From a virus, in IMG/VR virus record IMGVR_UViG_3300038393_001022: a DNA stretch of 44,703 bases. The stretch is one strand, 5' to 3'. Positions 1 to 44,703 of this stretch are shown here, in pieces. A program made the translations under genes and the position numbers. Under the pieces are notes generated by a model. It did no database searches. It saw only the letters and a list, made by a program, of their open reading frames with translations, and was not told the DNA's origin. How positions within the stretch are numbered: position 1 is the first letter of the stretch; each line of letters begins with the position of its first letter.

Positions 1-127
1 GGCATCACGTTACTTAAGGTATAGCCCTAGGGGGTGGATTAGATGGCACAGTGGCTCGGCAACGACGGAACTAGCGTTGTAGGTTTTGGCTCAGGTAGCA
101 CAAACGGCACACGATTTAAGTGCTTGA
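1..127. repeat. Terminal direct repeat, copy 1 (identical to 44577..44703). Most likely a circular-assembly overlap.
   Basis: Bases 1-127 (ggcatcacgttacttaagg...tttaagtgcttga) recur exactly as the last 127 bases. The repeat covers the stop of CDS 43251..44600 and the first 85 nt of CDS 43..3126. Confidence 0.95.
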
Positions 128-3126
128 CTGACCAAGCCATTACTCAGATTGGTATGAAATTTGGTAACTCCTTTACGAACGTAGTTATCTCCCTATGGGA
201 CATGCCGGGGGGCTCCTCGCCGCTGTTTACGACGACGGTTAATACCGTAACGGGCTGGACCTTCGTAAACTGCGGAACTATTACACTTCAAGCAAATCGT
301 GAGTACGTTATCAGCTACTACCACCCTACCACCACCGTGACCCTGCAAGCTTCTGCGGAGATCGGCAATGTCTGGGTTTCGTCTACTGTCAGTGGCGTTA
401 CCTTCCAGTACGAAGGCGGTAACGACAACAGTGTAGGGAACACCAAGCCTACCAACCCTTCGCACTCCTCTGGGTCAACGTGGACTCCGGCTGTCGGCGT
501 CACCTTCACCCCCAACACCGCCCCCAACGCCCCTACAGGTCTAGGAGTCAGCACAACAGACGGCACTCCCCGGCTCTCGTGGACTTTCACGGACCCGGAC
601 GCCGGGAACACGCAGAGCGCCCGCGAGGTCGAAGTCTGGAACAGCGCCGGGACGGTACTGGTACACGGCTCGGGCAAGCTTGCCTCTGCCAACGCCTACT
701 ATGACATGCCCTCAGGCATCCTCGCCGCTTCGACCACCTACAAGTTCCGGGTGCGGGTGTGGGATCAGGCCGACGCGGTTAGCGCCTACTCGGCTTACCA
801 GTCTTGGACGACCGCCCAACCCTATGCCGCCTCCGGTACGTTCACGATGACGCCTATCGACATCGATCAGGGTGCCACGACGAACCACATGAACAATGGG
901 ACGTTCATGTGGACGGGCACTAAGCCCACCAGCACGAATGTAACGATCGAGTACCAGACGAGCGCCAACGGCACGACGTACGGCTCATGGAGCGCCGCTA
1001 CGGCCCTAGCGCCGGGCATAACGATGTCGATTCCGCCCTGTAAGCGGATCAGGTTCCGCTTTAACCTTTCGACCTCATACAACCTGAGCGCCCCCGCCAT
1101 CGAGAGCGTCGTCGTAACCTACCCGCAGGAGTACGCCTTCGTAGGGTCGTGGACATCCCCGGTCATCGACACATCTACCCTAGGGATCGTGGAGTCTTAC
1201 GGCGGCTCGATGACGCTCAATAAGACGCTCAACGGCGGTCTCGTCTACACTTCCTACCGGACCAGCCCGGATAACTTTACATGGTCCGGATGGACGGACA
1301 CGGCGGGCCCCCTAGGGTGGGCCCGGTATGTGCAGTTCAAGGTTGACATGTACCCGTCGGCTGACTTCACAGGGACCCCTAATGTGGATACCTTCGTCTA
1401 CACTTTCAACCAAAGCTACGAGAACTCCGGCGAGTGGGTGTCGGCGCCGATCAGCCTCAAGCATTTTGAGCCCGCCTCAGGCACCGTGGCGCAGGTCTCG
1501 ACGCTTAATGGCGGCACCGTCCAGCTTTACACCCGCTATCGGAACGATCCGGGCGCCCCGTGGTCGGCATGGGCGCTGACGAGCGGCGCTGTGGCGATGA
1601 CCGGGCTGGAGATGCAGACCAAGGTCGTTCTCACCCGTAACACCCTAGGGAACCAATCCCCTAGTGTGGATAGCACGACGACCACCTACACCGCCAACCG
1701 CAAGCGCGGTGTGTGGACCTCCGAGAGCATCGATGTCTCACAGGCGACGGACAAGACCACAGGTAAGGTATCCAGCGACCTCGTGCTTAACGGCGACGCA
1801 GTACAGACGCAGTTCCAGTACAGCACCAACGGTGGCTCAATCTGGTCCCTGTGGACTGACCCGCTCTCGGACGGCACGATGACGGCCCCGTCGAACACGA
1901 CTCACATTCGAGTCCGACATATCGTCACCGGGCCGAATGCTGAGATTCGCTCGACGACGGTGTACTTCGACGGGCTCCCGACCGTCACCGTCCTAGGGAA
2001 CAGCTTCCAGCCGAACGCGGTCTACGACTTCACCCAGCTTCGTGAGATCGTAATGATCTGCAACGGCAAGGACAACCCGCAGAAGTGGGACGGCACGAAC
2101 CCGATGACTACCCTAGGGGGCGGCCCCCCGGCGTTCCAGATGATGGAGACTCACCTTAACCGGGCGTGGGGCGCAGGCGACCCGGCTAACCCCTCCCGTA
2201 TTCGGTTCTCCGACATACTGAATCCGGAGTCGTGGCCCGCTCTTAACTTCATCGACTTCAACCCTGAGGACGGCGACCGCATCACGGCGCTCTACCGCTA
2301 TGGTCAGCAGTTGATCGTCTCCAAGCAGAAGTCGATGGCGCTCCTGACGGGCGACCGCTCGGCTAACTTCGCTGTGGTGTGGCTCGACCATCCCCAAGGA
2401 GTCGAAGGCTTCCAAGGGATTCAGACCGCCGACAAGTACCTCGCCTACATCGCTCGAGACGGCATCCGGTTCTCGGACCTTACCAAGTCGATCCTCGCTA
2501 CGGAGAAGCTGAAGCCCTCGTGGGAGTTGCTCAACCACCGCCGACTCTCACAGGCGACGATGATCTCGACGGGCAACTACTTGCTGTGCGCTCTCCCTAG
2601 TGCAGGCTCCCTAGTGAACGATCAGGTGTGGTTCTTCGACATCCTCCGGGCGGCATGGTCCATCATCCCGAATTGGAATATCTCCTCGTGGCTGAAGTTC
2701 CGGCAGTACGGGGAGGAGGTTCTGCTCGCGGGGGACTCGACGAAGGGCCAAATCTACGAGGTTTTCACCGGAACGACGGACGCCAACGGCGCCTACATGA
2801 CCTACGATTTCCAGACTAAGGATTTCGACGCTGACTACCCGGAGCGGTACAAGGTCTTGCGGGATTGCGTCTTGATCGTAGGCGGTGTCACCGAGGAGTC
2901 CGTCCTCACTGTGACCTTCGTTGTGGATGGTGTGGAGTATCCTGTGGATACCGCAGATACGACCATTCCGGCAGGCGCCGGGGCCATCCACTCGATTCGG
3001 CTGATTCCCCCGGTCTACGGGGCGGTACTCGGTCAGCAGGTGTCGATCCGGCTTCACGGACGCAACCACATCCACGCGCTCGCCCTAGGGGTCATCATCC
3101 GGGGCGTCGTACCGGGGGTCAGCTAA
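43..3126 (+). CDS. Large tail (nozzle/fibre-like) protein, 1027 aa: N-terminal DUF4082-like domain, FN3-like modules, C-terminal beta-propeller-like region
   Basis: Long ORF with an SD-like GGGGGTGG upstream of the ATG. The N-terminus (GTRFKCL...ISLWD...GWTFVNCG...YVISYY) resembles DUF4082. APNAPTGL...YKFRVRVWD is FN3-like. The position after the tail genes fits a T7 gp12-like slot. Function is inferred from position and composition. Confidence 0.6.
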   Translation: MAQWLGNDGTSVVGFGSGSTNGTRFKCLTDQAITQIGMKFGNSFTNVVISLWDMPGGSSPLFTTTVNTVTGWTFVNCGTITLQANREYVISYYHPTTTVTLQASAEIGNVWVSSTVSGVTFQYEGGNDNSVGNTKPTNPSHSSGSTWTPAVGVTFTPNTAPNAPTGLGVSTTDGTPRLSWTFTDPDAGNTQSAREVEVWNSAGTVLVHGSGKLASANAYYDMPSGILAASTTYKFRVRVWDQADAVSAYSAYQSWTTAQPYAASGTFTMTPIDIDQGATTNHMNNGTFMWTGTKPTSTNVTIEYQTSANGTTYGSWSAATALAPGITMSIPPCKRIRFRFNLSTSYNLSAPAIESVVVTYPQEYAFVGSWTSPVIDTSTLGIVESYGGSMTLNKTLNGGLVYTSYRTSPDNFTWSGWTDTAGPLGWARYVQFKVDMYPSADFTGTPNVDTFVYTFNQSYENSGEWVSAPISLKHFEPASGTVAQVSTLNGGTVQLYTRYRNDPGAPWSAWALTSGAVAMTGLEMQTKVVLTRNTLGNQSPSVDSTTTTYTANRKRGVWTSESIDVSQATDKTTGKVSSDLVLNGDAVQTQFQYSTNGGSIWSLWTDPLSDGTMTAPSNTTHIRVRHIVTGPNAEIRSTTVYFDGLPTVTVLGNSFQPNAVYDFTQLREIVMICNGKDNPQKWDGTNPMTTLGGGPPAFQMMETHLNRAWGAGDPANPSRIRFSDILNPESWPALNFIDFNPEDGDRITALYRYGQQLIVSKQKSMALLTGDRSANFAVVWLDHPQGVEGFQGIQTADKYLAYIARDGIRFSDLTKSILATEKLKPSWELLNHRRLSQATMISTGNYLLCALPSAGSLVNDQVWFFDILRAAWSIIPNWNISSWLKFRQYGEEVLLAGDSTKGQIYEVFTGTTDANGAYMTYDFQTKDFDADYPERYKVLRDCVLIVGGVTEESVLTVTFVVDGVEYPVDTADTTIPAGAGAIHSIRLIPPVYGAVLGQQVSIRLHGRNHIHALALGVIIRGVVPGVS

Positions 3127-3671
3127 TGGGCAACTATCAGCCGGGCAAGATGCCCGAAGGGAAGTTCATCGATCCGAAGTGGCTGAACCGGGAACTTCTC
3201 AAGGTGCAGACCGGGCTCAACTTCCTCGACGAGCGCAACTTCCCGAACAAGCTTGCCGCCTCCGACGTCATCGGTGATGGCACGGTCAAGTTAAACCACA
3301 CGAGCGGCTCGGGCGAGTTTCGGATTCCGATTCTCGCCCTTGCTACAGCCGCCTCAATCACGGCTACCACGCTGACGTCTCTAGGAGGCTTTGCCAACTT
3401 CGACCCCGCCCGTTGGGCGGGTGTCCCTATGTCTAACATCTACCTCGAACTGACCGCAGGCCCCGGCCTTGCATCTAGCCCCCTTACCGTAGAAATCTGG
3501 GGTACGGCAGGGGCTCTTGCCAGCACCACCCTTTCTACGGTAGGATTGACATATAGCGCAGTTCCGTTTACTAGTCTGCCTGCCTCTTCGCAGGCTCTCA
3601 CCCTGAAGGCGAAGGTGGGCTCTACCACAGCGGGGAGCATCATTACCGCCAGCATCCTCATTCGACCCTAG
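3126..3671 (+). CDS. Virion-associated protein, 181 aa (small internal-virion-protein position)
   Basis: Track ORF 2865..3671 trimmed to the ATG that overlaps the upstream stop (TAATG). The codon pattern is GC3-rich. No motif recognised. Confidence 0.55.
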   Translation: MGNYQPGKMPEGKFIDPKWLNRELLKVQTGLNFLDERNFPNKLAASDVIGDGTVKLNHTSGSGEFRIPILALATAASITATTLTSLGGFANFDPARWAGVPMSNIYLELTAGPGLASSPLTVEIWGTAGALASTTLSTVGLTYSAVPFTSLPASSQALTLKAKVGSTTAGSIITASILIRP

Positions 3672-3684
3672 GGAGGGATCGCAG

Positions 3685-5589
3685 ATGCCTGTTTCCGTTC
3701 CTAAGGGGCCTACGGCTGAAGGTCAGGCGCCTAAGGGTCCTACCGCTCCGACTTCTGCACCCGCATCTACGGTTTCGGGCGGGGCTGACTGGAAGGCCTT
3801 GATCCCGCCGCCCCCGAAGCTTGCTCAGGGCATTAACGGCCCGGCACCCACCGCACCGACCGCCGCGCCCGCCGCAGGTCCGACCGCTCCGGGTGGCGGA
3901 AGCATCCTCGCCCCTGTGGCTAACTTCCTGCAAAACCTCGCTACCGGGGTCAAGACAGGCACCCCGACCAAGGAAGGCGCCCAGCTTGTCAACGGGGCTC
4001 TCGGCGCCCTAGGGGGTCTCGGTACGGCCCTTGCCACCCCCGGCTCTGTGGCGCAGAAGGCCGCCACCGGAATCAACACTGGGACCAACATCGCGCAGGC
4101 CGCTGGGCAGGCCATCCAGACCGCCCAGAACAACCCGCAGGCGCAGACGCAGGCCCCAGACCTTAATTCGATGATGACGAACATCATGGGTACGATTACC
4201 CAGATGTATCAACAGGCCGGGAATGACGCCGGAACGCAAGCCATGATCTCAAGCTGGATGGGCAACATGAGCGCCCAGATCAGCCAGCTTGAGTCTCAGA
4301 TCATGAAGCAGATTCAGGACAAGACGGGCGCCAACGACACCGCCTTGCAGGCCGCCCTAGGGGAACTTCGGACGCAGTTCGACGAGTCCCGTAAGTCGAT
4401 CATCGAGGACATGGCGGCTCGCGGTGTGGCTCAGTCCGGCATTCAGCTTGAGATGGACGCCCGGCTCCAGAAGGGTATGCTCTCGGAGTCGCAGAAGATG
4501 ATCGCTTCTCGACTCGACGAGATGCAGAACCTTATGATGTCTGCGATGATGCAGTTCGCCAACATGCGTATGCAGGCGCAGAACCAAGGGCTCAATCTTC
4601 AGGTACAGTCCAGCATGGCGGCGCAACAACGAACGATGCAGGCCGCTCAGACGGGCATCGGTGCGATGCTGAATTATGCCGGGATGCTGAACTCGAATCA
4701 GCAGGCCGGGCTCGACCGGGACCTTAGTAAGTGGCTCCAGCAGAACTCCCAGCAGTTCCAGACGGGCCAGCAGAACAACGCCTTCGCTCACGACGAGAAG
4801 ATGGCGGGCATCAACTTCAACAACCAGCAGACCCTTCAGACCAACAACCAAGAGTTCCAGAAGGGTATGCAAACCGCAGGCTTCGCGCAGGACGAGAAGA
4901 TGGCGGGCATAGCCCATCAGTACAACCTCGACCTGAACGCCGTGCAGAACGCCCAACAGCAGGCCCTACAGGCCGCTGGGTTTACCCACGACGAGAAGAT
5001 GGCGGGGATCAACTACGGCAACCAACTCAGCCTTCAGAACAACGCTTACGGGCATCAGCAGGAACTCGCCGCCCAAGGGTGGAGCCACGACCTACAGATG
5101 GCGGGGATCAATCAGGCCAACAACATGGCGCTCCAGAACGACGCACAGGCCCACGATGTGGCGATGAAGCAACAGGCGCAGGGCGCCTCGGACCTAACCC
5201 GGCTGAATCAGCATGTCATGGAAAAGTACCTGCCGATGATCTCCTCCGGTCAGCTTACGCCTCAGGCGGCCCTTAGCAAGCTGAACGACGAGATGAACGC
5301 GGCGGCGGCGGCTGGGTTCCCGTGGTCCGACCAGCACAAGGCTTACGCTACGACCCTAATCAACTCGTACGCAGGGTTCCAAGGTAAGGGTGGGGCTGGA
5401 ACCGCTGGGGCTAACGCCTTCCCGGCGGGGGCTACCCTAGGTAGTTCCTTCGGGACGATGGCGGCGAACGCCTTCAAGTCCCAGACCGTCAACAACCCGT
5501 TCTCTGGAGCGTACTGGCTGAATACCGCCCTCGACGCCGCCAACTACATCAAGAACATCCCGATCGGCCCGAAGGCCCCCACTCAGTAA
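3685..5589 (+). CDS. Q/N/M-rich internal virion (ejection)-like protein, 634 aa, with four 33-aa tandem repeats
   Basis: SD GGGAGGG lies inside CCCTAGGGAGGG, 7 nt before the ATG. The N-terminus is Ala/Pro-rich and the body is Gln/Asn/Met-rich. The repeat core is (F/W)xHDEKMAGI. The position matches the T7 gp15 slot. Confidence 0.55.
   Translation: MPVSVPKGPTAEGQAPKGPTAPTSAPASTVSGGADWKALIPPPPKLAQGINGPAPTAPTAAPAAGPTAPGGGSILAPVANFLQNLATGVKTGTPTKEGAQLVNGALGALGGLGTALATPGSVAQKAATGINTGTNIAQAAGQAIQTAQNNPQAQTQAPDLNSMMTNIMGTITQMYQQAGNDAGTQAMISSWMGNMSAQISQLESQIMKQIQDKTGANDTALQAALGELRTQFDESRKSIIEDMAARGVAQSGIQLEMDARLQKGMLSESQKMIASRLDEMQNLMMSAMMQFANMRMQAQNQGLNLQVQSSMAAQQRTMQAAQTGIGAMLNYAGMLNSNQQAGLDRDLSKWLQQNSQQFQTGQQNNAFAHDEKMAGINFNNQQTLQTNNQEFQKGMQTAGFAQDEKMAGIAHQYNLDLNAVQNAQQQALQAAGFTHDEKMAGINYGNQLSLQNNAYGHQQELAAQGWSHDLQMAGINQANNMALQNDAQAHDVAMKQQAQGASDLTRLNQHVMEKYLPMISSGQLTPQAALSKLNDEMNAAAAAGFPWSDQHKAYATTLINSYAGFQGKGGAGTAGANAFPAGATLGSSFGTMAANAFKSQTVNNPFSGAYWLNTALDAANYIKNIPIGPKAPTQ
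4770..5165 (+). repeat. Four in-frame tandem repeats with a 99-bp period inside CDS 3685..5589
   Basis: The core gacgagaagatggcggg starts at 4792, 4891 and 4990. A degenerate copy (gacctacagatggcgggg) starts at 5089. Spacing is exactly 99 nt. Confidence 0.85.
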
Positions 5590-5610
5590 CCACACTAGGG
5601 AGGGATTCAC

Positions 5611-8600
5611 ATGGCCTACGACTGGAGGAAGCCGTACCAGACGCCCTCCCTAGGGCCTTCGGCCCCGCAGAGCGACATCTTCATCCCCGACATCCCTGAC
5701 TTCTCGAAGGGGATGTCGGCCCCTGTCATGCCCGCCTCGACCACCTTCGGCGGCGAGCGCATGTTCATTCCGGGCAAGTATCTCAGCCCGTACACCGCCG
5801 GGCAGGGTAGCCCTGACGACTTCGTGCCGCCGGAGAACAACCCCGGCGGCGCTGTCGCAAATGAGCAGATGCGGCTCGCCGGGATGGGGGCGCCTATCCC
5901 CGAGCGGGAGAAGCCCTCCAGCTTTCTGACCGGGGTTATGAAGGTGCTGGACTTTGTGGATTCCCACACCCGAGCCCCTGTGGTTACAGCGGCTGACGAA
6001 CTCCTGCAAGGCAAGGACCTAACAGGCGCCGTAGGGGAGGCCGGAAAGGTCTTCATGGGCGACCGGAAGGGTGTGCAGGGCTCCGAGATGATGGGGCACC
6101 TAGGGATTGAAAACCCCTACGCTAAGGCGATCGGCGGCTTCATCACTGACGTCGCCCTCGACCCGACCACTTATATCTCCTTCGGTGCTGGCGGTGTGGC
6201 GAAGACCCTAGGGAAGGAAGTCGGCGAGAAGGCCCTGCTTGAGGCCACGGAGCGCATGGTCAAGGCCGGGGCGCTGGAGGCGGGCGGCACGATCGGGCGT
6301 GAGGCGCTTGGTGAGTACCTGCTCCAATCTCGCCGGGCCCTTGCCGAGGCGACCCCGGTCCTCGAAGAGACCCTAGGGAAGGCCGCCAACAAGGTCAACC
6401 GCTCGCTGTCCGGCTACTTCGGGGCGGGCGGTGCTGATGCTGTCCGGGAGATGGGTCTCGAGGACACACTCAAGGGCATCCAATCCAAGCTGAAGCAAGA
6501 CGTCCCGATGGCGGCGCAGGCATGGAACGGTGTCGATGAAGAGACCAAGATTCAAGAACTCCTAGGGAGGATGTTCGGCGCCCCCGGAGCGACCTTTGAG
6601 GCCAAGGAAGTTGACGCGATCCGCAAGCTGGACTACACCCAGCGGGCGACCATCGAAACCCTAGTGGACACCTTCGGGAGCAAGATCAGCTTCGAAGGCT
6701 ACGTTAAGGCCGGGCAAGCCTTCGGCTCGACCACAGCCAAGGGCGAACTCAAGGGTGTTCGCAAGATCGGCAACTTCCTGAAGAAGTCCTACGGGACAGA
6801 GATCGAAGCCGCTAAGGCCATCGAGGACGCCAAGGCGCCCATCGCCGAGGCGCAGAAGCTAATTGCCATCGCTGATAAGGGCTCCCTGTGGTTCAAGGTG
6901 GGCGTGCCCTTTACGGACAAGACCCTCGACCTCGTGGAATTGACCCCGGTCAAGCAGTTCACCGGGCGAGTCCTCCAGCGGGCCTACAACGCCAGCCCGA
7001 TCATCCAGTCTGTGGTTGACTGGGCAGGCGAATCGTTTGTGACCAAGTACCTCCGGCAGTACACAAAGCTGGCGGGTCCGGCTGTTCGTAGCGAACTCGA
7101 AGAGGCCGCCAGCCTTGCCTATAACTACGGGCGTGCTCAGAAGTCCACCCTAGGGATTGCCGCTAAGGAGACGATCGGCGGCCTCGATACCGCCGACATC
7201 GCCCGGACTATCGGCGATGATGTGTTCGAGAAGGCTATGGCGGCTGTGGACCCCACCATCCTTCACGACTTACAGATCAAGACGACCGACGACATCGCCG
7301 CCCGGCTGGCCCTAGGGCCGGACATCGCCGCCAATAAGAAGATCATGCAGGCGGTTCCCTACTTCCTAGAGCGCGGCATCGAAGACGGCGGTGACGAGGC
7401 CTTAGGGATCGCCTCTCATGCCGCCGACAAGTGGGAGAAGGTTGCCGCCACCCTCACGATGCAGGAACTTGAGCAGGTGCAGGAGGTAGCCACCAAGGCC
7501 ACCCTTCTTCACGAGATCGAGAAGCAAATCGACCTCAAGATTCTCGCCGGGACGCTGGACGACCCTAAGGCCATCGAGAAGATTCTCGAGGACCGCTACA
7601 AAGCCCTAGGGAATGAGTACGTCCACCACATGTACATGCCCGCCGAGGACGCCAAGCGGCGCACGATCGAACTGATGACGAGCGAACAGCGTGTTCGGGT
7701 CCGTACGGCGAACACCCACGGCGCCATGAACAACCGCAAGATCGCCTCCCTCGCACAGGCCGAGGCCCTAGGGCTAAAGCCCGTCAACGACTTCGCCGTG
7801 CTGACGGCGGCCCGCCTGTCGTACTCTCGCCGGGCGATGCTGGCGAACCAGTTGATTGACGATCTGAAGTCCCTAGGGGAGATCGTCGCCACCGGGCGCC
7901 CGAAGTCGAGCGAGTTCGTTGAACTCACCAAGGCCTTCGAGGGCATGGACGCCCGGCTGATGGGGCCGATCGTGGCCCGGCTTCAGGGCTACTACGCCCA
8001 CCCGGAGGTTGTCCGGCACCTCCAGCAACTCGACCACCTGATGTTCAACGACGCCGCGATGAACAAGGCGCTCTCGTGGGCTCACCAAGTCACGAACTAT
8101 ATCAAAGGCGCTCAGACCTTCTCCCTCTCGTTCACCATGCGTAACGTCATGGGCGAAGGTTTCATGGCCTTTGTGGGCGGTGTCAAGCCCGCTACCGTAG
8201 GCGAGGCCTTTAAGGCTCTGCGGGGTGTGGAGCAGGAGGTCATCGTAGGCGGTCGCAAGTTCCTCGTAAAGGACGAGTTGACCGAGTTCGGTAAACTGGG
8301 TGGGTGGTTCGCCGGGCGGTCTCGGGGTAACTTCGTGCAGGGCGCCCAAGAGATCATCCAGAAGGAAATCAAGATTGCCACAAAGAAGTCCTTAGGAAAC
8401 CCCTTCCTCAACATCAACGACTTCAACGATCGTCTGTGGCGCTTCGCCCACTACCTAGAGGAGCGGGGCAAGGGGATGGGGGTCCGGGACGCCGTGGCGG
8501 CTGTCCGGCGCTACCACGTTGACTATGACGACCTGACCAAGATGGAGCGGAGCCTAGGGCGGTTCATTATCCCGTTCTACACCTACATGCGGAAGAACCT

Positions 8601-9267
8601 ACCCAACGCCCTCCGCATGACTTTAGAGCAACCCTTCGCCTACTCGATGGTAGGGCACCTCGTCAACAACGCCTACAGCGCCCTAGGGAATCCGGACACC
8701 TCCGACTACCTCAAGGAGCAACTGGCCCTCCCGATCTTCCGCAAGGCCAACGGTGATGTCGTTCTGCTGAACTGGAACCTGCCGATCGTGGACCTCGCCC
8801 GGATCAAGAACCCTCTCTCCAAGGAGGGCGCCCTCGATGCGCTGGCGATGGTGAACCCGATGATGTCGGTTCCGGTCCAGCTTGCCACGAACACCAACTT
8901 CGCCACAGGGCGCTCGATCGCCCACTACCCTAGTGACCTAGGGAGGCGGGCCGATTTCCTGCTCGACCAGTTCGGCTCTGTGGCTCGGGCGGGTACTGAT
9001 ACCTCCTACTTCCAAGAACTCGCCAACATGGACCAGAACGGCCTTAACCGACCGGATCAACTCCCGCTGACGCTCAACTCAGCCCTCCCCGTCCAGCGCC
9101 CGGCGGCGGTCTACACCGCCAACCAGTACAAGTACCGTGACCAGCTTCAGGACGAGATTGCCCAGCTTCAAGCCCAAGGGGAGATCGTTCCCACCCTAGG
9201 GATGCTCAAGAAGGGCTTCTCGCAGGGCGACTTCATCCCGGACTTCTGGTATCCGGGCAAGCCGTAG
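5611..9267 (+). CDS. Very large virion protein, 1218 aa (candidate internal core / DNA-ejection protein, T7 gp16-like position)
   Basis: SD GGGAGGG precedes the ATG. It is the longest ORF in the genome and lies just before the lysis cassette. I recognise no catalytic motif. Confidence 0.5.
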   Translation: MAYDWRKPYQTPSLGPSAPQSDIFIPDIPDFSKGMSAPVMPASTTFGGERMFIPGKYLSPYTAGQGSPDDFVPPENNPGGAVANEQMRLAGMGAPIPEREKPSSFLTGVMKVLDFVDSHTRAPVVTAADELLQGKDLTGAVGEAGKVFMGDRKGVQGSEMMGHLGIENPYAKAIGGFITDVALDPTTYISFGAGGVAKTLGKEVGEKALLEATERMVKAGALEAGGTIGREALGEYLLQSRRALAEATPVLEETLGKAANKVNRSLSGYFGAGGADAVREMGLEDTLKGIQSKLKQDVPMAAQAWNGVDEETKIQELLGRMFGAPGATFEAKEVDAIRKLDYTQRATIETLVDTFGSKISFEGYVKAGQAFGSTTAKGELKGVRKIGNFLKKSYGTEIEAAKAIEDAKAPIAEAQKLIAIADKGSLWFKVGVPFTDKTLDLVELTPVKQFTGRVLQRAYNASPIIQSVVDWAGESFVTKYLRQYTKLAGPAVRSELEEAASLAYNYGRAQKSTLGIAAKETIGGLDTADIARTIGDDVFEKAMAAVDPTILHDLQIKTTDDIAARLALGPDIAANKKIMQAVPYFLERGIEDGGDEALGIASHAADKWEKVAATLTMQELEQVQEVATKATLLHEIEKQIDLKILAGTLDDPKAIEKILEDRYKALGNEYVHHMYMPAEDAKRRTIELMTSEQRVRVRTANTHGAMNNRKIASLAQAEALGLKPVNDFAVLTAARLSYSRRAMLANQLIDDLKSLGEIVATGRPKSSEFVELTKAFEGMDARLMGPIVARLQGYYAHPEVVRHLQQLDHLMFNDAAMNKALSWAHQVTNYIKGAQTFSLSFTMRNVMGEGFMAFVGGVKPATVGEAFKALRGVEQEVIVGGRKFLVKDELTEFGKLGGWFAGRSRGNFVQGAQEIIQKEIKIATKKSLGNPFLNINDFNDRLWRFAHYLEERGKGMGVRDAVAAVRRYHVDYDDLTKMERSLGRFIIPFYTYMRKNLPNALRMTLEQPFAYSMVGHLVNNAYSALGNPDTSDYLKEQLALPIFRKANGDVVLLNWNLPIVDLARIKNPLSKEGALDALAMVNPMMSVPVQLATNTNFATGRSIAHYPSDLGRRADFLLDQFGSVARAGTDTSYFQELANMDQNGLNRPDQLPLTLNSALPVQRPAAVYTANQYKYRDQLQDEIAQLQAQGEIVPTLGMLKKGFSQGDFIPDFWYPGKP

Positions 9268-9280
9268 GAGGTGCAGGATC

Positions 9281-9550
9281 GTGGCAGACTTCCCTTCCCT
9301 AGGGGAACTTACCCTAGGGGGTATCTCAATCGTGTGCATCGCGGCTGTGGCTGTGGCGCTGGTAAAGCGCGAGAAGCCGAAGGAGGGTGGCAACCCCTCC
9401 CTCAGCCTCGACCAAGCAATCGAGGTCATTAAGGCCAACACCGAGATTAACACCCGCCTCGTGTCGGCGATCGAACAGCAGACCCGGATCATCAACGACC
9501 TCGCCTATGCGGTCCATAAGCTGGTAGGCCATATCGAGGGAGGCAAGTAA
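9281..9550 (+). CDS. Small membrane protein, 89 aa (lysis-cassette member, holin/antiholin-like)
   Basis: GTG start 8 nt after GGAGGTG. One N-terminal hydrophobic helix (LGGISIVCIAAVAVALV). It is immediately upstream of the holin-like gene and the endolysin. Confidence 0.55.
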   Translation: MADFPSLGELTLGGISIVCIAAVAVALVKREKPKEGGNPSLSLDQAIEVIKANTEINTRLVSAIEQQTRIINDLAYAVHKLVGHIEGGK

Positions 9551-9551
9551 G

Positions 9552-9776
9552 ATGCAGAGCAAGTACGGCTCCCGCAAGTTCCTGCTGGCTGTGGGCATGG
9601 CAGTCGTGGCGATCGTCAACGCGATCCTTGAGGCCAACGGCCTCCACACGATCCCCGCCGGGACTATGGATCAGGTCTTTAACATCATCCTCGTTTACCT
9701 AGGGGTCGAAGGTGCAACCGACGCCATCAACGCCTTCAAGGGCGGGACCATCCCGCCGAAGGGGGGCGACCACTAG
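9552..9776 (+). CDS. Holin-like protein, 74 aa, two predicted TM helices
   Basis: SD GGGAGG precedes the ATG. Hydrophobic segments are FLLAVGMAVVAIVNAIL and VFNIILVYLGV. Its stop overlaps the endolysin start (TAGTG). Confidence 0.6.
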   Translation: MQSKYGSRKFLLAVGMAVVAIVNAILEANGLHTIPAGTMDQVFNIILVYLGVEGATDAINAFKGGTIPPKGGDH

Positions 9777-10945
9777 TGAAGGGCTATGTACTTGACCCCA
9801 AGGACCTCTACTACACCGTTGAAGGGGCCAAGTCCGGGAGCGCCGATACGGCCTACCTGTGGGCCTGCCAGCCCGCCGGAATGCGAGCCATCAACGGCGT
9901 GGTCTACGGGGCACAGGCGGGCCGTCCGGCCCTCCTAGTGTCTCCCGAGGGTAAGGCGGTCATACGCTGGGACCCGACCGACGCCGAAGTGCGGAACGCC
10001 CGGCTGACCATCGGCGCCGAACTGATCCCCCTCGCCGAGGGGCGTGTGGCGGCGCCGACCCACGGCGGGCCGACTACCGCCCGTATTCTGATCGGCACGA
10101 CCTCTGACGGCAAGCTGATCCACTTCTATCTCGCCAAGGCGACCCTCCGGGGCGCGGGCCTTGTGGCTAAGGCCCTAGGGTGTACGGACGCCATCCAGCT
10201 TCAGGAGGGCGCCCAGACCCAAACCACAGTCGCCCTAGGGGCCGTCCGGGCGACTCCGCTCCCGGCGAAAACGTTCGTCCTCGATCCGGGGCACGGCGGG
10301 GAAGACCCCGGCGCCCACGGCAACGGCCTGACTGAGCGGGACCTCAACCTCTCCGAGGCATATCTGCTGTGGAACGCCCTAGGGGCCTACGACGTCCTCG
10401 TGCTCCCGACCCGCCGGACGAACGAAGAGACCGTTCCCCTAGCCGATCGTTCGGCTCTGGCGAACGCCGCTGGCGCTGACCTCTTCCTGTCCATGCACCA
10501 CAACGCCGCTGGCGGAAGGGGCTATGAGGACTTTGTGTACCTCAAACCTACTACGGGGTGCCTGAAGTACCAATCGGCGATCCAGAAGGCCATAGCGCCC
10601 ATTCTCGCCGAGTTCGGCGTACCCAACCGGGGCGCCAAGAAGGCCGACTACCATGTGGTCCGGGAAACGATATGCCCCTCCGTTCTTGTGGAGTGGCTGT
10701 TCGTCGATCAGGCCGACGATGCCGCCGTCATTAAGAACCCGACGGCGACCGCCCGGTATGTAAGCGCCCTCCTCACCGCCACGGTCGATACCCTAGGACT
10801 CGAGAAGCGGAAGCCTGTGCTGACGGAGCCGCCGCCTTCGAAGCTGTACCGAGTGCAGGTGGGCGCCTTCGCTGACAAGGCTAACGCCGATGGGCTCGTT
10901 GAGCGGCTTAAGGCCGCCGGGTTCGACGCCTACGTGATCGGGTAA
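9776..10945 (+). CDS. Endolysin: N-acetylmuramoyl-L-alanine amidase (Amidase_3) with a C-terminal SPOR domain and an extra N-terminal domain (possibly phosphodiester-glycosidase/DUF2233-like)
   Basis: Amidase_3 signature LDPGHGGEDPGA...E...FLSMHHNA. SPOR-like C-terminus YRVQVGAFADKANADGLVERLKAAGFDAYVIG. GTG start overlaps the upstream stop. Confidence 0.8.
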   Translation: MKGYVLDPKDLYYTVEGAKSGSADTAYLWACQPAGMRAINGVVYGAQAGRPALLVSPEGKAVIRWDPTDAEVRNARLTIGAELIPLAEGRVAAPTHGGPTTARILIGTTSDGKLIHFYLAKATLRGAGLVAKALGCTDAIQLQEGAQTQTTVALGAVRATPLPAKTFVLDPGHGGEDPGAHGNGLTERDLNLSEAYLLWNALGAYDVLVLPTRRTNEETVPLADRSALANAAGADLFLSMHHNAAGGRGYEDFVYLKPTTGCLKYQSAIQKAIAPILAEFGVPNRGAKKADYHVVRETICPSVLVEWLFVDQADDAAVIKNPTATARYVSALLTATVDTLGLEKRKPVLTEPPPSKLYRVQVGAFADKANADGLVERLKAAGFDAYVIG

Positions 10946-10956
10946 GGGCAACAAAA

Positions 10957-10985
10957 AACCCCCTAGGGAACTTCCCTAGGGGGTT
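10957..10985. terminator. Bidirectional intrinsic terminator at the convergence of the two genome arms
   Basis: AACCCCCTAGGGAA-c-TTCCCTAGGGGGTT is a near-perfect 14+14 palindrome built from two CCCTAGGG copies. An A-run lies upstream and TTTCGTGTTT downstream. Confidence 0.75.
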
Positions 10986-11048
10986 TCGTGTTTAGGCTAC
11001 AGCATGTGGATCAGCGACAGGATCAGGTGGATCAACTGGCGTACCCAC

Positions 11049-11453
11049 TCAACAAGAGCCACGAGCATCAGATTTCACCTCCTTACGGAACTGCCAACGG
11101 AGCGGCTCACCAGCCGCGCACACCCCACAATCTGGTACATGCCCCATCGGCAAATGATCCATGTACCCTAGGCAGGCCACAACCTCTTCGACACTGTGGA
11201 CCACGAAGACCGGGACACCCTGCGCCTCCAGCCGATCGAACAATGCCGCCTGAAGGTCCGTAACCGGGTGTGGCTCGCCGGGCCGCTTGACTTCAAACCA
11301 CATCTGCCCTAGGCCCTTCTCGGCGTAGTAGAGGTCCGGGATGCCGGGCGCCTGAAAGGTGCCGCCGTGGAAGTTCAGAACCACACCGCCCCGGCCCTTG
11401 AGGTACTTGATGATGTGGCTCTGAATCGTGGACTCCTTAGGGCTTTTCGACAT
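11049..11453 (-). CDS. VRR-NUC domain nuclease, 134 aa
   Basis: Motifs GIPDLYY...MWFEVKRPGE...LQAALFDRLEAQGVPVFVVHSVEE match the VRR-NUC pattern (PD...ExK...Q). Confidence 0.7.
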   Translation of the reverse strand: MSKSPKESTIQSHIIKYLKGRGGVVLNFHGGTFQAPGIPDLYYAEKGLGQMWFEVKRPGEPHPVTDLQAALFDRLEAQGVPVFVVHSVEEVVACLGYMDHLPMGHVPDCGVCAAGEPLRWQFRKEVKSDARGSC

Positions 11454-11928
11454 CGCTACCCCCTAAGATCGACAGCTTCGAGAGCATCCTCCGGGCCTCT
11501 TCCCGGACCAGCTTTTCGAAATCCACCTTGAGGGCAAGGTGCTTTTCGATCAGCGCCGTATAGGCCCTGTCGAGGGTCTGATTGGTCTGCTCGTAGATTA
11601 GGACCTTAATTCGGTGATCGAGGATCGACTCGGCGTGTGCCCGCAAGGCCGCGTTGATCTCGTCGGTCCACGATACCTCGGTCTTGATCCGCTCCTTGAG
11701 TGCCTGCCCTAGGGTGCCGTTGAGCGCCGGGACAGTCGCGCCGCCGTGAAGCTGGTAGTCCAAGGCACGATTAACCCGGTCAGCGAGCATAGTGTAGATG
11801 GGCTCCATCGTCTCCGCGTCACCAAGCAGAGCGTTGAGGGCGCCCTGCAAGGACTTCTTCACACCGTCGAGCAGGCCCATGCCCTCCAGCATATTGAGGA
11901 CTTCCTTCGTCTCCAGCTTCAGTTTCAA
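11437..11928 (-). CDS. Hypothetical protein, 163 aa
   Basis: ORF with coding-like composition. Its ends overlap both neighbours by a few bases (operon packing). Confidence 0.6.
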   Translation of the reverse strand: MKLKLETKEVLNMLEGMGLLDGVKKSLQGALNALLGDAETMEPIYTMLADRVNRALDYQLHGGATVPALNGTLGQALKERIKTEVSWTDEINAALRAHAESILDHRIKVLIYEQTNQTLDRAYTALIEKHLALKVDFEKLVREEARRMLSKLSILGGSDVEKP

Positions 11929-12074
11929 CGCCGACCCCTCCGCTTCTTAATCTTGCGGTTCAACCAGTCATCATCGTCCCGGCGCCACTCCTCCCTAGGG
12001 AGCGGCAGGAAGGCCGCCCCGTGAGGAGTCGTCAGCAGAACAGAGACGGCGAGGATCAGGGCGAGGCTACGCAT
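11925..12074 (-). CDS. Small secreted or membrane-anchored protein (~49 aa; track ORF trimmed)
   Basis: AAGGAGGA lies 6 nt before the ATG at 12074. Signal-peptide-like MRSLALILAVSVLLTT is followed by a basic tail (KIKKRRGRR). Confidence 0.45.
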   Translation of the reverse strand: MRSLALILAVSVLLTTPHGAAFLPLPREEWRRDDDDWLNRKIKKRRGRR

Positions 12075-12192
12075 CGCCATCCTCCTTCGTTGACTCAAAG
12101 AACCAAACAGCGTCGGAAAAGCCCCGCAGGTGCCCGATCTTGTATCCGGCGAAACCACAGAACGCCCCTACAAGCAACAGCCCAATAAGCAT
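12067..12192 (-). CDS. Candidate 41-aa membrane peptide (not in the ORF track)
   Basis: ATG at 12192 follows GGGGTGA. The product is MLIGLLLVGAFCGFAGYKIGHLRGF.... Its stop TAG overlaps the downstream ATG (ATGCGTAG). Confidence 0.35.
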   Translation of the reverse strand: MLIGLLLVGAFCGFAGYKIGHLRGFSDAVWFFESTKEDGDA

Positions 12193-12245
12193 AGTTTCAC
12201 CCCATAAGGAGGGGCCAGCCCCTAGTGAGACTGGCCCCAGTGTGG

Positions 12246-12794
12246 CTACAGGATGTCGGCCTCGTCGAGGGTGCCAGCACCGCCCGAGGGCGCTGAAGCG
12301 TCCAGCGAAGCGAGGTCTTCCGCGTCATCATCGCCCGTGACCGCCGTGGAGGCACCCATCGTGACGAACTTCGAAGCCGGGTAGGAGGCGACGATCTTGC
12401 CGAACTTCTTCGTCGGGTCCTTCTTGCCGGGCTCCATCACGACCTCAGCCGTGAACTCTCGGTTCTTCAGCTTGCCGAGGTCGAGGTTGACCGCCGCCTT
12501 GGGGATGTCCTTGTTCAGGACCGCCATCAGGAGGTTGCGAAGCCGGAAGAGGGCCTTCGGGGAGAGCGAGCAAATCTCGTTCAGGGTCTTACCCTTGTGG
12601 TCAGCCGGAGCGACGACCTCGCAGGCGAATTCGAGGTACGGGTACTCGCTGGAGCCGGACTCCTTCTTCTGGATGCCCGTGATCTTGAAGAGGTAGGTGC
12701 CATCCTCGTCAACGAACTTGGACGGCGGCGCATCGGAGACCCCGGTGAAGTCGAGCGTGAAGGAGCCCTTAACGTTCGTGAACTCGTTAGCCAA
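12246..12794 (-). CDS. Candidate ssDNA-binding protein (DUF669 / T7 gp2.5-like class), 182 aa, acidic C-terminal tail
   Basis: TTG start 9 nt after GGGAGGA. The C-terminus is ...GDDDAEDLASLD...LDEADIL. It lies directly downstream of the Sak4-like ATPase, the usual partner arrangement. Function is inferred. Confidence 0.45.
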   Translation of the reverse strand: MANEFTNVKGSFTLDFTGVSDAPPSKFVDEDGTYLFKITGIQKKESGSSEYPYLEFACEVVAPADHKGKTLNEICSLSPKALFRLRNLLMAVLNKDIPKAAVNLDLGKLKNREFTAEVVMEPGKKDPTKKFGKIVASYPASKFVTMGASTAVTGDDDAEDLASLDASAPSGGAGTLDEADIL

Positions 12795-13025
12795 GGTGTG
12801 ATATCCTCCCTAGGGACTTTATTTGAGGCCAGCCCGCCCACCGCTAGGCAGGCCAGCCGAGGGACTAAAGGTGAAAAGAAGCGGGAACCTTAATCTGAGA
12901 GAGCCGCTGGTACTCCAAGGCTACGGCGACACCGTAAGCCAGTTTAAAGTACAGGGCTCGCTGGCTGTATGGGAACTCACGAGGCAGGTCCGGCTCGCCG
13001 CCGAAGTAGAGTTGTTTCAGCACCC

Positions 13026-13982
13026 CTAGAACACCTTCCCGAAGCCCATCCGGTCGAGCACCGCCCGGAGGTTGGCACCCACAACCACAGCCGGGAGGTT
13101 TCCGGTGCGGTCCCCGGTGAGGATGTTCTCACTAGGGCCAAACTGGATGCGGAACTGGGTAACGGGCTTGCCTGTGGTCTTATCCTCCACGGTCTTCTTG
13201 AAGGTGCGACCGATCACGTCGGCGTCACCGAGGACGTAGTTACGAACCTGCGTCGGCAGGTCCGGGTAGATGTCGTAACCGGACATCTCGTCATCACCCT
13301 CACCGCCGGACTTCTCCTGCACAAGCCATACTTGATGCATGGGCAGGGTGGAGAAAGCCGCCAGCCAGTAGATCATCTTCTGGCCTGCCGTGCCGTAGTC
13401 CTTGAGCATCGGCGTCATAACGTCCTTGGTGGGGTCGAACGCCGCGCTCCCTAGGACCACATGCCGCAGGATCAGTTGCCGCATCCGGGTCGTAGTGTCG
13501 AACCCGAGGATGTCGTACTTGAGCGTCCCGGCGTCGGCCTGCGCCTTGAGGTAGTAGTAGAGGGCTTCGACCTCTTCCCACGTTTCAACCTTGTCCTTGG
13601 ACTTCGGATACTCGGAGGCGCCCGAGCCCCGGATGGAGAGCGTACCCTCCTCCAGCTTGACGACGAGCACCCCGGCGCCGCCGCTCCCTAGGAACTTGGT
13701 CTTGCCCGTCTTGTTGCGACCGTAGATCACGACGCGGGCATACTTCTTGGCGGCGCCCGCTTCGCCGATCTCGTCCTCAAGGTCGAAGGCGGCCTTGGCA
13801 GGTGTGGTTGCAACCGTCTTGGTCTTGCCCTTCTTAGCAGACCCCGCGACAGGTGGGGTAGAGGCTGGGGCCGCCTCAACCACAGAGAAGGCGTCGTCCT
13901 CGATAGGCACTTCCCCTAGGGAGAGGGCGCCGCCCTCACCCTCGAAGCCGCCGCCGGGTCCGGTCATCTTGTCGTCAGTCAT
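13026..13982 (-). CDS. Sak4-like / AAA_24 RecA-family recombination ATPase (track ORF trimmed to the ATG at 13982)
   Basis: Walker A VVIYGRNKTGKTKF. GAGGAGGAAG precedes the ATG, which overlaps the upstream stop (GATGACTGA). Confidence 0.65.
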   Translation of the reverse strand: MTDDKMTGPGGGFEGEGGALSLGEVPIEDDAFSVVEAAPASTPPVAGSAKKGKTKTVATTPAKAAFDLEDEIGEAGAAKKYARVVIYGRNKTGKTKFLGSGGAGVLVVKLEEGTLSIRGSGASEYPKSKDKVETWEEVEALYYYLKAQADAGTLKYDILGFDTTTRMRQLILRHVVLGSAAFDPTKDVMTPMLKDYGTAGQKMIYWLAAFSTLPMHQVWLVQEKSGGEGDDEMSGYDIYPDLPTQVRNYVLGDADVIGRTFKKTVEDKTTGKPVTQFRIQFGPSENILTGDRTGNLPAVVVGANLRAVLDRMGFGKVF

Positions 13983-14985
13983 CGTCTTCCTCCTCGGCGA
14001 CAGGCTCCTCGACCTCTCGCTTGGTGTATTGCTCAGCACGGATAAACTCCGTGTTAGAACCGAACATTTCAGCTTGGCACAAGGGCTTGTAGGCGCACCA
14101 GTCACAGTCCCTAGTGATTGTCCTAGGGTAGAACAGCTTCTCGGGCTCCTTGTGGTTCAGGTACGGCTCGATCATTCCGGCGGTCAGGGTGGCCTCCTTG
14201 ACGACCTCTCGGACCATCCGGGCAGGCCTAGGGAGGAATTCCCGCCGGAAGAAGACTTTGCCCTCCAGCTTGAGCCGCATGTCGGCGTAGTCAGCCGGGT
14301 TGAGCCCGGCCTTTCGCAGGGCGGCCTCGTAGGTGTACCAGTCCGTGGTGATAGCCGCCTTGGACATCGTACCCTTTTGAGTCAACTCCGGCGTCTTGGG
14401 CGCCTTGGTGGAAAGGTAGTTGAAGCAAATCCAGTTGATCGGCTCGCCGTAGACCTTCTCGGCGGCGAAGGGGTAGAGGGTTGTTTGCCAGTCGGTCAGC
14501 CGCATCCCCTCACTAGGAATGGTGCCGACCGTCTTATGGTCAATGATCCCTAGGCCCATCTCGTCCCGGACCACAAGATCGAAGCGGCCCTCGTAGATGT
14601 GCCCATTCGGGAGTTCAACCTCGAACGCCTTCTCGACATCGACGATCTCGAAGTCGGCGTCGGCCCGCTCCCTAGTGAGGAAGTTCAGGTAGTTACGCAT
14701 GATCGCATAGGAGTCAGCGATGATCTGCGCGTACTCGGCCTGCTCCTCCTCGAAGAGGTTGGCCTTCATGTAAGCCTCAGCGTCCCGTAGAGGCTGGGTC
14801 CAGTCCTTGCCCCTGTAGTGCGTCTCCAAGCAGTTGTGCAGGAGGACACCACGGGCGATCGGGACCGCCTGCCGACGGGGCCGAAGCCCTTGGATGTACT
14901 GGTATAGGTACTTCCTACGGCACCGCAGGAAGGTGTTCAACTCGGAGACTGAGACCTTAATCCGTGGTGTGGTCAACGCATCCAC
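13975..14985 (-). CDS. PD-(D/E)XK exonuclease, Cas4/RecB-like, with a Cys cluster
   Basis: SVSELNTFLRCRRKYLYQY, GRFDLVVRD, IIDHKT and a C-terminal CDWCAYKPLC (C...CxxCx5C arrangement). Confidence 0.7.
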   Translation of the reverse strand: MDALTTPRIKVSVSELNTFLRCRRKYLYQYIQGLRPRRQAVPIARGVLLHNCLETHYRGKDWTQPLRDAEAYMKANLFEEEQAEYAQIIADSYAIMRNYLNFLTRERADADFEIVDVEKAFEVELPNGHIYEGRFDLVVRDEMGLGIIDHKTVGTIPSEGMRLTDWQTTLYPFAAEKVYGEPINWICFNYLSTKAPKTPELTQKGTMSKAAITTDWYTYEAALRKAGLNPADYADMRLKLEGKVFFRREFLPRPARMVREVVKEATLTAGMIEPYLNHKEPEKLFYPRTITRDCDWCAYKPLCQAEMFGSNTEFIRAEQYTKREVEEPVAEEEDDD

Positions 14986-15698
14986 CTCTTCTCCTTCGCG
15001 GCGGTAATCAGGTTACTGGCTTCACCCTTAGTGAGGTCCTCCATGTTGTGGAACTCCCGGCCTACCACAGCCTCGTATTCCTCCCATGTAGCAGAGCACA
15101 TAGGGTCTTCCACTAGAGCCCTTTTAAGTAAGCCCACCTGCTTCTCCGTGGCAGGGTCGTCGTACCACCTCGGCCTAGGTGTGCCATCGGCTAGGGCTCT
15201 CGTTGGTCTAGTGATCTCGTCAAAGCTGAGCATTTCGGCCTCTAAGCCCTTGAGAGGCCTGTTGACCGTGCGGTTGTTGCGGTTGTCGGTGAAGTCGATC
15301 GTAAGGCTCAGGCCGGGCTTGAGGTAGAAGCGAACGATCTGATTGCCCCTTACGGGGTCGGGGGATACCTCCACCTTGTAGACCCTAGCCCGCTCCTCTT
15401 CGGAGAGACATGTACGGGCGATCGCCTCCGCTGTCTTGCCTTCCCTCACCATAGCCCTGTGGCTAACGCTCAACTCCTTAACTTCGTCGTCCTCTAGCCA
15501 AGGTACATCAGCCCTAGGGGGATTCTTTAATCCCTCCACGGTTCTCGTAAGCCAAGACTCCGTAGGGACACTGTTTAGATAGACCGCCCCTAGATTTTTT
15601 AGGTCTACAGGCTTTACTACCGTAGCATCCTCTACCTGCTTCGCCATCTCGTCAGGCACCTCGACGAACAGCTTATCAAGGCCGTTGTCGTCCGGCAC
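14973..15698 (-). CDS. Hypothetical protein, 241 aa
   Basis: GTG start after AGGGGGTGA. The C-terminal ATEKQVGLLKRAL...LTKGEASNLI resembles a short helical motif common in phage replication-module proteins. Confidence 0.55.
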   Translation of the reverse strand: MPDDNGLDKLFVEVPDEMAKQVEDATVVKPVDLKNLGAVYLNSVPTESWLTRTVEGLKNPPRADVPWLEDDEVKELSVSHRAMVREGKTAEAIARTCLSEEERARVYKVEVSPDPVRGNQIVRFYLKPGLSLTIDFTDNRNNRTVNRPLKGLEAEMLSFDEITRPTRALADGTPRPRWYDDPATEKQVGLLKRALVEDPMCSATWEEYEAVVGREFHNMEDLTKGEASNLITAAKEKRWMR

Positions 15699-15744
15699 GT
15701 TGTCACCCCCTGCCGATCAGCTTGTCCGAACCGACAAACACAGT

Positions 15745-16071
15745 CTACTCGGGATCGGTGGCGCTGTCAAGCCACTCCTTGAAATTCCAATCCGGGTCGT
15801 TGTAGTGGGCCTGCCACGCCGACATGAAGCCCCTGACCGGGACCGGGCACTCGTAACAGTCACCTGTCACAACGTCGGAGATATAGGCGGTGTGGATCGT
15901 CAACAGCCCCGCGTCTTCCCTGTCGGTGAGGTACTTCAGGGCGCCGTGGGCGGTCCAGTGGGAGATACCGTTGCTGGTCACGACGATGCCATAGTACCGG
16001 ATGGCCTCCGGGCGGCGGCGCAGGTAATCCGATCGGGTCTTCTTCCGGGTGGCCTTAGTCTCTTCGCTCAC
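15745..16071 (-). CDS. Hypothetical protein, 108 aa
   Basis: AAGGAGGA precedes a GTG start that lies inside CCCTAGTG. Confidence 0.55.
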   Translation of the reverse strand: MSEETKATRKKTRSDYLRRRPEAIRYYGIVVTSNGISHWTAHGALKYLTDREDAGLLTIHTAYISDVVTGDCYECPVPVRGFMSAWQAHYNDPDWNFKEWLDSATDPE

Positions 16072-16090
16072 TAGGGATTCCTCCTTGTGG

Positions 16091-18631
16091 TTAGGGGTGC
16101 CATTCTACGGCCTCGCCCCATGACGGGCCGACTTCGATCTCTGCCGTCAGGGGGACGGAGAGGTTGACGTTGAACTTTTTGGGTAGGATAACACTAGGGA
16201 CAGCCCACTCGATCGAGTTTTTTACGAGTGTGGCTACCACATCCACAGCGTCTTCGTCTACCTCCAGCGCGATAGCATCGTGGATTAGGCCGATCAGATC
16301 GAACTTCGGCCTAGCGCGTTCCTGATGGTAACGATCAACCTCCCCCGCCGCCAGAACGATAATGTCGTTGGCGAACGACTGGACCTCGAAGTTGGTCCCC
16401 TCTCGGATAGCCTCCTCCCGAATGGCCTCGTCCGGCGACCACACGTTAGGGAGGCGGCGGTAGCGCCCTGTAGCTGACCGGATGTACCCTAGGGTGCTGA
16501 TCGTGTTCCGGCAACGTTGGTGCCACGGGGCGATGCCGCTATACAGCTTGAACCAGCCAGCCCGGTTGGCCTTAGCCTCCTCGTCGGTCAACTTAACACC
16601 ATACTGGAGGTAAGAGAATCGCTTGTACCCACGCCACTGTTGCCCGTAGAGCAGGCCGAAGTTCGACGCCTTGCCACCCTGCCGTTGCTCCTTAGTGATC
16701 GAGCCCTTCGGCGTCCCGGTGATACCCCACACAGTATGCTTGTGAAGGTCTTCGTTACGCCGGATCAGGTCGATCATCGTCATCTCTTGGGCACAGTGGG
16801 CGCCGATACAAAGTTCCATCTGCTTGCCGTCGGCCTCTAAGAACACCCGGCCCGGCGGGGCCCCGAAGATCGAGCGGAGGAGTGCATCCCTAGGGATTTG
16901 CTGGAAGTTGGGCTCCTCGGACGACAGGCGCCCGGTCTTCACGCTCCCTAGGTTGTAGAGCGGGAAGATGCGGGGGACGCCGAACGCCGCCTTAGAGTCC
17001 TGCACGAAACCCTTCCACGCCGTCACGAACTTCAGACGGTCCCTAGCAAGGTTGTACTCTCGTAGGATAGCCGCCAGTTCAGCGGCCTCTTTGACGTTCG
17101 ACTCAGCGGCGATCGTAATGAGCGTCTCCTTGTCGGTGCTGGCGGCGTCGGCCTCGGTCATCTTGATTGGGTCAAGGCCGAACCCCTTCGAGCCGAAGAA
17201 GACCTCTGCCTTCTGCTGAGAACTGTTCCAGTTGACCCCCTCGATCGGCGATAGCGTCTCGAGTTTCCCTAGGGAGTCTTTGATCCGGGCCTCAAGCTGG
17301 ACCCCGGCCTCGTGAAGCTTGTCCTCGTGAACCCACACGCCCTTCTGCTCGATGCGCTCCAGCATCCGGGAGGCTGGCATGATGATGTGGGCCATAACCT
17401 TCGTGAGCCCGGCGTCCTTGAGAATCTCTTCCCTAGTGCGCTCGTACTCCTTCATGTTGTAGTAGATGTCGAGGGCGAGGTAGTAGGCGAGGTCCATAAT
17501 CGGATAGTCCTCGTCATACCGGACGTTCTTGCCGTAGTCTTGAGCGCCATAATGGGCCTTGGCGTGATGCTTCAGGCCGTTGCGGCGGTTCTCGTCAAGG
17601 AGGCAGTTGGCGAGGTAGGGGTCGAAGGTCTGGTACGGCTCAACTCCGGCACGACCCCTAAGCCAACGGTTGTCGTACTTGCCGTTGTAGGGCGCCTTCT
17701 TAAGCTTAGGGTCCTTGAGGATGCGACGGACGAGCGCCGTAACTAGCATAGACCACAGGGAGTTCGTCCCCGCCGGACCCTGCTTGTGCTCCCACGGCAC
17801 GACGAAGATGTGTTTGCCGTCAAAGCCAAAACCGATCATGGTCAGCTTGCCTTGGTGTGGGCGGGCAGGCTTGTCGGCGTCGAAGAATTCGAGTTGCTCC
17901 TTGGTGCGCTCGTCGGAGTTCTCGATGTCGTAGACCATGTAGGTCTCGCACGTCTCATAGGCCTCTTCGAGAATGCTGAGATCATCTGCATCCTCGACGT
18001 AGGTCCACTTTAGGTCACTAGGGGGCTTGTGCTTGCCTTTGATGGCCCCGGCGAAGTACGCCATGTCTTCCGTGAACGCCGCCTCTTCCCCCGGTTTACG
18101 CAGTACGTAGGAAGGGCTGTAGATCGGAAACACCTGAATCGACTCCTGAAGCGAAGCATCCCCTAGCTTCAACTTCAGGGGGTGGAACTCCCCCCGCTTC
18201 TTGGTGATGCCGCCACCGCCACAGAGGGCTTTGAGGGCGGCGTCCCCTAGGGCGAGGATGTACTTGGGCCGGACCCGCTCGATCTCGCCCGCCAGATGGG
18301 TCTTGGCACAGGTCGAAATCTGCTTAGCTGTGGTCTTGCCCTCGTAGCCGGGGTAGCACTTGACGGCCTTGGTCCAGTAGTCAACTTTAACCCCAGCATC
18401 CCTAAGTTTAATCAGCAGAAACTTAACAGCGGGGCTACTCGTTAGAAACGTGGCGTTTGCTTCGTCTTCTCCGTAGGTAGTGACGTCACCTACGACCATA
18501 ATCTCGCCGGACGTAAGCCCGCCACCCATAATCCCCGGATGCTTGCACTTCGCATGAAGTTCACAGGCCGTACACGACACGATCTCACCCCCTGCGTTTG
18601 TCAGTCTACCAGTCCTTGTCAGGCTTGTCAA
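16091..18631 (-). CDS. Family-A DNA polymerase with 3'-5' exonuclease and an N-terminal family-4 UDG-like domain
   Basis: Exo I MVYDIENSD. Motif A LEADGKQMEL. Motif B RQGGKASNFGLLYG. Motif C LIHDAIALEV. The N-terminus has CTACELHAKC...VVGDVTTYGEDE...IYSPSYVLRK. An alternative start is the GTG at 18580, after GGGGGTGAG. Confidence 0.85.
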   Translation of the reverse strand: MTSLTRTGRLTNAGGEIVSCTACELHAKCKHPGIMGGGLTSGEIMVVGDVTTYGEDEANATFLTSSPAVKFLLIKLRDAGVKVDYWTKAVKCYPGYEGKTTAKQISTCAKTHLAGEIERVRPKYILALGDAALKALCGGGGITKKRGEFHPLKLKLGDASLQESIQVFPIYSPSYVLRKPGEEAAFTEDMAYFAGAIKGKHKPPSDLKWTYVEDADDLSILEEAYETCETYMVYDIENSDERTKEQLEFFDADKPARPHQGKLTMIGFGFDGKHIFVVPWEHKQGPAGTNSLWSMLVTALVRRILKDPKLKKAPYNGKYDNRWLRGRAGVEPYQTFDPYLANCLLDENRRNGLKHHAKAHYGAQDYGKNVRYDEDYPIMDLAYYLALDIYYNMKEYERTREEILKDAGLTKVMAHIIMPASRMLERIEQKGVWVHEDKLHEAGVQLEARIKDSLGKLETLSPIEGVNWNSSQQKAEVFFGSKGFGLDPIKMTEADAASTDKETLITIAAESNVKEAAELAAILREYNLARDRLKFVTAWKGFVQDSKAAFGVPRIFPLYNLGSVKTGRLSSEEPNFQQIPRDALLRSIFGAPPGRVFLEADGKQMELCIGAHCAQEMTMIDLIRRNEDLHKHTVWGITGTPKGSITKEQRQGGKASNFGLLYGQQWRGYKRFSYLQYGVKLTDEEAKANRAGWFKLYSGIAPWHQRCRNTISTLGYIRSATGRYRRLPNVWSPDEAIREEAIREGTNFEVQSFANDIIVLAAGEVDRYHQERARPKFDLIGLIHDAIALEVDEDAVDVVATLVKNSIEWAVPSVILPKKFNVNLSVPLTAEIEVGPSWGEAVEWHP

Positions 18632-18634
18632 GCA

Positions 18635-20035
18635 CTACAAGGGCTTGAGAATCTCCCGGTACTTGTCGGCCACCTTGGAACTGATCTCCTGATCGTTCCG
18701 CAGGGTCTCGTAGATGTGCTCGTCTACGGACCCCTTGACCGTCAGGTAGTAGTACGTCACCCCGGCGGCCTTCTGGTTGCGGCCCATGATCCGGTCCTTG
18801 ATCTGGTTGAAGTCGTCTAGGGAGAAGTCCACCGAGTAGAAGACCATCACTCGAGCGGCTGAGAGGTCGATCCCTGTGGAAATGGCCTTTTCCTGACCGA
18901 TTAGGACGGGCAGGCGCCCAGCTTTGAAGTCTCCGATCAGGAGTTCCCGGCCTCCAGCCGACACCGAGCCGTCGATATACGACGCCAAGCAGGTCTTAGC
19001 CAGAGCCTGCTGGATCGCGTAAATCTCCGGGGTAAACCGACAGACCACAATCACTTGCTCGTCGGCTTCAAGATGAGTATTCACGATGTCCTCTAGGGCT
19101 ACCAGCTTCGCCCGGCTCACCTGCTCTATGGTCCTGTCCTCCCTAGTGACGAAACCCCCGGCGATCTGCTGGAGCCGCATCAACCGGGTCAGGACATGGG
19201 GCGCCATCACTAGGGAGCCGTCGTCGAGTTCAGCCACAGACTCCTGTGCTAGGGTGTTGTAGACCTTCCGGGCCTTGGGCTCCAGTTCGACCGGAATCGT
19301 GATGTGCTCGACCTCAGGCTCCCGGATGTCAGTGTCCTTACGCAGGACCCGCATGGACCACGGCGCCAACGCCTCACTGATCTCGTCTTCGTTCTTGTAC
19401 CCTAGGAGAGCCTTAGAGTACGGGTTTCTGATCTCATACCGCTCCCTGAACGGCGTGACTTTAGTCCAGATGTCGGCGATGAACCGCCCTAGGCCGAAGG
19501 CGTCTGTGGGCCGCTTAGGGATCGGCGTCCCGGTCAGGGCGAGTCGATCTGTGGCCTTCTTCGCCAGCCGCCACATCGCTTTCGACCGCTGGGAGGTAGC
19601 GCCCCTAAGCAGATGTGCCTCGTCAGCTATGATGATCTCTGGTTTAAACAGTTTGGCTAGGTTCTTTTCGTCATTCACAATTGCCTGATACCCACCTACA
19701 TAGACCACTAAGGTCGTACCGGGGTGTTCGGTAAAGTTGCTATAGACAGTCCCGGCCTCTCCTACATAGTGGATCGTTATGTTGATCCACTTAGGGAGGT
19801 ACTCCTTGATCTGCTCCACCCACACCGGGCGCACGGTCTTCGGGCACCCGATCAGCACCCGCCGGACCCCACGGAACAGGTAGCTGAACCCGATGTAGTC
19901 GATCGCCACCCGCGTCTTTCCTACCCTCTGCTGGAAGAAAACCCCGAAGCGACGCTTCTTCAGCGCCCGCTTCAGGGCTTCCAGTTGGTAGGGAGCAGGT
20001 AGCGGCTCGACGAAGTGGTACTTCTTCGTCGCCAC
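18635..20035 (-). CDS. SNF2-family (DEAD/DEAH-like) helicase, 466 aa
   Basis: Motif I QQRVGKTRVA. Motif II IIIADEAHLL. C-terminal motifs STGIDL...QIKDRIMGRNQ. Confidence 0.8.
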   Translation of the reverse strand: MATKKYHFVEPLPAPYQLEALKRALKKRRFGVFFQQRVGKTRVAIDYIGFSYLFRGVRRVLIGCPKTVRPVWVEQIKEYLPKWINITIHYVGEAGTVYSNFTEHPGTTLVVYVGGYQAIVNDEKNLAKLFKPEIIIADEAHLLRGATSQRSKAMWRLAKKATDRLALTGTPIPKRPTDAFGLGRFIADIWTKVTPFRERYEIRNPYSKALLGYKNEDEISEALAPWSMRVLRKDTDIREPEVEHITIPVELEPKARKVYNTLAQESVAELDDGSLVMAPHVLTRLMRLQQIAGGFVTREDRTIEQVSRAKLVALEDIVNTHLEADEQVIVVCRFTPEIYAIQQALAKTCLASYIDGSVSAGGRELLIGDFKAGRLPVLIGQEKAISTGIDLSAARVMVFYSVDFSLDDFNQIKDRIMGRNQKAAGVTYYYLTVKGSVDEHIYETLRNDQEISSKVADKYREILKPL

Positions 20036-20041
20036 TAGTGA

Positions 20042-20293
20042 TTACCCCCTAAGATGACCTCGGGCATGGCTGACGAACTCAACCGAGCCGTCGCCGGGAG
20101 CCACTTCGACCGGGCTGGTCTTCTGGGTAAAGTCCATCGCGTCGAGAACCTGACCCGCCACCCATTTCTGCCGGGCCATCATGTTACCGATGCCGACCCG
20201 ACCGCAGTTCTGGGCGGCGGCCCACGTATCCTCGATCAGCGCCTTCAGGTACTCAGCCGGAACCGTAACCATCGGCTCAATCTTCCCGTTCAT
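20042..20293 (-). CDS. Hypothetical protein, 83 aa
   Basis: ORF packed between the primase-helicase and the SNF2 helicase. Its start overlaps the upstream stop. Confidence 0.5.
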   Translation of the reverse strand: MNGKIEPMVTVPAEYLKALIEDTWAAAQNCGRVGIGNMMARQKWVAGQVLDAMDFTQKTSPVEVAPGDGSVEFVSHARGHLRG

Positions 20294-22263
20294 CAGGCAC
20301 CCTCCTCTTTCTTCTCAGCCAACTCATAGACGCGCTGACCGTTGGACTTACGCCATCGGATCACGCCTTCGAGTTCGTACTCCTTAAGCCACACCGTCAA
20401 TTTCGCTCGGTCTACCCGGACAGCGGCCCGGAGATCATCCTTGGTCATCGGCTTGGACGCCAAGACCGCGAGAACTTCCTCCTTCTTCGCCGCCAACCCT
20501 AGGGAGCCCGACCCACCATCATCGAGTACCTCAGGGTCGTACTCGATGTCGATGTTATACCGGAGGCTGAGGTCTCGCTGTGGTGCCATCGACCGGAACT
20601 CGCGCCCTAAGGTAACTTCGCCGGGGGCGCCTGCCAGCGAGAGGTACAGGCCTGTCTCGATCCAGCCGTGGAAGGCCGATGAACCACGGATGTTCTGCCC
20701 GCCACGGGTCGAGTTCTGGGCCTTCTTGTAGTGGTGAACGAGGACAGTAAAGACCCCGTAGACGTTGCGAAGCTTAGTTAGCCACCGCAGGACCCGGTTG
20801 ACCTCTGGGGCTGAGTTCTCGTCGGTGTCGCCCATCATCATGTACAGAGGGTCCAGTACCATAAGGAGCGGGCGGTACTTAGCGACAGCGGCCTCGATGG
20901 TGTTCTGACAATCCATGTCCGTCAGATCCATGCCAGCGTTGTTGCTGAAGTAGATTTCGATGTCATCCGGTAGGTACTCGTCGGCGGCCTCAAGGAGGTG
21001 CTTTTGCATCGCCACCTTAAAGAGGCGGTCCTGCACGGTGTTCTCACCGTTCTCCTCTTGGATCATCAGGACTGGACCCCGAACCCGCACCGGGAACACC
21101 CCTAGGAAGGGCGTACCTGATGCCACAGAGACAGCGAGGTCCATTGTCGTCACCGACTTGTAGGTCTTGGGCTCACCAGCCACCATGCCGTAGCCTTCCT
21201 GCCAGATGCCCTCGACGAGCCACTGAGGCGGTTTAATCGCCTTCGAGAGGAACTTGTCGTAGGGTGTCAGCCAGTCAGCCGCAGGCTTATCAGCTTCGGT
21301 CACTAGGGTAACGCCGTCGCCGCTCCCAGCCTTGTGGATGGGGAGCGTCGGCTTCGTGGCCTTGACCTTCTCCTCGGCCTTGAGCATCTCCCGGATGATC
21401 TGGGACTCACCGCCATCGTGCCGATCGCGGAACTTGTTCCACGCCGACAGCGCCACGAGCCGAGCGGCAAGGTGGATCGGGCACCCGTCCTCCACTAGGG
21501 TAGTCTCGAGTTCCCACAGGCGCTCCGAGCGAGTTCCCTTCTCGACCGCCTCAGGGTGGACGAGGAGCAACTCCTTTGCTCTGGGACTAACCTTCTGCGT
21601 CAGGAGGATACGGCGAATCTCGTCGAGCCGCTCGTCAGCGTCAGCGGTCAGCGGGACCTCTACCTTAGCCTCACTCACTAGGGGGTGAAGGGTAAGGACC
21701 GCCTTGAGATCAGCCGCCGGGCCATCCTTCCACAGGAGACGCCCCTCTTGGGCCGGGCTGTACTTGCGGTTCAGCAAGCCGGGCACCCGGAGAACCTGCG
21801 TCACATCCCAGCCGGACCTGTCGGCCCCTAGGGAGTAGGCGAGGGCTTTATTGGCGGCCTCAGCCTGCTCTGTGGGTGATTCCTCGTCGAGACACCATAA
21901 GGCCTGTCGGCTGTTGTCGGACGAAGCCCATGCGATGGTTGGTCTGGGACTAATGGTATCTGGCGCCGGAACGTCGTCGGCCCACAACCACCCTAGGGTT
22001 TTGGGCGCCGTGGTCTTGTGCCTACGGGGCCCGTCGAAGACGATCGGGCAGAAGTAGACTTCGTACCCTGCGTCGGCTGATTTGGTGACTCGGGCCCAGA
22101 TGGCTTCTTTCTCCTCAGGCCACTTAAAGGCCCGACCATCCTCCCAATCACCTTCGGGCTTTCCCTTAGCGTTCTTGCCCGTAATCAGCCACCTAGGGAC
22201 GAAGACATACCCCTTCCGGTCGCCCCATACCATCTGCAAGACGGTCAGGTGCGGCTTCGGCAC
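20293..22263 (-). CDS. Bifunctional AEP primase-polymerase / RecA-fold (RepA/DnaB-like) helicase with a C-terminal winged helix, 656 aa
   Basis: AEP motif LRVPGLLNRK. Walker A GEPKTYKS. Walker B LLMVLDPL. GTG start after GGAGGGA. Confidence 0.75.
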   Translation of the reverse strand: MPKPHLTVLQMVWGDRKGYVFVPRWLITGKNAKGKPEGDWEDGRAFKWPEEKEAIWARVTKSADAGYEVYFCPIVFDGPRRHKTTAPKTLGWLWADDVPAPDTISPRPTIAWASSDNSRQALWCLDEESPTEQAEAANKALAYSLGADRSGWDVTQVLRVPGLLNRKYSPAQEGRLLWKDGPAADLKAVLTLHPLVSEAKVEVPLTADADERLDEIRRILLTQKVSPRAKELLLVHPEAVEKGTRSERLWELETTLVEDGCPIHLAARLVALSAWNKFRDRHDGGESQIIREMLKAEEKVKATKPTLPIHKAGSGDGVTLVTEADKPAADWLTPYDKFLSKAIKPPQWLVEGIWQEGYGMVAGEPKTYKSVTTMDLAVSVASGTPFLGVFPVRVRGPVLMIQEENGENTVQDRLFKVAMQKHLLEAADEYLPDDIEIYFSNNAGMDLTDMDCQNTIEAAVAKYRPLLMVLDPLYMMMGDTDENSAPEVNRVLRWLTKLRNVYGVFTVLVHHYKKAQNSTRGGQNIRGSSAFHGWIETGLYLSLAGAPGEVTLGREFRSMAPQRDLSLRYNIDIEYDPEVLDDGGSGSLGLAAKKEEVLAVLASKPMTKDDLRAAVRVDRAKLTVWLKEYELEGVIRWRKSNGQRVYELAEKKEEGA

Positions 22264-22277
22264 GGGGTATGTCCCTC

Positions 22278-22463
22278 CTACTCGGGCGTATAGGCGCCCT
22301 TAGACGCGAGGTCGTTCTTAACCAACTCGTTAAAGTAGTCAGCCATCGTCATGCCCTTGGTCTTCAGGTAGTCCCCTAGGGCTTCCTTAACGTTGGGTTC
22401 GAGCCGGACGTTTGTCCCCTCGCGTTCGCTGTAACCGCCCGGATTCTTGATCGGACCTGCCAT
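22278..22463 (-). CDS. Ribbon-helix-helix (CopG/Arc-like) DNA-binding protein, 61 aa
   Basis: AGGAGGAA precedes the ATG. NVRLEPNVKEALGDYLKTKGMTMADYFNELV fits a beta-strand plus two helices. Confidence 0.5.
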   Translation of the reverse strand: MAGPIKNPGGYSEREGTNVRLEPNVKEALGDYLKTKGMTMADYFNELVKNDLASKGAYTPE

Positions 22464-22474
22464 CGTGATTCCTC

Positions 22475-22792
22475 CTAGCCTGTGTCGGTACTTGCCTTGG
22501 TAACGGCCCCTATTAGTGCCTTTCGGAACGACGTAATGCCTGTCCCGTTGACATAAACAATAGTGGACCTGTCACCGTTTAATAGGCGTAGAATACGATT
22601 GTAAGCCTTATGCGACATAACCCCTGTGATAAACACGACGTAATCGCCCGACACAGCGGTTATTCGGGCGGCGTCTTCGGGGAGAAGAAACACGATCTCG
22701 CCCCCTAGGGACTCCACTACGGCTTTGTAGTCTGGGGCTCTCTTGCCAATTCCACTTATCACGACTAGACGCTTGCCACTCAATAAGCCCAT
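22475..22792 (-). CDS. DUF2325-like small protein (~105 aa; track ORF trimmed to the ATG at 22792)
   Basis: AGGGGGTGAG precedes the ATG. The pattern VVFITGVMSHKAYNRILRLL...IVYVNGTGITSFRKAL resembles the DUF2325 core. This rests on recall only. Confidence 0.4.
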   Translation of the reverse strand: MGLLSGKRLVVISGIGKRAPDYKAVVESLGGEIVFLLPEDAARITAVSGDYVVFITGVMSHKAYNRILRLLNGDRSTIVYVNGTGITSFRKALIGAVTKASTDTG

Positions 22793-22897
22793 CCGTCTCA
22801 CCCCCTCTGGCGAACGGTGGATGCTCCCACCGTATCACGGTATGACGCACGTTGTCAACACCATTTCGACGACCGAAACGGAACAAGGGGCAGGGTA

Positions 22898-25249
22898 TTA
22901 CCCCTGCCCCTGCCTAAGAAGCTTGGCGATGAACCGATGGACAGCGGCAGGGACCTGCTCTAGGCCAGTTACCTCACCTATAGCCGCCATCGCCTTTATG
23001 GGAACGTAATCAGCCCCGTAGTACGTGGCGGCCTCCTCATGAACGTGGTCAGCGTTGTTAATCAAAAGGGGCAGGAACGGGCAGACCTTACGGGCCTGCT
23101 TGACCGCCTTAGCGAGGTCCATCAAAACCTCACGGTCAGGCGACGAATAGCTACTCTTTCCACCAACGTTGTCAAGGCCTGTGGAGTAGTTCGACGGCAT
23201 TCCGTCGGAAACCCACACGAGAAGCTTGTGATCGGCCTGCACGCCCTTGATTAACTCTGTGGCAACCCCTAGGGCGTGCCCATCTCGGTTATCCATGTTG
23301 GGCTCGTAGCCGTTGACCTTAAAGATCGGGTCGGCGTTCGACATAATCAACGGCTTAATCAGTAGAGCACCGCTATTCAGCCAAGAGAACAGCCGGACGT
23401 TTACGCCACAGGCCCTGAGGGCTGAGACGAGAACCCATGCCATCCCTCGTACTTGGTCTTTCCGACCCCCGTTCGAACCGGAGGCATCGAGCCAGATGTC
23501 AATGTGCCAGTTCCCTAAGGCCTTTTCCTCCTTGCGGAGCATTACGTCGGGCCGCTGAAGGTGTGTGGCCTGCCACACCTTAGATGCCGCCACCTTGTAG
23601 CCGCTCTTGTGGCGGTACGTGTCGGCCTCCCTTGCCCGGCGGAACTCCTCGGCCAGCTTCGACGTCAACTGTGACCGTAGGGCGGCGAGAATCGGGAACC
23701 TCTTCTCGTTCACCGCACCGGGTAGGGATGTGTTCTTGTCGTAGAACGACATCATCCCTGTGTGCATCCCTACGGATACCACTCGGTCAGCGTCGATCAA
23801 TTCCTTAGGGCGGGTAAACCGTGGTGGCTTATAAGTCGCCTCCCACCCCTTGATGTGCTTCTCCATCGCCTTGTCGAGAACCTCAAGAACCTCAGCCGCC
23901 CGCTCGATCGCCTTTTTAACCGTCGCCCCAAGAAGCTTCGTCATGCTGTGCTCGCCGCTGTCGGCCTCGGAACTCTCGGCAACGGCCCGCTCGATGGCGG
24001 CCTCAGCCTCGCCGTCGCATTCATCGCCGTCGCCACCCGTCCCTAGGGACGGCTCACCGGATTCGTCGCCACTGTCATCAGCGCCGTCATCAGGTCCGTC
24101 AGACGGTTCTCCACCCATATCGTCGCCCTCGTCATCGTCGTCAGCGTCACCCTCAGAAGCATCGTCATCCCCGTCAGCGCCGCCAGAGCGATCATGGTCA
24201 CGACCACCAGAGGCGTCGTCACGATCATCGCCGTCTCCTTCAGAAGCACCTTCGTCGCCGCCTTCTTCGTCGGCGTCATCAGGTTCAACATCGTCAGCAT
24301 GAGCGCCGCCAGCGTCCCTAGTATCACCAAGGTTATCTCCAAGATCGACGTCATTATCATCGTCCTCCCTAGGGGGTTGCTTCGAAGAAGGCTTCGACTC
24401 CGGCTCGTCGGTAATTTCGACGTTGACCGTCTCACCCTCGCCGCTTCCGTCGTCCTCTTGGAGTTCGCCATTCTCTAGCGCCTCTTCGAGTTCCTCCCGA
24501 GTCATCTTCTTGGTCTCGCCCTTGCCGTCGCCGGACCCCGAGCCCTCGGACTTCGGCGCCGGATTGAACCCGAAAGCCTTGCGAAAGGCCCGGTGCCCAA
24601 TCTTGAGGGCCGACACACAGTCCGGCGCGTCCTTGGCCTTGAGGAGGTTAGCGGCAAGGTGTTGAGCCGTAGCCTTCTCGGCGGGGGTGAGGTAGCCCCT
24701 CCACTCGGCCCGGCCCTCCCTAGTGATGTCAACCCCAGCGAGGGCTAGACCAGCCGCCACACGCATAATGTCCATCTGACGGTCTACGCCGCCGGAGTGC
24801 TTGTAGTGATTGGTTACGAGATGCCGAGCCGATCGATTGTTCATCTCCTCATAGCCGGGCCGAACCTTCGCCATAACCGCATCCACACGGAGGTCCTCAG
24901 CGACGTCAAGGCAGGCGTACACGAGGTCCTTGCGCTCCCGCTTGTCCTTGACCAGCTTATCCATGTACTTCCCTAGGGCGTCGGTCTTCGACTTGGCGAA
25001 GATGTGGGCGCCCTCATGGACCGTTGTCACAACGGCGCTGTCGATCGCGTCCTCCTCGCTGAAGCCCGCCGCCATCAGTACACTAGGGTCGCCGACGGTG
25101 ATGTTCTTCACGGCGTCGGTGTGGCCGCCCGCCTTCTTGTCCGTAACCTTGAGCCGGACGTCAACGTTGTCCGAGACCGTCTTCGCCAGCGAGGAGAGCC
25201 GTTCACGTAGAACGGCCCTCTTGGCATAAATCTCTTGGATGTTGGACAT
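22898..25249 (-). CDS. vWA-domain protein with an N-terminal HExxH metallopeptidase-like domain and a ~190-aa poly-acidic linker (CobT / DUF2201-like), 783 aa
   Basis: HEGAH at about 24998-25030. MIDAS DASGS in DIWLDASGSNGG at about 23466-23500. D/E/G/S-rich tract at about 23930-24515. It is directly downstream of the AAA+ gene. Confidence 0.7.
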   Translation of the reverse strand: MSNIQEIYAKRAVLRERLSSLAKTVSDNVDVRLKVTDKKAGGHTDAVKNITVGDPSVLMAAGFSEEDAIDSAVVTTVHEGAHIFAKSKTDALGKYMDKLVKDKRERKDLVYACLDVAEDLRVDAVMAKVRPGYEEMNNRSARHLVTNHYKHSGGVDRQMDIMRVAAGLALAGVDITREGRAEWRGYLTPAEKATAQHLAANLLKAKDAPDCVSALKIGHRAFRKAFGFNPAPKSEGSGSGDGKGETKKMTREELEEALENGELQEDDGSGEGETVNVEITDEPESKPSSKQPPREDDDNDVDLGDNLGDTRDAGGAHADDVEPDDADEEGGDEGASEGDGDDRDDASGGRDHDRSGGADGDDDASEGDADDDDEGDDMGGEPSDGPDDGADDSGDESGEPSLGTGGDGDECDGEAEAAIERAVAESSEADSGEHSMTKLLGATVKKAIERAAEVLEVLDKAMEKHIKGWEATYKPPRFTRPKELIDADRVVSVGMHTGMMSFYDKNTSLPGAVNEKRFPILAALRSQLTSKLAEEFRRAREADTYRHKSGYKVAASKVWQATHLQRPDVMLRKEEKALGNWHIDIWLDASGSNGGRKDQVRGMAWVLVSALRACGVNVRLFSWLNSGALLIKPLIMSNADPIFKVNGYEPNMDNRDGHALGVATELIKGVQADHKLLVWVSDGMPSNYSTGLDNVGGKSSYSSPDREVLMDLAKAVKQARKVCPFLPLLINNADHVHEEAATYYGADYVPIKAMAAIGEVTGLEQVPAAVHRFIAKLLRQGQG

Positions 25250-25254
25250 GTTAG

Positions 25255-27306
25255 CTACGCCTCCGTAAAGAAGTCACTGAAGCCCCAGCCGCTCTGAATC
25301 CGGGTCTTCACGATGTCGCCGACAAGCTTCTGCTCTAACTCCTCGTCGGTACGCCCCACAAAGGAGGTCAGACAGGCCTCCTGCGGCGGAATGCCCTGCC
25401 ATATGAGTTCGACCGCTTGGAGTACGGCACGAACGGAGACCGAACGGGTCGAAATCTCCGACGCGCCTCCTGCGGCGCCCGACTTCTTGAGCAGGTCTTG
25501 GAAGATGCCTGCTAGGAGGTTGGCCTTGTCAGCCTTGAGGCCGTAGCGGTAGAACTTCGTCTTGAGCAGGTTGGCGAAGTCGTTCTGCCCCATTGGCGGT
25601 ACATAGACGGGCACAAAACCGTCAGCGGTCGCCTCGTTTAGTTCACTAGTGCCAGCGTAGCCGGGGTTGAACGTCAGAATCATGCGGAACGCCGGGTGGG
25701 CCGTGACGACACCGTAGCCGGGAATCTCCAACCGACGCCGATCGTCACGTAGGGAGTGGGTGATGATAAGGGCCTCAGGCCGGACGGAGTTCGCCTCGTC
25801 GATCACGCAGAACTTCCCATCACGGGCCGCCGCCGCTACGGTGCCGTAGAGGTACGACACCTCGTCACGCTTCCCTAGAGCGGCGAGGACACCGCCGATC
25901 GCCTGCTCGGTCATGCCCTCGGCCTTGAGTTGCTCGTAGACCTCGACCATATCCTTCGTGTCCCGAACGTGGCTCTTGAAGACCTCGTGACCGATGATCG
26001 AATCACCGTCAAGGTGGGCATGGCCCTGAATCTCAGCCAGCGGCCTTGCCAGCAGAAAGGCACAGGTCTCAGCGAGGGTGTTCTTGCCGGAGCCCTTCGG
26101 GCCCTTGAGGATCAAGTGCTGGCCCCCTAGGAGCGCGGCAAGGGACAGCTTGAGTTCCTTGGAGCCGAAGAAGAACGCCCGAAGCTTCGGATGATCCGGG
26201 TCGTTGCTCGGCATCCCTAGGTTGGTGCGGAACTCATTGATCTGCTTGATCTGCCGAGGGGTAACACCCTGCGACTTCACGTAGTCGAGGACGGACATCT
26301 TGCTCATGGGGTCAGCTTCCTCCTTAGGGGCGGGTGTGGTTGACGCTGAGGCTCGGTTAATGAGTGTAACCACATGATCCTCACTGGGCGTCCAGTGCCC
26401 TACCGTAACGTGTTTTCCGTCTTTGTCGTAGGCCACGCTGACATCAGCCTTCTTAGCGCCCAAAACATGATGGACGTCGGTTACGGTGTAAACGTTCTTG
26501 GCATCCTCTGAGATGCGTAGGTTCTGAAACACATCACCTACGCGGAGGTCGTAGCAGTAAACCTCCCTAGGGAGAATCTCCCCGTGGACCGGACCTTCTG
26601 CACCCTTAGGCAGGTGCTTCTCCGTCGTCCCGGTCCCGGTCGTGACCTCTTCCGTACCGGGTACGGTCAGCGGCTTCAGCGGAGCCGGAGTGGGCTTCTT
26701 AGGGCCGGAGAACGTCACACTAGGCTCCCGCATAGCCCGGTCGAAGTCCGTATCGGGTCCGTGGTCGATCGCAGGGGCCGTCATCGCCGGAGTGCCGTCG
26801 TCGTAGGTGGCGACGACCTCCTCAGGGGCAAAAAGATCGACATGCCGATCAGCATCAGCGCCCCAATCGTAGGTATTACCGACGATACCCGCGTTGCTGT
26901 GACCCCGCTTGACAAGCTTGACCACAAACTCGCAGTCACCCTTATCAGTAACGACCTCGTAGAAGTGACCCGTCGTAGGCCAGCGGAAGATGTCGCCGAC
27001 CTTCAACAGCTTAACCGGACCTCCTCCAGCGGGGGTGTAACCCTCAAGGCTGGACTCCTCAACCTTGTGCTTAGGCGGCTCTGCTGTGGTCGTGGCCGCA
27101 TCGTACGTGCCCTCTACTATGAGGACCTCGGTCCCTAGGGGCTTAGGGTACTCCCGGCCTGAGGAGCCCTCGACGCGAAGGATGGCGACCTTCTCACCGG
27201 ACTCCTCGTCCAACTCAATCCGGATGAAGGTGTACTTCTTCCCACCCTCCTTCAGTTGGACGACGGAGCCGATGGAGACACGGTACAGTTCACGACGACG
27301 GATCAT
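25255..27306 (-). CDS. AAA+ ATPase of the MoxR/CobS (AAA_5) type with a ~360-aa N-terminal extension, 683 aa
   Basis: Walker A LKGPKGSGKNT (about 26076-26110). Walker B FCVIDEANSV. The N-terminal part holds three small beta-rich segments (IGSVVQLKEGGKKY, KVGDIFRWPTTGHFYEV, RVGDVFQNLRI). Confidence 0.7.
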   Translation of the reverse strand: MIRRRELYRVSIGSVVQLKEGGKKYTFIRIELDEESGEKVAILRVEGSSGREYPKPLGTEVLIVEGTYDAATTTAEPPKHKVEESSLEGYTPAGGGPVKLLKVGDIFRWPTTGHFYEVVTDKGDCEFVVKLVKRGHSNAGIVGNTYDWGADADRHVDLFAPEEVVATYDDGTPAMTAPAIDHGPDTDFDRAMREPSVTFSGPKKPTPAPLKPLTVPGTEEVTTGTGTTEKHLPKGAEGPVHGEILPREVYCYDLRVGDVFQNLRISEDAKNVYTVTDVHHVLGAKKADVSVAYDKDGKHVTVGHWTPSEDHVVTLINRASASTTPAPKEEADPMSKMSVLDYVKSQGVTPRQIKQINEFRTNLGMPSNDPDHPKLRAFFFGSKELKLSLAALLGGQHLILKGPKGSGKNTLAETCAFLLARPLAEIQGHAHLDGDSIIGHEVFKSHVRDTKDMVEVYEQLKAEGMTEQAIGGVLAALGKRDEVSYLYGTVAAAARDGKFCVIDEANSVRPEALIITHSLRDDRRRLEIPGYGVVTAHPAFRMILTFNPGYAGTSELNEATADGFVPVYVPPMGQNDFANLLKTKFYRYGLKADKANLLAGIFQDLLKKSGAAGGASEISTRSVSVRAVLQAVELIWQGIPPQEACLTSFVGRTDEELEQKLVGDIVKTRIQSGWGFSDFFTEA

Positions 27307-27440
27307 GCGACTTCGACCTCCTTGTAGGTACTTAGGAACTGGCGCAACTCAGCCACGGTGCCCTTGAAGCGGAGCACGCCAAGCCGGATGCCGGACTCGG
27401 TACTTAGGTGCAGGCGAACCAGCGTTTCCAGATCGTACAC
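27303..27440 (-). CDS. Candidate 45-aa protein translationally coupled to the AAA+ gene (not in the ORF track)
   Basis: GAGGAGGG lies 8 nt before the GTG at 27440. The product is VYDLETLVRLHLSTESGIRLGVLRFKGTVAELRQFLSTYKEVEVA. Its stop overlaps the AAA+ start (ATGA). Confidence 0.45.
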   Translation of the reverse strand: MYDLETLVRLHLSTESGIRLGVLRFKGTVAELRQFLSTYKEVEVA

Positions 27441-27518
27441 TAGGGACCCTCCTCTGTGGGGCCGACTATGCCCATGCGGGCTGGAAGGGGGCTGTTACCC
27501 ACAACCCCCCAGAAGGGT

Positions 27519-27866
27519 TTACTCGTTGATGCCGAAGGCGGTCTTGATCGTAGAGACGAGGCCAAGCCCCTTCTCGGTCATTGCAACGTTGACCACACGA
27601 CGGTCCTCGGCATCCTCGCTACGGGTGATGTAGCCGTCCCGGACGAGCCGATCGAGGATGCCCGTCATGTTGCCACGAGAGCACCCAAGGGCGTCGGCGA
27701 TGTGGCTGATCTTGGTGTAGGCGCCGCCATTCTCGGCGATCACCAAGAAGGCAAGAGCCTGCGGATAGGTCATCTGGACGCCGTGGTCGTTGACGAGGGT
27801 CTGCTCAAACTTGAACTTACGGGCGGCCTCTTCGATGTCATGCCGGATGATGTCCTTCAGGTTCAC
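27519..27866 (-). CDS. MarR-family winged-helix transcriptional regulator (~115 aa; track ORF trimmed)
   Basis: ISHIADALGCSRGNMTGILDRLVRDGYITRSEDAEDRRVV is a typical MarR wHTH. GGGAGGA lies 7 nt before the GTG at 27866. The longer form would overlap the upstream gene by 56 nt. Confidence 0.7.
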   Translation of the reverse strand: MNLKDIIRHDIEEAARKFKFEQTLVNDHGVQMTYPQALAFLVIAENGGAYTKISHIADALGCSRGNMTGILDRLVRDGYITRSEDAEDRRVVNVAMTEKGLGLVSTIKTAFGINE

Positions 27867-27924
27867 GGCGGTATCCTCCCTAGGGGCGTTATTTAGGGTG
27901 CCGGAACCGGGGCCGGAGCCTATG

Positions 27925-28242
27925 TTAAAGTCCTGCAAGCCGCTCGGCGAGGGGCGCCCACAGAACCTTGATCGAAACACCTTGGGGGCCGTGGTTGGTA
28001 TGCACCGCCAACCCGGCGACGTTGAGAAGCTTTAGGGCGAAGTGGGCGTTGCAGGTGTGGCGCCCGTGGTTGATCTCCTTCAGGGCCAGTTCGTAGGACC
28101 GGGCTCCGGGGTTCTTCAGCATGAAGTTCCCTAGGTTCTTCATCGAGAGCCGCTCGCCCTTGTTCATCGTCTCGACGAGACGATCGAAAGCTTCCCTGTG
28201 GATCTGGTCGTAGGTGACGGGGTTATGAATGGGGTGAATCAT
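27925..28242 (-). CDS. Hypothetical early protein, 105 aa
   Basis: GGGAGGAA lies 5 nt before the ATG. Confidence 0.55.
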   Translation of the reverse strand: MIHPIHNPVTYDQIHREAFDRLVETMNKGERLSMKNLGNFMLKNPGARSYELALKEINHGRHTCNAHFALKLLNVAGLAVHTNHGPQGVSIKVLWAPLAERLAGL

Positions 28243-28260
28243 GCTGGTTCCTCCCTAGTG

Positions 28261-28470
28261 TTAAGTGCCGTTGATGGGCAGATCGTGGGCCTCAAGGAAC
28301 TCGACATTAGCCCGGACACGCTTGAGCCAAATACCGAAGGTCTGGTTAGAGACCTTCTCGGCGCCACGCTTGACGGCGTTGCACTCCACAGAGTAGGCCG
28401 CCAGCGCAACGTCGGTAGCGTAACCCGCCTTCTCCAGCTTCAGGGCCTCGGGTAGATCGGGGTTGTACAT
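28261..28470 (-). CDS. Hypothetical early protein, 69 aa
   Basis: AAGGAG lies 8 nt before the ATG. Confidence 0.5.
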   Translation of the reverse strand: MYNPDLPEALKLEKAGYATDVALAAYSVECNAVKRGAEKVSNQTFGIWLKRVRANVEFLEAHDLPINGT

Positions 28471-28482
28471 GGTGTGGTCTCC

Positions 28483-28701
28483 TTATGTCCCTAGGTGTCC
28501 GACGCGGCAGTTATCACGGTACGAGACGATCGTGTTCACAGAGGCCACAGCGCCCATGAAGCTGTCACTAACGACATCATCCTCCTCAGGCCACTCACCG
28601 GAATCATTACTGGCCTGCCAGTCGTTCTCCAACTCTGCGGAGGTCTTGTGCAGGTCCATAAGCAGGGCCGCATACTTAGCCGCGCTGTACCGTAGGGCCA
28701 C
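28483..28701 (-). CDS. Hypothetical early protein (~72 aa)
   Basis: AGGAGG is followed by a GTG at 28701 (7-nt spacer). The track start at 28707 is too close to the SD. Confidence 0.45.
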   Translation of the reverse strand: MALRYSAAKYAALLMDLHKTSAELENDWQASNDSGEWPEEDDVVSDSFMGAVASVNTIVSYRDNCRVGHLGT

Positions 28702-28712
28702 AACCACACCTC

Positions 28713-28949
28713 CTAGGTGCCTGTCGGCTCAATTCCCTTGGACTTATCGAAAGCGACAAGGGCCTCGATGGAACGAAGCCAATGGTAGAACGTAGAGCCG
28801 GGCCGTTCATCCACAAAATCTACGCCAAAACCACAATCGAGGGCCTTCTGTACGACCCGCTCCAGATCACAAGCGGCGAGAGTTACGCTGACAGCAAGTA
28901 CCGACCGAACGGAGCGTTCACTAGGGCTCAGATCGCTCACGCTTGCCAC
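28713..28949 (-). CDS. Hypothetical early protein, 78 aa
   Basis: GGGGAGGA lies 8 nt before the GTG. Confidence 0.5.
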   Translation of the reverse strand: MASVSDLSPSERSVRSVLAVSVTLAACDLERVVQKALDCGFGVDFVDERPGSTFYHWLRSIEALVAFDKSKGIEPTGT

Positions 28950-29145
28950 GCTTGCCGTCCTCCCCTAGCTGGTCCTGAATCTTCATCTGGTCCTGAATCT
29001 TCATGTGGACGTCGGCGAGGACGAGGTAACAGTCCCCTAGGCCCATCGCCTTAAGCTGGTCACGGGTCATGGCGCCGAGGAACGCCTCAAGGGCGGTTGC
29101 CTCAGGCAGGGTCAACTCGGGCTGGACCTTCTTCCGGTAGACCAC
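28921..29145 (-). CDS. Hypothetical early protein, 74 aa
   Basis: GGGAGGTGA precedes the GTG. It overlaps the next gene by 29 nt. Confidence 0.45.
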   Translation of the reverse strand: MVYRKKVQPELTLPEATALEAFLGAMTRDQLKAMGLGDCYLVLADVHMKIQDQMKIQDQLGEDGKRGKRERSEP

Positions 29146-29157
29146 GGTATCACCTCC

Positions 29158-29742
29158 CTAGTGGGAAGACTTCGGAGCCGACGAGACGTCAACAGGGTTG
29201 TCCAAGCAGGAGCGCACCTCGTTAATAAACCCTTGGAACCGCTGGGCCGACGTCGGATGATTCTTAGCGAAGGCAGGCAGGACGTGCTCCGCCATCAGGA
29301 ACACCGCCCGTAGGTAGTTCACCCCGGCGTCGTCAAGCAACAGATGGTAGACGCGACCCGGCTCCACCGTAACTTGATTGGTAACGGCTTCAGGGATGGG
29401 CGACTCGAAGGTGTCTACCTTCACAGCAGGCCGAACGGGGACGTTCAGCTTCCCTTGGTCAGCCATAACGGTCTTGAAGGCTTCAATGGCGTTGTGGTCC
29501 CACTGAGTCAACTCCCTGTCGTAGAACGACGCCGGGAGCCACTTACCGTCCTCGACAGAGCCGAGGTACGTACCCTTACGGTGCAGGCCGTACTCGCCGT
29601 CGATGTACTCCACAACGTAGTCGCCGTCCTTGGCGACACCGTGCTTAGGGGTGCCATGCTGATCGGATGCGTCGAGGGCCTTGGTCGTGTGGGCACTTTC
29701 GTAGACACGCTTCACTAGGGTCTCGAGTGTCTTAAGGCTCAC
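29158..29742 (-). CDS. Hypothetical early protein (~194 aa; track ORF trimmed)
   Basis: A strong SD GGAGGAG lies 5 nt before the GTG at 29742. The ATG at 29793 has no usable spacer. Confidence 0.55.
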   Translation of the reverse strand: MSLKTLETLVKRVYESAHTTKALDASDQHGTPKHGVAKDGDYVVEYIDGEYGLHRKGTYLGSVEDGKWLPASFYDRELTQWDHNAIEAFKTVMADQGKLNVPVRPAVKVDTFESPIPEAVTNQVTVEPGRVYHLLLDDAGVNYLRAVFLMAEHVLPAFAKNHPTSAQRFQGFINEVRSCLDNPVDVSSAPKSSH

Positions 29743-30455
29743 GGTTACTCCTCCTAGGGATCTTAGTTGAGTCCGGAACTGCGGGCGGGTCATCCCCTTT
29801 GCCCGTGGCGTGTGGGTTGTTTAGGGCACAACCCACCGAGAAAGCCCTAGCTTCGGTGTGGTGTTTACCAGACATGGCACACCAAGCACGGCGGTTCGTT
29901 AGTGTGGTTCTGCGGGACTAAGAAGACATAGGTATCCTAGGGCGCCTGTGCTTTCCGTCTACTCTGCGCCCTCTCTGCTATTAACTCCTCGATGCTGACC
30001 ACATGGTCTCACTGGTGTACCTACTCGCCGACGGCCTTTCAACCGCCAGCTACACTCCGAAGAGTGCGCTTGTCCCTTACCCACCTGACGCTTCGTAGTT
30101 TCCGGTGTGTCCCCCGTTACCGAAGGTGTCCTCCGTACTCGGCCTCCCGGCCCGTCATGCCTCTAGGGCTGTCTCGTTCCCCAGCGTTCTCACATCGGTT
30201 CGTCTTAGATTGTGGCACCACACGGTTGCCAGCCGACCGCTTGTCGTTGTCATCGGTGCCGATCAGCTTGTCAACATCTTACCTTGCCGTTATGCCGCCG
30301 TCAAGATGGTTAGACCAAAAAATTTTAAAACCCGCAAACTGGCTTCACAGGCCGATTTGCGGGCTTTTTGTAAATTCCTGTCAGCAACTTCTTTGACCTT
30401 CCCTGATCTTCGCCTAGGAAGGGGTTACGGGCGCATCCACAGTACGCACGTATCC
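29743..30455 (-). other. ORF-free island (~0.7 kb): candidate structured ncRNA or long leader
   Basis: There is no ORF of 60 aa or more on the transcribed (minus) strand. The plus-strand ORFs have junk composition. Hairpins lie at 29812-29836 and 29852-29886, and a terminator lies at the upstream edge. Confidence 0.4.
30317..30370. terminator. Bidirectional intrinsic terminator downstream of CDS 30456..31202
   Basis: A-run, then CCCGCAAActGGCttcacagGCCgaTTTGCGGG, then CTTTTTG. Confidence 0.7.
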
Positions 30456-31202
30456 CTAGGGCTCCTCCTCCGCTGTGCCCCAAGGCTTTCCGTCCCAGTA
30501 GTAGGCCGCGTAGCGTACTGCATACGTATCCACGAGAGTTGCATAATCCTTATCGTCTGCGTACTTCCAGACGTCAACCTTCAGGGGGAACGGCACATCC
30601 GTGCGCTCGACTAAGGTCTTCAGCGCCTTCGAGAGGTCTGAGACCACGAAGTAAACCTCTACATCACCCGGCAAATAAGGCACTCCTCGGGCCGCCGCTG
30701 AGCGTGCGGGCTCCGTAGCCGTGGCCCCGAACACTAGGGTAAACCCTGCCCACTCCTTCGCCTCAGCCCTGAAGTGCTCTGCGAGGCCGGGCCGGAAGTA
30801 CCACGGGCGCATCGACGGCAACTTCGAAGACCACACAGAGAACCCGTACGGCTTCGGCGGCGCCACCCAGTTCGTGAAGTGCTCCGCGCCGAGGGCGCCC
30901 GACGTCGGGTACTTCCAGTGGGCGTCAAAGTACCCTTTGAGTTTCACCTCGTCTTTCCCTAGGGACTCCGACGTAACGCCTGCGGGCCCGGACGCCACAG
31001 AGCCAGCCTCCACACCGCCTAAGGGCTCAGCGCCACCTTCGACGACCACAGTCATCTCCAAAGGCTCGGCTGTGGGCTTCGACGTCACCTCTGCGAGGGC
31101 CATTTGGACTAACTCACCGTCGCTCAGGTGCTCACCATAACGTTTCCGAAGGGTTTCTAAGTACGTAGTCTGGACGCGAACGGCCTTACTCGGTACGGTC
31201 AT
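30456..31202 (-). CDS. Hypothetical early protein, 248 aa (first gene of a short leftward unit)
   Basis: GGGAGG lies 7 nt before the ATG. A promoter-like element lies upstream and a terminator downstream. Confidence 0.6.
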   Translation of the reverse strand: MTVPSKAVRVQTTYLETLRKRYGEHLSDGELVQMALAEVTSKPTAEPLEMTVVVEGGAEPLGGVEAGSVASGPAGVTSESLGKDEVKLKGYFDAHWKYPTSGALGAEHFTNWVAPPKPYGFSVWSSKLPSMRPWYFRPGLAEHFRAEAKEWAGFTLVFGATATEPARSAAARGVPYLPGDVEVYFVVSDLSKALKTLVERTDVPFPLKVDVWKYADDKDYATLVDTYAVRYAAYYWDGKPWGTAEEEP

Positions 31203-31231
31203 TATGTCGCCTCCCGGCTCAACGTGACGTC

Positions 31232-31261
31232 AGCATAGCATGGCGCTGATAATCACGTCAA
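31232..31261 (-). promoter_or_regulatory. Sigma70-like leftward promoter candidate
   Basis: On the minus strand: TTGACG (31261-31256), 18-nt spacer, TATGCT (31237-31232). It lies about 30 nt upstream of the ATG at 31202 and overlaps TGACGT(CA) motifs. Confidence 0.4.
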
Positions 31262-31273
31262 CACCCGCCAAAT

Positions 31274-31307
31274 GACGTCAAAAAACCCGCAAACGACGTT
31301 GTACAGC
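31274..31307. repeat. 34-bp repeat family A, copy 1 (GACGTCAAAAAACCCGCAAACGACGTTGTACAGC)
   Basis: 33/34 identical to 31420..31453. Confidence 0.85.
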
Positions 31308-31419
31308 CTGTTACAGAGATTCAGGGCACAGGGCAGGGCAAATTTGTAACAGATCCCTTTAGACTTGAAGGATTGTGTTACAAAGGCAGGGCACGGGACA
31401 GGGACAAATTGTAACAGGC

Positions 31420-31453
31420 GACGTCAAAAAACCCGCAAATGACGTTGTACAGC
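31420..31453. repeat. 34-bp repeat family A, copy 2; its CCCGCAAA forms the left arm of a terminator hairpin
   Basis: GACGTCAAAAAACCCGCAAATGACGTTGTACAGC. Confidence 0.85.
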
Positions 31454-31464
31454 GGGTTTGCGGG
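31426..31464 (-). terminator. Intrinsic terminator-like hairpin (minus strand)
   Basis: CCCGCAAA (31432-39) pairs with TTTGCGGG (31457-64). On the minus strand the hairpin is followed by TTTTTT. Confidence 0.5.
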
Positions 31465-31557
31465 ACAGGGCACGAGACAGGGCAAATTTGTAACAGATAG
31501 TTTTGGCACCGTCAAGCTTGTCGGTCGCACCCTCCTTTGGCTGTTACAACACAGGGC

Positions 31558-31590
31558 AAAAACCCCCTCTCTATACGTAGTATAGAGGGG
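31558..31590 (-). terminator. Intrinsic terminator-like hairpin (minus strand)
   Basis: CCTCTCTATAC-gta-GTATAGAGGGG. On the minus strand it is followed by TTTTTG. Confidence 0.5.
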
Positions 31591-31612
31591 TGTTGTCCCT
31601 GTGCTGTAACAC

Positions 31613-32040
31613 GGGGTGTTTGAGGGGGAGGGGCAGAGGGGCGACGTCAGAGGGGGTGGGTGACGTACGTCGGGTTGACGAGAATGACGTCGATTGTCGT
31701 TACGTTGACGTACATGGGGTGGAGTGGGGTGGGGTGAGGTGAGTGGTGGGGGTCCGGGACTAACCAACGTGGGGGGTTGGCGACGTCGGGGGTTTGGCCT
31801 TAGTGGTCTGGGACTGACCATGATGGGGTGGTAGGAGGTGGGGTGGGGTAGCCTAGGGCGCCCTGGGCGAGGGTGCTGCTCTCCTAGAAAATGTAAAAAA
31901 GCCCTCAGGCAGGGTGCCGAAGGGCTTTTCTGGGGTTTGGTAGGGGAGGGCGAAGGATAGGGACGGGCAGGAAGGGGCTCTAGAGGTCTCAGGAGGGCCG
32001 TTTGGGGGGAGGGCGCTAGGGTGGGTGCGGGTAGGGTGGA
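31613..32040 (+). other. G-run tract: multiple G-quadruplex-forming motifs confined to the plus strand
   Basis: Examples: GGGG-N7-GGGGG-N1-GGGG-N4-GGGG at 31613-31641; 31716-31752; 31810-31848; 31932-31977; 32004-32036. Confidence 0.7.
31895..31930. terminator. Bidirectional terminator-like hairpin
   Basis: AAAAAAGCCCTcaGGCagggtGCCgaAGGGCTTTTC. Confidence 0.55.
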
Positions 32041-32085
32041 AAAAGGCCTCAGAATGGCTCTGGAGCGTTCGGCCCTCAGGAGGGC

Positions 32086-32118
32086 AAAGCAAAACCCCCA
32101 GCCGGGTGACTGGGGGTT
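32086..32118 (-). terminator. Intrinsic terminator of CDS 32130..32948
   Basis: AACCCCCAG-ccgggtga-CTGGGGGTT. On the minus strand it is followed by TTTTGCTTTGC. Confidence 0.7.
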
Positions 32119-32129
32119 GCTTGTGGGGC

Positions 32130-32948
32130 TTACTTGCGGAGTAGCTTCGCCCCTAGGGACTTGGCATCCTCAGGGGACAGGTTGGCGAGGAGAGCCTGTA
32201 GTTGCTCAAGGGGAGGGGCGCCCTCTGTGGCGGGCTTGCTCTTGCCCTTGCCCTTCGGGGCGGTCTCCTGCTTCGGCGCCTCTTCCTTCGGGGCGATGGT
32301 GCCGCCTACGCCAGAGGTCTCCGGGCGCTTCGCACCGCACTCCATGCAGAACTTACCGCCGTTGTCCTTGTGGCCGCAGGTGCATGTCCACTTGCCGTCC
32401 GTGGAGGTCTCCTTCGGCGCCTCCTCCGGTAGCTTCGTCCCGCACTCTTGGCAGAACTTCTGCCCGGCCCTTGCGGTGTGTCCACAAGCCGTGCACTTGC
32501 GCTTGCCCTCCTCGACCTCCTTGCGAATCGCCTCCTGAAGGGTTGCCGCCTTCTTAGTGAGGTCGGAGGTAACGAGAGCCTGCATCATGGCACCCACGCC
32601 GTCCAGCGTGTGCAGAGGGATGTCAACGACGTTCCCGTTCTGCCCGACGCTAGGGATGTAGCCATCGGCGTCGTGTTCGTTCGCCTCCTTGCCCTTAAAC
32701 CACCGCTGAATGCGCGCCTTGAGCACCACGTCAGCCGCCTTGAGCGCCTTGTGGTCGCCGCCTTGAATGAGGGCAACTACCTGTTCCCTCGTGACGTTCT
32801 CAGGGGTGATGGCGAGCAGGTAGGTCCGAAGCACGTTCGTGCTGTCCAGTACGACGCAAGGGACCTTGAAACCCTCCGGCTTTGTGCCGACAAAGAACGT
32901 GTGGTACTGGAGCGCCTTCTTCTGAGCCTGAGCGTTCTGGATGGTCAT
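32130..32948 (-). CDS. Double zinc-ribbon protein with a Lys/Ala/Pro-rich tail, 272 aa
   Basis: AAGGAG lies 10 nt before the ATG. CTACGH...FCQECG and CTCGH...FCMECG are two CxxC...CxxC ribbons. It is a monocistronic unit with its own terminator. Confidence 0.65.
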   Translation of the reverse strand: MTIQNAQAQKKALQYHTFFVGTKPEGFKVPCVVLDSTNVLRTYLLAITPENVTREQVVALIQGGDHKALKAADVVLKARIQRWFKGKEANEHDADGYIPSVGQNGNVVDIPLHTLDGVGAMMQALVTSDLTKKAATLQEAIRKEVEEGKRKCTACGHTARAGQKFCQECGTKLPEEAPKETSTDGKWTCTCGHKDNGGKFCMECGAKRPETSGVGGTIAPKEEAPKQETAPKGKGKSKPATEGAPPLEQLQALLANLSPEDAKSLGAKLLRK

Positions 32949-33668
32949 TTAGACCAGTCTCCTTCTTCGCCCTGCCACACCTTCGGCCCACCCCCCTGTG
33001 GGGACTGGTATCTCCGTCGGTGCGGCCTCTGGGATCATTCAGTTTTCAAGGTACATGCCATCCATCCGGCCCCTATGTGGGTTCGGCGCCCTGCCGCTAT
33101 TGGCGTTTGTCGGCGTCGCTAGGTTTGTCGGGGCCGTCACCACCGTACTACGTAGGGCAAAAACCTGTCAACCCCCCTATTCGAAACTGGAATGAATTTC
33201 GGCGAAAAAGTTGCAAAGTCGCCGATTATCCATTCCGGCTAGGCATAGGTGACGGGAACGTATGTTCGAGCAGCGTTGAACAAGTGTTCGCCCACCATGC
33301 GGCCTACGCATACATAGGCCTGCCCTAGGGTAACGCTCTGGGACTACCCACCCTAGGGCATGTCCTTCCAAACCTGTACTGTTCATGCTACCTAAGCACC
33401 CTAGGGCCGTAGTTTACATAACGTGGAAAATATGGGGTTGTATGGTATACCCTAGAGAGGGTCCTTAGAATCCCTAGGGCCGCCCTTGGGCCCCGCTCCT
33501 ACGTCGCGGGGTAGACATGTGTGCTCACGAGGACAAATTCTGCGGTCTAGACAAACCAAGCAACACTATGTACACTAAAAAGGGGACCCAAAAAACGCAC
33601 CCACCCCTGCCTTACCTCCTGAATACCTCCCTGCATAAGTATTCATTTTGCGAAAGGTGTGAACAGCG

Positions 33669-33965
33669 TTGCCTAAGAGGGGCTACCGCCAAACCGAGGC
33701 CCACAAGGCCGCTCGTAAGATCGCCAAACCCGCCGAGCCCCGCAAACTCACCGACCTCCTGCCTGATCACCCCTTCTCTGACAGCGAAATCTACGCCCGC
33801 TTCGTCACCGCCGCCGTCCCGCTCGACCACTACGCCACCTTCAACCGGGCCGACTACATCGACACGGGCGCCGGACTCGTCCGTAAGGCCGACTTTGCCG
33901 CCCTCTCTGGCCCCTGTGTGGTTATCAAGGCCGCCGAGAACGACAAAAAGAGCCCTCCGGCCTAG
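33669..33965 (+). CDS. Hypothetical protein, 98 aa; first gene of the rightward arm
   Basis: TTG start after AAAGGTG. The codon pattern is GC3-rich and the N-terminus is basic (PKRGYRQTEAHKAARK). A long hairpin follows. Confidence 0.5.
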   Translation: MPKRGYRQTEAHKAARKIAKPAEPRKLTDLLPDHPFSDSEIYARFVTAAVPLDHYATFNRADYIDTGAGLVRKADFAALSGPCVVIKAAENDKKSPPA

Positions 33966-34012
33966 TGTTGCGCGTGTCGCTTTCACGACCACTAGTGCGG
34001 AAGGCTCTTTTT
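33945..34012. terminator. Long imperfect hairpin / terminator candidate
   Basis: AAAAAGAGCCCTCCGGCCTAGTG pairs with CACTAGTGCGGAAGGCTCTTTTT (20 of 23 positions). The loop is 22 nt. Confidence 0.45.
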
Positions 34013-34076
34013 GCTGTGGGCAGGGGGTGTACCCAGCAGTACTGCGTAACCAAACCCTACCACGGCACCGATAGCC

Positions 34077-34105
34077 TTGTCAATAGCCCCAAGTTGACGT
34101 AAACT
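34077..34105 (+). promoter_or_regulatory. Sigma70-like promoter candidate for the packaging/structural arm
   Basis: TTGTCA (34077-82), 17-nt spacer, TAAACT (34100-05). It lies just upstream of the SD AAAGGAGG and the terS ATG at 34128. Confidence 0.4.
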
Positions 34106-34127
34106 GGCTCTAAAGGAGGCGAAAAAC

Positions 34128-34691
34128 ATGCCCGGAGCCGATCCGCTCGACCTGACCCCTGCCTCAGACCTGCTCGACGACATGCTCGAAGCGCGGCTAA
34201 TCGAGGTCCCGGCCCCTGCTGTGGTCCCTAGTGAACCCGCCGAGGGCAAGGGCGTCGATCTTCGCTCCAAACCCCTAGTGAAGAACGCCGAGGACATGCT
34301 CGGTTTGTCCGATTACCCCACCCTCTCGACCGAGCAGAAGGTGTTTCTGATCGCTTTCGCCGCCCACGGCACCGTCTCGCAGGCTGTGGTGATGTCCGGC
34401 GTCTCCCCTAGGAACCACCGGAAGTGGCTCAAGGAGGACGAGGAGTATCAAGAGGCCTTCGCTACCGCCATTGAGGTCCACGCCGACAAGCTGGAGGAGG
34501 TCTCGCTCAAGGCGTCGATGGACCCGCTCAACTCGGGCGAGCGCATGTTCCACCTGAAGGCCCGGCGCCCGGACAAGTACGCCCCTAAGGCGGCTGTGGC
34601 TGTGAAGGGTGACATCAAGCACACCCACTCAATGGCTGATCTGGCCCGTCAGGCGTTCTCGGAGGGGGTCTTGGACGGCGATGACGAGTAA
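34128..34691 (+). CDS. terS: Terminase small subunit, 187 aa
   Basis: HTH-like LSTEQKVFLIAFAAHGTVSQAVVMSGVSPRNHRKW and HLKARRPDKY are typical of phage small terminases. It lies upstream of terL. Confidence 0.65.
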   Translation: MPGADPLDLTPASDLLDDMLEARLIEVPAPAVVPSEPAEGKGVDLRSKPLVKNAEDMLGLSDYPTLSTEQKVFLIAFAAHGTVSQAVVMSGVSPRNHRKWLKEDEEYQEAFATAIEVHADKLEEVSLKASMDPLNSGERMFHLKARRPDKYAPKAAVAVKGDIKHTHSMADLARQAFSEGVLDGDDE

Positions 34692-34830
34692 GACCCCTAG
34701 GCGGGGATACCGTCGCTGTGAATCCTGTGGCTGGTACATGACCGCCAACCACTTTCGCAAGTCCACCCGCTGGGTGAACCGGACCTGTAAGGAGTGCGAA
34801 GACAAGCCGGGGAGGGGTGCGCGTGGCTAA
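34681..34830 (+). CDS. Candidate 49-aa zinc-ribbon protein (internal ATG of track ORF 34609..34830)
   Basis: The ATG at 34681 follows GGAGGGGG. The protein contains CESCG...CKEC. Confidence 0.4.
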   Translation: MTSKTPRRGYRRCESCGWYMTANHFRKSTRWVNRTCKECEDKPGRGARG

Positions 34831-35095
34831 GAGGGAGCCGCTCCACAGCTACGAGAAGATCATCGTGATCCGGGCGAAGACGCTCCTGTTCAAGGAGGGT
34901 ACGGAGGCTCACTTCGACATCCACTCGGACCTCTCGACGTCGAACGACCTGTTGGCGATGCTCACTAGGGCCGCGCACCATGTTATGTGCGGGCACGGCT
35001 ACCTCCACAACGACCTCGACCCGATTCCCACTGTAGCTGAGGACGTTCTTGGCCCTATGGAGATTGAGGAGGACGACGAAGATGGCATCACTTGA
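34823..35095 (+). CDS. Hypothetical protein (~90 aa)
   Basis: The GTG at 34823 lies 6 nt after GGGGAGGGG. Confidence 0.45.
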   Translation: MAKREPLHSYEKIIVIRAKTLLFKEGTEAHFDIHSDLSTSNDLLAMLTRAAHHVMCGHGYLHNDLDPIPTVAEDVLGPMEIEEDDEDGIT

Positions 35096-35312
35096 TCTGG
35101 CAGGCATGATCGAACAGCGCACTTACAAGCGGCTCGATGTCGGCGACTTCGCCCTGCTCGAGACCCACACCGAGGCTGAGGCGCGGGAGGCGCTCTTGGG
35201 CTACTTCGCCTGCCCGGCGGGTAAGGCCGACCTCGACGAGTCCCCCCATCGCGGGCGCCCCGTCCCTGCTGTGGTTGAGGACCTCCTTAAGGGGCTGAAG
35301 TTCAGTGGATAG
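35082..35312 (+). CDS. Hypothetical protein, 76 aa (track ORF trimmed)
   Basis: GAGGAGGA lies 8-9 nt before the ATG at 35082. Confidence 0.45.
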   Translation: MASLDLAGMIEQRTYKRLDVGDFALLETHTEAEAREALLGYFACPAGKADLDESPHRGRPVPAVVEDLLKGLKFSG

Positions 35313-36816
35313 CGACCTGCTCAAACTGCTCAAGAAGTCCCGGAAAGACCCCGTTTTCTTCGTTGAGAACATCCTAGGGATCAATTCCCTATGGGAGAAG
35401 CAACGGGAAATCTTGGAGTCCATCCGGGACAACCGTTTCACCACAATCCGCTCCTGCCACGGCTCGGGCAAGAGTTTCACGACCTCGCTCGCTGTGGCTT
35501 GGTACTTGTCCACCCACCCCTACTCCATCGTCATCACCACGGCGCCAACCGGGCGTCAGGTGCGTGAGGTCATGTGGCAGGAGATCGCTAAGAACGTGGG
35601 CCGGGCGAAGTTCCCCCTAGGGGGTCGGATGCTGACGACTTCGTGGCAGATCGCTGGCGGCTGGTACGCCCTAGGGTTCTCGTCTGACGAGGCCGATCGG
35701 TTTCAGGGCTTTCACGCCAAGGAGATGCTCGTTGTCGTTGACGAGGCTTGCGGCGTGCCCTTGCCCATCTTCGAAGGTATCGACTCGCTCATTACCGCTG
35801 AATCGAACAAGTTGCTCCTGATCGGGAACCCGACCAACCCTGAGGGGCGCTTCTACGACTCCTTCAAGTCTCCGCTCTACCACAAAATCCACATCAGCGC
35901 CTTCGAGACGCCGAACCTCGTCGCCGGGCGGGTGGTCAACCCCCATCTCGTTACCCCCCGCTGGGTGGAGGACCGCCGGACAGAGTGGGGCGAGGACTCC
36001 CCGGCGTGGATCAGCCGCGTCCTAGGGCAGTTCCCTGAGACCTCCTCGGACACGTTCATCTCGCTCAACCTGATTGACGCCTCGCTCGACAACGACCTGC
36101 ACCCCGGAGTCGCCCCTAGGGACACCCCCGGCCCCTGTGTGGTTGCCTGTGACCCGGCCCGGTTCGGTGATGACGAGTCGATTCTCGTTACCCGCCGGGG
36201 CGACAAGGTGACGCGCATGGAGTGGTACTACGGCGTGGACGGCGTACAACTCGCCCGGCACATGCTGAAGATGATGACCGAAGAGGTCGCTGACATCGGC
36301 GTAGTTGACACGAATGGTAACGGCTCGGGCGTCTTCGACGTTCTCTTTAGGGAGTATGGTGTGCAGAACGTCATGGGCTTTATGAGCCAAGAGCAGGCCA
36401 ACGACCGGGCGCACTACGTCAACAAGCGCGTCGAGGCATGGGCCGCCCTCAAGGAGCGCATGAGGAAGAACAAGCTGGACCTCACCATCTTTGACACCCC
36501 TAAGGACCGGGAGGCCATACGTGGTCAGTTGTCCGGCCCGAAGTACAAGTACGACGCCTCCGGGCGTTACCAACTTGAGCGCAAGGAGGACATGAAGAAG
36601 CGGGGCCTGAAGTCGCCTGACCGTGCCGACGCTATCGCGCTGGCATTCTACTATGAGGGGCAGGCGGGTGTGGGTCAGGCCACATGGACCGACCGTAAGG
36701 AGGAGCCGAAGCCCGGCACCCTCGCATGGGTTCAGCGTGAGATCGAGCGTGAGGCCGCTGAGCGAGACCTTGAGCGCGAAGAGTACGAGTGGTTGAAGAT
36801 GGAGGTGGGTGAGTGA
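35305..36816 (+). CDS. terL: Terminase large subunit, 503 aa
   Basis: Walker A-like SCHGSGKSFT. Walker B LVVVDEACG. The C-terminal half is nuclease-like, and the gene lies upstream of the portal. Confidence 0.85.
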   Translation: MDSDLLKLLKKSRKDPVFFVENILGINSLWEKQREILESIRDNRFTTIRSCHGSGKSFTTSLAVAWYLSTHPYSIVITTAPTGRQVREVMWQEIAKNVGRAKFPLGGRMLTTSWQIAGGWYALGFSSDEADRFQGFHAKEMLVVVDEACGVPLPIFEGIDSLITAESNKLLLIGNPTNPEGRFYDSFKSPLYHKIHISAFETPNLVAGRVVNPHLVTPRWVEDRRTEWGEDSPAWISRVLGQFPETSSDTFISLNLIDASLDNDLHPGVAPRDTPGPCVVACDPARFGDDESILVTRRGDKVTRMEWYYGVDGVQLARHMLKMMTEEVADIGVVDTNGNGSGVFDVLFREYGVQNVMGFMSQEQANDRAHYVNKRVEAWAALKERMRKNKLDLTIFDTPKDREAIRGQLSGPKYKYDASGRYQLERKEDMKKRGLKSPDRADAIALAFYYEGQAGVGQATWTDRKEEPKPGTLAWVQREIEREAAERDLEREEYEWLKMEVGE

Positions 36817-37145
36817 CGTTCTTTGTCTTCGTGGCAGGGCTCTCCCTAGGGGTTGTCTTGGGTGCCCTCATGCTGATTCGGCTCGTTCAGATCGGTACGA
36901 TTCACGTTCATCCGAGCGCCCGGCCTCTCCCGCCTATGGTGGCTGAGGAGGAGTACGAAGTCGTGGACCCCACCGTTGCTCATGCCGCATGGGAGGACCA
37001 GCAGGAGCAGGACCGCAAGGTAGCGAAGGAGCAGGAAGCATACTACGATCGCCTCGTACACGCGGCGATGCAGACCGCCCGGACCACTAGGGAGCGTGGC
37101 GGCGGGTTCACTGACCCTGTGGCTGATCTCATGGACCGTACCTAA
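36813..37145 (+). CDS. Small membrane-anchored protein, 110 aa
   Basis: GTG overlaps the terL stop. N-terminal TM segment FFVFVAGLSLGVVLGALMLI. Confidence 0.5.
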   Translation: MTFFVFVAGLSLGVVLGALMLIRLVQIGTIHVHPSARPLPPMVAEEEYEVVDPTVAHAAWEDQQEQDRKVAKEQEAYYDRLVHAAMQTARTTRERGGGFTDPVADLMDRT

Positions 37146-37159
37146 GGAGGTGAGCACGG

Positions 37160-39121
37160 ATGCCGATGGAGTCTATGTACGAGGAAGAGGCCGAGAAGCC
37201 CAAGAAGAAGGGTAAGAAGCGGGAGCCGAAGACCGCCATGATCCAACGTATTCTCGAGGACCCGGCGACTCTGATCGGGACGCTCGTCTCCCGTACTGAG
37301 TCGATCATGTCCCCTAGGGCGCAGGCATGGCGCCGCTACCGGGCCAAGTACCGCCTTGGGCTTCAGTACCTCAGCGGTTCGACGGGTAAAACGCCGGACG
37401 TCTTCACGGTGAACTATCTGTTCTCGAACGTCGAGGCGGTCAAATCCAACGTCGGCAAGTCGATGCCGAAGATCACCGTGAGCGCCTTCGAACTCTCCGA
37501 CCAGATGGCGGCTGACCTCGTATCGAAGATGCTGGAGGTCTCGCTCAAGAAGGGCGGTCTCCCTAGGGCCCAGCGTAAGGTAACGCATCACGCCGCTATC
37601 ACGGGTTACGCATGGTTCAAGGCCATGTTCAATCCGGACATCGAGGACGGCGACGGCGGCAACGTTGTGGATTGTGTCCCTCCTGAGGACATCATCGTTG
37701 ACCCCCTAGCCGTGCCCTTCTTCATGCAGGATGGACGGACGACCGCCCGCTATATCATCCATCGGCGTCGGGACGTCTCATGGGACGAGATCGAGGCGAC
37801 CTACGACGTCAACCCGGAGAAGCTGTTCGATGACGAGGACACAATGGACCCTAGTATCGAACTAGGGTACAGCCGTGACCACATCAACGACGTCCGGCAG
37901 AAGCCCTTCGGGAATCTCCAGCAGAACCCCTACGGCAGGGTGACGGACGTTCACGAATGCTGGCTCCAGACCTTCGAACCCTTCGAGCGGGACGAGCAGA
38001 CGGGTGAGATCATTTCTAGCCCGTGGTACATCATCACCGTCGCTGGCGATAAGGTGCTCAAGAAGGGCTACAGCGAGTACCAGCACGGCAGGAGCCCCTT
38101 CGTCCCGTGGTTCGATGGCGAGGACGACGGCGCCGCTGACTTCTACCACATCGGTATCGGCGAGATCGAAGAGATCGAGATGCTTCAGGACAAGGGCGCC
38201 CTACTCGACCTCCAGATTTACCGGAACATCAAAATGACGGTCAACCGTCAGCGCATCGTCAACCGCCTCATGGGCCTGTCTAAGGACAGCGTGACCAACG
38301 GTGAGGGCAAGGTCTACGAGGTGGCGGGAGACCCCCGGCTGGCGATGGTGTGGGATACCCCGCCCCAGCTAGGGAATGACGTCTACACCTACCGCGTCGG
38401 CACCAACCAGTCTATCCAAGATGTGTCGGGCGTAACCGACGTCATGGCAGGCCGGAAGCCGACGGGCATCGCGGCGGCGAAGGCGATCGGCGCCCTACAG
38501 AACGCCTCGCAGGCCCGCATTGCTGACAAGCAGGCGACTTTGATTGAGGCGCTGAAGCTTGTGGCTGAGATGTTCCTAGCGAACATCTTCCAGTTCTACA
38601 CCACGGAGCGCGTGATTCGGCTCCTCGACGGCAACGAGGTCCGGGTGATTGGCGACTGGCCCCCGGAACTCCAGCCGGGCTACCAGCCCACACAGGAGGC
38701 CGGGATCGATCCGGGCACGGGCCAGCCCGTTCCGGCGATGGAACTCCCGCCCCTAGGGGAAGGTCCTGAACTCGACATGATTCGGGAGCAGTGGAAGGCG
38801 CAGAATGGGATCGATCTCGTTCTTTCTGAAGTGGACCGTCGCTATGACCTTCAGGTTGGCGAGGGCTCCCCGCTCCCGGAGAACAAGGGCGAACTCGGGC
38901 AATTGGCCCTTGACATGTTCCGTATCGGCCTGATCGACCGTAAGGCCGCGCTCGACGTTCTCGAGTGGCCTGACCGGGCCGAGATCATCGCCCGTATGGG
39001 CGCCTCCACAACTGGGCCGGGTGCGGCGGCACAGCCGGACCAGATGGCCCAGATGATGCAGATGATCCAACAGATGATGCAGGGTGGCGGTATGCCGGGA
39101 GGAGGGATGCCCGTTGGCTAA
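37160..39121 (+). CDS. Portal protein, 653 aa, with a Q/M/G-rich C-terminal tail
   Basis: GGAGGTGA precedes the ATG. Size and position (after terL, before scaffold and capsid) fit a portal. Confidence 0.75.
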   Translation: MPMESMYEEEAEKPKKKGKKREPKTAMIQRILEDPATLIGTLVSRTESIMSPRAQAWRRYRAKYRLGLQYLSGSTGKTPDVFTVNYLFSNVEAVKSNVGKSMPKITVSAFELSDQMAADLVSKMLEVSLKKGGLPRAQRKVTHHAAITGYAWFKAMFNPDIEDGDGGNVVDCVPPEDIIVDPLAVPFFMQDGRTTARYIIHRRRDVSWDEIEATYDVNPEKLFDDEDTMDPSIELGYSRDHINDVRQKPFGNLQQNPYGRVTDVHECWLQTFEPFERDEQTGEIISSPWYIITVAGDKVLKKGYSEYQHGRSPFVPWFDGEDDGAADFYHIGIGEIEEIEMLQDKGALLDLQIYRNIKMTVNRQRIVNRLMGLSKDSVTNGEGKVYEVAGDPRLAMVWDTPPQLGNDVYTYRVGTNQSIQDVSGVTDVMAGRKPTGIAAAKAIGALQNASQARIADKQATLIEALKLVAEMFLANIFQFYTTERVIRLLDGNEVRVIGDWPPELQPGYQPTQEAGIDPGTGQPVPAMELPPLGEGPELDMIREQWKAQNGIDLVLSEVDRRYDLQVGEGSPLPENKGELGQLALDMFRIGLIDRKAALDVLEWPDRAEIIARMGASTTGPGAAAQPDQMAQMMQMIQQMMQGGGMPGGGMPVG

Positions 39122-39254
39122 GAATTCGAACCAGAAGGGGCAGAAGTCCCAGAAGTCGCAAAAGGACCTCGCCAAGCTTCAGGAGCAGAGGGGCCCTAGG
39201 GCGCCCATGTTCCCCGCTACCCCGTGGACTCCGATGACGAAGAAGCGGAAGTAG
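39114..39254 (+). CDS. Candidate 46-aa highly basic peptide (not in the ORF track)
   Basis: The TTG at 39114 lies about 7 nt after GGGAGGAGGG. The product is LAKNSNQKGQKSQKSQKDLAKLQEQRGPRAPMFPATPWTPMTKKRK. A terminator follows immediately. Confidence 0.35.
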   Translation: MAKNSNQKGQKSQKSQKDLAKLQEQRGPRAPMFPATPWTPMTKKRK

Positions 39255-39260
39255 TTCACT

Positions 39261-39286
39261 AGGGGCGGGGAAACCCGCCTCTTTTG
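39261..39286 (+). terminator. Intrinsic terminator after the portal unit
   Basis: AGGGGCGGG-gaaa-CCCGCCTCT with a GNRA loop, followed by TTTTG. Confidence 0.65.
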
Positions 39287-39305
39287 ACGCCCCTCACTAG
39301 GGGTG

Positions 39306-39333
39306 TTGACAAAATCGCCAGTTCTGCTATACG
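39306..39333 (+). promoter_or_regulatory. Sigma70-like promoter with extended -10, driving scaffold and capsid genes
   Basis: TTGACA (39306-11), 16-nt spacer ending in TGc, then TATACG (39328-33). Confidence 0.55.
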
Positions 39334-39396
39334 ATGGGGTTACATAACCCACTAAGGGGCACGGCACCGGAGCCGTTAATCCGAGGAGGTACGCAA

Positions 39397-40206
39397 GTGG
39401 CTGACAAGAACAAGCAGAACGAGGAACTGGAGTTGGACGAGGAGATCGACGTCGAACCGGAGGAAGACGAGGACGAGTCTGACGAGACGGCCTCTGAATC
39501 TGACACGGAGGACGGGGTTGACGAGGAGGGCGAGGAGTCTGAGCAGGGCGGCAAGGTCAAGCCGTCCGGCGAGAAGATGGTCCCGCAATCTCGGGTCAAC
39601 CAGATCGTCAAGGACCGCCTTGCCGCCAACGATCGGCGCTGGCAGACCAAGTTGGATGCGGCTGTGGCGCAGGCCAAGGCCAGCCTCCCGGCTGATGCCA
39701 CGAAGGCGTTGGAGTTCTGGAACTACCTGAAGGCCAACCCCCGTCACTCTGCCGCCATCAACCAGTTCCTCAGCAACAACCCGTGGGAGAACCACCCTAG
39801 GGAAGAGGCGGCCCCTAAGGCCAAGGAAGCCGACCTCGAAGCTACCCTAAAGCGTGAGTTCGCCCTCCGGGACACCCTCGCTGAACTGCGTTCCGACGAG
39901 GTATTCAAGAAGCACGAGGCCGCTATCCGTGAGTACGCCGAGGAGAACGAGTTCGACCTCGACAAGCCCCGTGATCTGAAGGCCGCTTATAAGGCGTGGC
40001 GTGGTGAAAACGCCCGCCTGCTTGCCGCGAACGCTCGCCTCCAAGGTCAGCGTGACGCCAAGACCGCTAAGGAACAGGCCAAGGGCGCCAAGCTTCAGGG
40101 AGCATCCGGCGCCAAGGGCGGCGGTAAGCAACCTGACTACCGTAAGCTGTCCGACGCTGAAATCCTTAAGCGCGACGGCCTCAAGCTGTTCACCTCGGAG
40201 GACTAA
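39397..40206 (+). CDS. Scaffolding protein (~269 aa; track ORF trimmed to a GTG)
   Basis: GAGGAGG lies 7 nt before the GTG at 39397. The N-terminus is acidic (EELELDEEIDVEPEEDEDESDE) and the body is charged and helical. It lies directly upstream of the capsid gene. Confidence 0.65.
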   Translation: MADKNKQNEELELDEEIDVEPEEDEDESDETASESDTEDGVDEEGEESEQGGKVKPSGEKMVPQSRVNQIVKDRLAANDRRWQTKLDAAVAQAKASLPADATKALEFWNYLKANPRHSAAINQFLSNNPWENHPREEAAPKAKEADLEATLKREFALRDTLAELRSDEVFKKHEAAIREYAEENEFDLDKPRDLKAAYKAWRGENARLLAANARLQGQRDAKTAKEQAKGAKLQGASGAKGGGKQPDYRKLSDAEILKRDGLKLFTSED

Positions 40207-40228
40207 CTCCTAGGGAAGGTGAACCACC

Positions 40229-41212
40229 GTGCCGTTGAATTACGACGCCATTACCGCGCTGACGCGGAAGAAGTACCTGCCGAACCTCGTCGATAACGTC
40301 TTCAAGTCCAACGCCCTGCTGGCCTACCTCAAGGGCATCACCAAGACGTACGACGGTGGCTACAAGATCGTTGAGCCGCTGATCTACGACGAGTTGCTCA
40401 ACGTCACGTCGTACTCCGGGTATGACACCCTGACCTACGACCAGAACACCCCGATCACCGCCGCCGAGTTCGACCCGCGCAACGTCGTGGCGCCCATCAC
40501 GATCTCCAAGGAGGAGGAACTCAAGAACGAAGGTGAGAACGAGGTTCTCAACCTGCTTGAGTCCAAGGTGAAGATCGCTGAGAAGACGCTGAAGAAGAAG
40601 CTGACGACCCAGCTTCTCGGCGACGGTACGGGCAACTCCGGTAAGGACCTGATGGGCCTCAAGGGCCTGATCTCCGACGTCGGCACCATCGGCGGCATCG
40701 ACCGGGCGACCTATACGTGGTGGAAGTGCGTGATGAAGGCCAACGGCGGCCTGAAGCGTAACCTCTCCATCCCGCTCATGCTCTCGACCTTCCTCGCCTG
40801 CTCCGACGGCGACGAGAAGCCGGACTTCATCCTCACGGACAAGAAGGGCTGGCAGGCCTACCATGAACTCGTTCGTGGTGTGGTTCAGATTCAGTCCCCG
40901 ACCGTCCAGAAGATGGCGTCCCTAGGGTTCCAAACCCTTGAGTTCATGGGCGTCCCGCTCGTCTACGACGAGAACATGACCACGTACATGTCCTCCGACG
41001 GCGTTCCGGTCCCCGTGACTCAGTTCTACTTCCTGAACTCCGAGTTCTTGAAGTTCCGCCCGCACAAGAACGCCAACTTCGCTACGACCAAGTGGCGTCA
41101 GGCTGACAACATGCTGGCGATGCGGCAGGAGATTCTCTTCACCGCCGCGCTCACCATCAACAACTGCCGTCGGCATGGTATCCTCAAGGATATCGACGTC
41201 AGCGCCTACTAG
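40229..41212 (+). CDS. Major capsid protein, 327 aa
   Basis: Position after the scaffold, size, and a strong terminator hairpin downstream. GTG start after AAGGTGA. Confidence 0.7.
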   Translation: MPLNYDAITALTRKKYLPNLVDNVFKSNALLAYLKGITKTYDGGYKIVEPLIYDELLNVTSYSGYDTLTYDQNTPITAAEFDPRNVVAPITISKEEELKNEGENEVLNLLESKVKIAEKTLKKKLTTQLLGDGTGNSGKDLMGLKGLISDVGTIGGIDRATYTWWKCVMKANGGLKRNLSIPLMLSTFLACSDGDEKPDFILTDKKGWQAYHELVRGVVQIQSPTVQKMASLGFQTLEFMGVPLVYDENMTTYMSSDGVPVPVTQFYFLNSEFLKFRPHKNANFATTKWRQADNMLAMRQEILFTAALTINNCRRHGILKDIDVSAY

Positions 41213-41219
41213 TCTCCCT

Positions 41220-41258
41220 AGGGGAGGGACCACCCGGCCCCTCCCCTTACTTTGTTTG
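41220..41258 (+). terminator. Intrinsic terminator/attenuator after the capsid gene
   Basis: AGGGGAGGG-N10-CCCTCCCCT, followed by TACTTTGTTTG. Confidence 0.65.
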
Positions 41259-41271
41259 AGGAGGAACACCC

Positions 41272-41562
41272 ATGATCGCCACCGCTCGTGTCAAGAACGT
41301 TTCCGGTCACAACGTCCGTGAGGACTTCCCCTTCTACGGCACCGTCGAGATTGCCGCCGGGGAGATCAAGCGCATCCCGGAAGACGTCGTGCAGGCGTGG
41401 GAAGACCGCGACCGCAACAACGGTAAGGTGCTCGTCGAGCGGCTGGAGGACAGCGAGGCCGATCCCGCCCCGGCACCCAAGGGTAAGGGCGGGCGCAAGC
41501 CGAAGGCTGAGGCTGTGGTTCCGGTCGAGGACGAGATTTCGGACCTGACCGACGAGGAGTAG
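41272..41562 (+). CDS. Hypothetical head-associated protein, 96 aa
   Basis: GAGGAGGAA precedes the ATG. Confidence 0.5.
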   Translation: MIATARVKNVSGHNVREDFPFYGTVEIAAGEIKRIPEDVVQAWEDRDRNNGKVLVERLEDSEADPAPAPKGKGGRKPKAEAVVPVEDEISDLTDEE

Positions 41563-41574
41563 GAGGGGTAGTCG

Positions 41575-42240
41575 ATGGCGTCCTACGACCTGAACACCCT
41601 TCAAGATGTCTTGGACGCCATCGACGAGGAGAAGCAACTCGATCCGGGGTTGGTCTCCCCCAACGAGAAGCGTCGGTACGTCCAAGACGCGCTTGACGAC
41701 ATCGGTGATCTGGCTCTCTTCGAGAAGCGGGTCACGGCAACCGTCACCGCCTCGATGGTGGACCTTGCCACCCTAGGAGGTACACCCACAGGGTACGAGA
41801 CCATCATCGGCGTCTACTGGAACGGCAGGCCGCTGGGCCCGGTTGACCCTAGGGCGATCGATCAGACCGCCCTAGGGAACACCCCGGCGGGGTACTGGTC
41901 TATGACTGATGGACTCTACCTGTGGCCCGGTCTCGAGGCTACTGTCTCCGGAGAACTCACTGTGGACATGAACTACCGCCCGACGTGGCCTGCTACCCTA
42001 GGGACGGTCATCGACCTCCCTAAGGAGTGGCGGCGCCTGCTCGTCCTCTACGGCACCTACCGATGCCACAAAAAGAACGGCAACACGTTCTCGGCTCGGG
42101 AGTACCAGACCGACTACGAGAACCTCAAGGCCCGGCTTGCCAACCTTGAGATTCAGCGCCGTAATCAGCGGCAGACCAGCGTCCGGCAGGACAACGACAC
42201 CTCGGGCGCCTCGTGGGACGCCCTAGGGAGGAACTACTAG
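41575..42240 (+). CDS. Hypothetical head-tail connector/adaptor-position protein, 221 aa
   Basis: GGAGGGG precedes the ATG. Function is inferred from position only. Confidence 0.45.
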   Translation: MASYDLNTLQDVLDAIDEEKQLDPGLVSPNEKRRYVQDALDDIGDLALFEKRVTATVTASMVDLATLGGTPTGYETIIGVYWNGRPLGPVDPRAIDQTALGNTPAGYWSMTDGLYLWPGLEATVSGELTVDMNYRPTWPATLGTVIDLPKEWRRLLVLYGTYRCHKKNGNTFSAREYQTDYENLKARLANLEIQRRNQRQTSVRQDNDTSGASWDALGRNY

Positions 42241-42251
42241 GGGGTGAGGTT

Positions 42252-42599
42252 ATGAGCGAGAGCGTTCGTGTGATGATGCCCGATGGTAGCGTTCGTGTGC
42301 TGGAGATGGTGGTCGCGGCCTTTGGCGTCTCGACGACCGGGCAGGCGAAGGTCGCCGTGGCGGGTACTGCCGTCAAGCTGATCGTACCCGACGGCACCCG
42401 CTACGTGGAGATTAAGGCCGGGCTCCAGAACACAGGTGTTGTACTTGTGGGTAGCGTGGTTGGCGTCACAACCACTAGGGACGGCACGGGCAACGGTTAC
42501 GAGTTGAACTCGGGCGAGATTGTGGTTGTCGAAGGGGCCAACATCTGGATCAACTCGTCAACCATCAACTCCTATGTGACCTTTAAGGCGGTGGTCTAA
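42252..42599 (+). CDS. Hypothetical structural protein, 115 aa (track ORF trimmed)
   Basis: GGTGAGG lies 3-4 nt before the ATG at 42252. Confidence 0.5.
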   Translation: MSESVRVMMPDGSVRVLEMVVAAFGVSTTGQAKVAVAGTAVKLIVPDGTRYVEIKAGLQNTGVVLVGSVVGVTTTRDGTGNGYELNSGEIVVVEGANIWINSSTINSYVTFKAVV

Positions 42600-43238
42600 G
42601 TGTTCCTTAGACCACCCCGGCTCCTTAATCGCCGCAGGCTCCGCACCGCCCCCTCGATGACGTTCGCGGGGAAGGTTGCGGGATCTACGGTTGAAGTGCC
42701 GCATGTCATGAAGGTTAAGCACGCCATAACGTTTGATGCTCCTGCGACGTTCACTGCCGAAGTAGGGTCAGCAAGCTATACCAATATTTCAGATCTTGGA
42801 GTGAACACTTCAAGTTCATCAAATACGACGAACGGCAACTACGCGCAACACCTCTTCTCCTTCGACCTCCTCAACGACCTGAAGAACCGCTCGCTCATTC
42901 CCAAGTCGTGGGACGCGGCTACGATGAAGGCGGCGCTAAAGTCGTTCACCGTAACGTGGACAGGCTATGGCGTTGGTAGCAACGGCGGGGTGTCAACGAG
43001 CGGTGCGACGTTGAAGGGATGGCGTGCGTCTACGTTACAGTGGGTTCAACAGAACGTGAACATCACTTCGTCGCCTAGTGCCGTCTTGATGTTGGGCAAC
43101 GCTACCGACGCGAACAACTACCTCGACGCCAACGGCGGCCTCCACATCCTTGCCCACTCCACGTACCCCAGCAACGGCACCATCGCCTCCACGATCTTCA
43201 CCGACTTCGTGAAGGTGGATGTGACTCTTGTGTCCTAA
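42600..43238 (+). CDS. Hypothetical tail protein, 212 aa
   Basis: The GTG directly follows the upstream stop. The start is uncertain; the ATG at 42657 is an alternative. Confidence 0.45.
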   Translation: MFLRPPRLLNRRRLRTAPSMTFAGKVAGSTVEVPHVMKVKHAITFDAPATFTAEVGSASYTNISDLGVNTSSSSNTTNGNYAQHLFSFDLLNDLKNRSLIPKSWDAATMKAALKSFTVTWTGYGVGSNGGVSTSGATLKGWRASTLQWVQQNVNITSSPSAVLMLGNATDANNYLDANGGLHILAHSTYPSNGTIASTIFTDFVKVDVTLVS

Positions 43239-43250
43239 GGAGGGAGACAT

Positions 43251-44600
43251 ATGGCGAAGGTCGATCCGAACAAGCCTCAGGAGGTTACGACCCTTCGTGT
43301 GCAGGACTTCTCGGGCGGCCTTAACACCGCCGTCTCCCCGTCCCTGCTCAACGCCAACGAAGGGCAACTCGCCAACAACGTCAACTTCGACCAGAAGGGC
43401 ACCGTCCAGCCGCAGAAGGGGCGCCGTAAGCGGTACGCCGCTGACTTCGGCGCCTCCCCTGTGGTTGGGCTGGGCGCCTTCTACACGAAGGCTGGGCTCG
43501 CCAACCTTGTGATCGCCTCTGGTACGTCCCTGTATACCGATCAGCCTCACATGGACCACATCTGGGACACGCAGGCCAACTGGAAGGCCGCAGGGACCGT
43601 CTTCGAAGGTCTTGCTACGGCTGACCGAACGACGGGCTCCCTCACCACAGAGGTGGGCGGCCCTAGGGTGAATGAGGTTCAGACCGTGACGATCAGCGGC
43701 GCCCCGACGGGCGGCAATTTCAAGCTGACCTTCAGCGGTCAGACGACCGCCGACATTCCCTACAACGCCAGCGCCTTACAAGTTCACACCGCCCTCCTCG
43801 CGCTCTCCAACATCGGCGGCGCCAGCGAGGTCCAAACCGTGACTATTACCGGGTCGCCCACGGGCGGCACGTTCACTCTCACCCTAGGGGGGCAGACCAC
43901 ACCCGCCCTAGCATATAACGCCACGGCGTCGGCTGTTCAGTCGGCGCTTGAAGCGTTGTCCACGATCGGCGCGGGCAACGTCACTGTGACGCTGGCAGGT
44001 AGTGTCTACACCTGCTCGTTCCAAGGCACGAAGGCCTTCTTCGACATGGCACAGATGACCGCCACATCCTCGCTGACGGGCGGTACGAGCCCGGCTGTGA
44101 CGATCGCCACGACCACGCCGGGCGCCCCGCCGGACATCGACACACAAGGTAACGCAGGCGGCCCGTGGACGATCACATTCCAGAACGCCCTAGGGTACGC
44201 CGATCAGCCTCTTATGACAGCTACGCACACGCTGACGGGTGGCACAGCGCCCAGCGTAACGATCGTCGAAACGACGAAGGGGTACAACCTCGATCTCTCT
44301 GTGGTTACTACCTTAGACGCCGACTGGAATGCCGGGACGTTGACGAAGGTACTGACCTCTGCCAATAACCTCTCCCTCGCCCTCAAGGGTCCGGCTACGG
44401 GCGGCGACACGATCAACACGCAGGCTGAATGGGACGCAGGCACAAAGGACAGCATTTCGGTCTCTGCTGGCGGTGTGGTGACGATCGCTGTTGCCGCTGT
44501 CGCTAAGAACATCAACCGTACGTTGCCCTTTACGTACATGGAGTCCCAGACGAACACAGCCGCTACTGGAACTTCTGGCATCACGTTACTTAAGGTATAG
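43251..44600 (+). CDS. Tail protein, 449 aa, with tandem ~53-aa QTVT..GGTFTL..YNA..VQ.AL repeats
   Basis: GGAGGGAGA precedes the ATG. Repeats are NEVQTVTISGAPTGGNFKLTFSGQTT...ALQVHTALLALSNIG and EVQTVTITGSPTGGTFTLTLGGQTT...AVQSALEALSTIG. The stop lies inside the terminal overlap. Confidence 0.6.
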   Translation: MAKVDPNKPQEVTTLRVQDFSGGLNTAVSPSLLNANEGQLANNVNFDQKGTVQPQKGRRKRYAADFGASPVVGLGAFYTKAGLANLVIASGTSLYTDQPHMDHIWDTQANWKAAGTVFEGLATADRTTGSLTTEVGGPRVNEVQTVTISGAPTGGNFKLTFSGQTTADIPYNASALQVHTALLALSNIGGASEVQTVTITGSPTGGTFTLTLGGQTTPALAYNATASAVQSALEALSTIGAGNVTVTLAGSVYTCSFQGTKAFFDMAQMTATSSLTGGTSPAVTIATTTPGAPPDIDTQGNAGGPWTITFQNALGYADQPLMTATHTLTGGTAPSVTIVETTKGYNLDLSVVTTLDADWNAGTLTKVLTSANNLSLALKGPATGGDTINTQAEWDAGTKDSISVSAGGVVTIAVAAVAKNINRTLPFTYMESQTNTAATGTSGITLLKV

Positions 44601-44703
44601 CCCTAGGGGGTGGATTAGATGGCACAGTGGCTCGGCAACGACGGAACTAGCGTTGTAGGTTTTGGCTCAGGTAGCACAAACGGCACACGATTTAAGTGCT
44701 TGA
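44577..44703. repeat. Terminal direct repeat, copy 2 (identical to 1..127)
   Basis: Exact match to 1..127. The start of CDS 43..3126 is re-read at 44619. Confidence 0.95.

Follow-up and report, generated by a model that had tools for sequence, protein, structure and literature searches.

A highly iterated CTAG-centred octamer palindrome in an uncultivated tailed-phage genome and its conserved array upstream of the small-terminase gene

The 44.6-kb genome of an uncultivated tailed phage, analysed here as one window of 44,703 nucleotides, carries the octamer palindrome CCCTAGGG 73 times. Seventy-two of these copies lie in its 44,576 unique bases, a density of one per 619 bp (~1.6 per kb) that makes this word the top octamer of the genome, two times above the next one. 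We tentatively propose that CCCTAGGG serves as a recognition word for a protein, probably one of the phage's own, and that it has spread genome-wide in this lineage. Three features, all missed by an earlier, sequence-only reading of this DNA, tip the balance towards a site that a protein recognises and that serves the phage itself: an array of copies upstream of the small-terminase gene (terS), the independence of the two half-sites of the word, and the strong avoidance of other palindromes. The genome adds a new, compact example to the highly iterated palindromes, a phenomenon that still lacks an explanation.

Octamer excess and its constraint at the DNA level

The sequence-only reading had estimated about 72 exact copies and a tens-fold excess, and both estimates hold. 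Markov models of order 0, 1, 2 and 3 predict 1.31, 1.29, 1.83 and 5.2 copies, respectively. Shuffling synonymous codons within genes, a check which that reading had named, yields 1.75 ± 1.32 copies (maximum of 8 in 1000 shuffles), far below the 60-61 observed in genes, and a shuffle that also bars the 26 hexamer palindromes absent from the genome yields 0-5. Overall, the word is ~35-55x above the low-order Markov and codon-shuffle numbers. A maximal-order Markov test, named in the same place, gives an expectation of 72.6 and an observed/expected ratio of 1.0, yet the excess over low-order models stands: the ratio is no refutation because the 7-mers and 6-mers consist almost wholly of the octamer, and it shows only that the flanks are independent given the core. 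All start positions listed earlier were correct except 1188 (truly 1178) and 9311 (truly 9312). The identical sequence with identical copies was present in four Logan runs and one JGI metagenome (five independent assemblies), which rules out an assembly artefact; the excess is confirmed as real.

The copies occur on both arms, in genes as well as between them, as first described (Table 1). Coding copies number 60-61 (83%), 48 of them read as xCC-CTA-GGG and 12 as C-CCT-AGG-G, and 12 copies lie outside genes or at gene ends. Their flanks hold <=0.11 bit of information, and next-neighbour spacing is near random (CV 0.87, in a 44.6-kb genome). The two ends of the assembly overlap by 127 bp, owing either to circularisation or to terminal redundancy. 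The GGG of the copy at 3666 continues into the Shine-Dalgarno (CCCTAGGGAGGG) of the gene starting at 3685, and the hairpin containing two copies (-29.3 kcal/mol, z = -5.9 vs shuffles) separates the convergent lysin and VRR-NUC genes.

Table 1. Positions of the octamer copies and of other features in the window and in related phages
Feature	Position	Strand	Remarks
CCCTAGGG starts, part 1	25, 1178, 1310, 1643, 2111, 3083, 3666, 4007, 4355, 5648, 6206, 6371, 7148, 7310, 7604
CCCTAGGG starts, part 2	7766, 7871, 8681, 9194, 9297, 9312, 10173, 10233, 10377, 10961, 10974, 11707, 11993, 12808, 13914
CCCTAGGG starts, part 3	15512, 16487, 16888, 17267, 18245, 20497, 21826, 21991, 22374, 22703, 23267, 24041, 24367, 24971, 26565
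CCCTAGGG starts, part 4	27133, 27878, 30454, 30957, 32151, 33323, 33351, 33399, 33472, 35615, 35669, 36114, 36844, 37312
CCCTAGGG starts, part 5	37561, 38751, 39194, 39795, 40920, 41216, 41847, 41870, 41996, 42221, 43661, 43882, 44188, 44601
CCCTAGGG copy before first gene (start 43)	25..32	+	overlaps G-rich ribosome-binding stretch; repeated at 44601
Stop-codon copy	3666..3673	+	TAG is the stop of ORF 3126-3671
Terminator-like bidirectional hairpin	10955..10985	.	two copies (10961, 10974); sequence AAAAAACCCCCTAGGGAACTTCCCTAGGGGGTTTCGTGTTT
Replication/recombination genes	11049..22263	-	VRR-NUC nuclease, Sak4-like AAA_24, PD-(D/E)XK exonuclease, UDG-PolA fusion, SNF2 helicase, RepB-primase/AAA_25 helicase
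MarR-family winged-helix regulator	27519..27980	-	Pfam MarR, E = 9e-13
Stop-codon copy	30454..30461	-	TAG is the stop of conserved early ORF 30456-31202
Array	33323..33479	.	exact copies at 33323, 33351, 33399, 33472; CCCTAGAG at 33451
Small-terminase-like gene (terS)	34128..34691	+	PHROG 4044 terminase small subunit, E = 2e-11; weak Sf6_terminase match
Large terminase	35305-36816	+	context gene, tailed phage
SU10/P22-like portal	37160-39121	+	nearest isolated phage portal only 24% identical
Terminal overlap	44577..44703	.	bases 1-127 recur exactly (127 bp); holds the 73rd copy (44601)
Array in relative L226	2475-2576		3 copies
Array in relative L227	250-418		6 copies in 170 bp
Array in relative L229	315-514		5 copies

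It is extremely improbable that the copies are a by-product or an artefact, be it of codon or codon-pair bias, TAG-GGAGG stop-plus-Shine-Dalgarno sequences, compensation for palindrome avoidance, a mobile mini-repeat or misassembly. In its favour, TAG is used more often than any other stop codon (20/46), the stop or the motif is fused to the ribosome-binding site as CTAGGGAGG at several gene starts, and palindrome avoidance does reshape codon choice. However, only ~10 copies touch gene ends, the codon-preserving shuffles fall far short of the observed number with or without the absent palindromes, and the word is common to related phages as well as to the five assemblies; having tested this explanation, we reject it for the bulk of the copies. 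In orthologue alignments the octamers arise by substitution, with no insertions or indels, which together with the unconserved flanks shows that this is not a mobile repeat. The REP/MITE type is likewise excluded by the lack of flank conservation and by copies lying in frame within genes, unlike the clusters of a Porphyromonas MAG (see below).

The force behind the octamer acts at the DNA level, as had been suspected from the peptides TLGI, PLGW, TLGN and ALGV and from QIPRD in the polymerase, all of them correctly read. The word is carried in two reading frames, in stop codons and in spacers. Within genes, the octamer spells 48 of the 65 [S/T/A/P]-Leu-Gly tripeptides and 13 of the 14-15 x-Pro-Arg-[GAVDE] contexts, so that about 74-93% of the coding opportunities are used; among the 17 [S/T/A/P]-Leu-Gly exceptions listed, 12 are one base short of it. 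The tripeptides SLG, TLG and ALG are themselves 2.4-3.1x over expectation, and orthologue residues at these sites often differ (portal LPRA vs LEEA/LQEA/LYEA, capsid SLG vs GLG). Context saturation, the codon shuffles and the differing orthologue residues all bear out a constraint on DNA rather than protein. Among near-identical variants, no octamer site changed in ~165 substitutions, with 1-2 changes expected.

Near-cognate sites and the palindrome spectrum

The hexamer CCTAGG occurs 109 times (7.5x enriched). We counted 34 further sites that keep this core and match at 7/8 positions, in agreement with the ~35 reported before. The one-off variant was found 34 times (CACTAGGG 19 and CCCTAGTG 15), so that its presence had been rightly noted and its number, given as ~40, set slightly high; CACTAGTG occurs 4 times. 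In total, exact and near-cognate motif-like sites number 147, ~75 of them near sites, with a near-site density of one per ~300 bp.

The half-site combinations CCC/CCC, CCC/CAC and CAC/CAC stand at 72 : 34 : 4, against an expectation of 72.0 : 34.0 : 4.0, and 121 CCCTAG times 116 CTAGGG over 205 CTAG gives 68.5, against 72 observed. Two half-sites of the form C(C>A)CTAG, with a common central CTAG, behave independently. Near-cognates are also used in a graded manner where the context permits them: CCCTAGTG in 9/22 and 8/20 contexts, C-ACT-AGG-G in 8/13 and N-CC-CTA-GGG in 21-54%, down to the poorly used CCCTAGAG (1/13) and CCCTAGCG (1/36). This is the pattern expected of a binding word, and we count it in favour of the recognition-word reading.

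The palindrome spectrum of the genome is bimodal. Hexamer palindromes are absent in 26 of 64 cases and CCWGG occurs once where 147 are expected, demonstrating that selection acts very efficiently on short palindromes here. Meanwhile, GGCGCC, CGATCG, GACGTC and AAGCTT are 2-3x enriched, and their enriched or avoided status flips between relatives. Such flips are easier to explain through differing host methylation and restriction repertoires than through several phage-encoded readers. The main alternative, which we consider possible though rather doubtful, is a host-imposed process of the HIP1 type, in which a CCTAGG-type orphan or repair-linked methyltransferase of the host, combined with biased repair or selection (Elhai's ratchet), would enrich the word in whatever DNA the cell replicates, and the phage would have acquired or would mimic this signature.

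The palindrome spectra do differ between relatives, as they would if each host had its own enzyme set, and relatives also differ in how far they use the word in genes, which a host-dependent drive would likewise produce. The word is degenerate at positions 2 and 7 (M/K), much like the recognition sequences of restriction-modification systems, and a motif with 83% of its copies in genes and ~75-90% of its opportunities used resembles a systematic drive more than per-site binding selection. Site conservation, on the other hand, does not appear to exceed background: ~7 of 38 sites of the window have the same peptide in the orthologue (50-60% identity), roughly as expected, and few are common to relatives (TerL PLG, lysin ALG, tail ALG). 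The ~130 substitutions that separate the window from a JGI variant include no C-to-T decay at sites, which also speaks against a host-imposed origin.

The array upstream of terS and candidate readers

The array occupies the intergenic stretch from which the two arms diverge, with early and replication genes running leftward and structural genes rightward; it is 650 bp upstream of terS, and its copies extend to RCCCTAGGGY. Taken alone, it is statistically unexceptional given the genome-wide density; its weight comes from conservation in related phages, whose portals are 52-58% identical. All four clade members that include this region (the window phage, L226, L227 and L229) carry an array of 3-6 copies at 164-680 bp upstream of terS. 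These regions are otherwise unalignable, the array being their sole recurring element. In L227 and L228 the word is hardly used in genes (0/4 and 1/6 contexts; CTA makes up 1-2% of Leu codons), and the array is kept despite this near-lack of coding copies. A uniform host-driven mutational process does not predict an array kept in this way, which weakens the host-imposed explanation. Copies spread over the chromosome are found in one relative, L232, as in the window phage. A more distant relative, L230, has a genome-wide excess of AAGCTT and no clear array, an observation that counts against the preferred reading.

The only array-adjoining gene conserved in all four clade members is terS, with orthologues 40-50% identical in L226, L227 and L229, and TerS may be the reader of the array. 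The MarR-like protein, the only recognisable transcription factor in the phage, is an alternative candidate. A weight on the other side is that the two are named by position or family only. An HU/IHF-like lead was weak and was dropped (AF2 pLDDT 57 with a helical model).

Under the recognition-word reading, the reader would be a strand-symmetric, sequence-specific DNA-binding or DNA-processing protein with two independent half-sites. Its primary site would be the 3-6-copy array in the control region between the divergent early and late genes, 0.2-0.7 kb ahead of terS. In the window phage and L232, further copies have been fixed chromosome-wide by point substitution, settling wherever the encoded protein allows [S/T/A/P]-Leu-Gly or Pro-Arg-[GAVDE] or a gene can end in TAG, and otherwise as the nearest variant. 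The reader would be encoded by the phage; besides TerS and the MarR-like protein, an early protein that escaped recognition is a candidate. The dense copies may then mark the phage chromosome as 'self' when it is packaged, regulated or protected, by means of a GC-rich CTAG palindrome that is rare in bacterial DNA, in a genome purged of most other palindromes.

The fullest form of this idea, which we regard as unlikely as it stands, is a phage-autonomous 'identity tag': a clade-encoded reader would nucleate on the array, the word would be selected into every tolerated position, and nearly all other short palindromes would be erased. If this were true, the machinery for packaging, regulation or protection could distinguish phage from host DNA by sequence alone, without base modification, as a positive counterpart of restriction avoidance. 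No earlier highly iterated palindrome would have offered a reader and a function that can be worked out in a 45-kb genome.

Comparison with known systems and the search for a host

The likeness to HIP1 pointed out by the sequence-only reading holds at the descriptive level. HIP1 (GCGATCGC) and its alternates GGGATCCC, TCGATCGA and CAGGCCTG of cyanobacteria are likewise GC-rich octameric palindromes, tens-fold over Markov expectation. In both cases the copies occur about once per kb, are dispersed by substitution over coding and non-coding DNA, have unconserved flanks, override codon preference and lack an explained function; the host-imposed reading draws on these shared features. Periodicity of sites on a 10-90 kb scale is a further trait looked for in HIP1-type palindromes, and Xu et al. 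2018 reportedly found HIP sites to be conserved between related genomes more than control sequence. The word described here differs in being CTAG-centred and in having been seen in a phage clade and, so far, in no cellular chromosome. Its sites do not appear to keep their positions between relatives, it stands out by its very high density (1.6 per kb) and opportunity use (74-93%), it has a conserved array at one control locus, and no cognate methyltransferase is encoded in the genome. As had been presumed, no described CCCTAGGG HIP, nor any other CTAG-containing HIP, was found in the literature searched: Elhai 2015 contains no CTAG motif (PMC4390886), and a 2026 preprint gives only the three alternates above (10.64898/2026.06.24.733823).

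One site per 0.3-0.6 kb fits Elhai's mismatch-repair-range argument (PMC4390886), which favours a host-imposed process. The same author's criterion for a HIP is a core-specific DNA methyltransferase encoded in the same genome (Elhai 2015, PMC4390886). We found no DNA methyltransferase in the phage with Pfam, PHROGs, NCBIfam and a methyltransferase-motif scan, and family searches detected no Vsr or MutH-like gene and no integrase, partition or recognisable immunity/lysogeny genes. A phage of this kind, which replicates with its own polymerase, argues against imposition by the host.

That HIP1 occurs in cyanobacteria and their phages, as claimed before, is true of Planktothrix phage PaV-LD and not of the lytic cyanopodoviruses Anabaena phage A-4L and Phormidium phage Pf-WMP3, which have zero copies. 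PaV-LD carries 27 HIP1 in 50 kb (0.54 per kb) as its commonest octamer, with 27 of its 28 CGATCG cores inside HIP1, and IMG/VR holds many HIP1-saturated contigs. Since PaV-LD carries the HIP1 of its host, host-derived loads have a real precedent; the two cyanopodoviruses speak against them. PaV-LD, an isolated phage, resembles the window phage in having a highly iterated palindrome, but it has a HIP1-rich host and encodes methyltransferases and an integrase, whereas the window phage encodes neither and is three times denser.

The search for the word in cellular DNA, which the sequence-only reading had suggested as a way to nominate the host, found no octamer-saturated contig in the JGI metagenomes probed with recA and rpoB, where the phage itself is present. 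There, a recA double-site probe gave no match, and an rpoB probe gave 12 matches, all by chance and in motif-poor contigs. Among the genome matches listed, the only isolate with dispersed copies was Hymenobacter polaris, mostly between genes, and other genomes had REP-like CCCTAGGG clusters, e.g. a Porphyromonas MAG. Hymenobacter polaris is an unlikely host because the phage uses Shine-Dalgarno sequences heavily. These results weigh against a host-imposed origin.

It is improbable, in our view, that the word is a signal for other host machinery, such as a Chi-like stop of a RecBCD/AddAB-type nuclease or an uptake/segregation 'self' sequence, which the phage would accumulate for the protection or benefit of its DNA. 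In format, a word of 6-8 bp that is dense, strand-symmetric and set at the DNA level is like Chi and uptake sequences, and the annotated genes include no recognisable Gam-like nuclease inhibitor. Chi and uptake sequences as known are nevertheless not palindromic and depend on orientation, and Chi is ~ten times less dense. Recent work ties HIP1 to DNA uptake (bioRxiv 10.1101/2024.09.10.611283; 10.64898/2026.06.24.733823). A host signal leaves the array upstream of terS unexplained, and no host genome carrying the word was found.

Dispersed operators offer another comparison, as they too combine a primary cluster in a control region with copies scattered over the replicon. The stoperators of cluster A mycobacteriophages, the C1 operators of P1 and the KorB sites of RK2 belong to temperate or plasmid elements and number 12-36 sites of 13-17 bp, most of them between genes and often with a set orientation; all sites are read by one element-encoded DNA-binding protein, a known repressor. 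Here, in contrast, 72 exact sites and ~75 near ones, 8 bp long, palindromic and 83% genic, are found in a phage with no lysogeny genes whose cognate repressor is at most the MarR-like candidate.

The pac and cosB arrays bound by the small terminase, such as the lambda R sites and SPP1 pacL/pacR, resemble the array in having repeated short boxes just upstream of terS whose position is kept among relatives. Packaging sites are confined to a single locus, whereas 68 exact copies lie beyond the array here; to our knowledge, no pac or cos system has a genome-wide spread of the same box. Finally, restriction-site avoidance in phages also concerns short palindromes and the sculpting of synonymous sites, and it takes a strong form in this genome. 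The octamer is of opposite sign, its core CCTAGG (the AvrII/BlnI site) being enriched rather than removed.

The octamer and its excess in the phage genome

The window (44,703 bp, 60.2% GC) ends in an exact copy of its first 127 bases, leaving 44,576 bp of unique sequence. Such an overlap points to an assembly that is circular or circularly permuted, not to one with defined ends. The contig represents a podovirus-like tailed phage whose genes fall into three blocks (see table). Its replication block encodes a VRR-NUC nuclease, an AAA_24 protein, a PD-(D/E)XK nuclease, a UDG-PolA fusion, an SNF2 helicase, a RepB-primase/AAA_25 helicase, a CobS/CobT-like pair, and a MarR-like regulator. Neither tRNA genes nor, by family searches, an integrase were found in the window. 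Isolated phages include nothing similar, with no INPHARED match to 20 kb of the window by megablast; IMG/VR yielded no portal relative, and the large-terminase relatives were at most 40% identical and lacked the motif.

The palindrome CCCTAGGG occurs 73 times in the window and 72 times in the unique part, making it the commonest octamer, twofold ahead of the next. The sequence-only reading had arrived at about 72 copies, and the start positions it listed hold except for 1188 and 9311, which should be 1178 and 9312. The unique sequence also contains 109 copies of the core CCTAGG (14.5 expected from base composition), 34 matches of 7/8 with the core intact, and the variants CACTAGGG (19), CCCTAGTG (15), and CACTAGTG (4). 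Against low-order Markov models the excess claimed by that reading is clear, with expectations of 1.3 (orders 0 and 1), 1.8 (order 2), and 5.2 (order 3) copies. From order 4 upwards the expectation nears the observed count, and at the maximal order, the comparison that reading had proposed, there is no excess (72.6 expected at order 6). This happens because the underlying 6-mers and 7-mers are almost wholly derived from the octamer itself; the order-6 result reflects independence of the two ends of the octamer given its core and is no refutation of the excess.

The halves of the octamer combine independently. Half-site pairs CCC/CCC, CCC/CAC, and CAC/CAC were observed 72 : 34 : 4 times, where half-site frequencies of 0.81 and 0.19 predict 72.0 : 34.0 : 4.0, and the product of 121 CCCTAG and 116 CTAGGG over 205 CTAG predicts 68.5 octamers where 72 were observed. 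Outside motif-like contexts CTAG is depleted (58 against about 160 expected from composition). Where the protein sequence rules out the full octamer, variants are used to graded extents: CCCTAGTG in 9/22 and 8/20 available contexts, C-ACT-AGG-G in 8/13, TCC-, ACC-, and GCC-CTA-GGG in 9/22, 7/13, and 6/28, CCCTAGAG in 1/13, and CCCTAGCG in 1/36. The word can therefore be written as C(C>A)CTAG(G>T)G, with CCTAGG as its core. Its flanks are uninformative (at most 0.11 bit) and its spacing is near random (CV 0.87).

Coordinates of the features in the window and of the arrays in related contigs
Feature	Position	Strand or direction	Remarks
Terminal overlap	1-127 = 44577-44703		exact copy
Tail and lysis block	43-10945	rightward	
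Octamer or stop codon fused to Shine-Dalgarno at gene ends and starts (examples)	3666-3685, 5590-5611, 12794-12815, 28243-28262, 29146-29165		
Lysin	9776-10945	+	three domains, NAGPA + Amidase_3 + SPOR
Terminator hairpin	10955-10985		bidirectional, strong; made by two octamer copies
Replication block	11049 to about 32950	leftward	
UDG-PolA fusion	16091-18631	-	
Large CobT-like vWA protein beside CobS-like AAA_5 ATPase	22898-27306	-	
Small ORF	27925-28242	-	105 aa
Sigma-70-like hexamers	31224-31261		near the direct repeats
39-nt direct repeat	31274, 31420		two copies
33-nt direct repeat	31322, 31387, 31466		three copies
Octamer array	33323-33479		4 exact copies and CCCTAGAG
Structural block	33517-44600	rightward	TerS, TerL, SU10/P22-like portal, adaptor
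L227 array	250-418		6 copies in 170 bp, with 5 of the contig's 6 exact copies
L229 array	315-514		5 copies
L226 array	2475-2576		3 copies

Constraint on the DNA and the palindrome spectrum

Sixty copies of the octamer are coding, 48 read as xCC-CTA-GGG and 12 as C-CCT-AGG-G, and 12 are intergenic or at gene ends; coding DNA thus holds 1.5 copies per kb and non-coding DNA 2.9. When synonymous codons were permuted within each gene, preserving proteins and codon usage, 1000 shuffles produced 1.75 ± 1.3 octamers and never more than 8, against 61 observed. The octamer encodes 48/65 of the S/T/A/P-Leu-Gly tripeptides and 13 of the 14-15 x-Pro-Arg-[GAVDE] contexts, and 12 of the 17 tripeptide exceptions are a single base away from it. 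Only 56 of 168 CTA codons lie outside any partial motif context. The proteins themselves are also affected: SLG, TLG, and ALG tripeptides exceed the frequency expected from amino-acid composition 2.4-3.1-fold, and orthologues differ in residue at many window sites (LPRA against LEEA, LQEA, or LYEA and PLG against PLE or TLE in the portal, SLG against GLG in the capsid, SLG against HKE in PolA), indicating that the octamer alters amino acids as well as codons. Codon shuffling, the use of available contexts, and the orthologue residues all bear out the proposal of the sequence-only reading that the constraint acts on the DNA rather than on the protein.

TAG is the commonest stop codon (20/46), which we consider unusual at 60% GC, and TAG stops are often embedded in the octamer or a variant of it. 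Several gene starts are preceded by C(A/C)CTAGGGAGG, in which the octamer or stop codon is fused to the Shine-Dalgarno sequence.

The octamer stands out in a genome that otherwise purges palindromes. Twenty-six of the 64 hexamer palindromes are missing, 21 of them from the set of 32 for which 14 or more copies are expected. The missing words include GCCGGC, CGGCCG, CCCGGG, CCGCGG, and CGCGCG, for each of which about 33 copies are expected. Among 1076 comparable hexamers that are not palindromic, only 36 are missing, and the ones listed have CCWGG- and AGCT-type words within them; CCWGG itself has a single copy where 147 are expected, and GCWGC has two where 110 are. Besides the octamer core, GGCGCC (79 observed, 33 expected), CGATCG (42 and 14.5), GACGTC (34 and 14.5), and AAGCTT (19 and 6.3) exceed their expectations from base composition, and the GGCGCC-type word GGGCGCCC occurs 15 times against 3.7 by codon shuffle. 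The avoided words are mostly common to the relatives, and others flip: GGCGCC has zero copies in all relatives, and CACGTG has zero in the window and 13-14 in the related contigs L226 and L232. This spectrum shows a phage DNA exposed to many restriction systems and subject to very efficient selection on its short palindromes.

It might be argued that the bulk of the copies are a by-product of such avoidance, or an artefact. A synonymous shuffle barred from creating the missing palindromes yielded 0-5 octamers and 7-16 CCTAGG, so the enrichment is not a by-product of avoidance. Four Logan assemblies (SRR35145397, SRR35147169, SRR35148478, and SRR35148586) and a JGI metagenome (3300037419) contain the same contig, which disposes of the possibility of an assembly artefact raised by the sequence-only reading; these independent assemblies carry 8 to about 150 substitutions relative to the window, with identical octamer copies. 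We therefore reject both explanations, to which we give next to no credence. The near-identical variants hold too few events at octamer sites to show directional gain or loss.

Relatives and the array upstream of terS

Portal and polymerase searches of Logan and JGI data recovered a series of related phage contigs. The portals of L226, L227, and L228/L229 are 52-58% identical to that of the window and the PolA of L232, a 38.9-kb contig, is 47% identical, with L230 (portal, 39%; 46.6-kb contig) and L233 (PolA, 34%) more distant. Among the octamers of the close relatives CCCTAGGG ranks first or nearly first, at 0.14-0.62 per kb, with Poisson probabilities down to 5e-12 (L232), and its copies are mostly at non-homologous positions. 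Use within genes varies: the octamer fills 6/9 [STAP]LG and 2/4 xPR[GAVDE] contexts in L232, 1/4 and 1/3 in L226, 0/4 and 1/6 in L227, and 1/6 and 0/2 in L228, and CTA makes up only 1-2% of the leucine codons of L227 and L228. L230 (Logan SRR23882317 contig, 1-13968) has no CCCTAGGG. Instead, 28 AAGCTT sites are scattered over 14 kb, chiefly in the form YAAGCTTR; 20 lie in genes, against a codon-shuffle null of 6.4 ± 2.3, so that a different word has a similar role there. No such word signal was found in L233.

A cluster of octamers lies just upstream of terS, the small terminase gene, in the divergent early/late intergenic region. This array is present in every clade member whose contig covers that region. 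The array regions cannot be aligned except for the octamer itself, the small flanking genes are not conserved, and TerS is the only conserved neighbour. By our estimate, six points placed at random on a 9.7-kb contig would put five inside 170 bp, as in L227, with a probability of the order of 1e-6. On these grounds, the array is the ancestral, presumably functional locus, and the genome-wide spread of the octamer is specific to some lineages. As a model for the array, we weighed the CsoR operator TACCCCCTAGGGGTA (PMC3902906) and dropped it, as the window copies lack TAC/GTA flanks.

In a gene-poor stretch of the early arm, a separate set of 33- and 39-nt direct repeats (31274-31498) looks like iterons or repeated promoters. 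This set is the better candidate for an origin or promoter set, making it less likely that the array is an origin.

Based on these findings, we regard four points as firmly established: the octamer is a DNA-level, strand-symmetric word with independent half-sites; the array upstream of terS is conserved; the genome-wide copies spread by substitution in particular lineages; and the phage has no methyltransferase. What the word does is a matter of probability. Our tentative preference is for a protein-recognition word: a protein, probably phage-encoded, would read the octamer, and its dense copies would mark the phage chromosome. We favour this mainly because the array is conserved in relatives without coding copies. 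The small 105-aa ORF matches, weakly and over one shared stretch of 30 residues, IHF-beta in NCBIfam (E = 0.008), a Pfam family of HU-like proteins (E = 0.2), and HU/IHF chains in the PDB (E about 1); an HU/IHF identity was dropped, the single-sequence AF2 model being mostly helical and of low confidence (pLDDT 57).

Comparison with HIP1 and the search for a host

The main rival is a process imposed by the host, of the type behind HIP1, the highly iterated palindrome (HIP) of cyanobacteria; we consider it possible, though rather unlikely. It agrees with the near saturation of coding opportunities and with the further enriched palindromes that flip between relatives. It also has a precedent in PaV-LD, a phage with an integrase and methyltransferases that carries 27 HIP1 in 50 kb, with 27/28 CGATCG inside HIP1; many IMG/VR contigs, putative phages, reach 2-5 HIP1 per kb. 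The lytic cyanopodoviruses differ, as Anabaena phage A-4L (41.7 kb) has zero GATC, CGATCG, or HIP1 and Phormidium phage Pf-WMP3 has zero CGATCG and HIP1. Thus, phages can carry the HIP of their host and need not do so. By description our octamer set is HIP-like, but it departs from the HIP1 type in that Pfam, PHROGs, NCBIfam, and motif searches found no DNA methyltransferase or Vsr/MutH-like gene in the phage. Literature searches found no report of CCCTAGGG or any other CTAG-centred HIP.

These observations have implications beyond this phage. What HIPs do has been an open question for 30 years, and nearly all work on it has concerned multi-megabase chromosomes of cyanobacteria. Here a signal of this kind, with a new CTAG-centred word, is strong enough to change amino acids in a 44.6-kb phage genome. 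The relatives, ranging from array only to genome-wide and including one with another word in excess, form a natural comparative series. The clade as a whole keeps the anchor array, the candidate proteins make a short list, and the small genome renders the question of HIP role more tractable. Short-palindrome selection at both extremes, with 26 words erased and one amplified about 50-fold, bears on models of the phage-host restriction arms race and on host prediction from k-mer signatures, and the sign and strength of the signal should surprise specialists.

The searches made returned no octamer-saturated cellular genome, which further supports a recognition word with a probably phage-encoded reader; that the host reads the word, as a signal of the Chi or uptake type, seems to us improbable. 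Two probes, which match only where conserved peptides of recA or rpoB are encoded through the octamer, were run on JGI metagenome contigs, where the recA double-site probe gave 0 matches and the rpoB probe 12 chance matches on motif-poor contigs. Primase matches to plasmids were uninformative. The lysin points loosely to CwlC-type amidases of Bacillales: its amidase-SPOR part is 35-42% identical to them, and its nearest named cellular relatives are sporulation amidases of that order. The best contig among the lysin homologues was another phage, without the motif. At least 29/46 phage genes have a GGAG/GAGG ribosome-binding site, which argues against a Bacteroidota host.

A GTDB scan with a triple-copy octamer pattern gave, among the matches listed, mainly local REP-like clusters, as in a Porphyromonas MAG. 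The only dispersed case among them was Hymenobacter polaris RP-2-7 (contig1 368001-376000), with 11 CCCTAGGG in 8 kb against 0.2 expected, mostly between genes or at gene ends; these may be an intergenic repeat family. The species was rejected as host given the mostly intergenic copies, its GC of 67%, and the strong Shine-Dalgarno sites of the phage. In Porphyromonas sp. MAG Meta-Z_MAG_40, many loci (including L001, L027, L030, L031, L034, L039, L044, and L045) carry a REP/MITE-like element containing GCCCTAGGGnGAACGnnnCGTTC, with 3-4 CCCTAGGG at 22-23 bp spacing, a different phenomenon using the same octamer. Two IMG/VR contigs, 3300013126_000145 (L139) and 3300034375_007338 (L125), contain 13 and 15 octamers, whose recurrence suggests units of approximately TGACCCTAGGGTCA and GGTTTTCCCCTAGGGG, respectively; these longer octamer-centred palindromes look like operator-type sites.

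Follow-up and report, generated by a model that had tools for sequence, protein, structure and literature searches.

The conserved unit in this region is a pair of adjacent genes, encoding an AAA+ protein (683 aa) and a vWA protein (783 aa), which occupies a fixed replication module in a phage lineage. The window analysed here is the whole of IMG/VR virus record IMGVR_UViG_3300038393_001022, a genome of 44,703 nt (44.7 kb), and all features given with coordinates below lie on its minus strand. The AAA+ gene (25255..27306) was found directly upstream of the vWA gene (22898..25249) in all of the approximately 90 related loci for which upstream DNA was present, and the order AAA, vWA, slot, RHH, primase, SNF2, PolA, PDDEXK and AAA_24 was kept in 11 independent loci of viral or metagenomic origin. 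The pair is located on the early/replication strand, with a MarR-like regulator on one side and the primase on the other. Two classes of loci could be distinguished: where phage replication genes accompany the pair, the vWA protein has the HExxH motif and the motor its N-terminal extension. The similarity of the pair to sequences of isolated phages was very low, tblastn matches being confined to four unannotated gut contigs.

The pair belongs to a run of five co-oriented ORFs described in the initial annotation; the coordinates of all five were confirmed against the ORF list, and the same ORFs were obtained by independent gene calls on near-identical contigs. Their description as tightly coupled applied to four junctions, namely a 4-nt overlap (ATGA) between the 45-aa ORF and the AAA+ start, a 5-nt gap between the AAA+ and vWA genes, 11 nt between the DUF2325 and RHH genes and 14 nt between the RHH and primase genes. 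It did not apply to the vWA and DUF2325 genes, which are 96–105 nt apart and are separated by a terminator-like hairpin across the vWA stop codon (22886..22911), detected by a scan and by its folding energy (10 bp, 8 of them GC; dG −25.8 kcal/mol; z −3.8) and followed by a T-rich tail.

The assignment of the AAA+ protein to the MoxR class was borne out by a match to AAA_5 at aa 397-562 (Pfam; 65.4 bits, cut-off 22; E 7e-18). A comparison of the motor-family profile with the PDB returned CbbQ (6e-25) and NorQ (2e-23) with far better values than CobS (5.5e-8); judged by sequence, the motor falls with CbbQ and NorQ, nearer to both than to CobS, and the earlier label 'CobS-like' does not apply in the strict sense. 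The CbbQ_C lid scored 14.9 bits, below its Pfam cut-off of 20.6 (E 0.031), and the alignment of the motor profile with CbbQ and NorQ continues through the lid. Walker A (GPKGSGKN; 26080..26103) and Walker B (VIDEA; 25792..25806) were verified at their exact coordinates, and these motifs and the sensor-1 Asn motif (TFNPG) occupy columns that are invariant across the family alignment. The ending GKN of Walker A, with N instead of S/T at the last position, is universal in the motor family.

Two further features set the clade of the window apart in the alignments. An insertion of approximately 34-36 aa (VRDTKDM...GKRDE; 25861..25968) is confined to the window and to L096-L098, its closest relatives, and the same sequences carry ADGF (25615..25626) at the arginine-finger position, which is SRF or DRF in the rest of the family. 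The clade lacks the canonical arginine finger, SRF being replaced by DGF, and ATP hydrolysis by its motor may be poor or follow an altered mechanism. The position is assigned in part by the general pattern of MoxR and MCM proteins. It otherwise follows R210 of CobS, which is part of a DRW-type motif (preprint 10.64898/2026.07.21.739949), and the ADGF position aligns with RNRF of midasin.

The AAA+ core is preceded by an N-terminal extension of approximately 360 aa (26227..27306), delimited by sequence and by alignment of its three segments. The three beta-rich segments reported previously could be seen in the sequence as small modules (aa ~5-66, ~97-160 and ~253-322) with Pro/Thr-rich linkers between them, and recognisable copies occur in the closest relatives (2, 2, 0 and 0 modules, respectively), the number among close relatives ranging from 0 to 3. 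Cellular homologues of the motor carry no such extension. These extra modules probably help to choose the client.

The product of the downstream gene is a vWA protein that resembles CobT and bears a MIDAS motif, as had been proposed: CobT_C was matched at 27.5 bits against a Pfam cut-off of 21 (aa 652-695 only), and the MIDAS residues DASGS (aa 588-592, D588 first; 23474-23488, verified), NRDG (aa 654-657) and SDG (aa 681-683) are invariant in the family. Among solved proteins, the best match of the adaptor-family profile was CobT (9uka_G; 1.3e-16), with the N-domain motif included in the alignment, and NorD (9qhd_G) was matched at 6e-9. The best Foldseek match of the vWA domain modelled by AlphaFold2 was the NorD vWA domain in NorQ-NorD complexes (E 1e-9), followed by the MIDAS domain of midasin. 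According to the alignment, AlphaFold2 and Foldseek, the vWA domain and a C-terminal helical extension together span 22901..23956. They are preceded by the acidic linker noted initially (23957..24565; 203 aa, 38% D/E), which is disordered in the AlphaFold2 model (pLDDT below 50); acidic linkers are present in most subfamily members.

The N-terminal part of the adaptor (aa 1-228; 24566..25249) was modelled with high confidence (AlphaFold2; pLDDT 94.5, pTM 0.90) as a zincin-like domain, consisting of a helix, a three-stranded sheet, the HExxH helix, the ED.RVD helix and further helices. The crystal structure of CobT_N has the same topology and was compared by its authors to M48C peptidases (preprint 10.64898/2026.07.21.739949); the adaptor N-domain is a CobT_N-type (M48C-like) module. 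The Pfam CobT (PF06213) N-domain model did not match the adaptor. A Foldseek search of the BFVD showed that the N-domain recurs in many phage CobT/VWFA proteins, and a search of the PDB returned no significant zincin, the best match being the minigluzincin selecase (E 0.97, probability 0.66), with jannalysin and ERAP1 ranked below it.

The HEGAH motif (H78, E79, H82; 25004..25018), also verified, is located in helix 65-84 of this model, and E118, D119 and D123 of the motif EDLRVD (24881..24898), which holds a candidate third metal ligand and also includes R121, lie in helix 107-129; EDLRVD aligns with the CobT motif EqaRVE in the HMM alignment to 9uka_G. Among 35 representatives of the phage subfamily, clustered at 50% identity, there is no variation at H78, H82, E118, D119, R121 or D123, and at least 90% have E79, so the HExxH pointed out in the initial annotation is a genuine and conserved feature. 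The homologous N-domain of the cellular subfamily (hhalign probability 98.4) is without the motif. It also appears degenerate in CobT-type sequences, as seen in P0154 (DHEISK; n=1). Since the catalytic Glu is replaced in the close relative P0005 (HKGAH) and in L031 (HQGAH), the adaptor site may bind metal without cleaving.

NorQ/NorD is the iron-inserting chaperone of cNOR, and CbbQ/CbbO is a Rubisco activase. Both systems, to which the phage pair is closest in motor sequence and, for NorD, in vWA structure, share with it the layout of the adaptor (N-domain, long linker, vWA domain with MIDAS) and the adjacency of the two genes, motor first. Unlike in these systems, the phage adaptor has an intact HExxH...E site and a strongly acidic linker, the motor combines the 360-aa extension, the GKN Walker A and the clade insertion with the lack of a canonical arginine finger, and a NOR or Rubisco client is absent from the phage. 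Pairs of MoxR and N-terminal-metallopeptidase-vWA proteins have been described in jumbo phages (Iyer et al. 2021, PMC7824862), and the viral cobST cluster is widespread, its cobT frequently carrying a peptidase annotation (Liu et al. 2021, PMC8651126). The combination of HExxH and vWA domains, which had not been recognised as characterised in the initial annotation, was therefore already on record, and the pair of this lineage is a variant of those known in phages, with the same two-gene architecture and a peptidase-like N-domain fused to the vWA domain. It differs from the described pairs in its location in the replication module of a ~45-kb genome, in the extra beta-modules of its motor and in the loss of the arginine finger from the clade of the window. 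The vWA-MoxR-VMAP ternary conflict systems (Kaur et al. 2020, PMC7159879) were also considered and rejected, because no third VMAP/effector gene is conserved beside the pair, the neighbours being replication genes or variable small ORFs.

Taken together, we consider it somewhat probable that the two genes encode a motor-adaptor machine that remodels a client, with an obligate CobT/NorD-type adaptor. The mechanistic templates are NorQD (PMC13036017) and CobSTN (preprint 10.64898/2026.07.21.739949). By analogy with these complexes, the ATPase would assemble into a hexameric ring, a finger or shaft situated ahead of the vWA domain in one adaptor would enter the ring pore, and the adaptor N-domain would dock onto the lid subdomain of the ATPase. 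ATP turnover would twist the vWA domain relative to the N-domain, stretching the long acidic linker, and the client, a third protein gripped by the N-domain and the MIDAS face, would be remodelled. From the intact zincin site (H78-E-x-x-H82 with E118/D119/D123) we infer that the remodelling goes together with metal-dependent cleavage or processing of this client, or with metal binding at the least. Such a machine would most likely be active early or midway through infection, its target being a protein of the host or the phage and not tetrapyrroles; genome position is a weak guide to the timing.

A more far-reaching proposal, which we regard as unlikely, is that the pair constitutes a split FtsH-like ATP-dependent metalloprotease wired by the phage lineage into its replication module. 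A CbbQ/NorQ-type ring, with its arginine finger relocated or absent and with swappable N-terminal recognition modules, would twist the CobT-like adaptor, whose still-active ancestral zincin would cleave a specific replication-associated client of host or phage; cellular CobT, NorD and CbbO would in that case be derived forms in which the scaffold has been retained and the peptidase lost. FtsH-type AAA+ zinc metalloproteases have an AAA+ ring and an HExxH zincin site in common with the pair, a functional analogy only: unlike FtsH, the phage system comprises two polypeptides, a MoxR AAA+ motor (clade 7) and a zincin carried on a vWA adaptor, has no membrane anchor, and its proteolysis is putative. 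If the peptidase were active, the family would represent a new kind of two-component AAA+ protease, and the N-domain of CobT and NorD would be a dead peptidase. The residues to test are H78, E79, H82, D588, G563 and R449.

Few phage genes of no known function are as widespread as CobS/CobT-like pairs, which are routinely classed as cobalamin 'auxiliary metabolic genes', a role proposed for the viral cobST clusters of tailed viruses (PMC8651126). Applied to the window, the pair would be a viral cobaltochelatase CobS/CobT module that hijacks host CobN to boost cobalamin synthesis; this is consistent with the rank of CobT as the best solved relative of the adaptor, N-domain included, with the PHROG label 'porphyrin biosynthesis' of the motor's family, and with the cobalt-transporter genes cbiM/cbiN/cbiQ that adjoin cellular relatives of the pair in approximately 10 of 46 loci. 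We nevertheless hold it to be distinctly unlikely. Neither CobN, whose absence had been remarked on initially, nor a B12-dependent enzyme was found in the 44.7-kb phage genome, the Pfam CobT N-domain model is unmatched, and the motor bears extra N-terminal modules and no arginine finger. For at least one lineage, moreover, the cobalamin label itself is doubtful, because the motor is most similar to CbbQ and NorQ, the zincin site is intact in the phage subfamily and lost in the cobalt-linked cellular cousins, and the pair is locked into a module of replication genes, not metabolic ones.

A role of the pair in counter-defence or host takeover, in which the variable modules would recognise a defence or housekeeping protein of the host and the target would be inactivated, is quite improbable. 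The location in the early/replication arm and the varying number of N-terminal modules among close relatives would suit such a role, as would the distribution of strain-variant differences: 48 of the 77 differences in 22 kb fall in the AAA+ and vWA genes, and the amino-acid differences cluster in the motor N-extension, which holds 8 of 9, and around the MIDAS loops, although this polymorphism was seen in two haplotypes only. The counter-defence role suggested in the initial annotation received no direct support, however, as the pair was unmatched among the defence and anti-defence families of PADLOC; it is also part of the stable syntenic core of the lineage and not a sporadic accessory.

Very improbable, too, is a chaperone and processing system for virion assembly, as proposed for the jumbo-phage MoxR and peptidase-vWA pairs (PMC7824862). 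These have the same domain architecture, and the N-domain fold is recurrent in many phage CobT/VWFA proteins; in the window, however, the terminase, portal, capsid and tail genes are far from the pair and in the opposite orientation, and synteny with replication genes is kept across distant relatives. A function of this kind has been shown for MoxR/vWA proteins of the Acidianus two-tailed virus, where they serve tail development.

The view taken in the initial annotation that all five genes, DUF2325 and RHH included, form one functional module, which the adjacency and co-orientation of the genes and the short spacers within two sub-blocks could suggest, is scarcely credible and already contradicted by the neighbourhood survey, because DUF2325 is absent from the related loci and RHH travels with the primase. 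The grouping is corrected accordingly. At the upstream end, the 45-aa ORF (27303..27440) has a GTG start with GAGGAGGG 7 nt upstream, and the overlap of its stop with the AAA+ start was confirmed as annotated. It is identical among strain variants and was also called as a gene on related contigs; profile searches gave no family match, no homologue was found upstream of the AAA+ gene in relatives, and its coding status is uncertain.

At the downstream end, the DUF2325 assignment (22475..22792; 105 aa from ATG, or 108 aa from a GTG at 22801) was substantiated by a match above the Pfam cut-off (PF10087; 37.3 against 33.6 bits), and DUF2325 proteins annotated on plasmids of Bacillus and Paenibacillus align with it through their C-terminal domains. 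The survey of MoxR-vWA neighbourhoods, which the initial annotation had suggested, found DUF2325 in none of approximately 95 related loci outside the strain variants of the window; the corresponding slot holds unrelated small ORFs in relatives. The DUF2325 gene is thus an unrelated accessory in a variable slot, behind the terminator-like hairpin and outside the conserved pair.

For the RHH-like protein (22278..22463; 61 aa), the assignment is supported by a beta-alpha-alpha pattern (TNVRL, helix, helix) conserved in relatives and by family matches that were all sub-threshold (RepB-RCR_reg, E 0.096; DUF6290, E 0.088; RepA regulator, E 0.032; phrog_5333, E 3.6e-4). Its gene goes with that of the primase-helicase, probably as a regulator or origin-binding partner. 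The primase-helicase gene (20293..22263) carries RepB_primase and AAA_25 by profile matches and stands first in the syntenic replication block. An ORF homologous to the RHH-like gene, with the motif PTNVRLE...LK, immediately precedes the primase in nine of nine phage-class loci, and also in L099.

Five minus-strand ORFs lie at exactly the positions proposed in the initial annotation, in independent agreement with the gene calls of the sister contigs: a 45-aa ORF (27303-27440), an AAA+ motor gene (683 aa, 25255-27306), a vWA adaptor gene (783 aa, 22898-25249), a DUF2325 gene (105 aa, 22475-22792) and an RHH-like gene (61 aa, 22278-22463). Pfam matches upheld AAA_5 (E 7e-18), CobT_C/vWA (27.5 bits against a cut-off of 21, a partial match) and DUF2325 (37.3 bits against a cut-off of 33.6), and the motifs described for these proteins were confirmed at their coordinates; only sub-threshold family matches stand behind the RHH assignment. 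The tight coupling ascribed to all five genes holds for the first three, with the 45-aa ORF overlapping the AAA+ start (ATGA) downstream of a good Shine-Dalgarno sequence and a gap of 5 nt between the AAA+ and vWA genes, but not between the vWA and DUF2325 genes, which lie 96-105 nt apart. A hairpin spans the vWA stop codon (22886-22911, minus strand; 10 bp, dG -25.8 kcal/mol, z -3.8) and is followed by a T-rich tail; it is terminator-like, and no other strong hairpin was found across 20-30 kb of the replication arm. The spacer and the strong hairpin therefore divide the genes into two blocks, 45aa-AAA-vWA and DUF2325-RHH-primase. Directly upstream of the former lies a gene for a MarR-family winged-helix protein (27519-27980, minus strand), a possible regulator of that block; the 45-aa ORF has no recognisable counterpart in related loci.

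To define the conserved unit, gene neighbourhoods were surveyed in 6 loci from IMG/VR, 80 loci from metagenomes and the contigs encoding the four closest vWA proteins. Wherever upstream DNA exists, the AAA+ gene is directly upstream of the vWA gene. The pairs fall into two classes. In the phage class, a vWA protein of 648-704 aa with HExxH accompanies a motor of 415-526 aa with an N-extension, and the order AAA, 0-2 small ORFs, vWA, 0-2 unrelated small ORFs, RHH, primase, SNF2, PolA, PD-(D/E)XK, AAA_24 was seen in 11 loci, 9 of which were inspected in detail. In the other class, on contigs of up to 3 Mb, a vWA protein of ~580-620 aa without HExxH accompanies a motor of ~305 aa. Downstream of the HExxH-less pair lie cbiM, cbiN and cbiQ in ~10 of 46 loci (for example L023, L025, L030, L046, L052 and L077), with recurrent Radical SAM/SPASM, DUF3786 and CbiA-like NTPase genes in the vicinity; this gene content hints that the cellular pairs may form a system, not yet characterised, by which anaerobes insert cobalt or nickel.

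The two remaining genes of the proposed cluster behaved differently. Matches to an HMM of DUF2325 trained on the window protein together with homologues from plasmids were confined among the surveyed loci to the window and its strain variants, no DUF2325 match was recorded for the genes called beside the four closest vWA proteins, and in relatives the slot is filled by unrelated small ORFs; we treat DUF2325 as an accessory gene. Other DUF2325 matches are C-terminal domains of ~425-aa proteins on megaplasmids of the Bacillus cereus group and Paenibacillus. Three plasmid loci were read (L093-L095, labelled Paenibacillus, Bacillus and Klebsiella), two of which (L094 and L095) carry plasmid dnaX beside the DUF2325 gene, L094 lying also near a type IA topoisomerase. 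The DUF2325 protein weakly matches the DpdD C-terminus, and the few papers mentioning the domain give no function for it. The RHH-like ORF, with the motif PTN(V/I)RL(E/D)..LK, directly precedes the primase in each of the nine phage-class loci inspected and in one further related locus (L099), and is best read as encoding a putative regulator of the primase-helicase gene or an accessory factor to it; in Pseudomonas phage PMBT14, by contrast, the one locus read among the nearest isolated phages, a small HTH-type, DUF2089-noted protein (L100 4769-4942) precedes the primase homologue in place of an RHH protein. Thus, the cluster seen in the initial annotation is real and its domain calls are right, but the grouping was too broad: with DUF2325 absent from the surveyed loci other than the window and its strain variants and RHH adjoining the primase, a five-gene operon acting as a single system was rejected. 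By the measure of gene neighbourhoods, the conserved machine is the AAA+/vWA pair.

The adaptor family is rare: when all of 1.84 billion cluster representatives were scanned with HMMER using the C-terminal 329 aa of the vWA protein, only 216 proteins were recovered (E <= 1e-3). Other searches were less productive: IMG/VR scans with single proteins and a four-sequence alignment search of metagenome, viral and genome collections gave no matches, and word-indexed searches, whether queried with the complete vWA protein, the complete AAA+ protein or an alignment of 31 sequences, recovered almost nothing but the query, the vWA search possibly having been swamped by the acidic linker, which is suspected of filling the candidate list. 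The family forms two groups, ~33 representatives with HExxH and ~116 without (~575 aa per representative). Members of the former (median ~680 aa) have an N-terminal HExxH, with ED.R(V/I)D and RPGY ~36 residues further on; an acidic linker is usually present too. The HExxH motif noted initially is real and is conserved within the adaptor's subfamily; H78, H82, E118, D119, R121, D123, G132 and the residues of the MIDAS metal site are invariant in alignments of this group, and E79 is conserved at >=90%. Two members have lost the catalytic Glu and kept both His, the close relative P0005 (HKGAH; L097 7180-9330) and a metagenomic protein (HQGAH; L031 9950-12028), which cautions against presuming peptidase activity. 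Against solved proteins, the family profile matched CobT (1.3e-16) and NorD (6e-9), aligning family iaEDyRVD with CobT avEqaRVE; when hhalign set the profile against individual NorD or CobT sequences, the vWA part alone was aligned. Profile-profile comparison showed the N-domain of the HExxH-less subfamily to be homologous (probability 98.4%, E 8e-15), with degenerate motif positions.

An AlphaFold2 model of the adaptor, computed with the family alignment, comprises a confident N-domain (aa 1-228; pLDDT 94.5 and pTM 0.90 when modelled alone), a disordered linker (aa 229-431, 38% D/E) and a confident C-terminal helical-plus-vWA region. The vWA region most resembles the NorD vWA as seen by cryo-EM in NorQ-NorD complexes (E 1e-9), with the MIDAS domain of human midasin ranking next. 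In the model the N-domain runs from a helix through a three-stranded sheet, the HExxH helix and the ED.RVD helix to further helices. This predicted order agrees with that of CobT_N, for which a 2026 preprint on CobSTN describes a single helix, a three-stranded sheet and eight helices; its authors likened the domain to an M48C peptidase domain and report that it binds the CobS lid subdomain (10.64898/2026.07.21.739949). Foldseek found nothing significant for the N-domain in the PDB (top match, the minigluzincin selecase, E 0.97); among predicted viral structures it matched the N-terminal regions of many phage proteins of 600-800 aa annotated CobT/VWFA (E 3e-5 to 1e-3, TMq 0.5-0.7), which belong to haloarchaeal tailed viruses, Gordonia phages and uncultured Caudovirales.

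The ATPase core of the motor is much nearer to midasin AAA domains, CbbQ and NorQ than to CobS (family profile: CbbQ 6e-25, NorQ 2e-23, CobS only 5.5e-8), and Walker A ends in GKN throughout the family. Every member outside the window and its three closest relatives (L096-L098) has NEAL.SRF. The SRF/DRF arginine aligns with midasin RNRF, and the arginine of the MCM SRFD motif is an arginine finger. By homology, the SRF/DRF arginine is the predicted finger of this family; in CobS the finger is R210 (10.64898/2026.07.21.739949). The window clade has N(E/Q)ATADGF at this position (ADGF at 25615-25626 in the window), and since DGF replaces SRF, the canonical arginine finger has been lost. The clade also has GT(S/T)EL where other members have GTREL, and shares a ~34-aa insertion (25861-25968) with a conserved VRD...R.DEV that includes an arginine; the insertion may supply a substitute and the ATPase site may have been rewired. 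The N-extension of the window motor contains three small beta-rich modules, compared with 2, 2, 0 and 0 in the motors of the closest relatives; a different extension (~170 aa) is found in more distantly related phage-class motors, and none in cellular motors.

These parts would map onto the motor-adaptor-effector scheme of NorQD, in which a finger enters the pore, the adaptor C-terminus sits on the post-sensor-1 loop and the N-domain on the lid, and the linker is twisted and stretched under the drive of ATP (PMC13036017). The same arrangement is seen in CobSTN, with a shaft in the pore and CobN held between CobT_N and CobT_C (10.64898/2026.07.21.739949). Unlike either system, the phage subfamily keeps a conserved zincin-type site in the adaptor and has extra N-terminal modules on the motor. 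On the strength of this scheme, the site and the modules, we favour a role in which the pair would couple ATP-driven remodelling to metal-dependent processing of a client, alongside the early and replication genes. Weak, indirect support exists for a counter-defence device: the number of N-terminal modules differs among close relatives, and strain variation is unevenly placed. The window was compared over 22 kb with its sister contigs, which represent one other haplotype. Of 77 differences, 48 lie in the AAA+ and vWA genes and another 20 in a patch of the SNF2 gene (19000-19500), with flanking genes 99.9-100% identical; eight of nine amino-acid changes in the motor fall in the N-extension, and those in the adaptor cluster at the linker start and around the MIDAS loops. 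PADLOC was negative, and a known defence or anti-defence family was rejected. It is possible that the pair hijacks host CobN for cobalamin (PMC8651126) or serves as a virion-assembly chaperone (PMC7824862), but each fits the present data more poorly than remodelling and processing. A VMAP-type ternary conflict system and a cobaltochelatase wholly encoded by the phage were rejected, as there is no third component and no CobN, respectively. Phages were already known to have this architecture, which was initially not recognised as characterised. The analysis adds the replication-module lineage of the pair, a zincin site intact in phages and degenerate in cobalt-linked cellular relatives, the modular motor N-extension, and a clade lacking the canonical arginine finger.

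The window is a phage genome of ~44.7 kb and ~60% GC, with near-identical genomes (44.6-44.7 kb) in one JGI metagenome and two Logan assemblies. By the window annotation, the plus strand holds packaging, head, tail and lysis genes, including terminase (35305-36816), portal (37160-39121), major head protein (40229-41212) and endolysin (9776-10945). Megablast and tblastn found no close relative among isolated phages; the nearest are PMBT14 and Serratia phage Serbin-like viruses, with primase identity of only ~33-35%, in which tblastn found no AAA-vWA pair and the primase homologue is annotated "DNA recombinase". The minus-strand replication arm encodes AAA_24, a PD-(D/E)XK nuclease, a family-A DNA polymerase, an SNF2 helicase and a RepB_primase+AAA_25 primase-helicase. 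The polymerase (16091-18631, minus strand) carries an N-terminal UDG-like domain in the same polypeptide (Pfam UDG E 7e-12), and a 272-aa double zinc-ribbon domain protein (32130-32948, minus strand) is encoded amid otherwise unannotated early genes.

Follow-up and report, generated by a model that had tools for sequence, protein, structure and literature searches.

We lean towards reading the 0.7-kb island at 29743-30455, in the leftward early operon of an uncultured phage, as transcription punctuation made up of a terminator, a promoter, and an unusually long untranslated leader. A terminator-promoter junction is a known kind of feature, and the island is best filed as such, here in a new and isolated phage. 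For this genome the island clearly stands out in its lack of open reading frames (ORFs) and in its base composition, but not in how much RNA structure is predicted for it. Two properties count against our preferred reading, since a plain leader leaves them unexplained: about 0.5 kb of non-coding DNA has been kept in a tightly packed genome, and the purine skew of the transcribed strand is extreme.

The window—the whole stretch of 44,703 nucleotides that was analysed—is nearly the entire contig (~45 kb, 59-60% G+C) of an uncultured tailed phage. Its plus-strand genes encode the small and large terminase subunits, the portal, and the major head and tail proteins. A long minus-strand block encodes a family-A DNA polymerase, a helicase, a primase-helicase, a PD-(D/E)XK nuclease, and an AAA_24 ATPase, together with a MoxR-like AAA_5/VWA pair, a MarR-type regulator, and many small orphan genes. 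Recombination proteins are also encoded by the phage; there is no integrase or lysogeny module among the window genes, and ARAGORN found 0 tRNA or tmRNA genes across the whole window. The nearest cultured relatives share at most 35% identity in the primase and the major capsid protein. Relatives of the large terminase subunit (TerL) in IMG/VR and metagenomes share at most 40%, except for one 2-kb contig at 70%. Judged by its genes, this is a lytic-type tailed phage of an isolated lineage; the lineage is new, and the phage, with its very dense CCCTAGGG palindrome, is itself more notable than the 0.7-kb island.

The island lies in the leftward early block between two orphan genes. On its upstream side the 248-aa gene (30456-31202, minus strand) ends in a TAG stop at 30458-30456, which sits in a CCCTAGGG palindrome at 30454-30461. 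On the downstream side is a gene of 194 aa (29158-29742, minus strand), whose translation most likely begins at GTG 29742→29740 rather than at the ATG at 29793 chosen by the metagenome pipeline (211 aa, 29158-29793). The GTG follows the ribosome-binding site AGGAGGAG (29755→29748, minus strand) at a spacing of 5 nt, and the ATG follows a purine run without a spacer; for comparison, the 248-aa gene is preceded by GGGAGG, 7 nt, and ATG. With GTG 29742 as the start and AGGAGGAG 5 nt upstream of it, the left coordinate of 29743 given in the original prediction is exact.

Several lines of evidence concern the coding capacity of the island. The minus strand has no ORF of 60 aa or more between the stop of the 248-aa gene and the next gene, just as had been claimed, and the two plus-strand ORFs named as the only ones present (29992-30396 and 30105-30614) are indeed the only ones; neither shows the GC3>GC2 pattern of a gene. 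In the real genes of this phage GC3 is ~0.76 and GC2 ~0.42, and the island is flat. No small ORF with a Shine-Dalgarno sequence occurs in the island, and the sole candidate for a small ORF with a ribosome-binding site spans the terminator and was set aside as spurious. A recoded gene was also considered; however, TAA, TAG, and TGA are mixed in all six frames, so stop-codon reassignment cannot rescue a gene and recoding is excluded. At E ≤ 1, six-frame translations of the island matched 0 Pfam or PHROG families. When the proteins of the window itself were compared with the island by tblastn, nothing below E 0.006 came up except the ends of the flanking genes. The island has no credible coding frame on either strand. 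As for the flanking orphan proteins, their predicted structures have mean pLDDT values of 37 and 49, too low for fold searches. The contrast with a genome in which genes otherwise abut had been overstated, as two more large gene-free islands lie near, at 31203-32129 (927 nt) and 32949-33516 (568 nt).

From the sequence and the ORF list, the 248-aa gene has an 85-nt 3′ untranslated tail (30371-30455, minus strand), which leads into a bidirectional intrinsic terminator at 30317-30370. This terminator had been proposed as the upstream edge of the island and is borne out by folding: the stem formed by AAAACCCGCAAACTGGC and GCCGATTTGCGGGCTTT, flanked by an A/T tract at one end and a T tract at the other, has minus-strand values of -25.0 kcal/mol and z -3.8; the plus-strand values are -21.2 kcal/mol and z -3.5. 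Read on the minus strand (30370→30317), an interrupted 13-bp stem is followed by UUUUAAAAUUUUUU, which is the arrangement of a Rho-independent terminator. On the plus-strand face (30327-30370) the hairpin is followed by CUUUUUG. The same CCCGCAAA..TTTGCGGG hairpin type is also present at 31279-31312 and 31425-31464.

About 12 nt past the terminator begins a candidate sigma-70-like promoter (30304→30276, minus strand), located by consensus scan and composed of TTGACG (30304→30299), a 17-nt spacer, and TAAGAT (30281→30276). It has 9 of 12 consensus matches, is sense-oriented, and is by its sequence of the sigma-70 type; transcription would start near 30269. Terminator and promoter together align with a like pair in front of the 248-aa gene (31312→31232). 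Five window sites (15770, 18631, 30304, 31261, and 39306) fit TTGACR-N16-18-TANRMT against 0.19 expected, a pattern composed only after the sites had been seen; all five are on the sense strand and just upstream of genes. A generic consensus promoter scan is not enriched over shuffles (6 vs 4.2 and 4 vs 4.0). The other four promoters of the set lie at most ~45 nt from a start codon (three measured, 24-44 nt), whereas the promoter at 30304 is ~530 nt away from one. Given these distances, the length of the leader is the one real anomaly of the island.

Directly after the -10 box is a block of the form GACAAGCTGATCGGCA-N4-TGACAACG (30245-30272, minus strand), in which N4 is CCGA. It recurs at 15698-15726 as GACAAGCTGATCGGCA-GGGGG-TGACAACG, just downstream of the promoter at 15770→15742. 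The GACAAGCTGATCGGCA part lies at 30257-30272 in one copy and at 15711-15726 in the other. This common block (28/29 nt) has 86% identity over 29 nt and contains an exact 16-mer, with an E value of 0.006 within the window. The block includes the near-palindrome GCTGATCGGC, centred around GATC, and AAGCTGATCGGCA with at most two mismatches is found at 7 sites vs 0.9 expected. The match takes in the 5′-UTR and the start of the 241-aa gene at 15698; in the island copy the Shine-Dalgarno sequence and start codon are replaced. The common block looks like an operator or a shared 5′-UTR element.

Taken in order along the minus strand, these features suggest how the island would work. Transcription of the 248-aa gene would stop at the hairpin terminator (30370→30317), and host RNA polymerase would restart ~50 nt further on, at the sigma-70-like promoter (30304→30276). 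The operator-like block overlaps the presumed start site and is probably bound by a phage regulator, for which the MarR-type protein from the same operon (27519-27980) is a candidate. The new transcript would carry a purine-rich untranslated leader of ~527 nt (29743-30268, minus strand; bounded by the presumed start site and the start codon of the next gene) with a few stable hairpins, whose most likely role is a cis effect on the stability or processing of the mRNA. Between the promoter and the ribosome-binding site at 29755→29748 the minus strand has no terminator, and polymerase would presumably read through to that site and to GTG 29742. Some of the leader may be nothing more than relic sequence. 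The original prediction had offered two readings of the island, a regulatory leader and a long structured non-coding RNA (ncRNA). The former is supported, with a promoter-like site after the terminator and no internal terminator; the latter finds no support.

Terminator-promoter intercistronic regions with long leaders are familiar from phage early operons, including those of lambda pL/pR (with their nut sites), T4, and T5. The island resembles the early regions of lambda, T4, and T5 in having a host-type promoter directly behind a Rho-independent terminator, an operator-like repeat in the promoter region, and then a hairpin-bearing untranslated leader ahead of the next early gene. It differs from them in the length of the leader (~527 nt vs at most ~45 nt at the phage's other promoters), and also in that the island shows no recognisable antitermination motif (boxA/boxB-like or other known type) and matches no Rfam leader.

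The plus strand had been described as pyrimidine-skewed, and positions 29951-30250 are in fact the most minus-strand-purine-rich 300 nt of the window (0.64); as minus-strand RNA the leader is 32% G, 26% A, 26% C, and 16% U. The G+C content of the island ranges from 0.49 to 0.61, and stays close to the genome mean outside the terminator. A CsrB-like sponge with GGA motifs was considered and rejected, as GGA and AGGA are as frequent as the composition predicts. No tandem or direct repeat family occurs within 29743-30455, and the island thus lacks the repeats of a ToxI-like type III toxin-antitoxin RNA or a CRISPR-like array. It likewise has no iterons, and so does not show the iterons plus A+T-rich unwinding element of a replication origin. 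An attP site was rejected for a phage without an integrase; the missing integrase and the absence of iterons in the island make both the attP and the ori readings unlikely.

Within the leader, the perfect 9-bp hairpin GTGGGTTGT/ACAACCCAC with a 7-nt loop (29812-29836, minus strand) lies ~70 nt upstream of the start codon and is present as described, with -16.2 kcal/mol and z -3.15. No U tract follows it, so it is not a terminator, and it may be an mRNA stabiliser, a processing site, or a binding site. A further hairpin, GGTGTG...CACACC (29855-29883), had also been called clean; it exists, but it is weak (z -1.3). Twin tetraloop hairpins are predicted at 30027-30067 on the minus strand—GCACUC-UUCG-GAGUGU (30067→30052) and GCUGGCGGUU-GAAA-GGCCGUCGGC (30050→30027)—with -25.6 kcal/mol and z -2.98. 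The GAAA hairpin contains four G.U pairs and is therefore strand-specific. CTTCGG has a total of 63 copies in the window, and just two of the hairpins around it have a 6-bp stem, the UUCG hairpin among them. Since 2.6% of background 66-nt windows reach z ≤ -3, the twin-hairpin signal is suggestive only. A long-range helix with 13 of 14 positions paired (29837-29850 with 30163-30176) could close a domain of ~340 nt; an equally good helix is found in 6.8% of windows of 571 nt, to which the self-complementarity of CCCTAGGG contributes.

Neither family models nor folding energies set the island apart as a large structured RNA. Searching the whole window against Rfam 15 with cmscan gave 0 matches at the gathering score. 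When the search that had been suggested was applied to 29500-30700 at E ≤ 10, it returned only OrzO-P (E 3.3) and isrJ (E 1.8), which are chance-level matches and both on the terminator. The models for GOLLD, ROOL, and other large Rfam ncRNAs (HEARO, raiA, etc.) were not matched. Comparison with dinucleotide shuffles, also suggested, gave z -1.81 for the minus strand and -0.13 for the plus strand over 571 nt, no excess over the genome background. Eleven ordinary coding windows of the same length have a sense-strand z of -1.85 +/- 1.12, which makes the minus strand of the island exactly average for the genome. Sliding 150-nt windows within the island range from z -2.4 to +0.6, like the coding flanks, and the island does not exceed both the composition-matched and the genome background as a structured ncRNA would. 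With average folding and hairpins at background level, thermodynamics lends no support to a GOLLD- or ROOL-like RNA.

GOLLD (RF01998) and ROOL (RF03087) are large ncRNAs often carried on phages and prophages. The island is like them in being phage-borne, ORF-free, and several hundred nucleotides long; it is unlike them in that their covariance models find no match even at E ≤ 10 and in that it has no excess of structure. GOLLD often adjoins tRNAs, and here ARAGORN found no tRNA genes near the island. The CI RNA of P4 and the C4 RNA of P1/P7 are cut from the leader of an operon transcript, and the leader here would be a comparable 5′ part with stable hairpins and a possible source of a processed RNA. 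P4 and P1/P7 are temperate, however, and their CI and C4 RNAs act in immunity, whereas the present phage has no integrase or lysogeny module. No complementary target of the leader was found elsewhere in the window. In T4, CUUCGG tetraloop hairpins were reportedly described in intercistronic regions by Tuerk et al. in 1988. The C(UUCG)G hairpin of the island is similar in being intercistronic, with a 6-bp stem, and it adjoins a GNRA (GAAA) hairpin. In contrast to T4, there is just one such hairpin in the island, and CTTCGG is common in the genome (63 copies).

Searches for relatives returned little beyond the phage itself. The 248-aa and 211-aa flanking proteins gave only self-matches in IMG/VR and among 5.8 billion proteins, as did the 211-aa protein among 1.84 billion cluster representatives, and the AAA_5 neighbour matches only itself. 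At the DNA level, blastn against GenBank phage and PLSDB plasmid collections gave no match, 160 TerL-anchored loci contained no similar DNA, and no exact 22-mer was shared with metagenome or viral contigs (0 hits). With 20-mers, the GTDB genome contigs produced five hits; their flanks are unrelated, and they are thus chance matches. Viral contigs with paired CCCTAGGG sites were also inspected, none of them related to the phage. The locus is present in five nearly identical JGI contigs, with just two SNPs inside the island. One of these, G→A at 30067, converts a predicted G.U pair to A-U; it is compatible with the hairpin, and it is one event.

Readings other than punctuation with a long leader have to be weighed against the same evidence. 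One is that the stretch between promoter and gene is a decayed former gene, a pseudogene or deletion scar, leaving terminator, promoter, and ribosome-binding site as the sole functional parts. We regard this as unlikely, though worth taking seriously: it would explain the distance from promoter to gene, given that the paralogous promoters lie within ~45 nt of start codons, and the block after the promoter resembles the 5′-UTR and start of the 241-aa gene with the Shine-Dalgarno sequence and start codon replaced. Coding sequence is also typically purine-rich on the sense strand, and codon usage resembles that of genes over 53 open codons (30278→30120), where the log-likelihood ratio is 0.3-0.49 and the gene mean 0.51. 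However, the single coding-like 100-nt stretch that the codon-usage scan gave is within the wrong-frame background: real genes read in a wrong frame equal this codon score in 2-8% of windows, and the signal is therefore not significant; the remaining ~400 nt score as non-coding, and no frame has any similarity to Pfam, PHROGs (E ≤ 1), or the proteins of the window. Useless DNA is usually purged from phage genomes, and the island is invariant among the population contigs but for the two SNPs. That the leader or a processed product of it is instead a functional minus-strand ncRNA of a new family, either a cis riboregulator or a trans-acting RNA, seems to us rather doubtful. The 0.5 kb of non-coding DNA kept in a compact genome speaks for it, as do the strand-specific twin UUCG/GAAA hairpins with their G.U pairs (z -2.98), the difference between strands over the whole region (z -1.8 minus vs -0.1 plus), the lone SNP in a predicted leader helix that turns G.U into A-U, and the 13/14 helix (29837-29850/30163-30176) that could close a ~340-nt domain. 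Against these stand the Rfam families without a match and the value of -1.8, which is the ordinary coding mean (-1.85 +/- 1.12), with unremarkable 150-nt windows; background windows match the twin hairpins in 2.6% of cases (66 nt, z ≤ -3) and the helix in 6.8% (571 nt). Homologue searches were empty, and hence conservation and covariation lend the idea no support; nor does any statistic positively favour it. In its fullest form—the leader 30268→29743, with its twin hairpins and possible 340-nt domain, as a new phage ncRNA confined to an orphan lineage and serving as an early-operon riboregulator or a 5′-processed trans RNA—we consider it improbable.

The remaining alternatives concern the DNA itself and the opposite strand. 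The island could be a DNA-level element such as a transcription-primed origin, where a purine-rich transcript forms an R-loop as at the ColE1, T7, and T4 origins. Its support comes from the gene content (a family-A DNA polymerase, a primase-helicase, and recombination proteins, but no integrase), from a promoter whose predicted transcript is the most purine-skewed in the window, and from an A/T-rich 20-mer at 30315-30334. Yet we hold this to be very unlikely: the island is without iterons or direct repeats, G makes up just 32% of the transcript with few G clusters, the G+C content stays near the genome mean except at the terminator, and clusters of TGTTACA and TGACGT motifs plus a G-rich tract make the neighbouring island at 31203-32129 a far better candidate for an origin or operator. 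Least credible of all is a plus-strand antisense RNA that crosses the island and stops at the plus face of the terminator (30327-30370), for which we see hardly any chance. A good hairpin and T tract are indeed present on the plus strand too, and the same hairpin type occurs in opposite orientation in the neighbouring island; however, no plus-strand promoter-like site is found in or before the island, the RNA would be pyrimidine-rich with z ~0, and the upstream A tract is equally well explained as the partner of the U tract in a strong minus-strand terminator.

If terminator, promoter, and long leader are the correct reading, the island is an ordinary regulatory junction, useful chiefly for annotating the phage. 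The annotation would gain an operon boundary, one promoter in a set of five, a candidate operator, and a corrected gene start. The length of the leader and its purine skew leave a small chance that a new RNA element is present.

Two other features of the window, the CCCTAGGG palindrome and the repeats at 31203-32129, are more striking than the 0.7-kb island. No other 8-mer comes near CCCTAGGG in frequency in the window, where it has 73 copies (1633 per Mb); shuffles give ~9 matches for its 7-mer, both strands counted. Within genes it is mainly found in the CTA-GGG phase (47 copies), with 11 copies in the Pro-Arg phase and 15 in intergenic regions or gene ends. Its density is within the range reported for the highly iterated palindromes of cyanobacteria (PMC4390886), and the text of that survey does not contain CCCTAGGG. 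All seven TGTTACA/TGTAACA copies of the window fall in the island at 31203-32129, which also has six TGACGT motifs, repeats of 33 nt and 39 nt, a G-rich tract, and several terminator hairpins; it makes a better operator-cluster or origin candidate than 29743-30455.

Directly 3' of two of the sigma-70-like promoters in the window lies a block of the form GACAAGCTGATCGGCA-N4/5-TGACAACG, present in two minus-strand copies at 15698-15726 and 30245-30272. The copy at 15.7 kb continues into the ribosome-binding site and GTG start codon of a 241-aa gene; in the copy within the ORF-free island (29743-30455), the ribosome-binding site and GTG are replaced. The block could possibly be an operator, or the remnant of a duplicated promoter/5'-UTR module. 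At the other end of the island, the metagenome gene call begins the downstream gene at ATG 29793, giving a protein of 211 aa. A start at GTG 29742, which has AGGAGGAG ahead of it across a 5-nt spacer, would yield 194 aa; the metagenome call probably starts too early, and GTG 29742 is the candidate true start.

The gene upstream of the island (30456-31202) encodes a 248-aa protein, for which a single-sequence AlphaFold model reaches moderate confidence (pLDDT 70-82) only at residues 10-40 and is unreliable elsewhere. In these residues the model places a short strand ahead of two helices, an arrangement reminiscent of a ribbon-helix-helix DNA-binding domain.

Upstream of this gene, 927 nt (31203-32129) form a second island devoid of ORFs. 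All seven copies of TGTTACA/TGTAACA in the window fall within it, at 31309-31611, as do 6 of the 16 TGACGT motifs. It also carries three 33-nt repeats (31322, 31387, and 31466), two 39-nt repeats containing terminator-type hairpins (31274 and 31420), and additional terminator-like hairpins at 32118->32093 and 31923->31902. The plus strand here is strongly G-rich, with a GC skew of up to +0.56 and TGGGG runs at 31715-31751, and the pyrimidine content of the minus strand is the highest in the window. Rfam returned no match in this second island, which resembles a cluster of operators, a replication origin, or both.

The commonest 8-mer in the window is the palindrome CCCTAGGG, with 73 copies spread over its whole length (for example at 25-32, 3666-3673, 9297-9319, 10961-10981, 30454-30461, and 33323-33479), or approximately one per 612 bp. 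The 7-mer CCTAGGG has 180 strand-counted matches, versus 8.6 +/- 3.1 in shuffles. Within genes, 47 of the 73 octamers are read in the phase xCC-CTA-GGG and 11 as C-CCT-AGG-G; the other 15 are intergenic or supply a TAG stop. The density, 1633 per Mb, is in the range of the highly iterated palindromes of cyanobacteria (1000-2000 per Mb; PMC4390886), and the survey's text does not contain the octamer. Of 120 viral contigs carrying paired CCCTAGGG sites, no contig above about 2 kb in length is as dense as the phage window, and none is kin of the phage.

Four of these palindromes are packed into 157 nt (33323-33479), right before the first rightward gene and the small terminase. The surrounding region, 32949-33516, is gene-free and divergent, separating the leftward early block from the packaging and structural block that runs rightward. 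Rfam gave no match here beyond one chance-level hit (E 0.57), and the region may hold divergent promoters, a packaging site, or both.

The phage belongs to an orphan lineage. Among billions of proteins searched, both genes flanking the first island (29158-29742 and 30456-31202) and the 683-aa AAA_5 protein (25255-27306) have no homologue beyond their own clusters. The closest relative of TerL is 70% identical and is carried by a 2-kb contig, and the major capsid protein is ~33% identical to its counterparts in Myxococcus phages Mx9 and Mx8. Variants in the population are mosaic: to the left of 27438, contig L002 shows an abrupt divergence.
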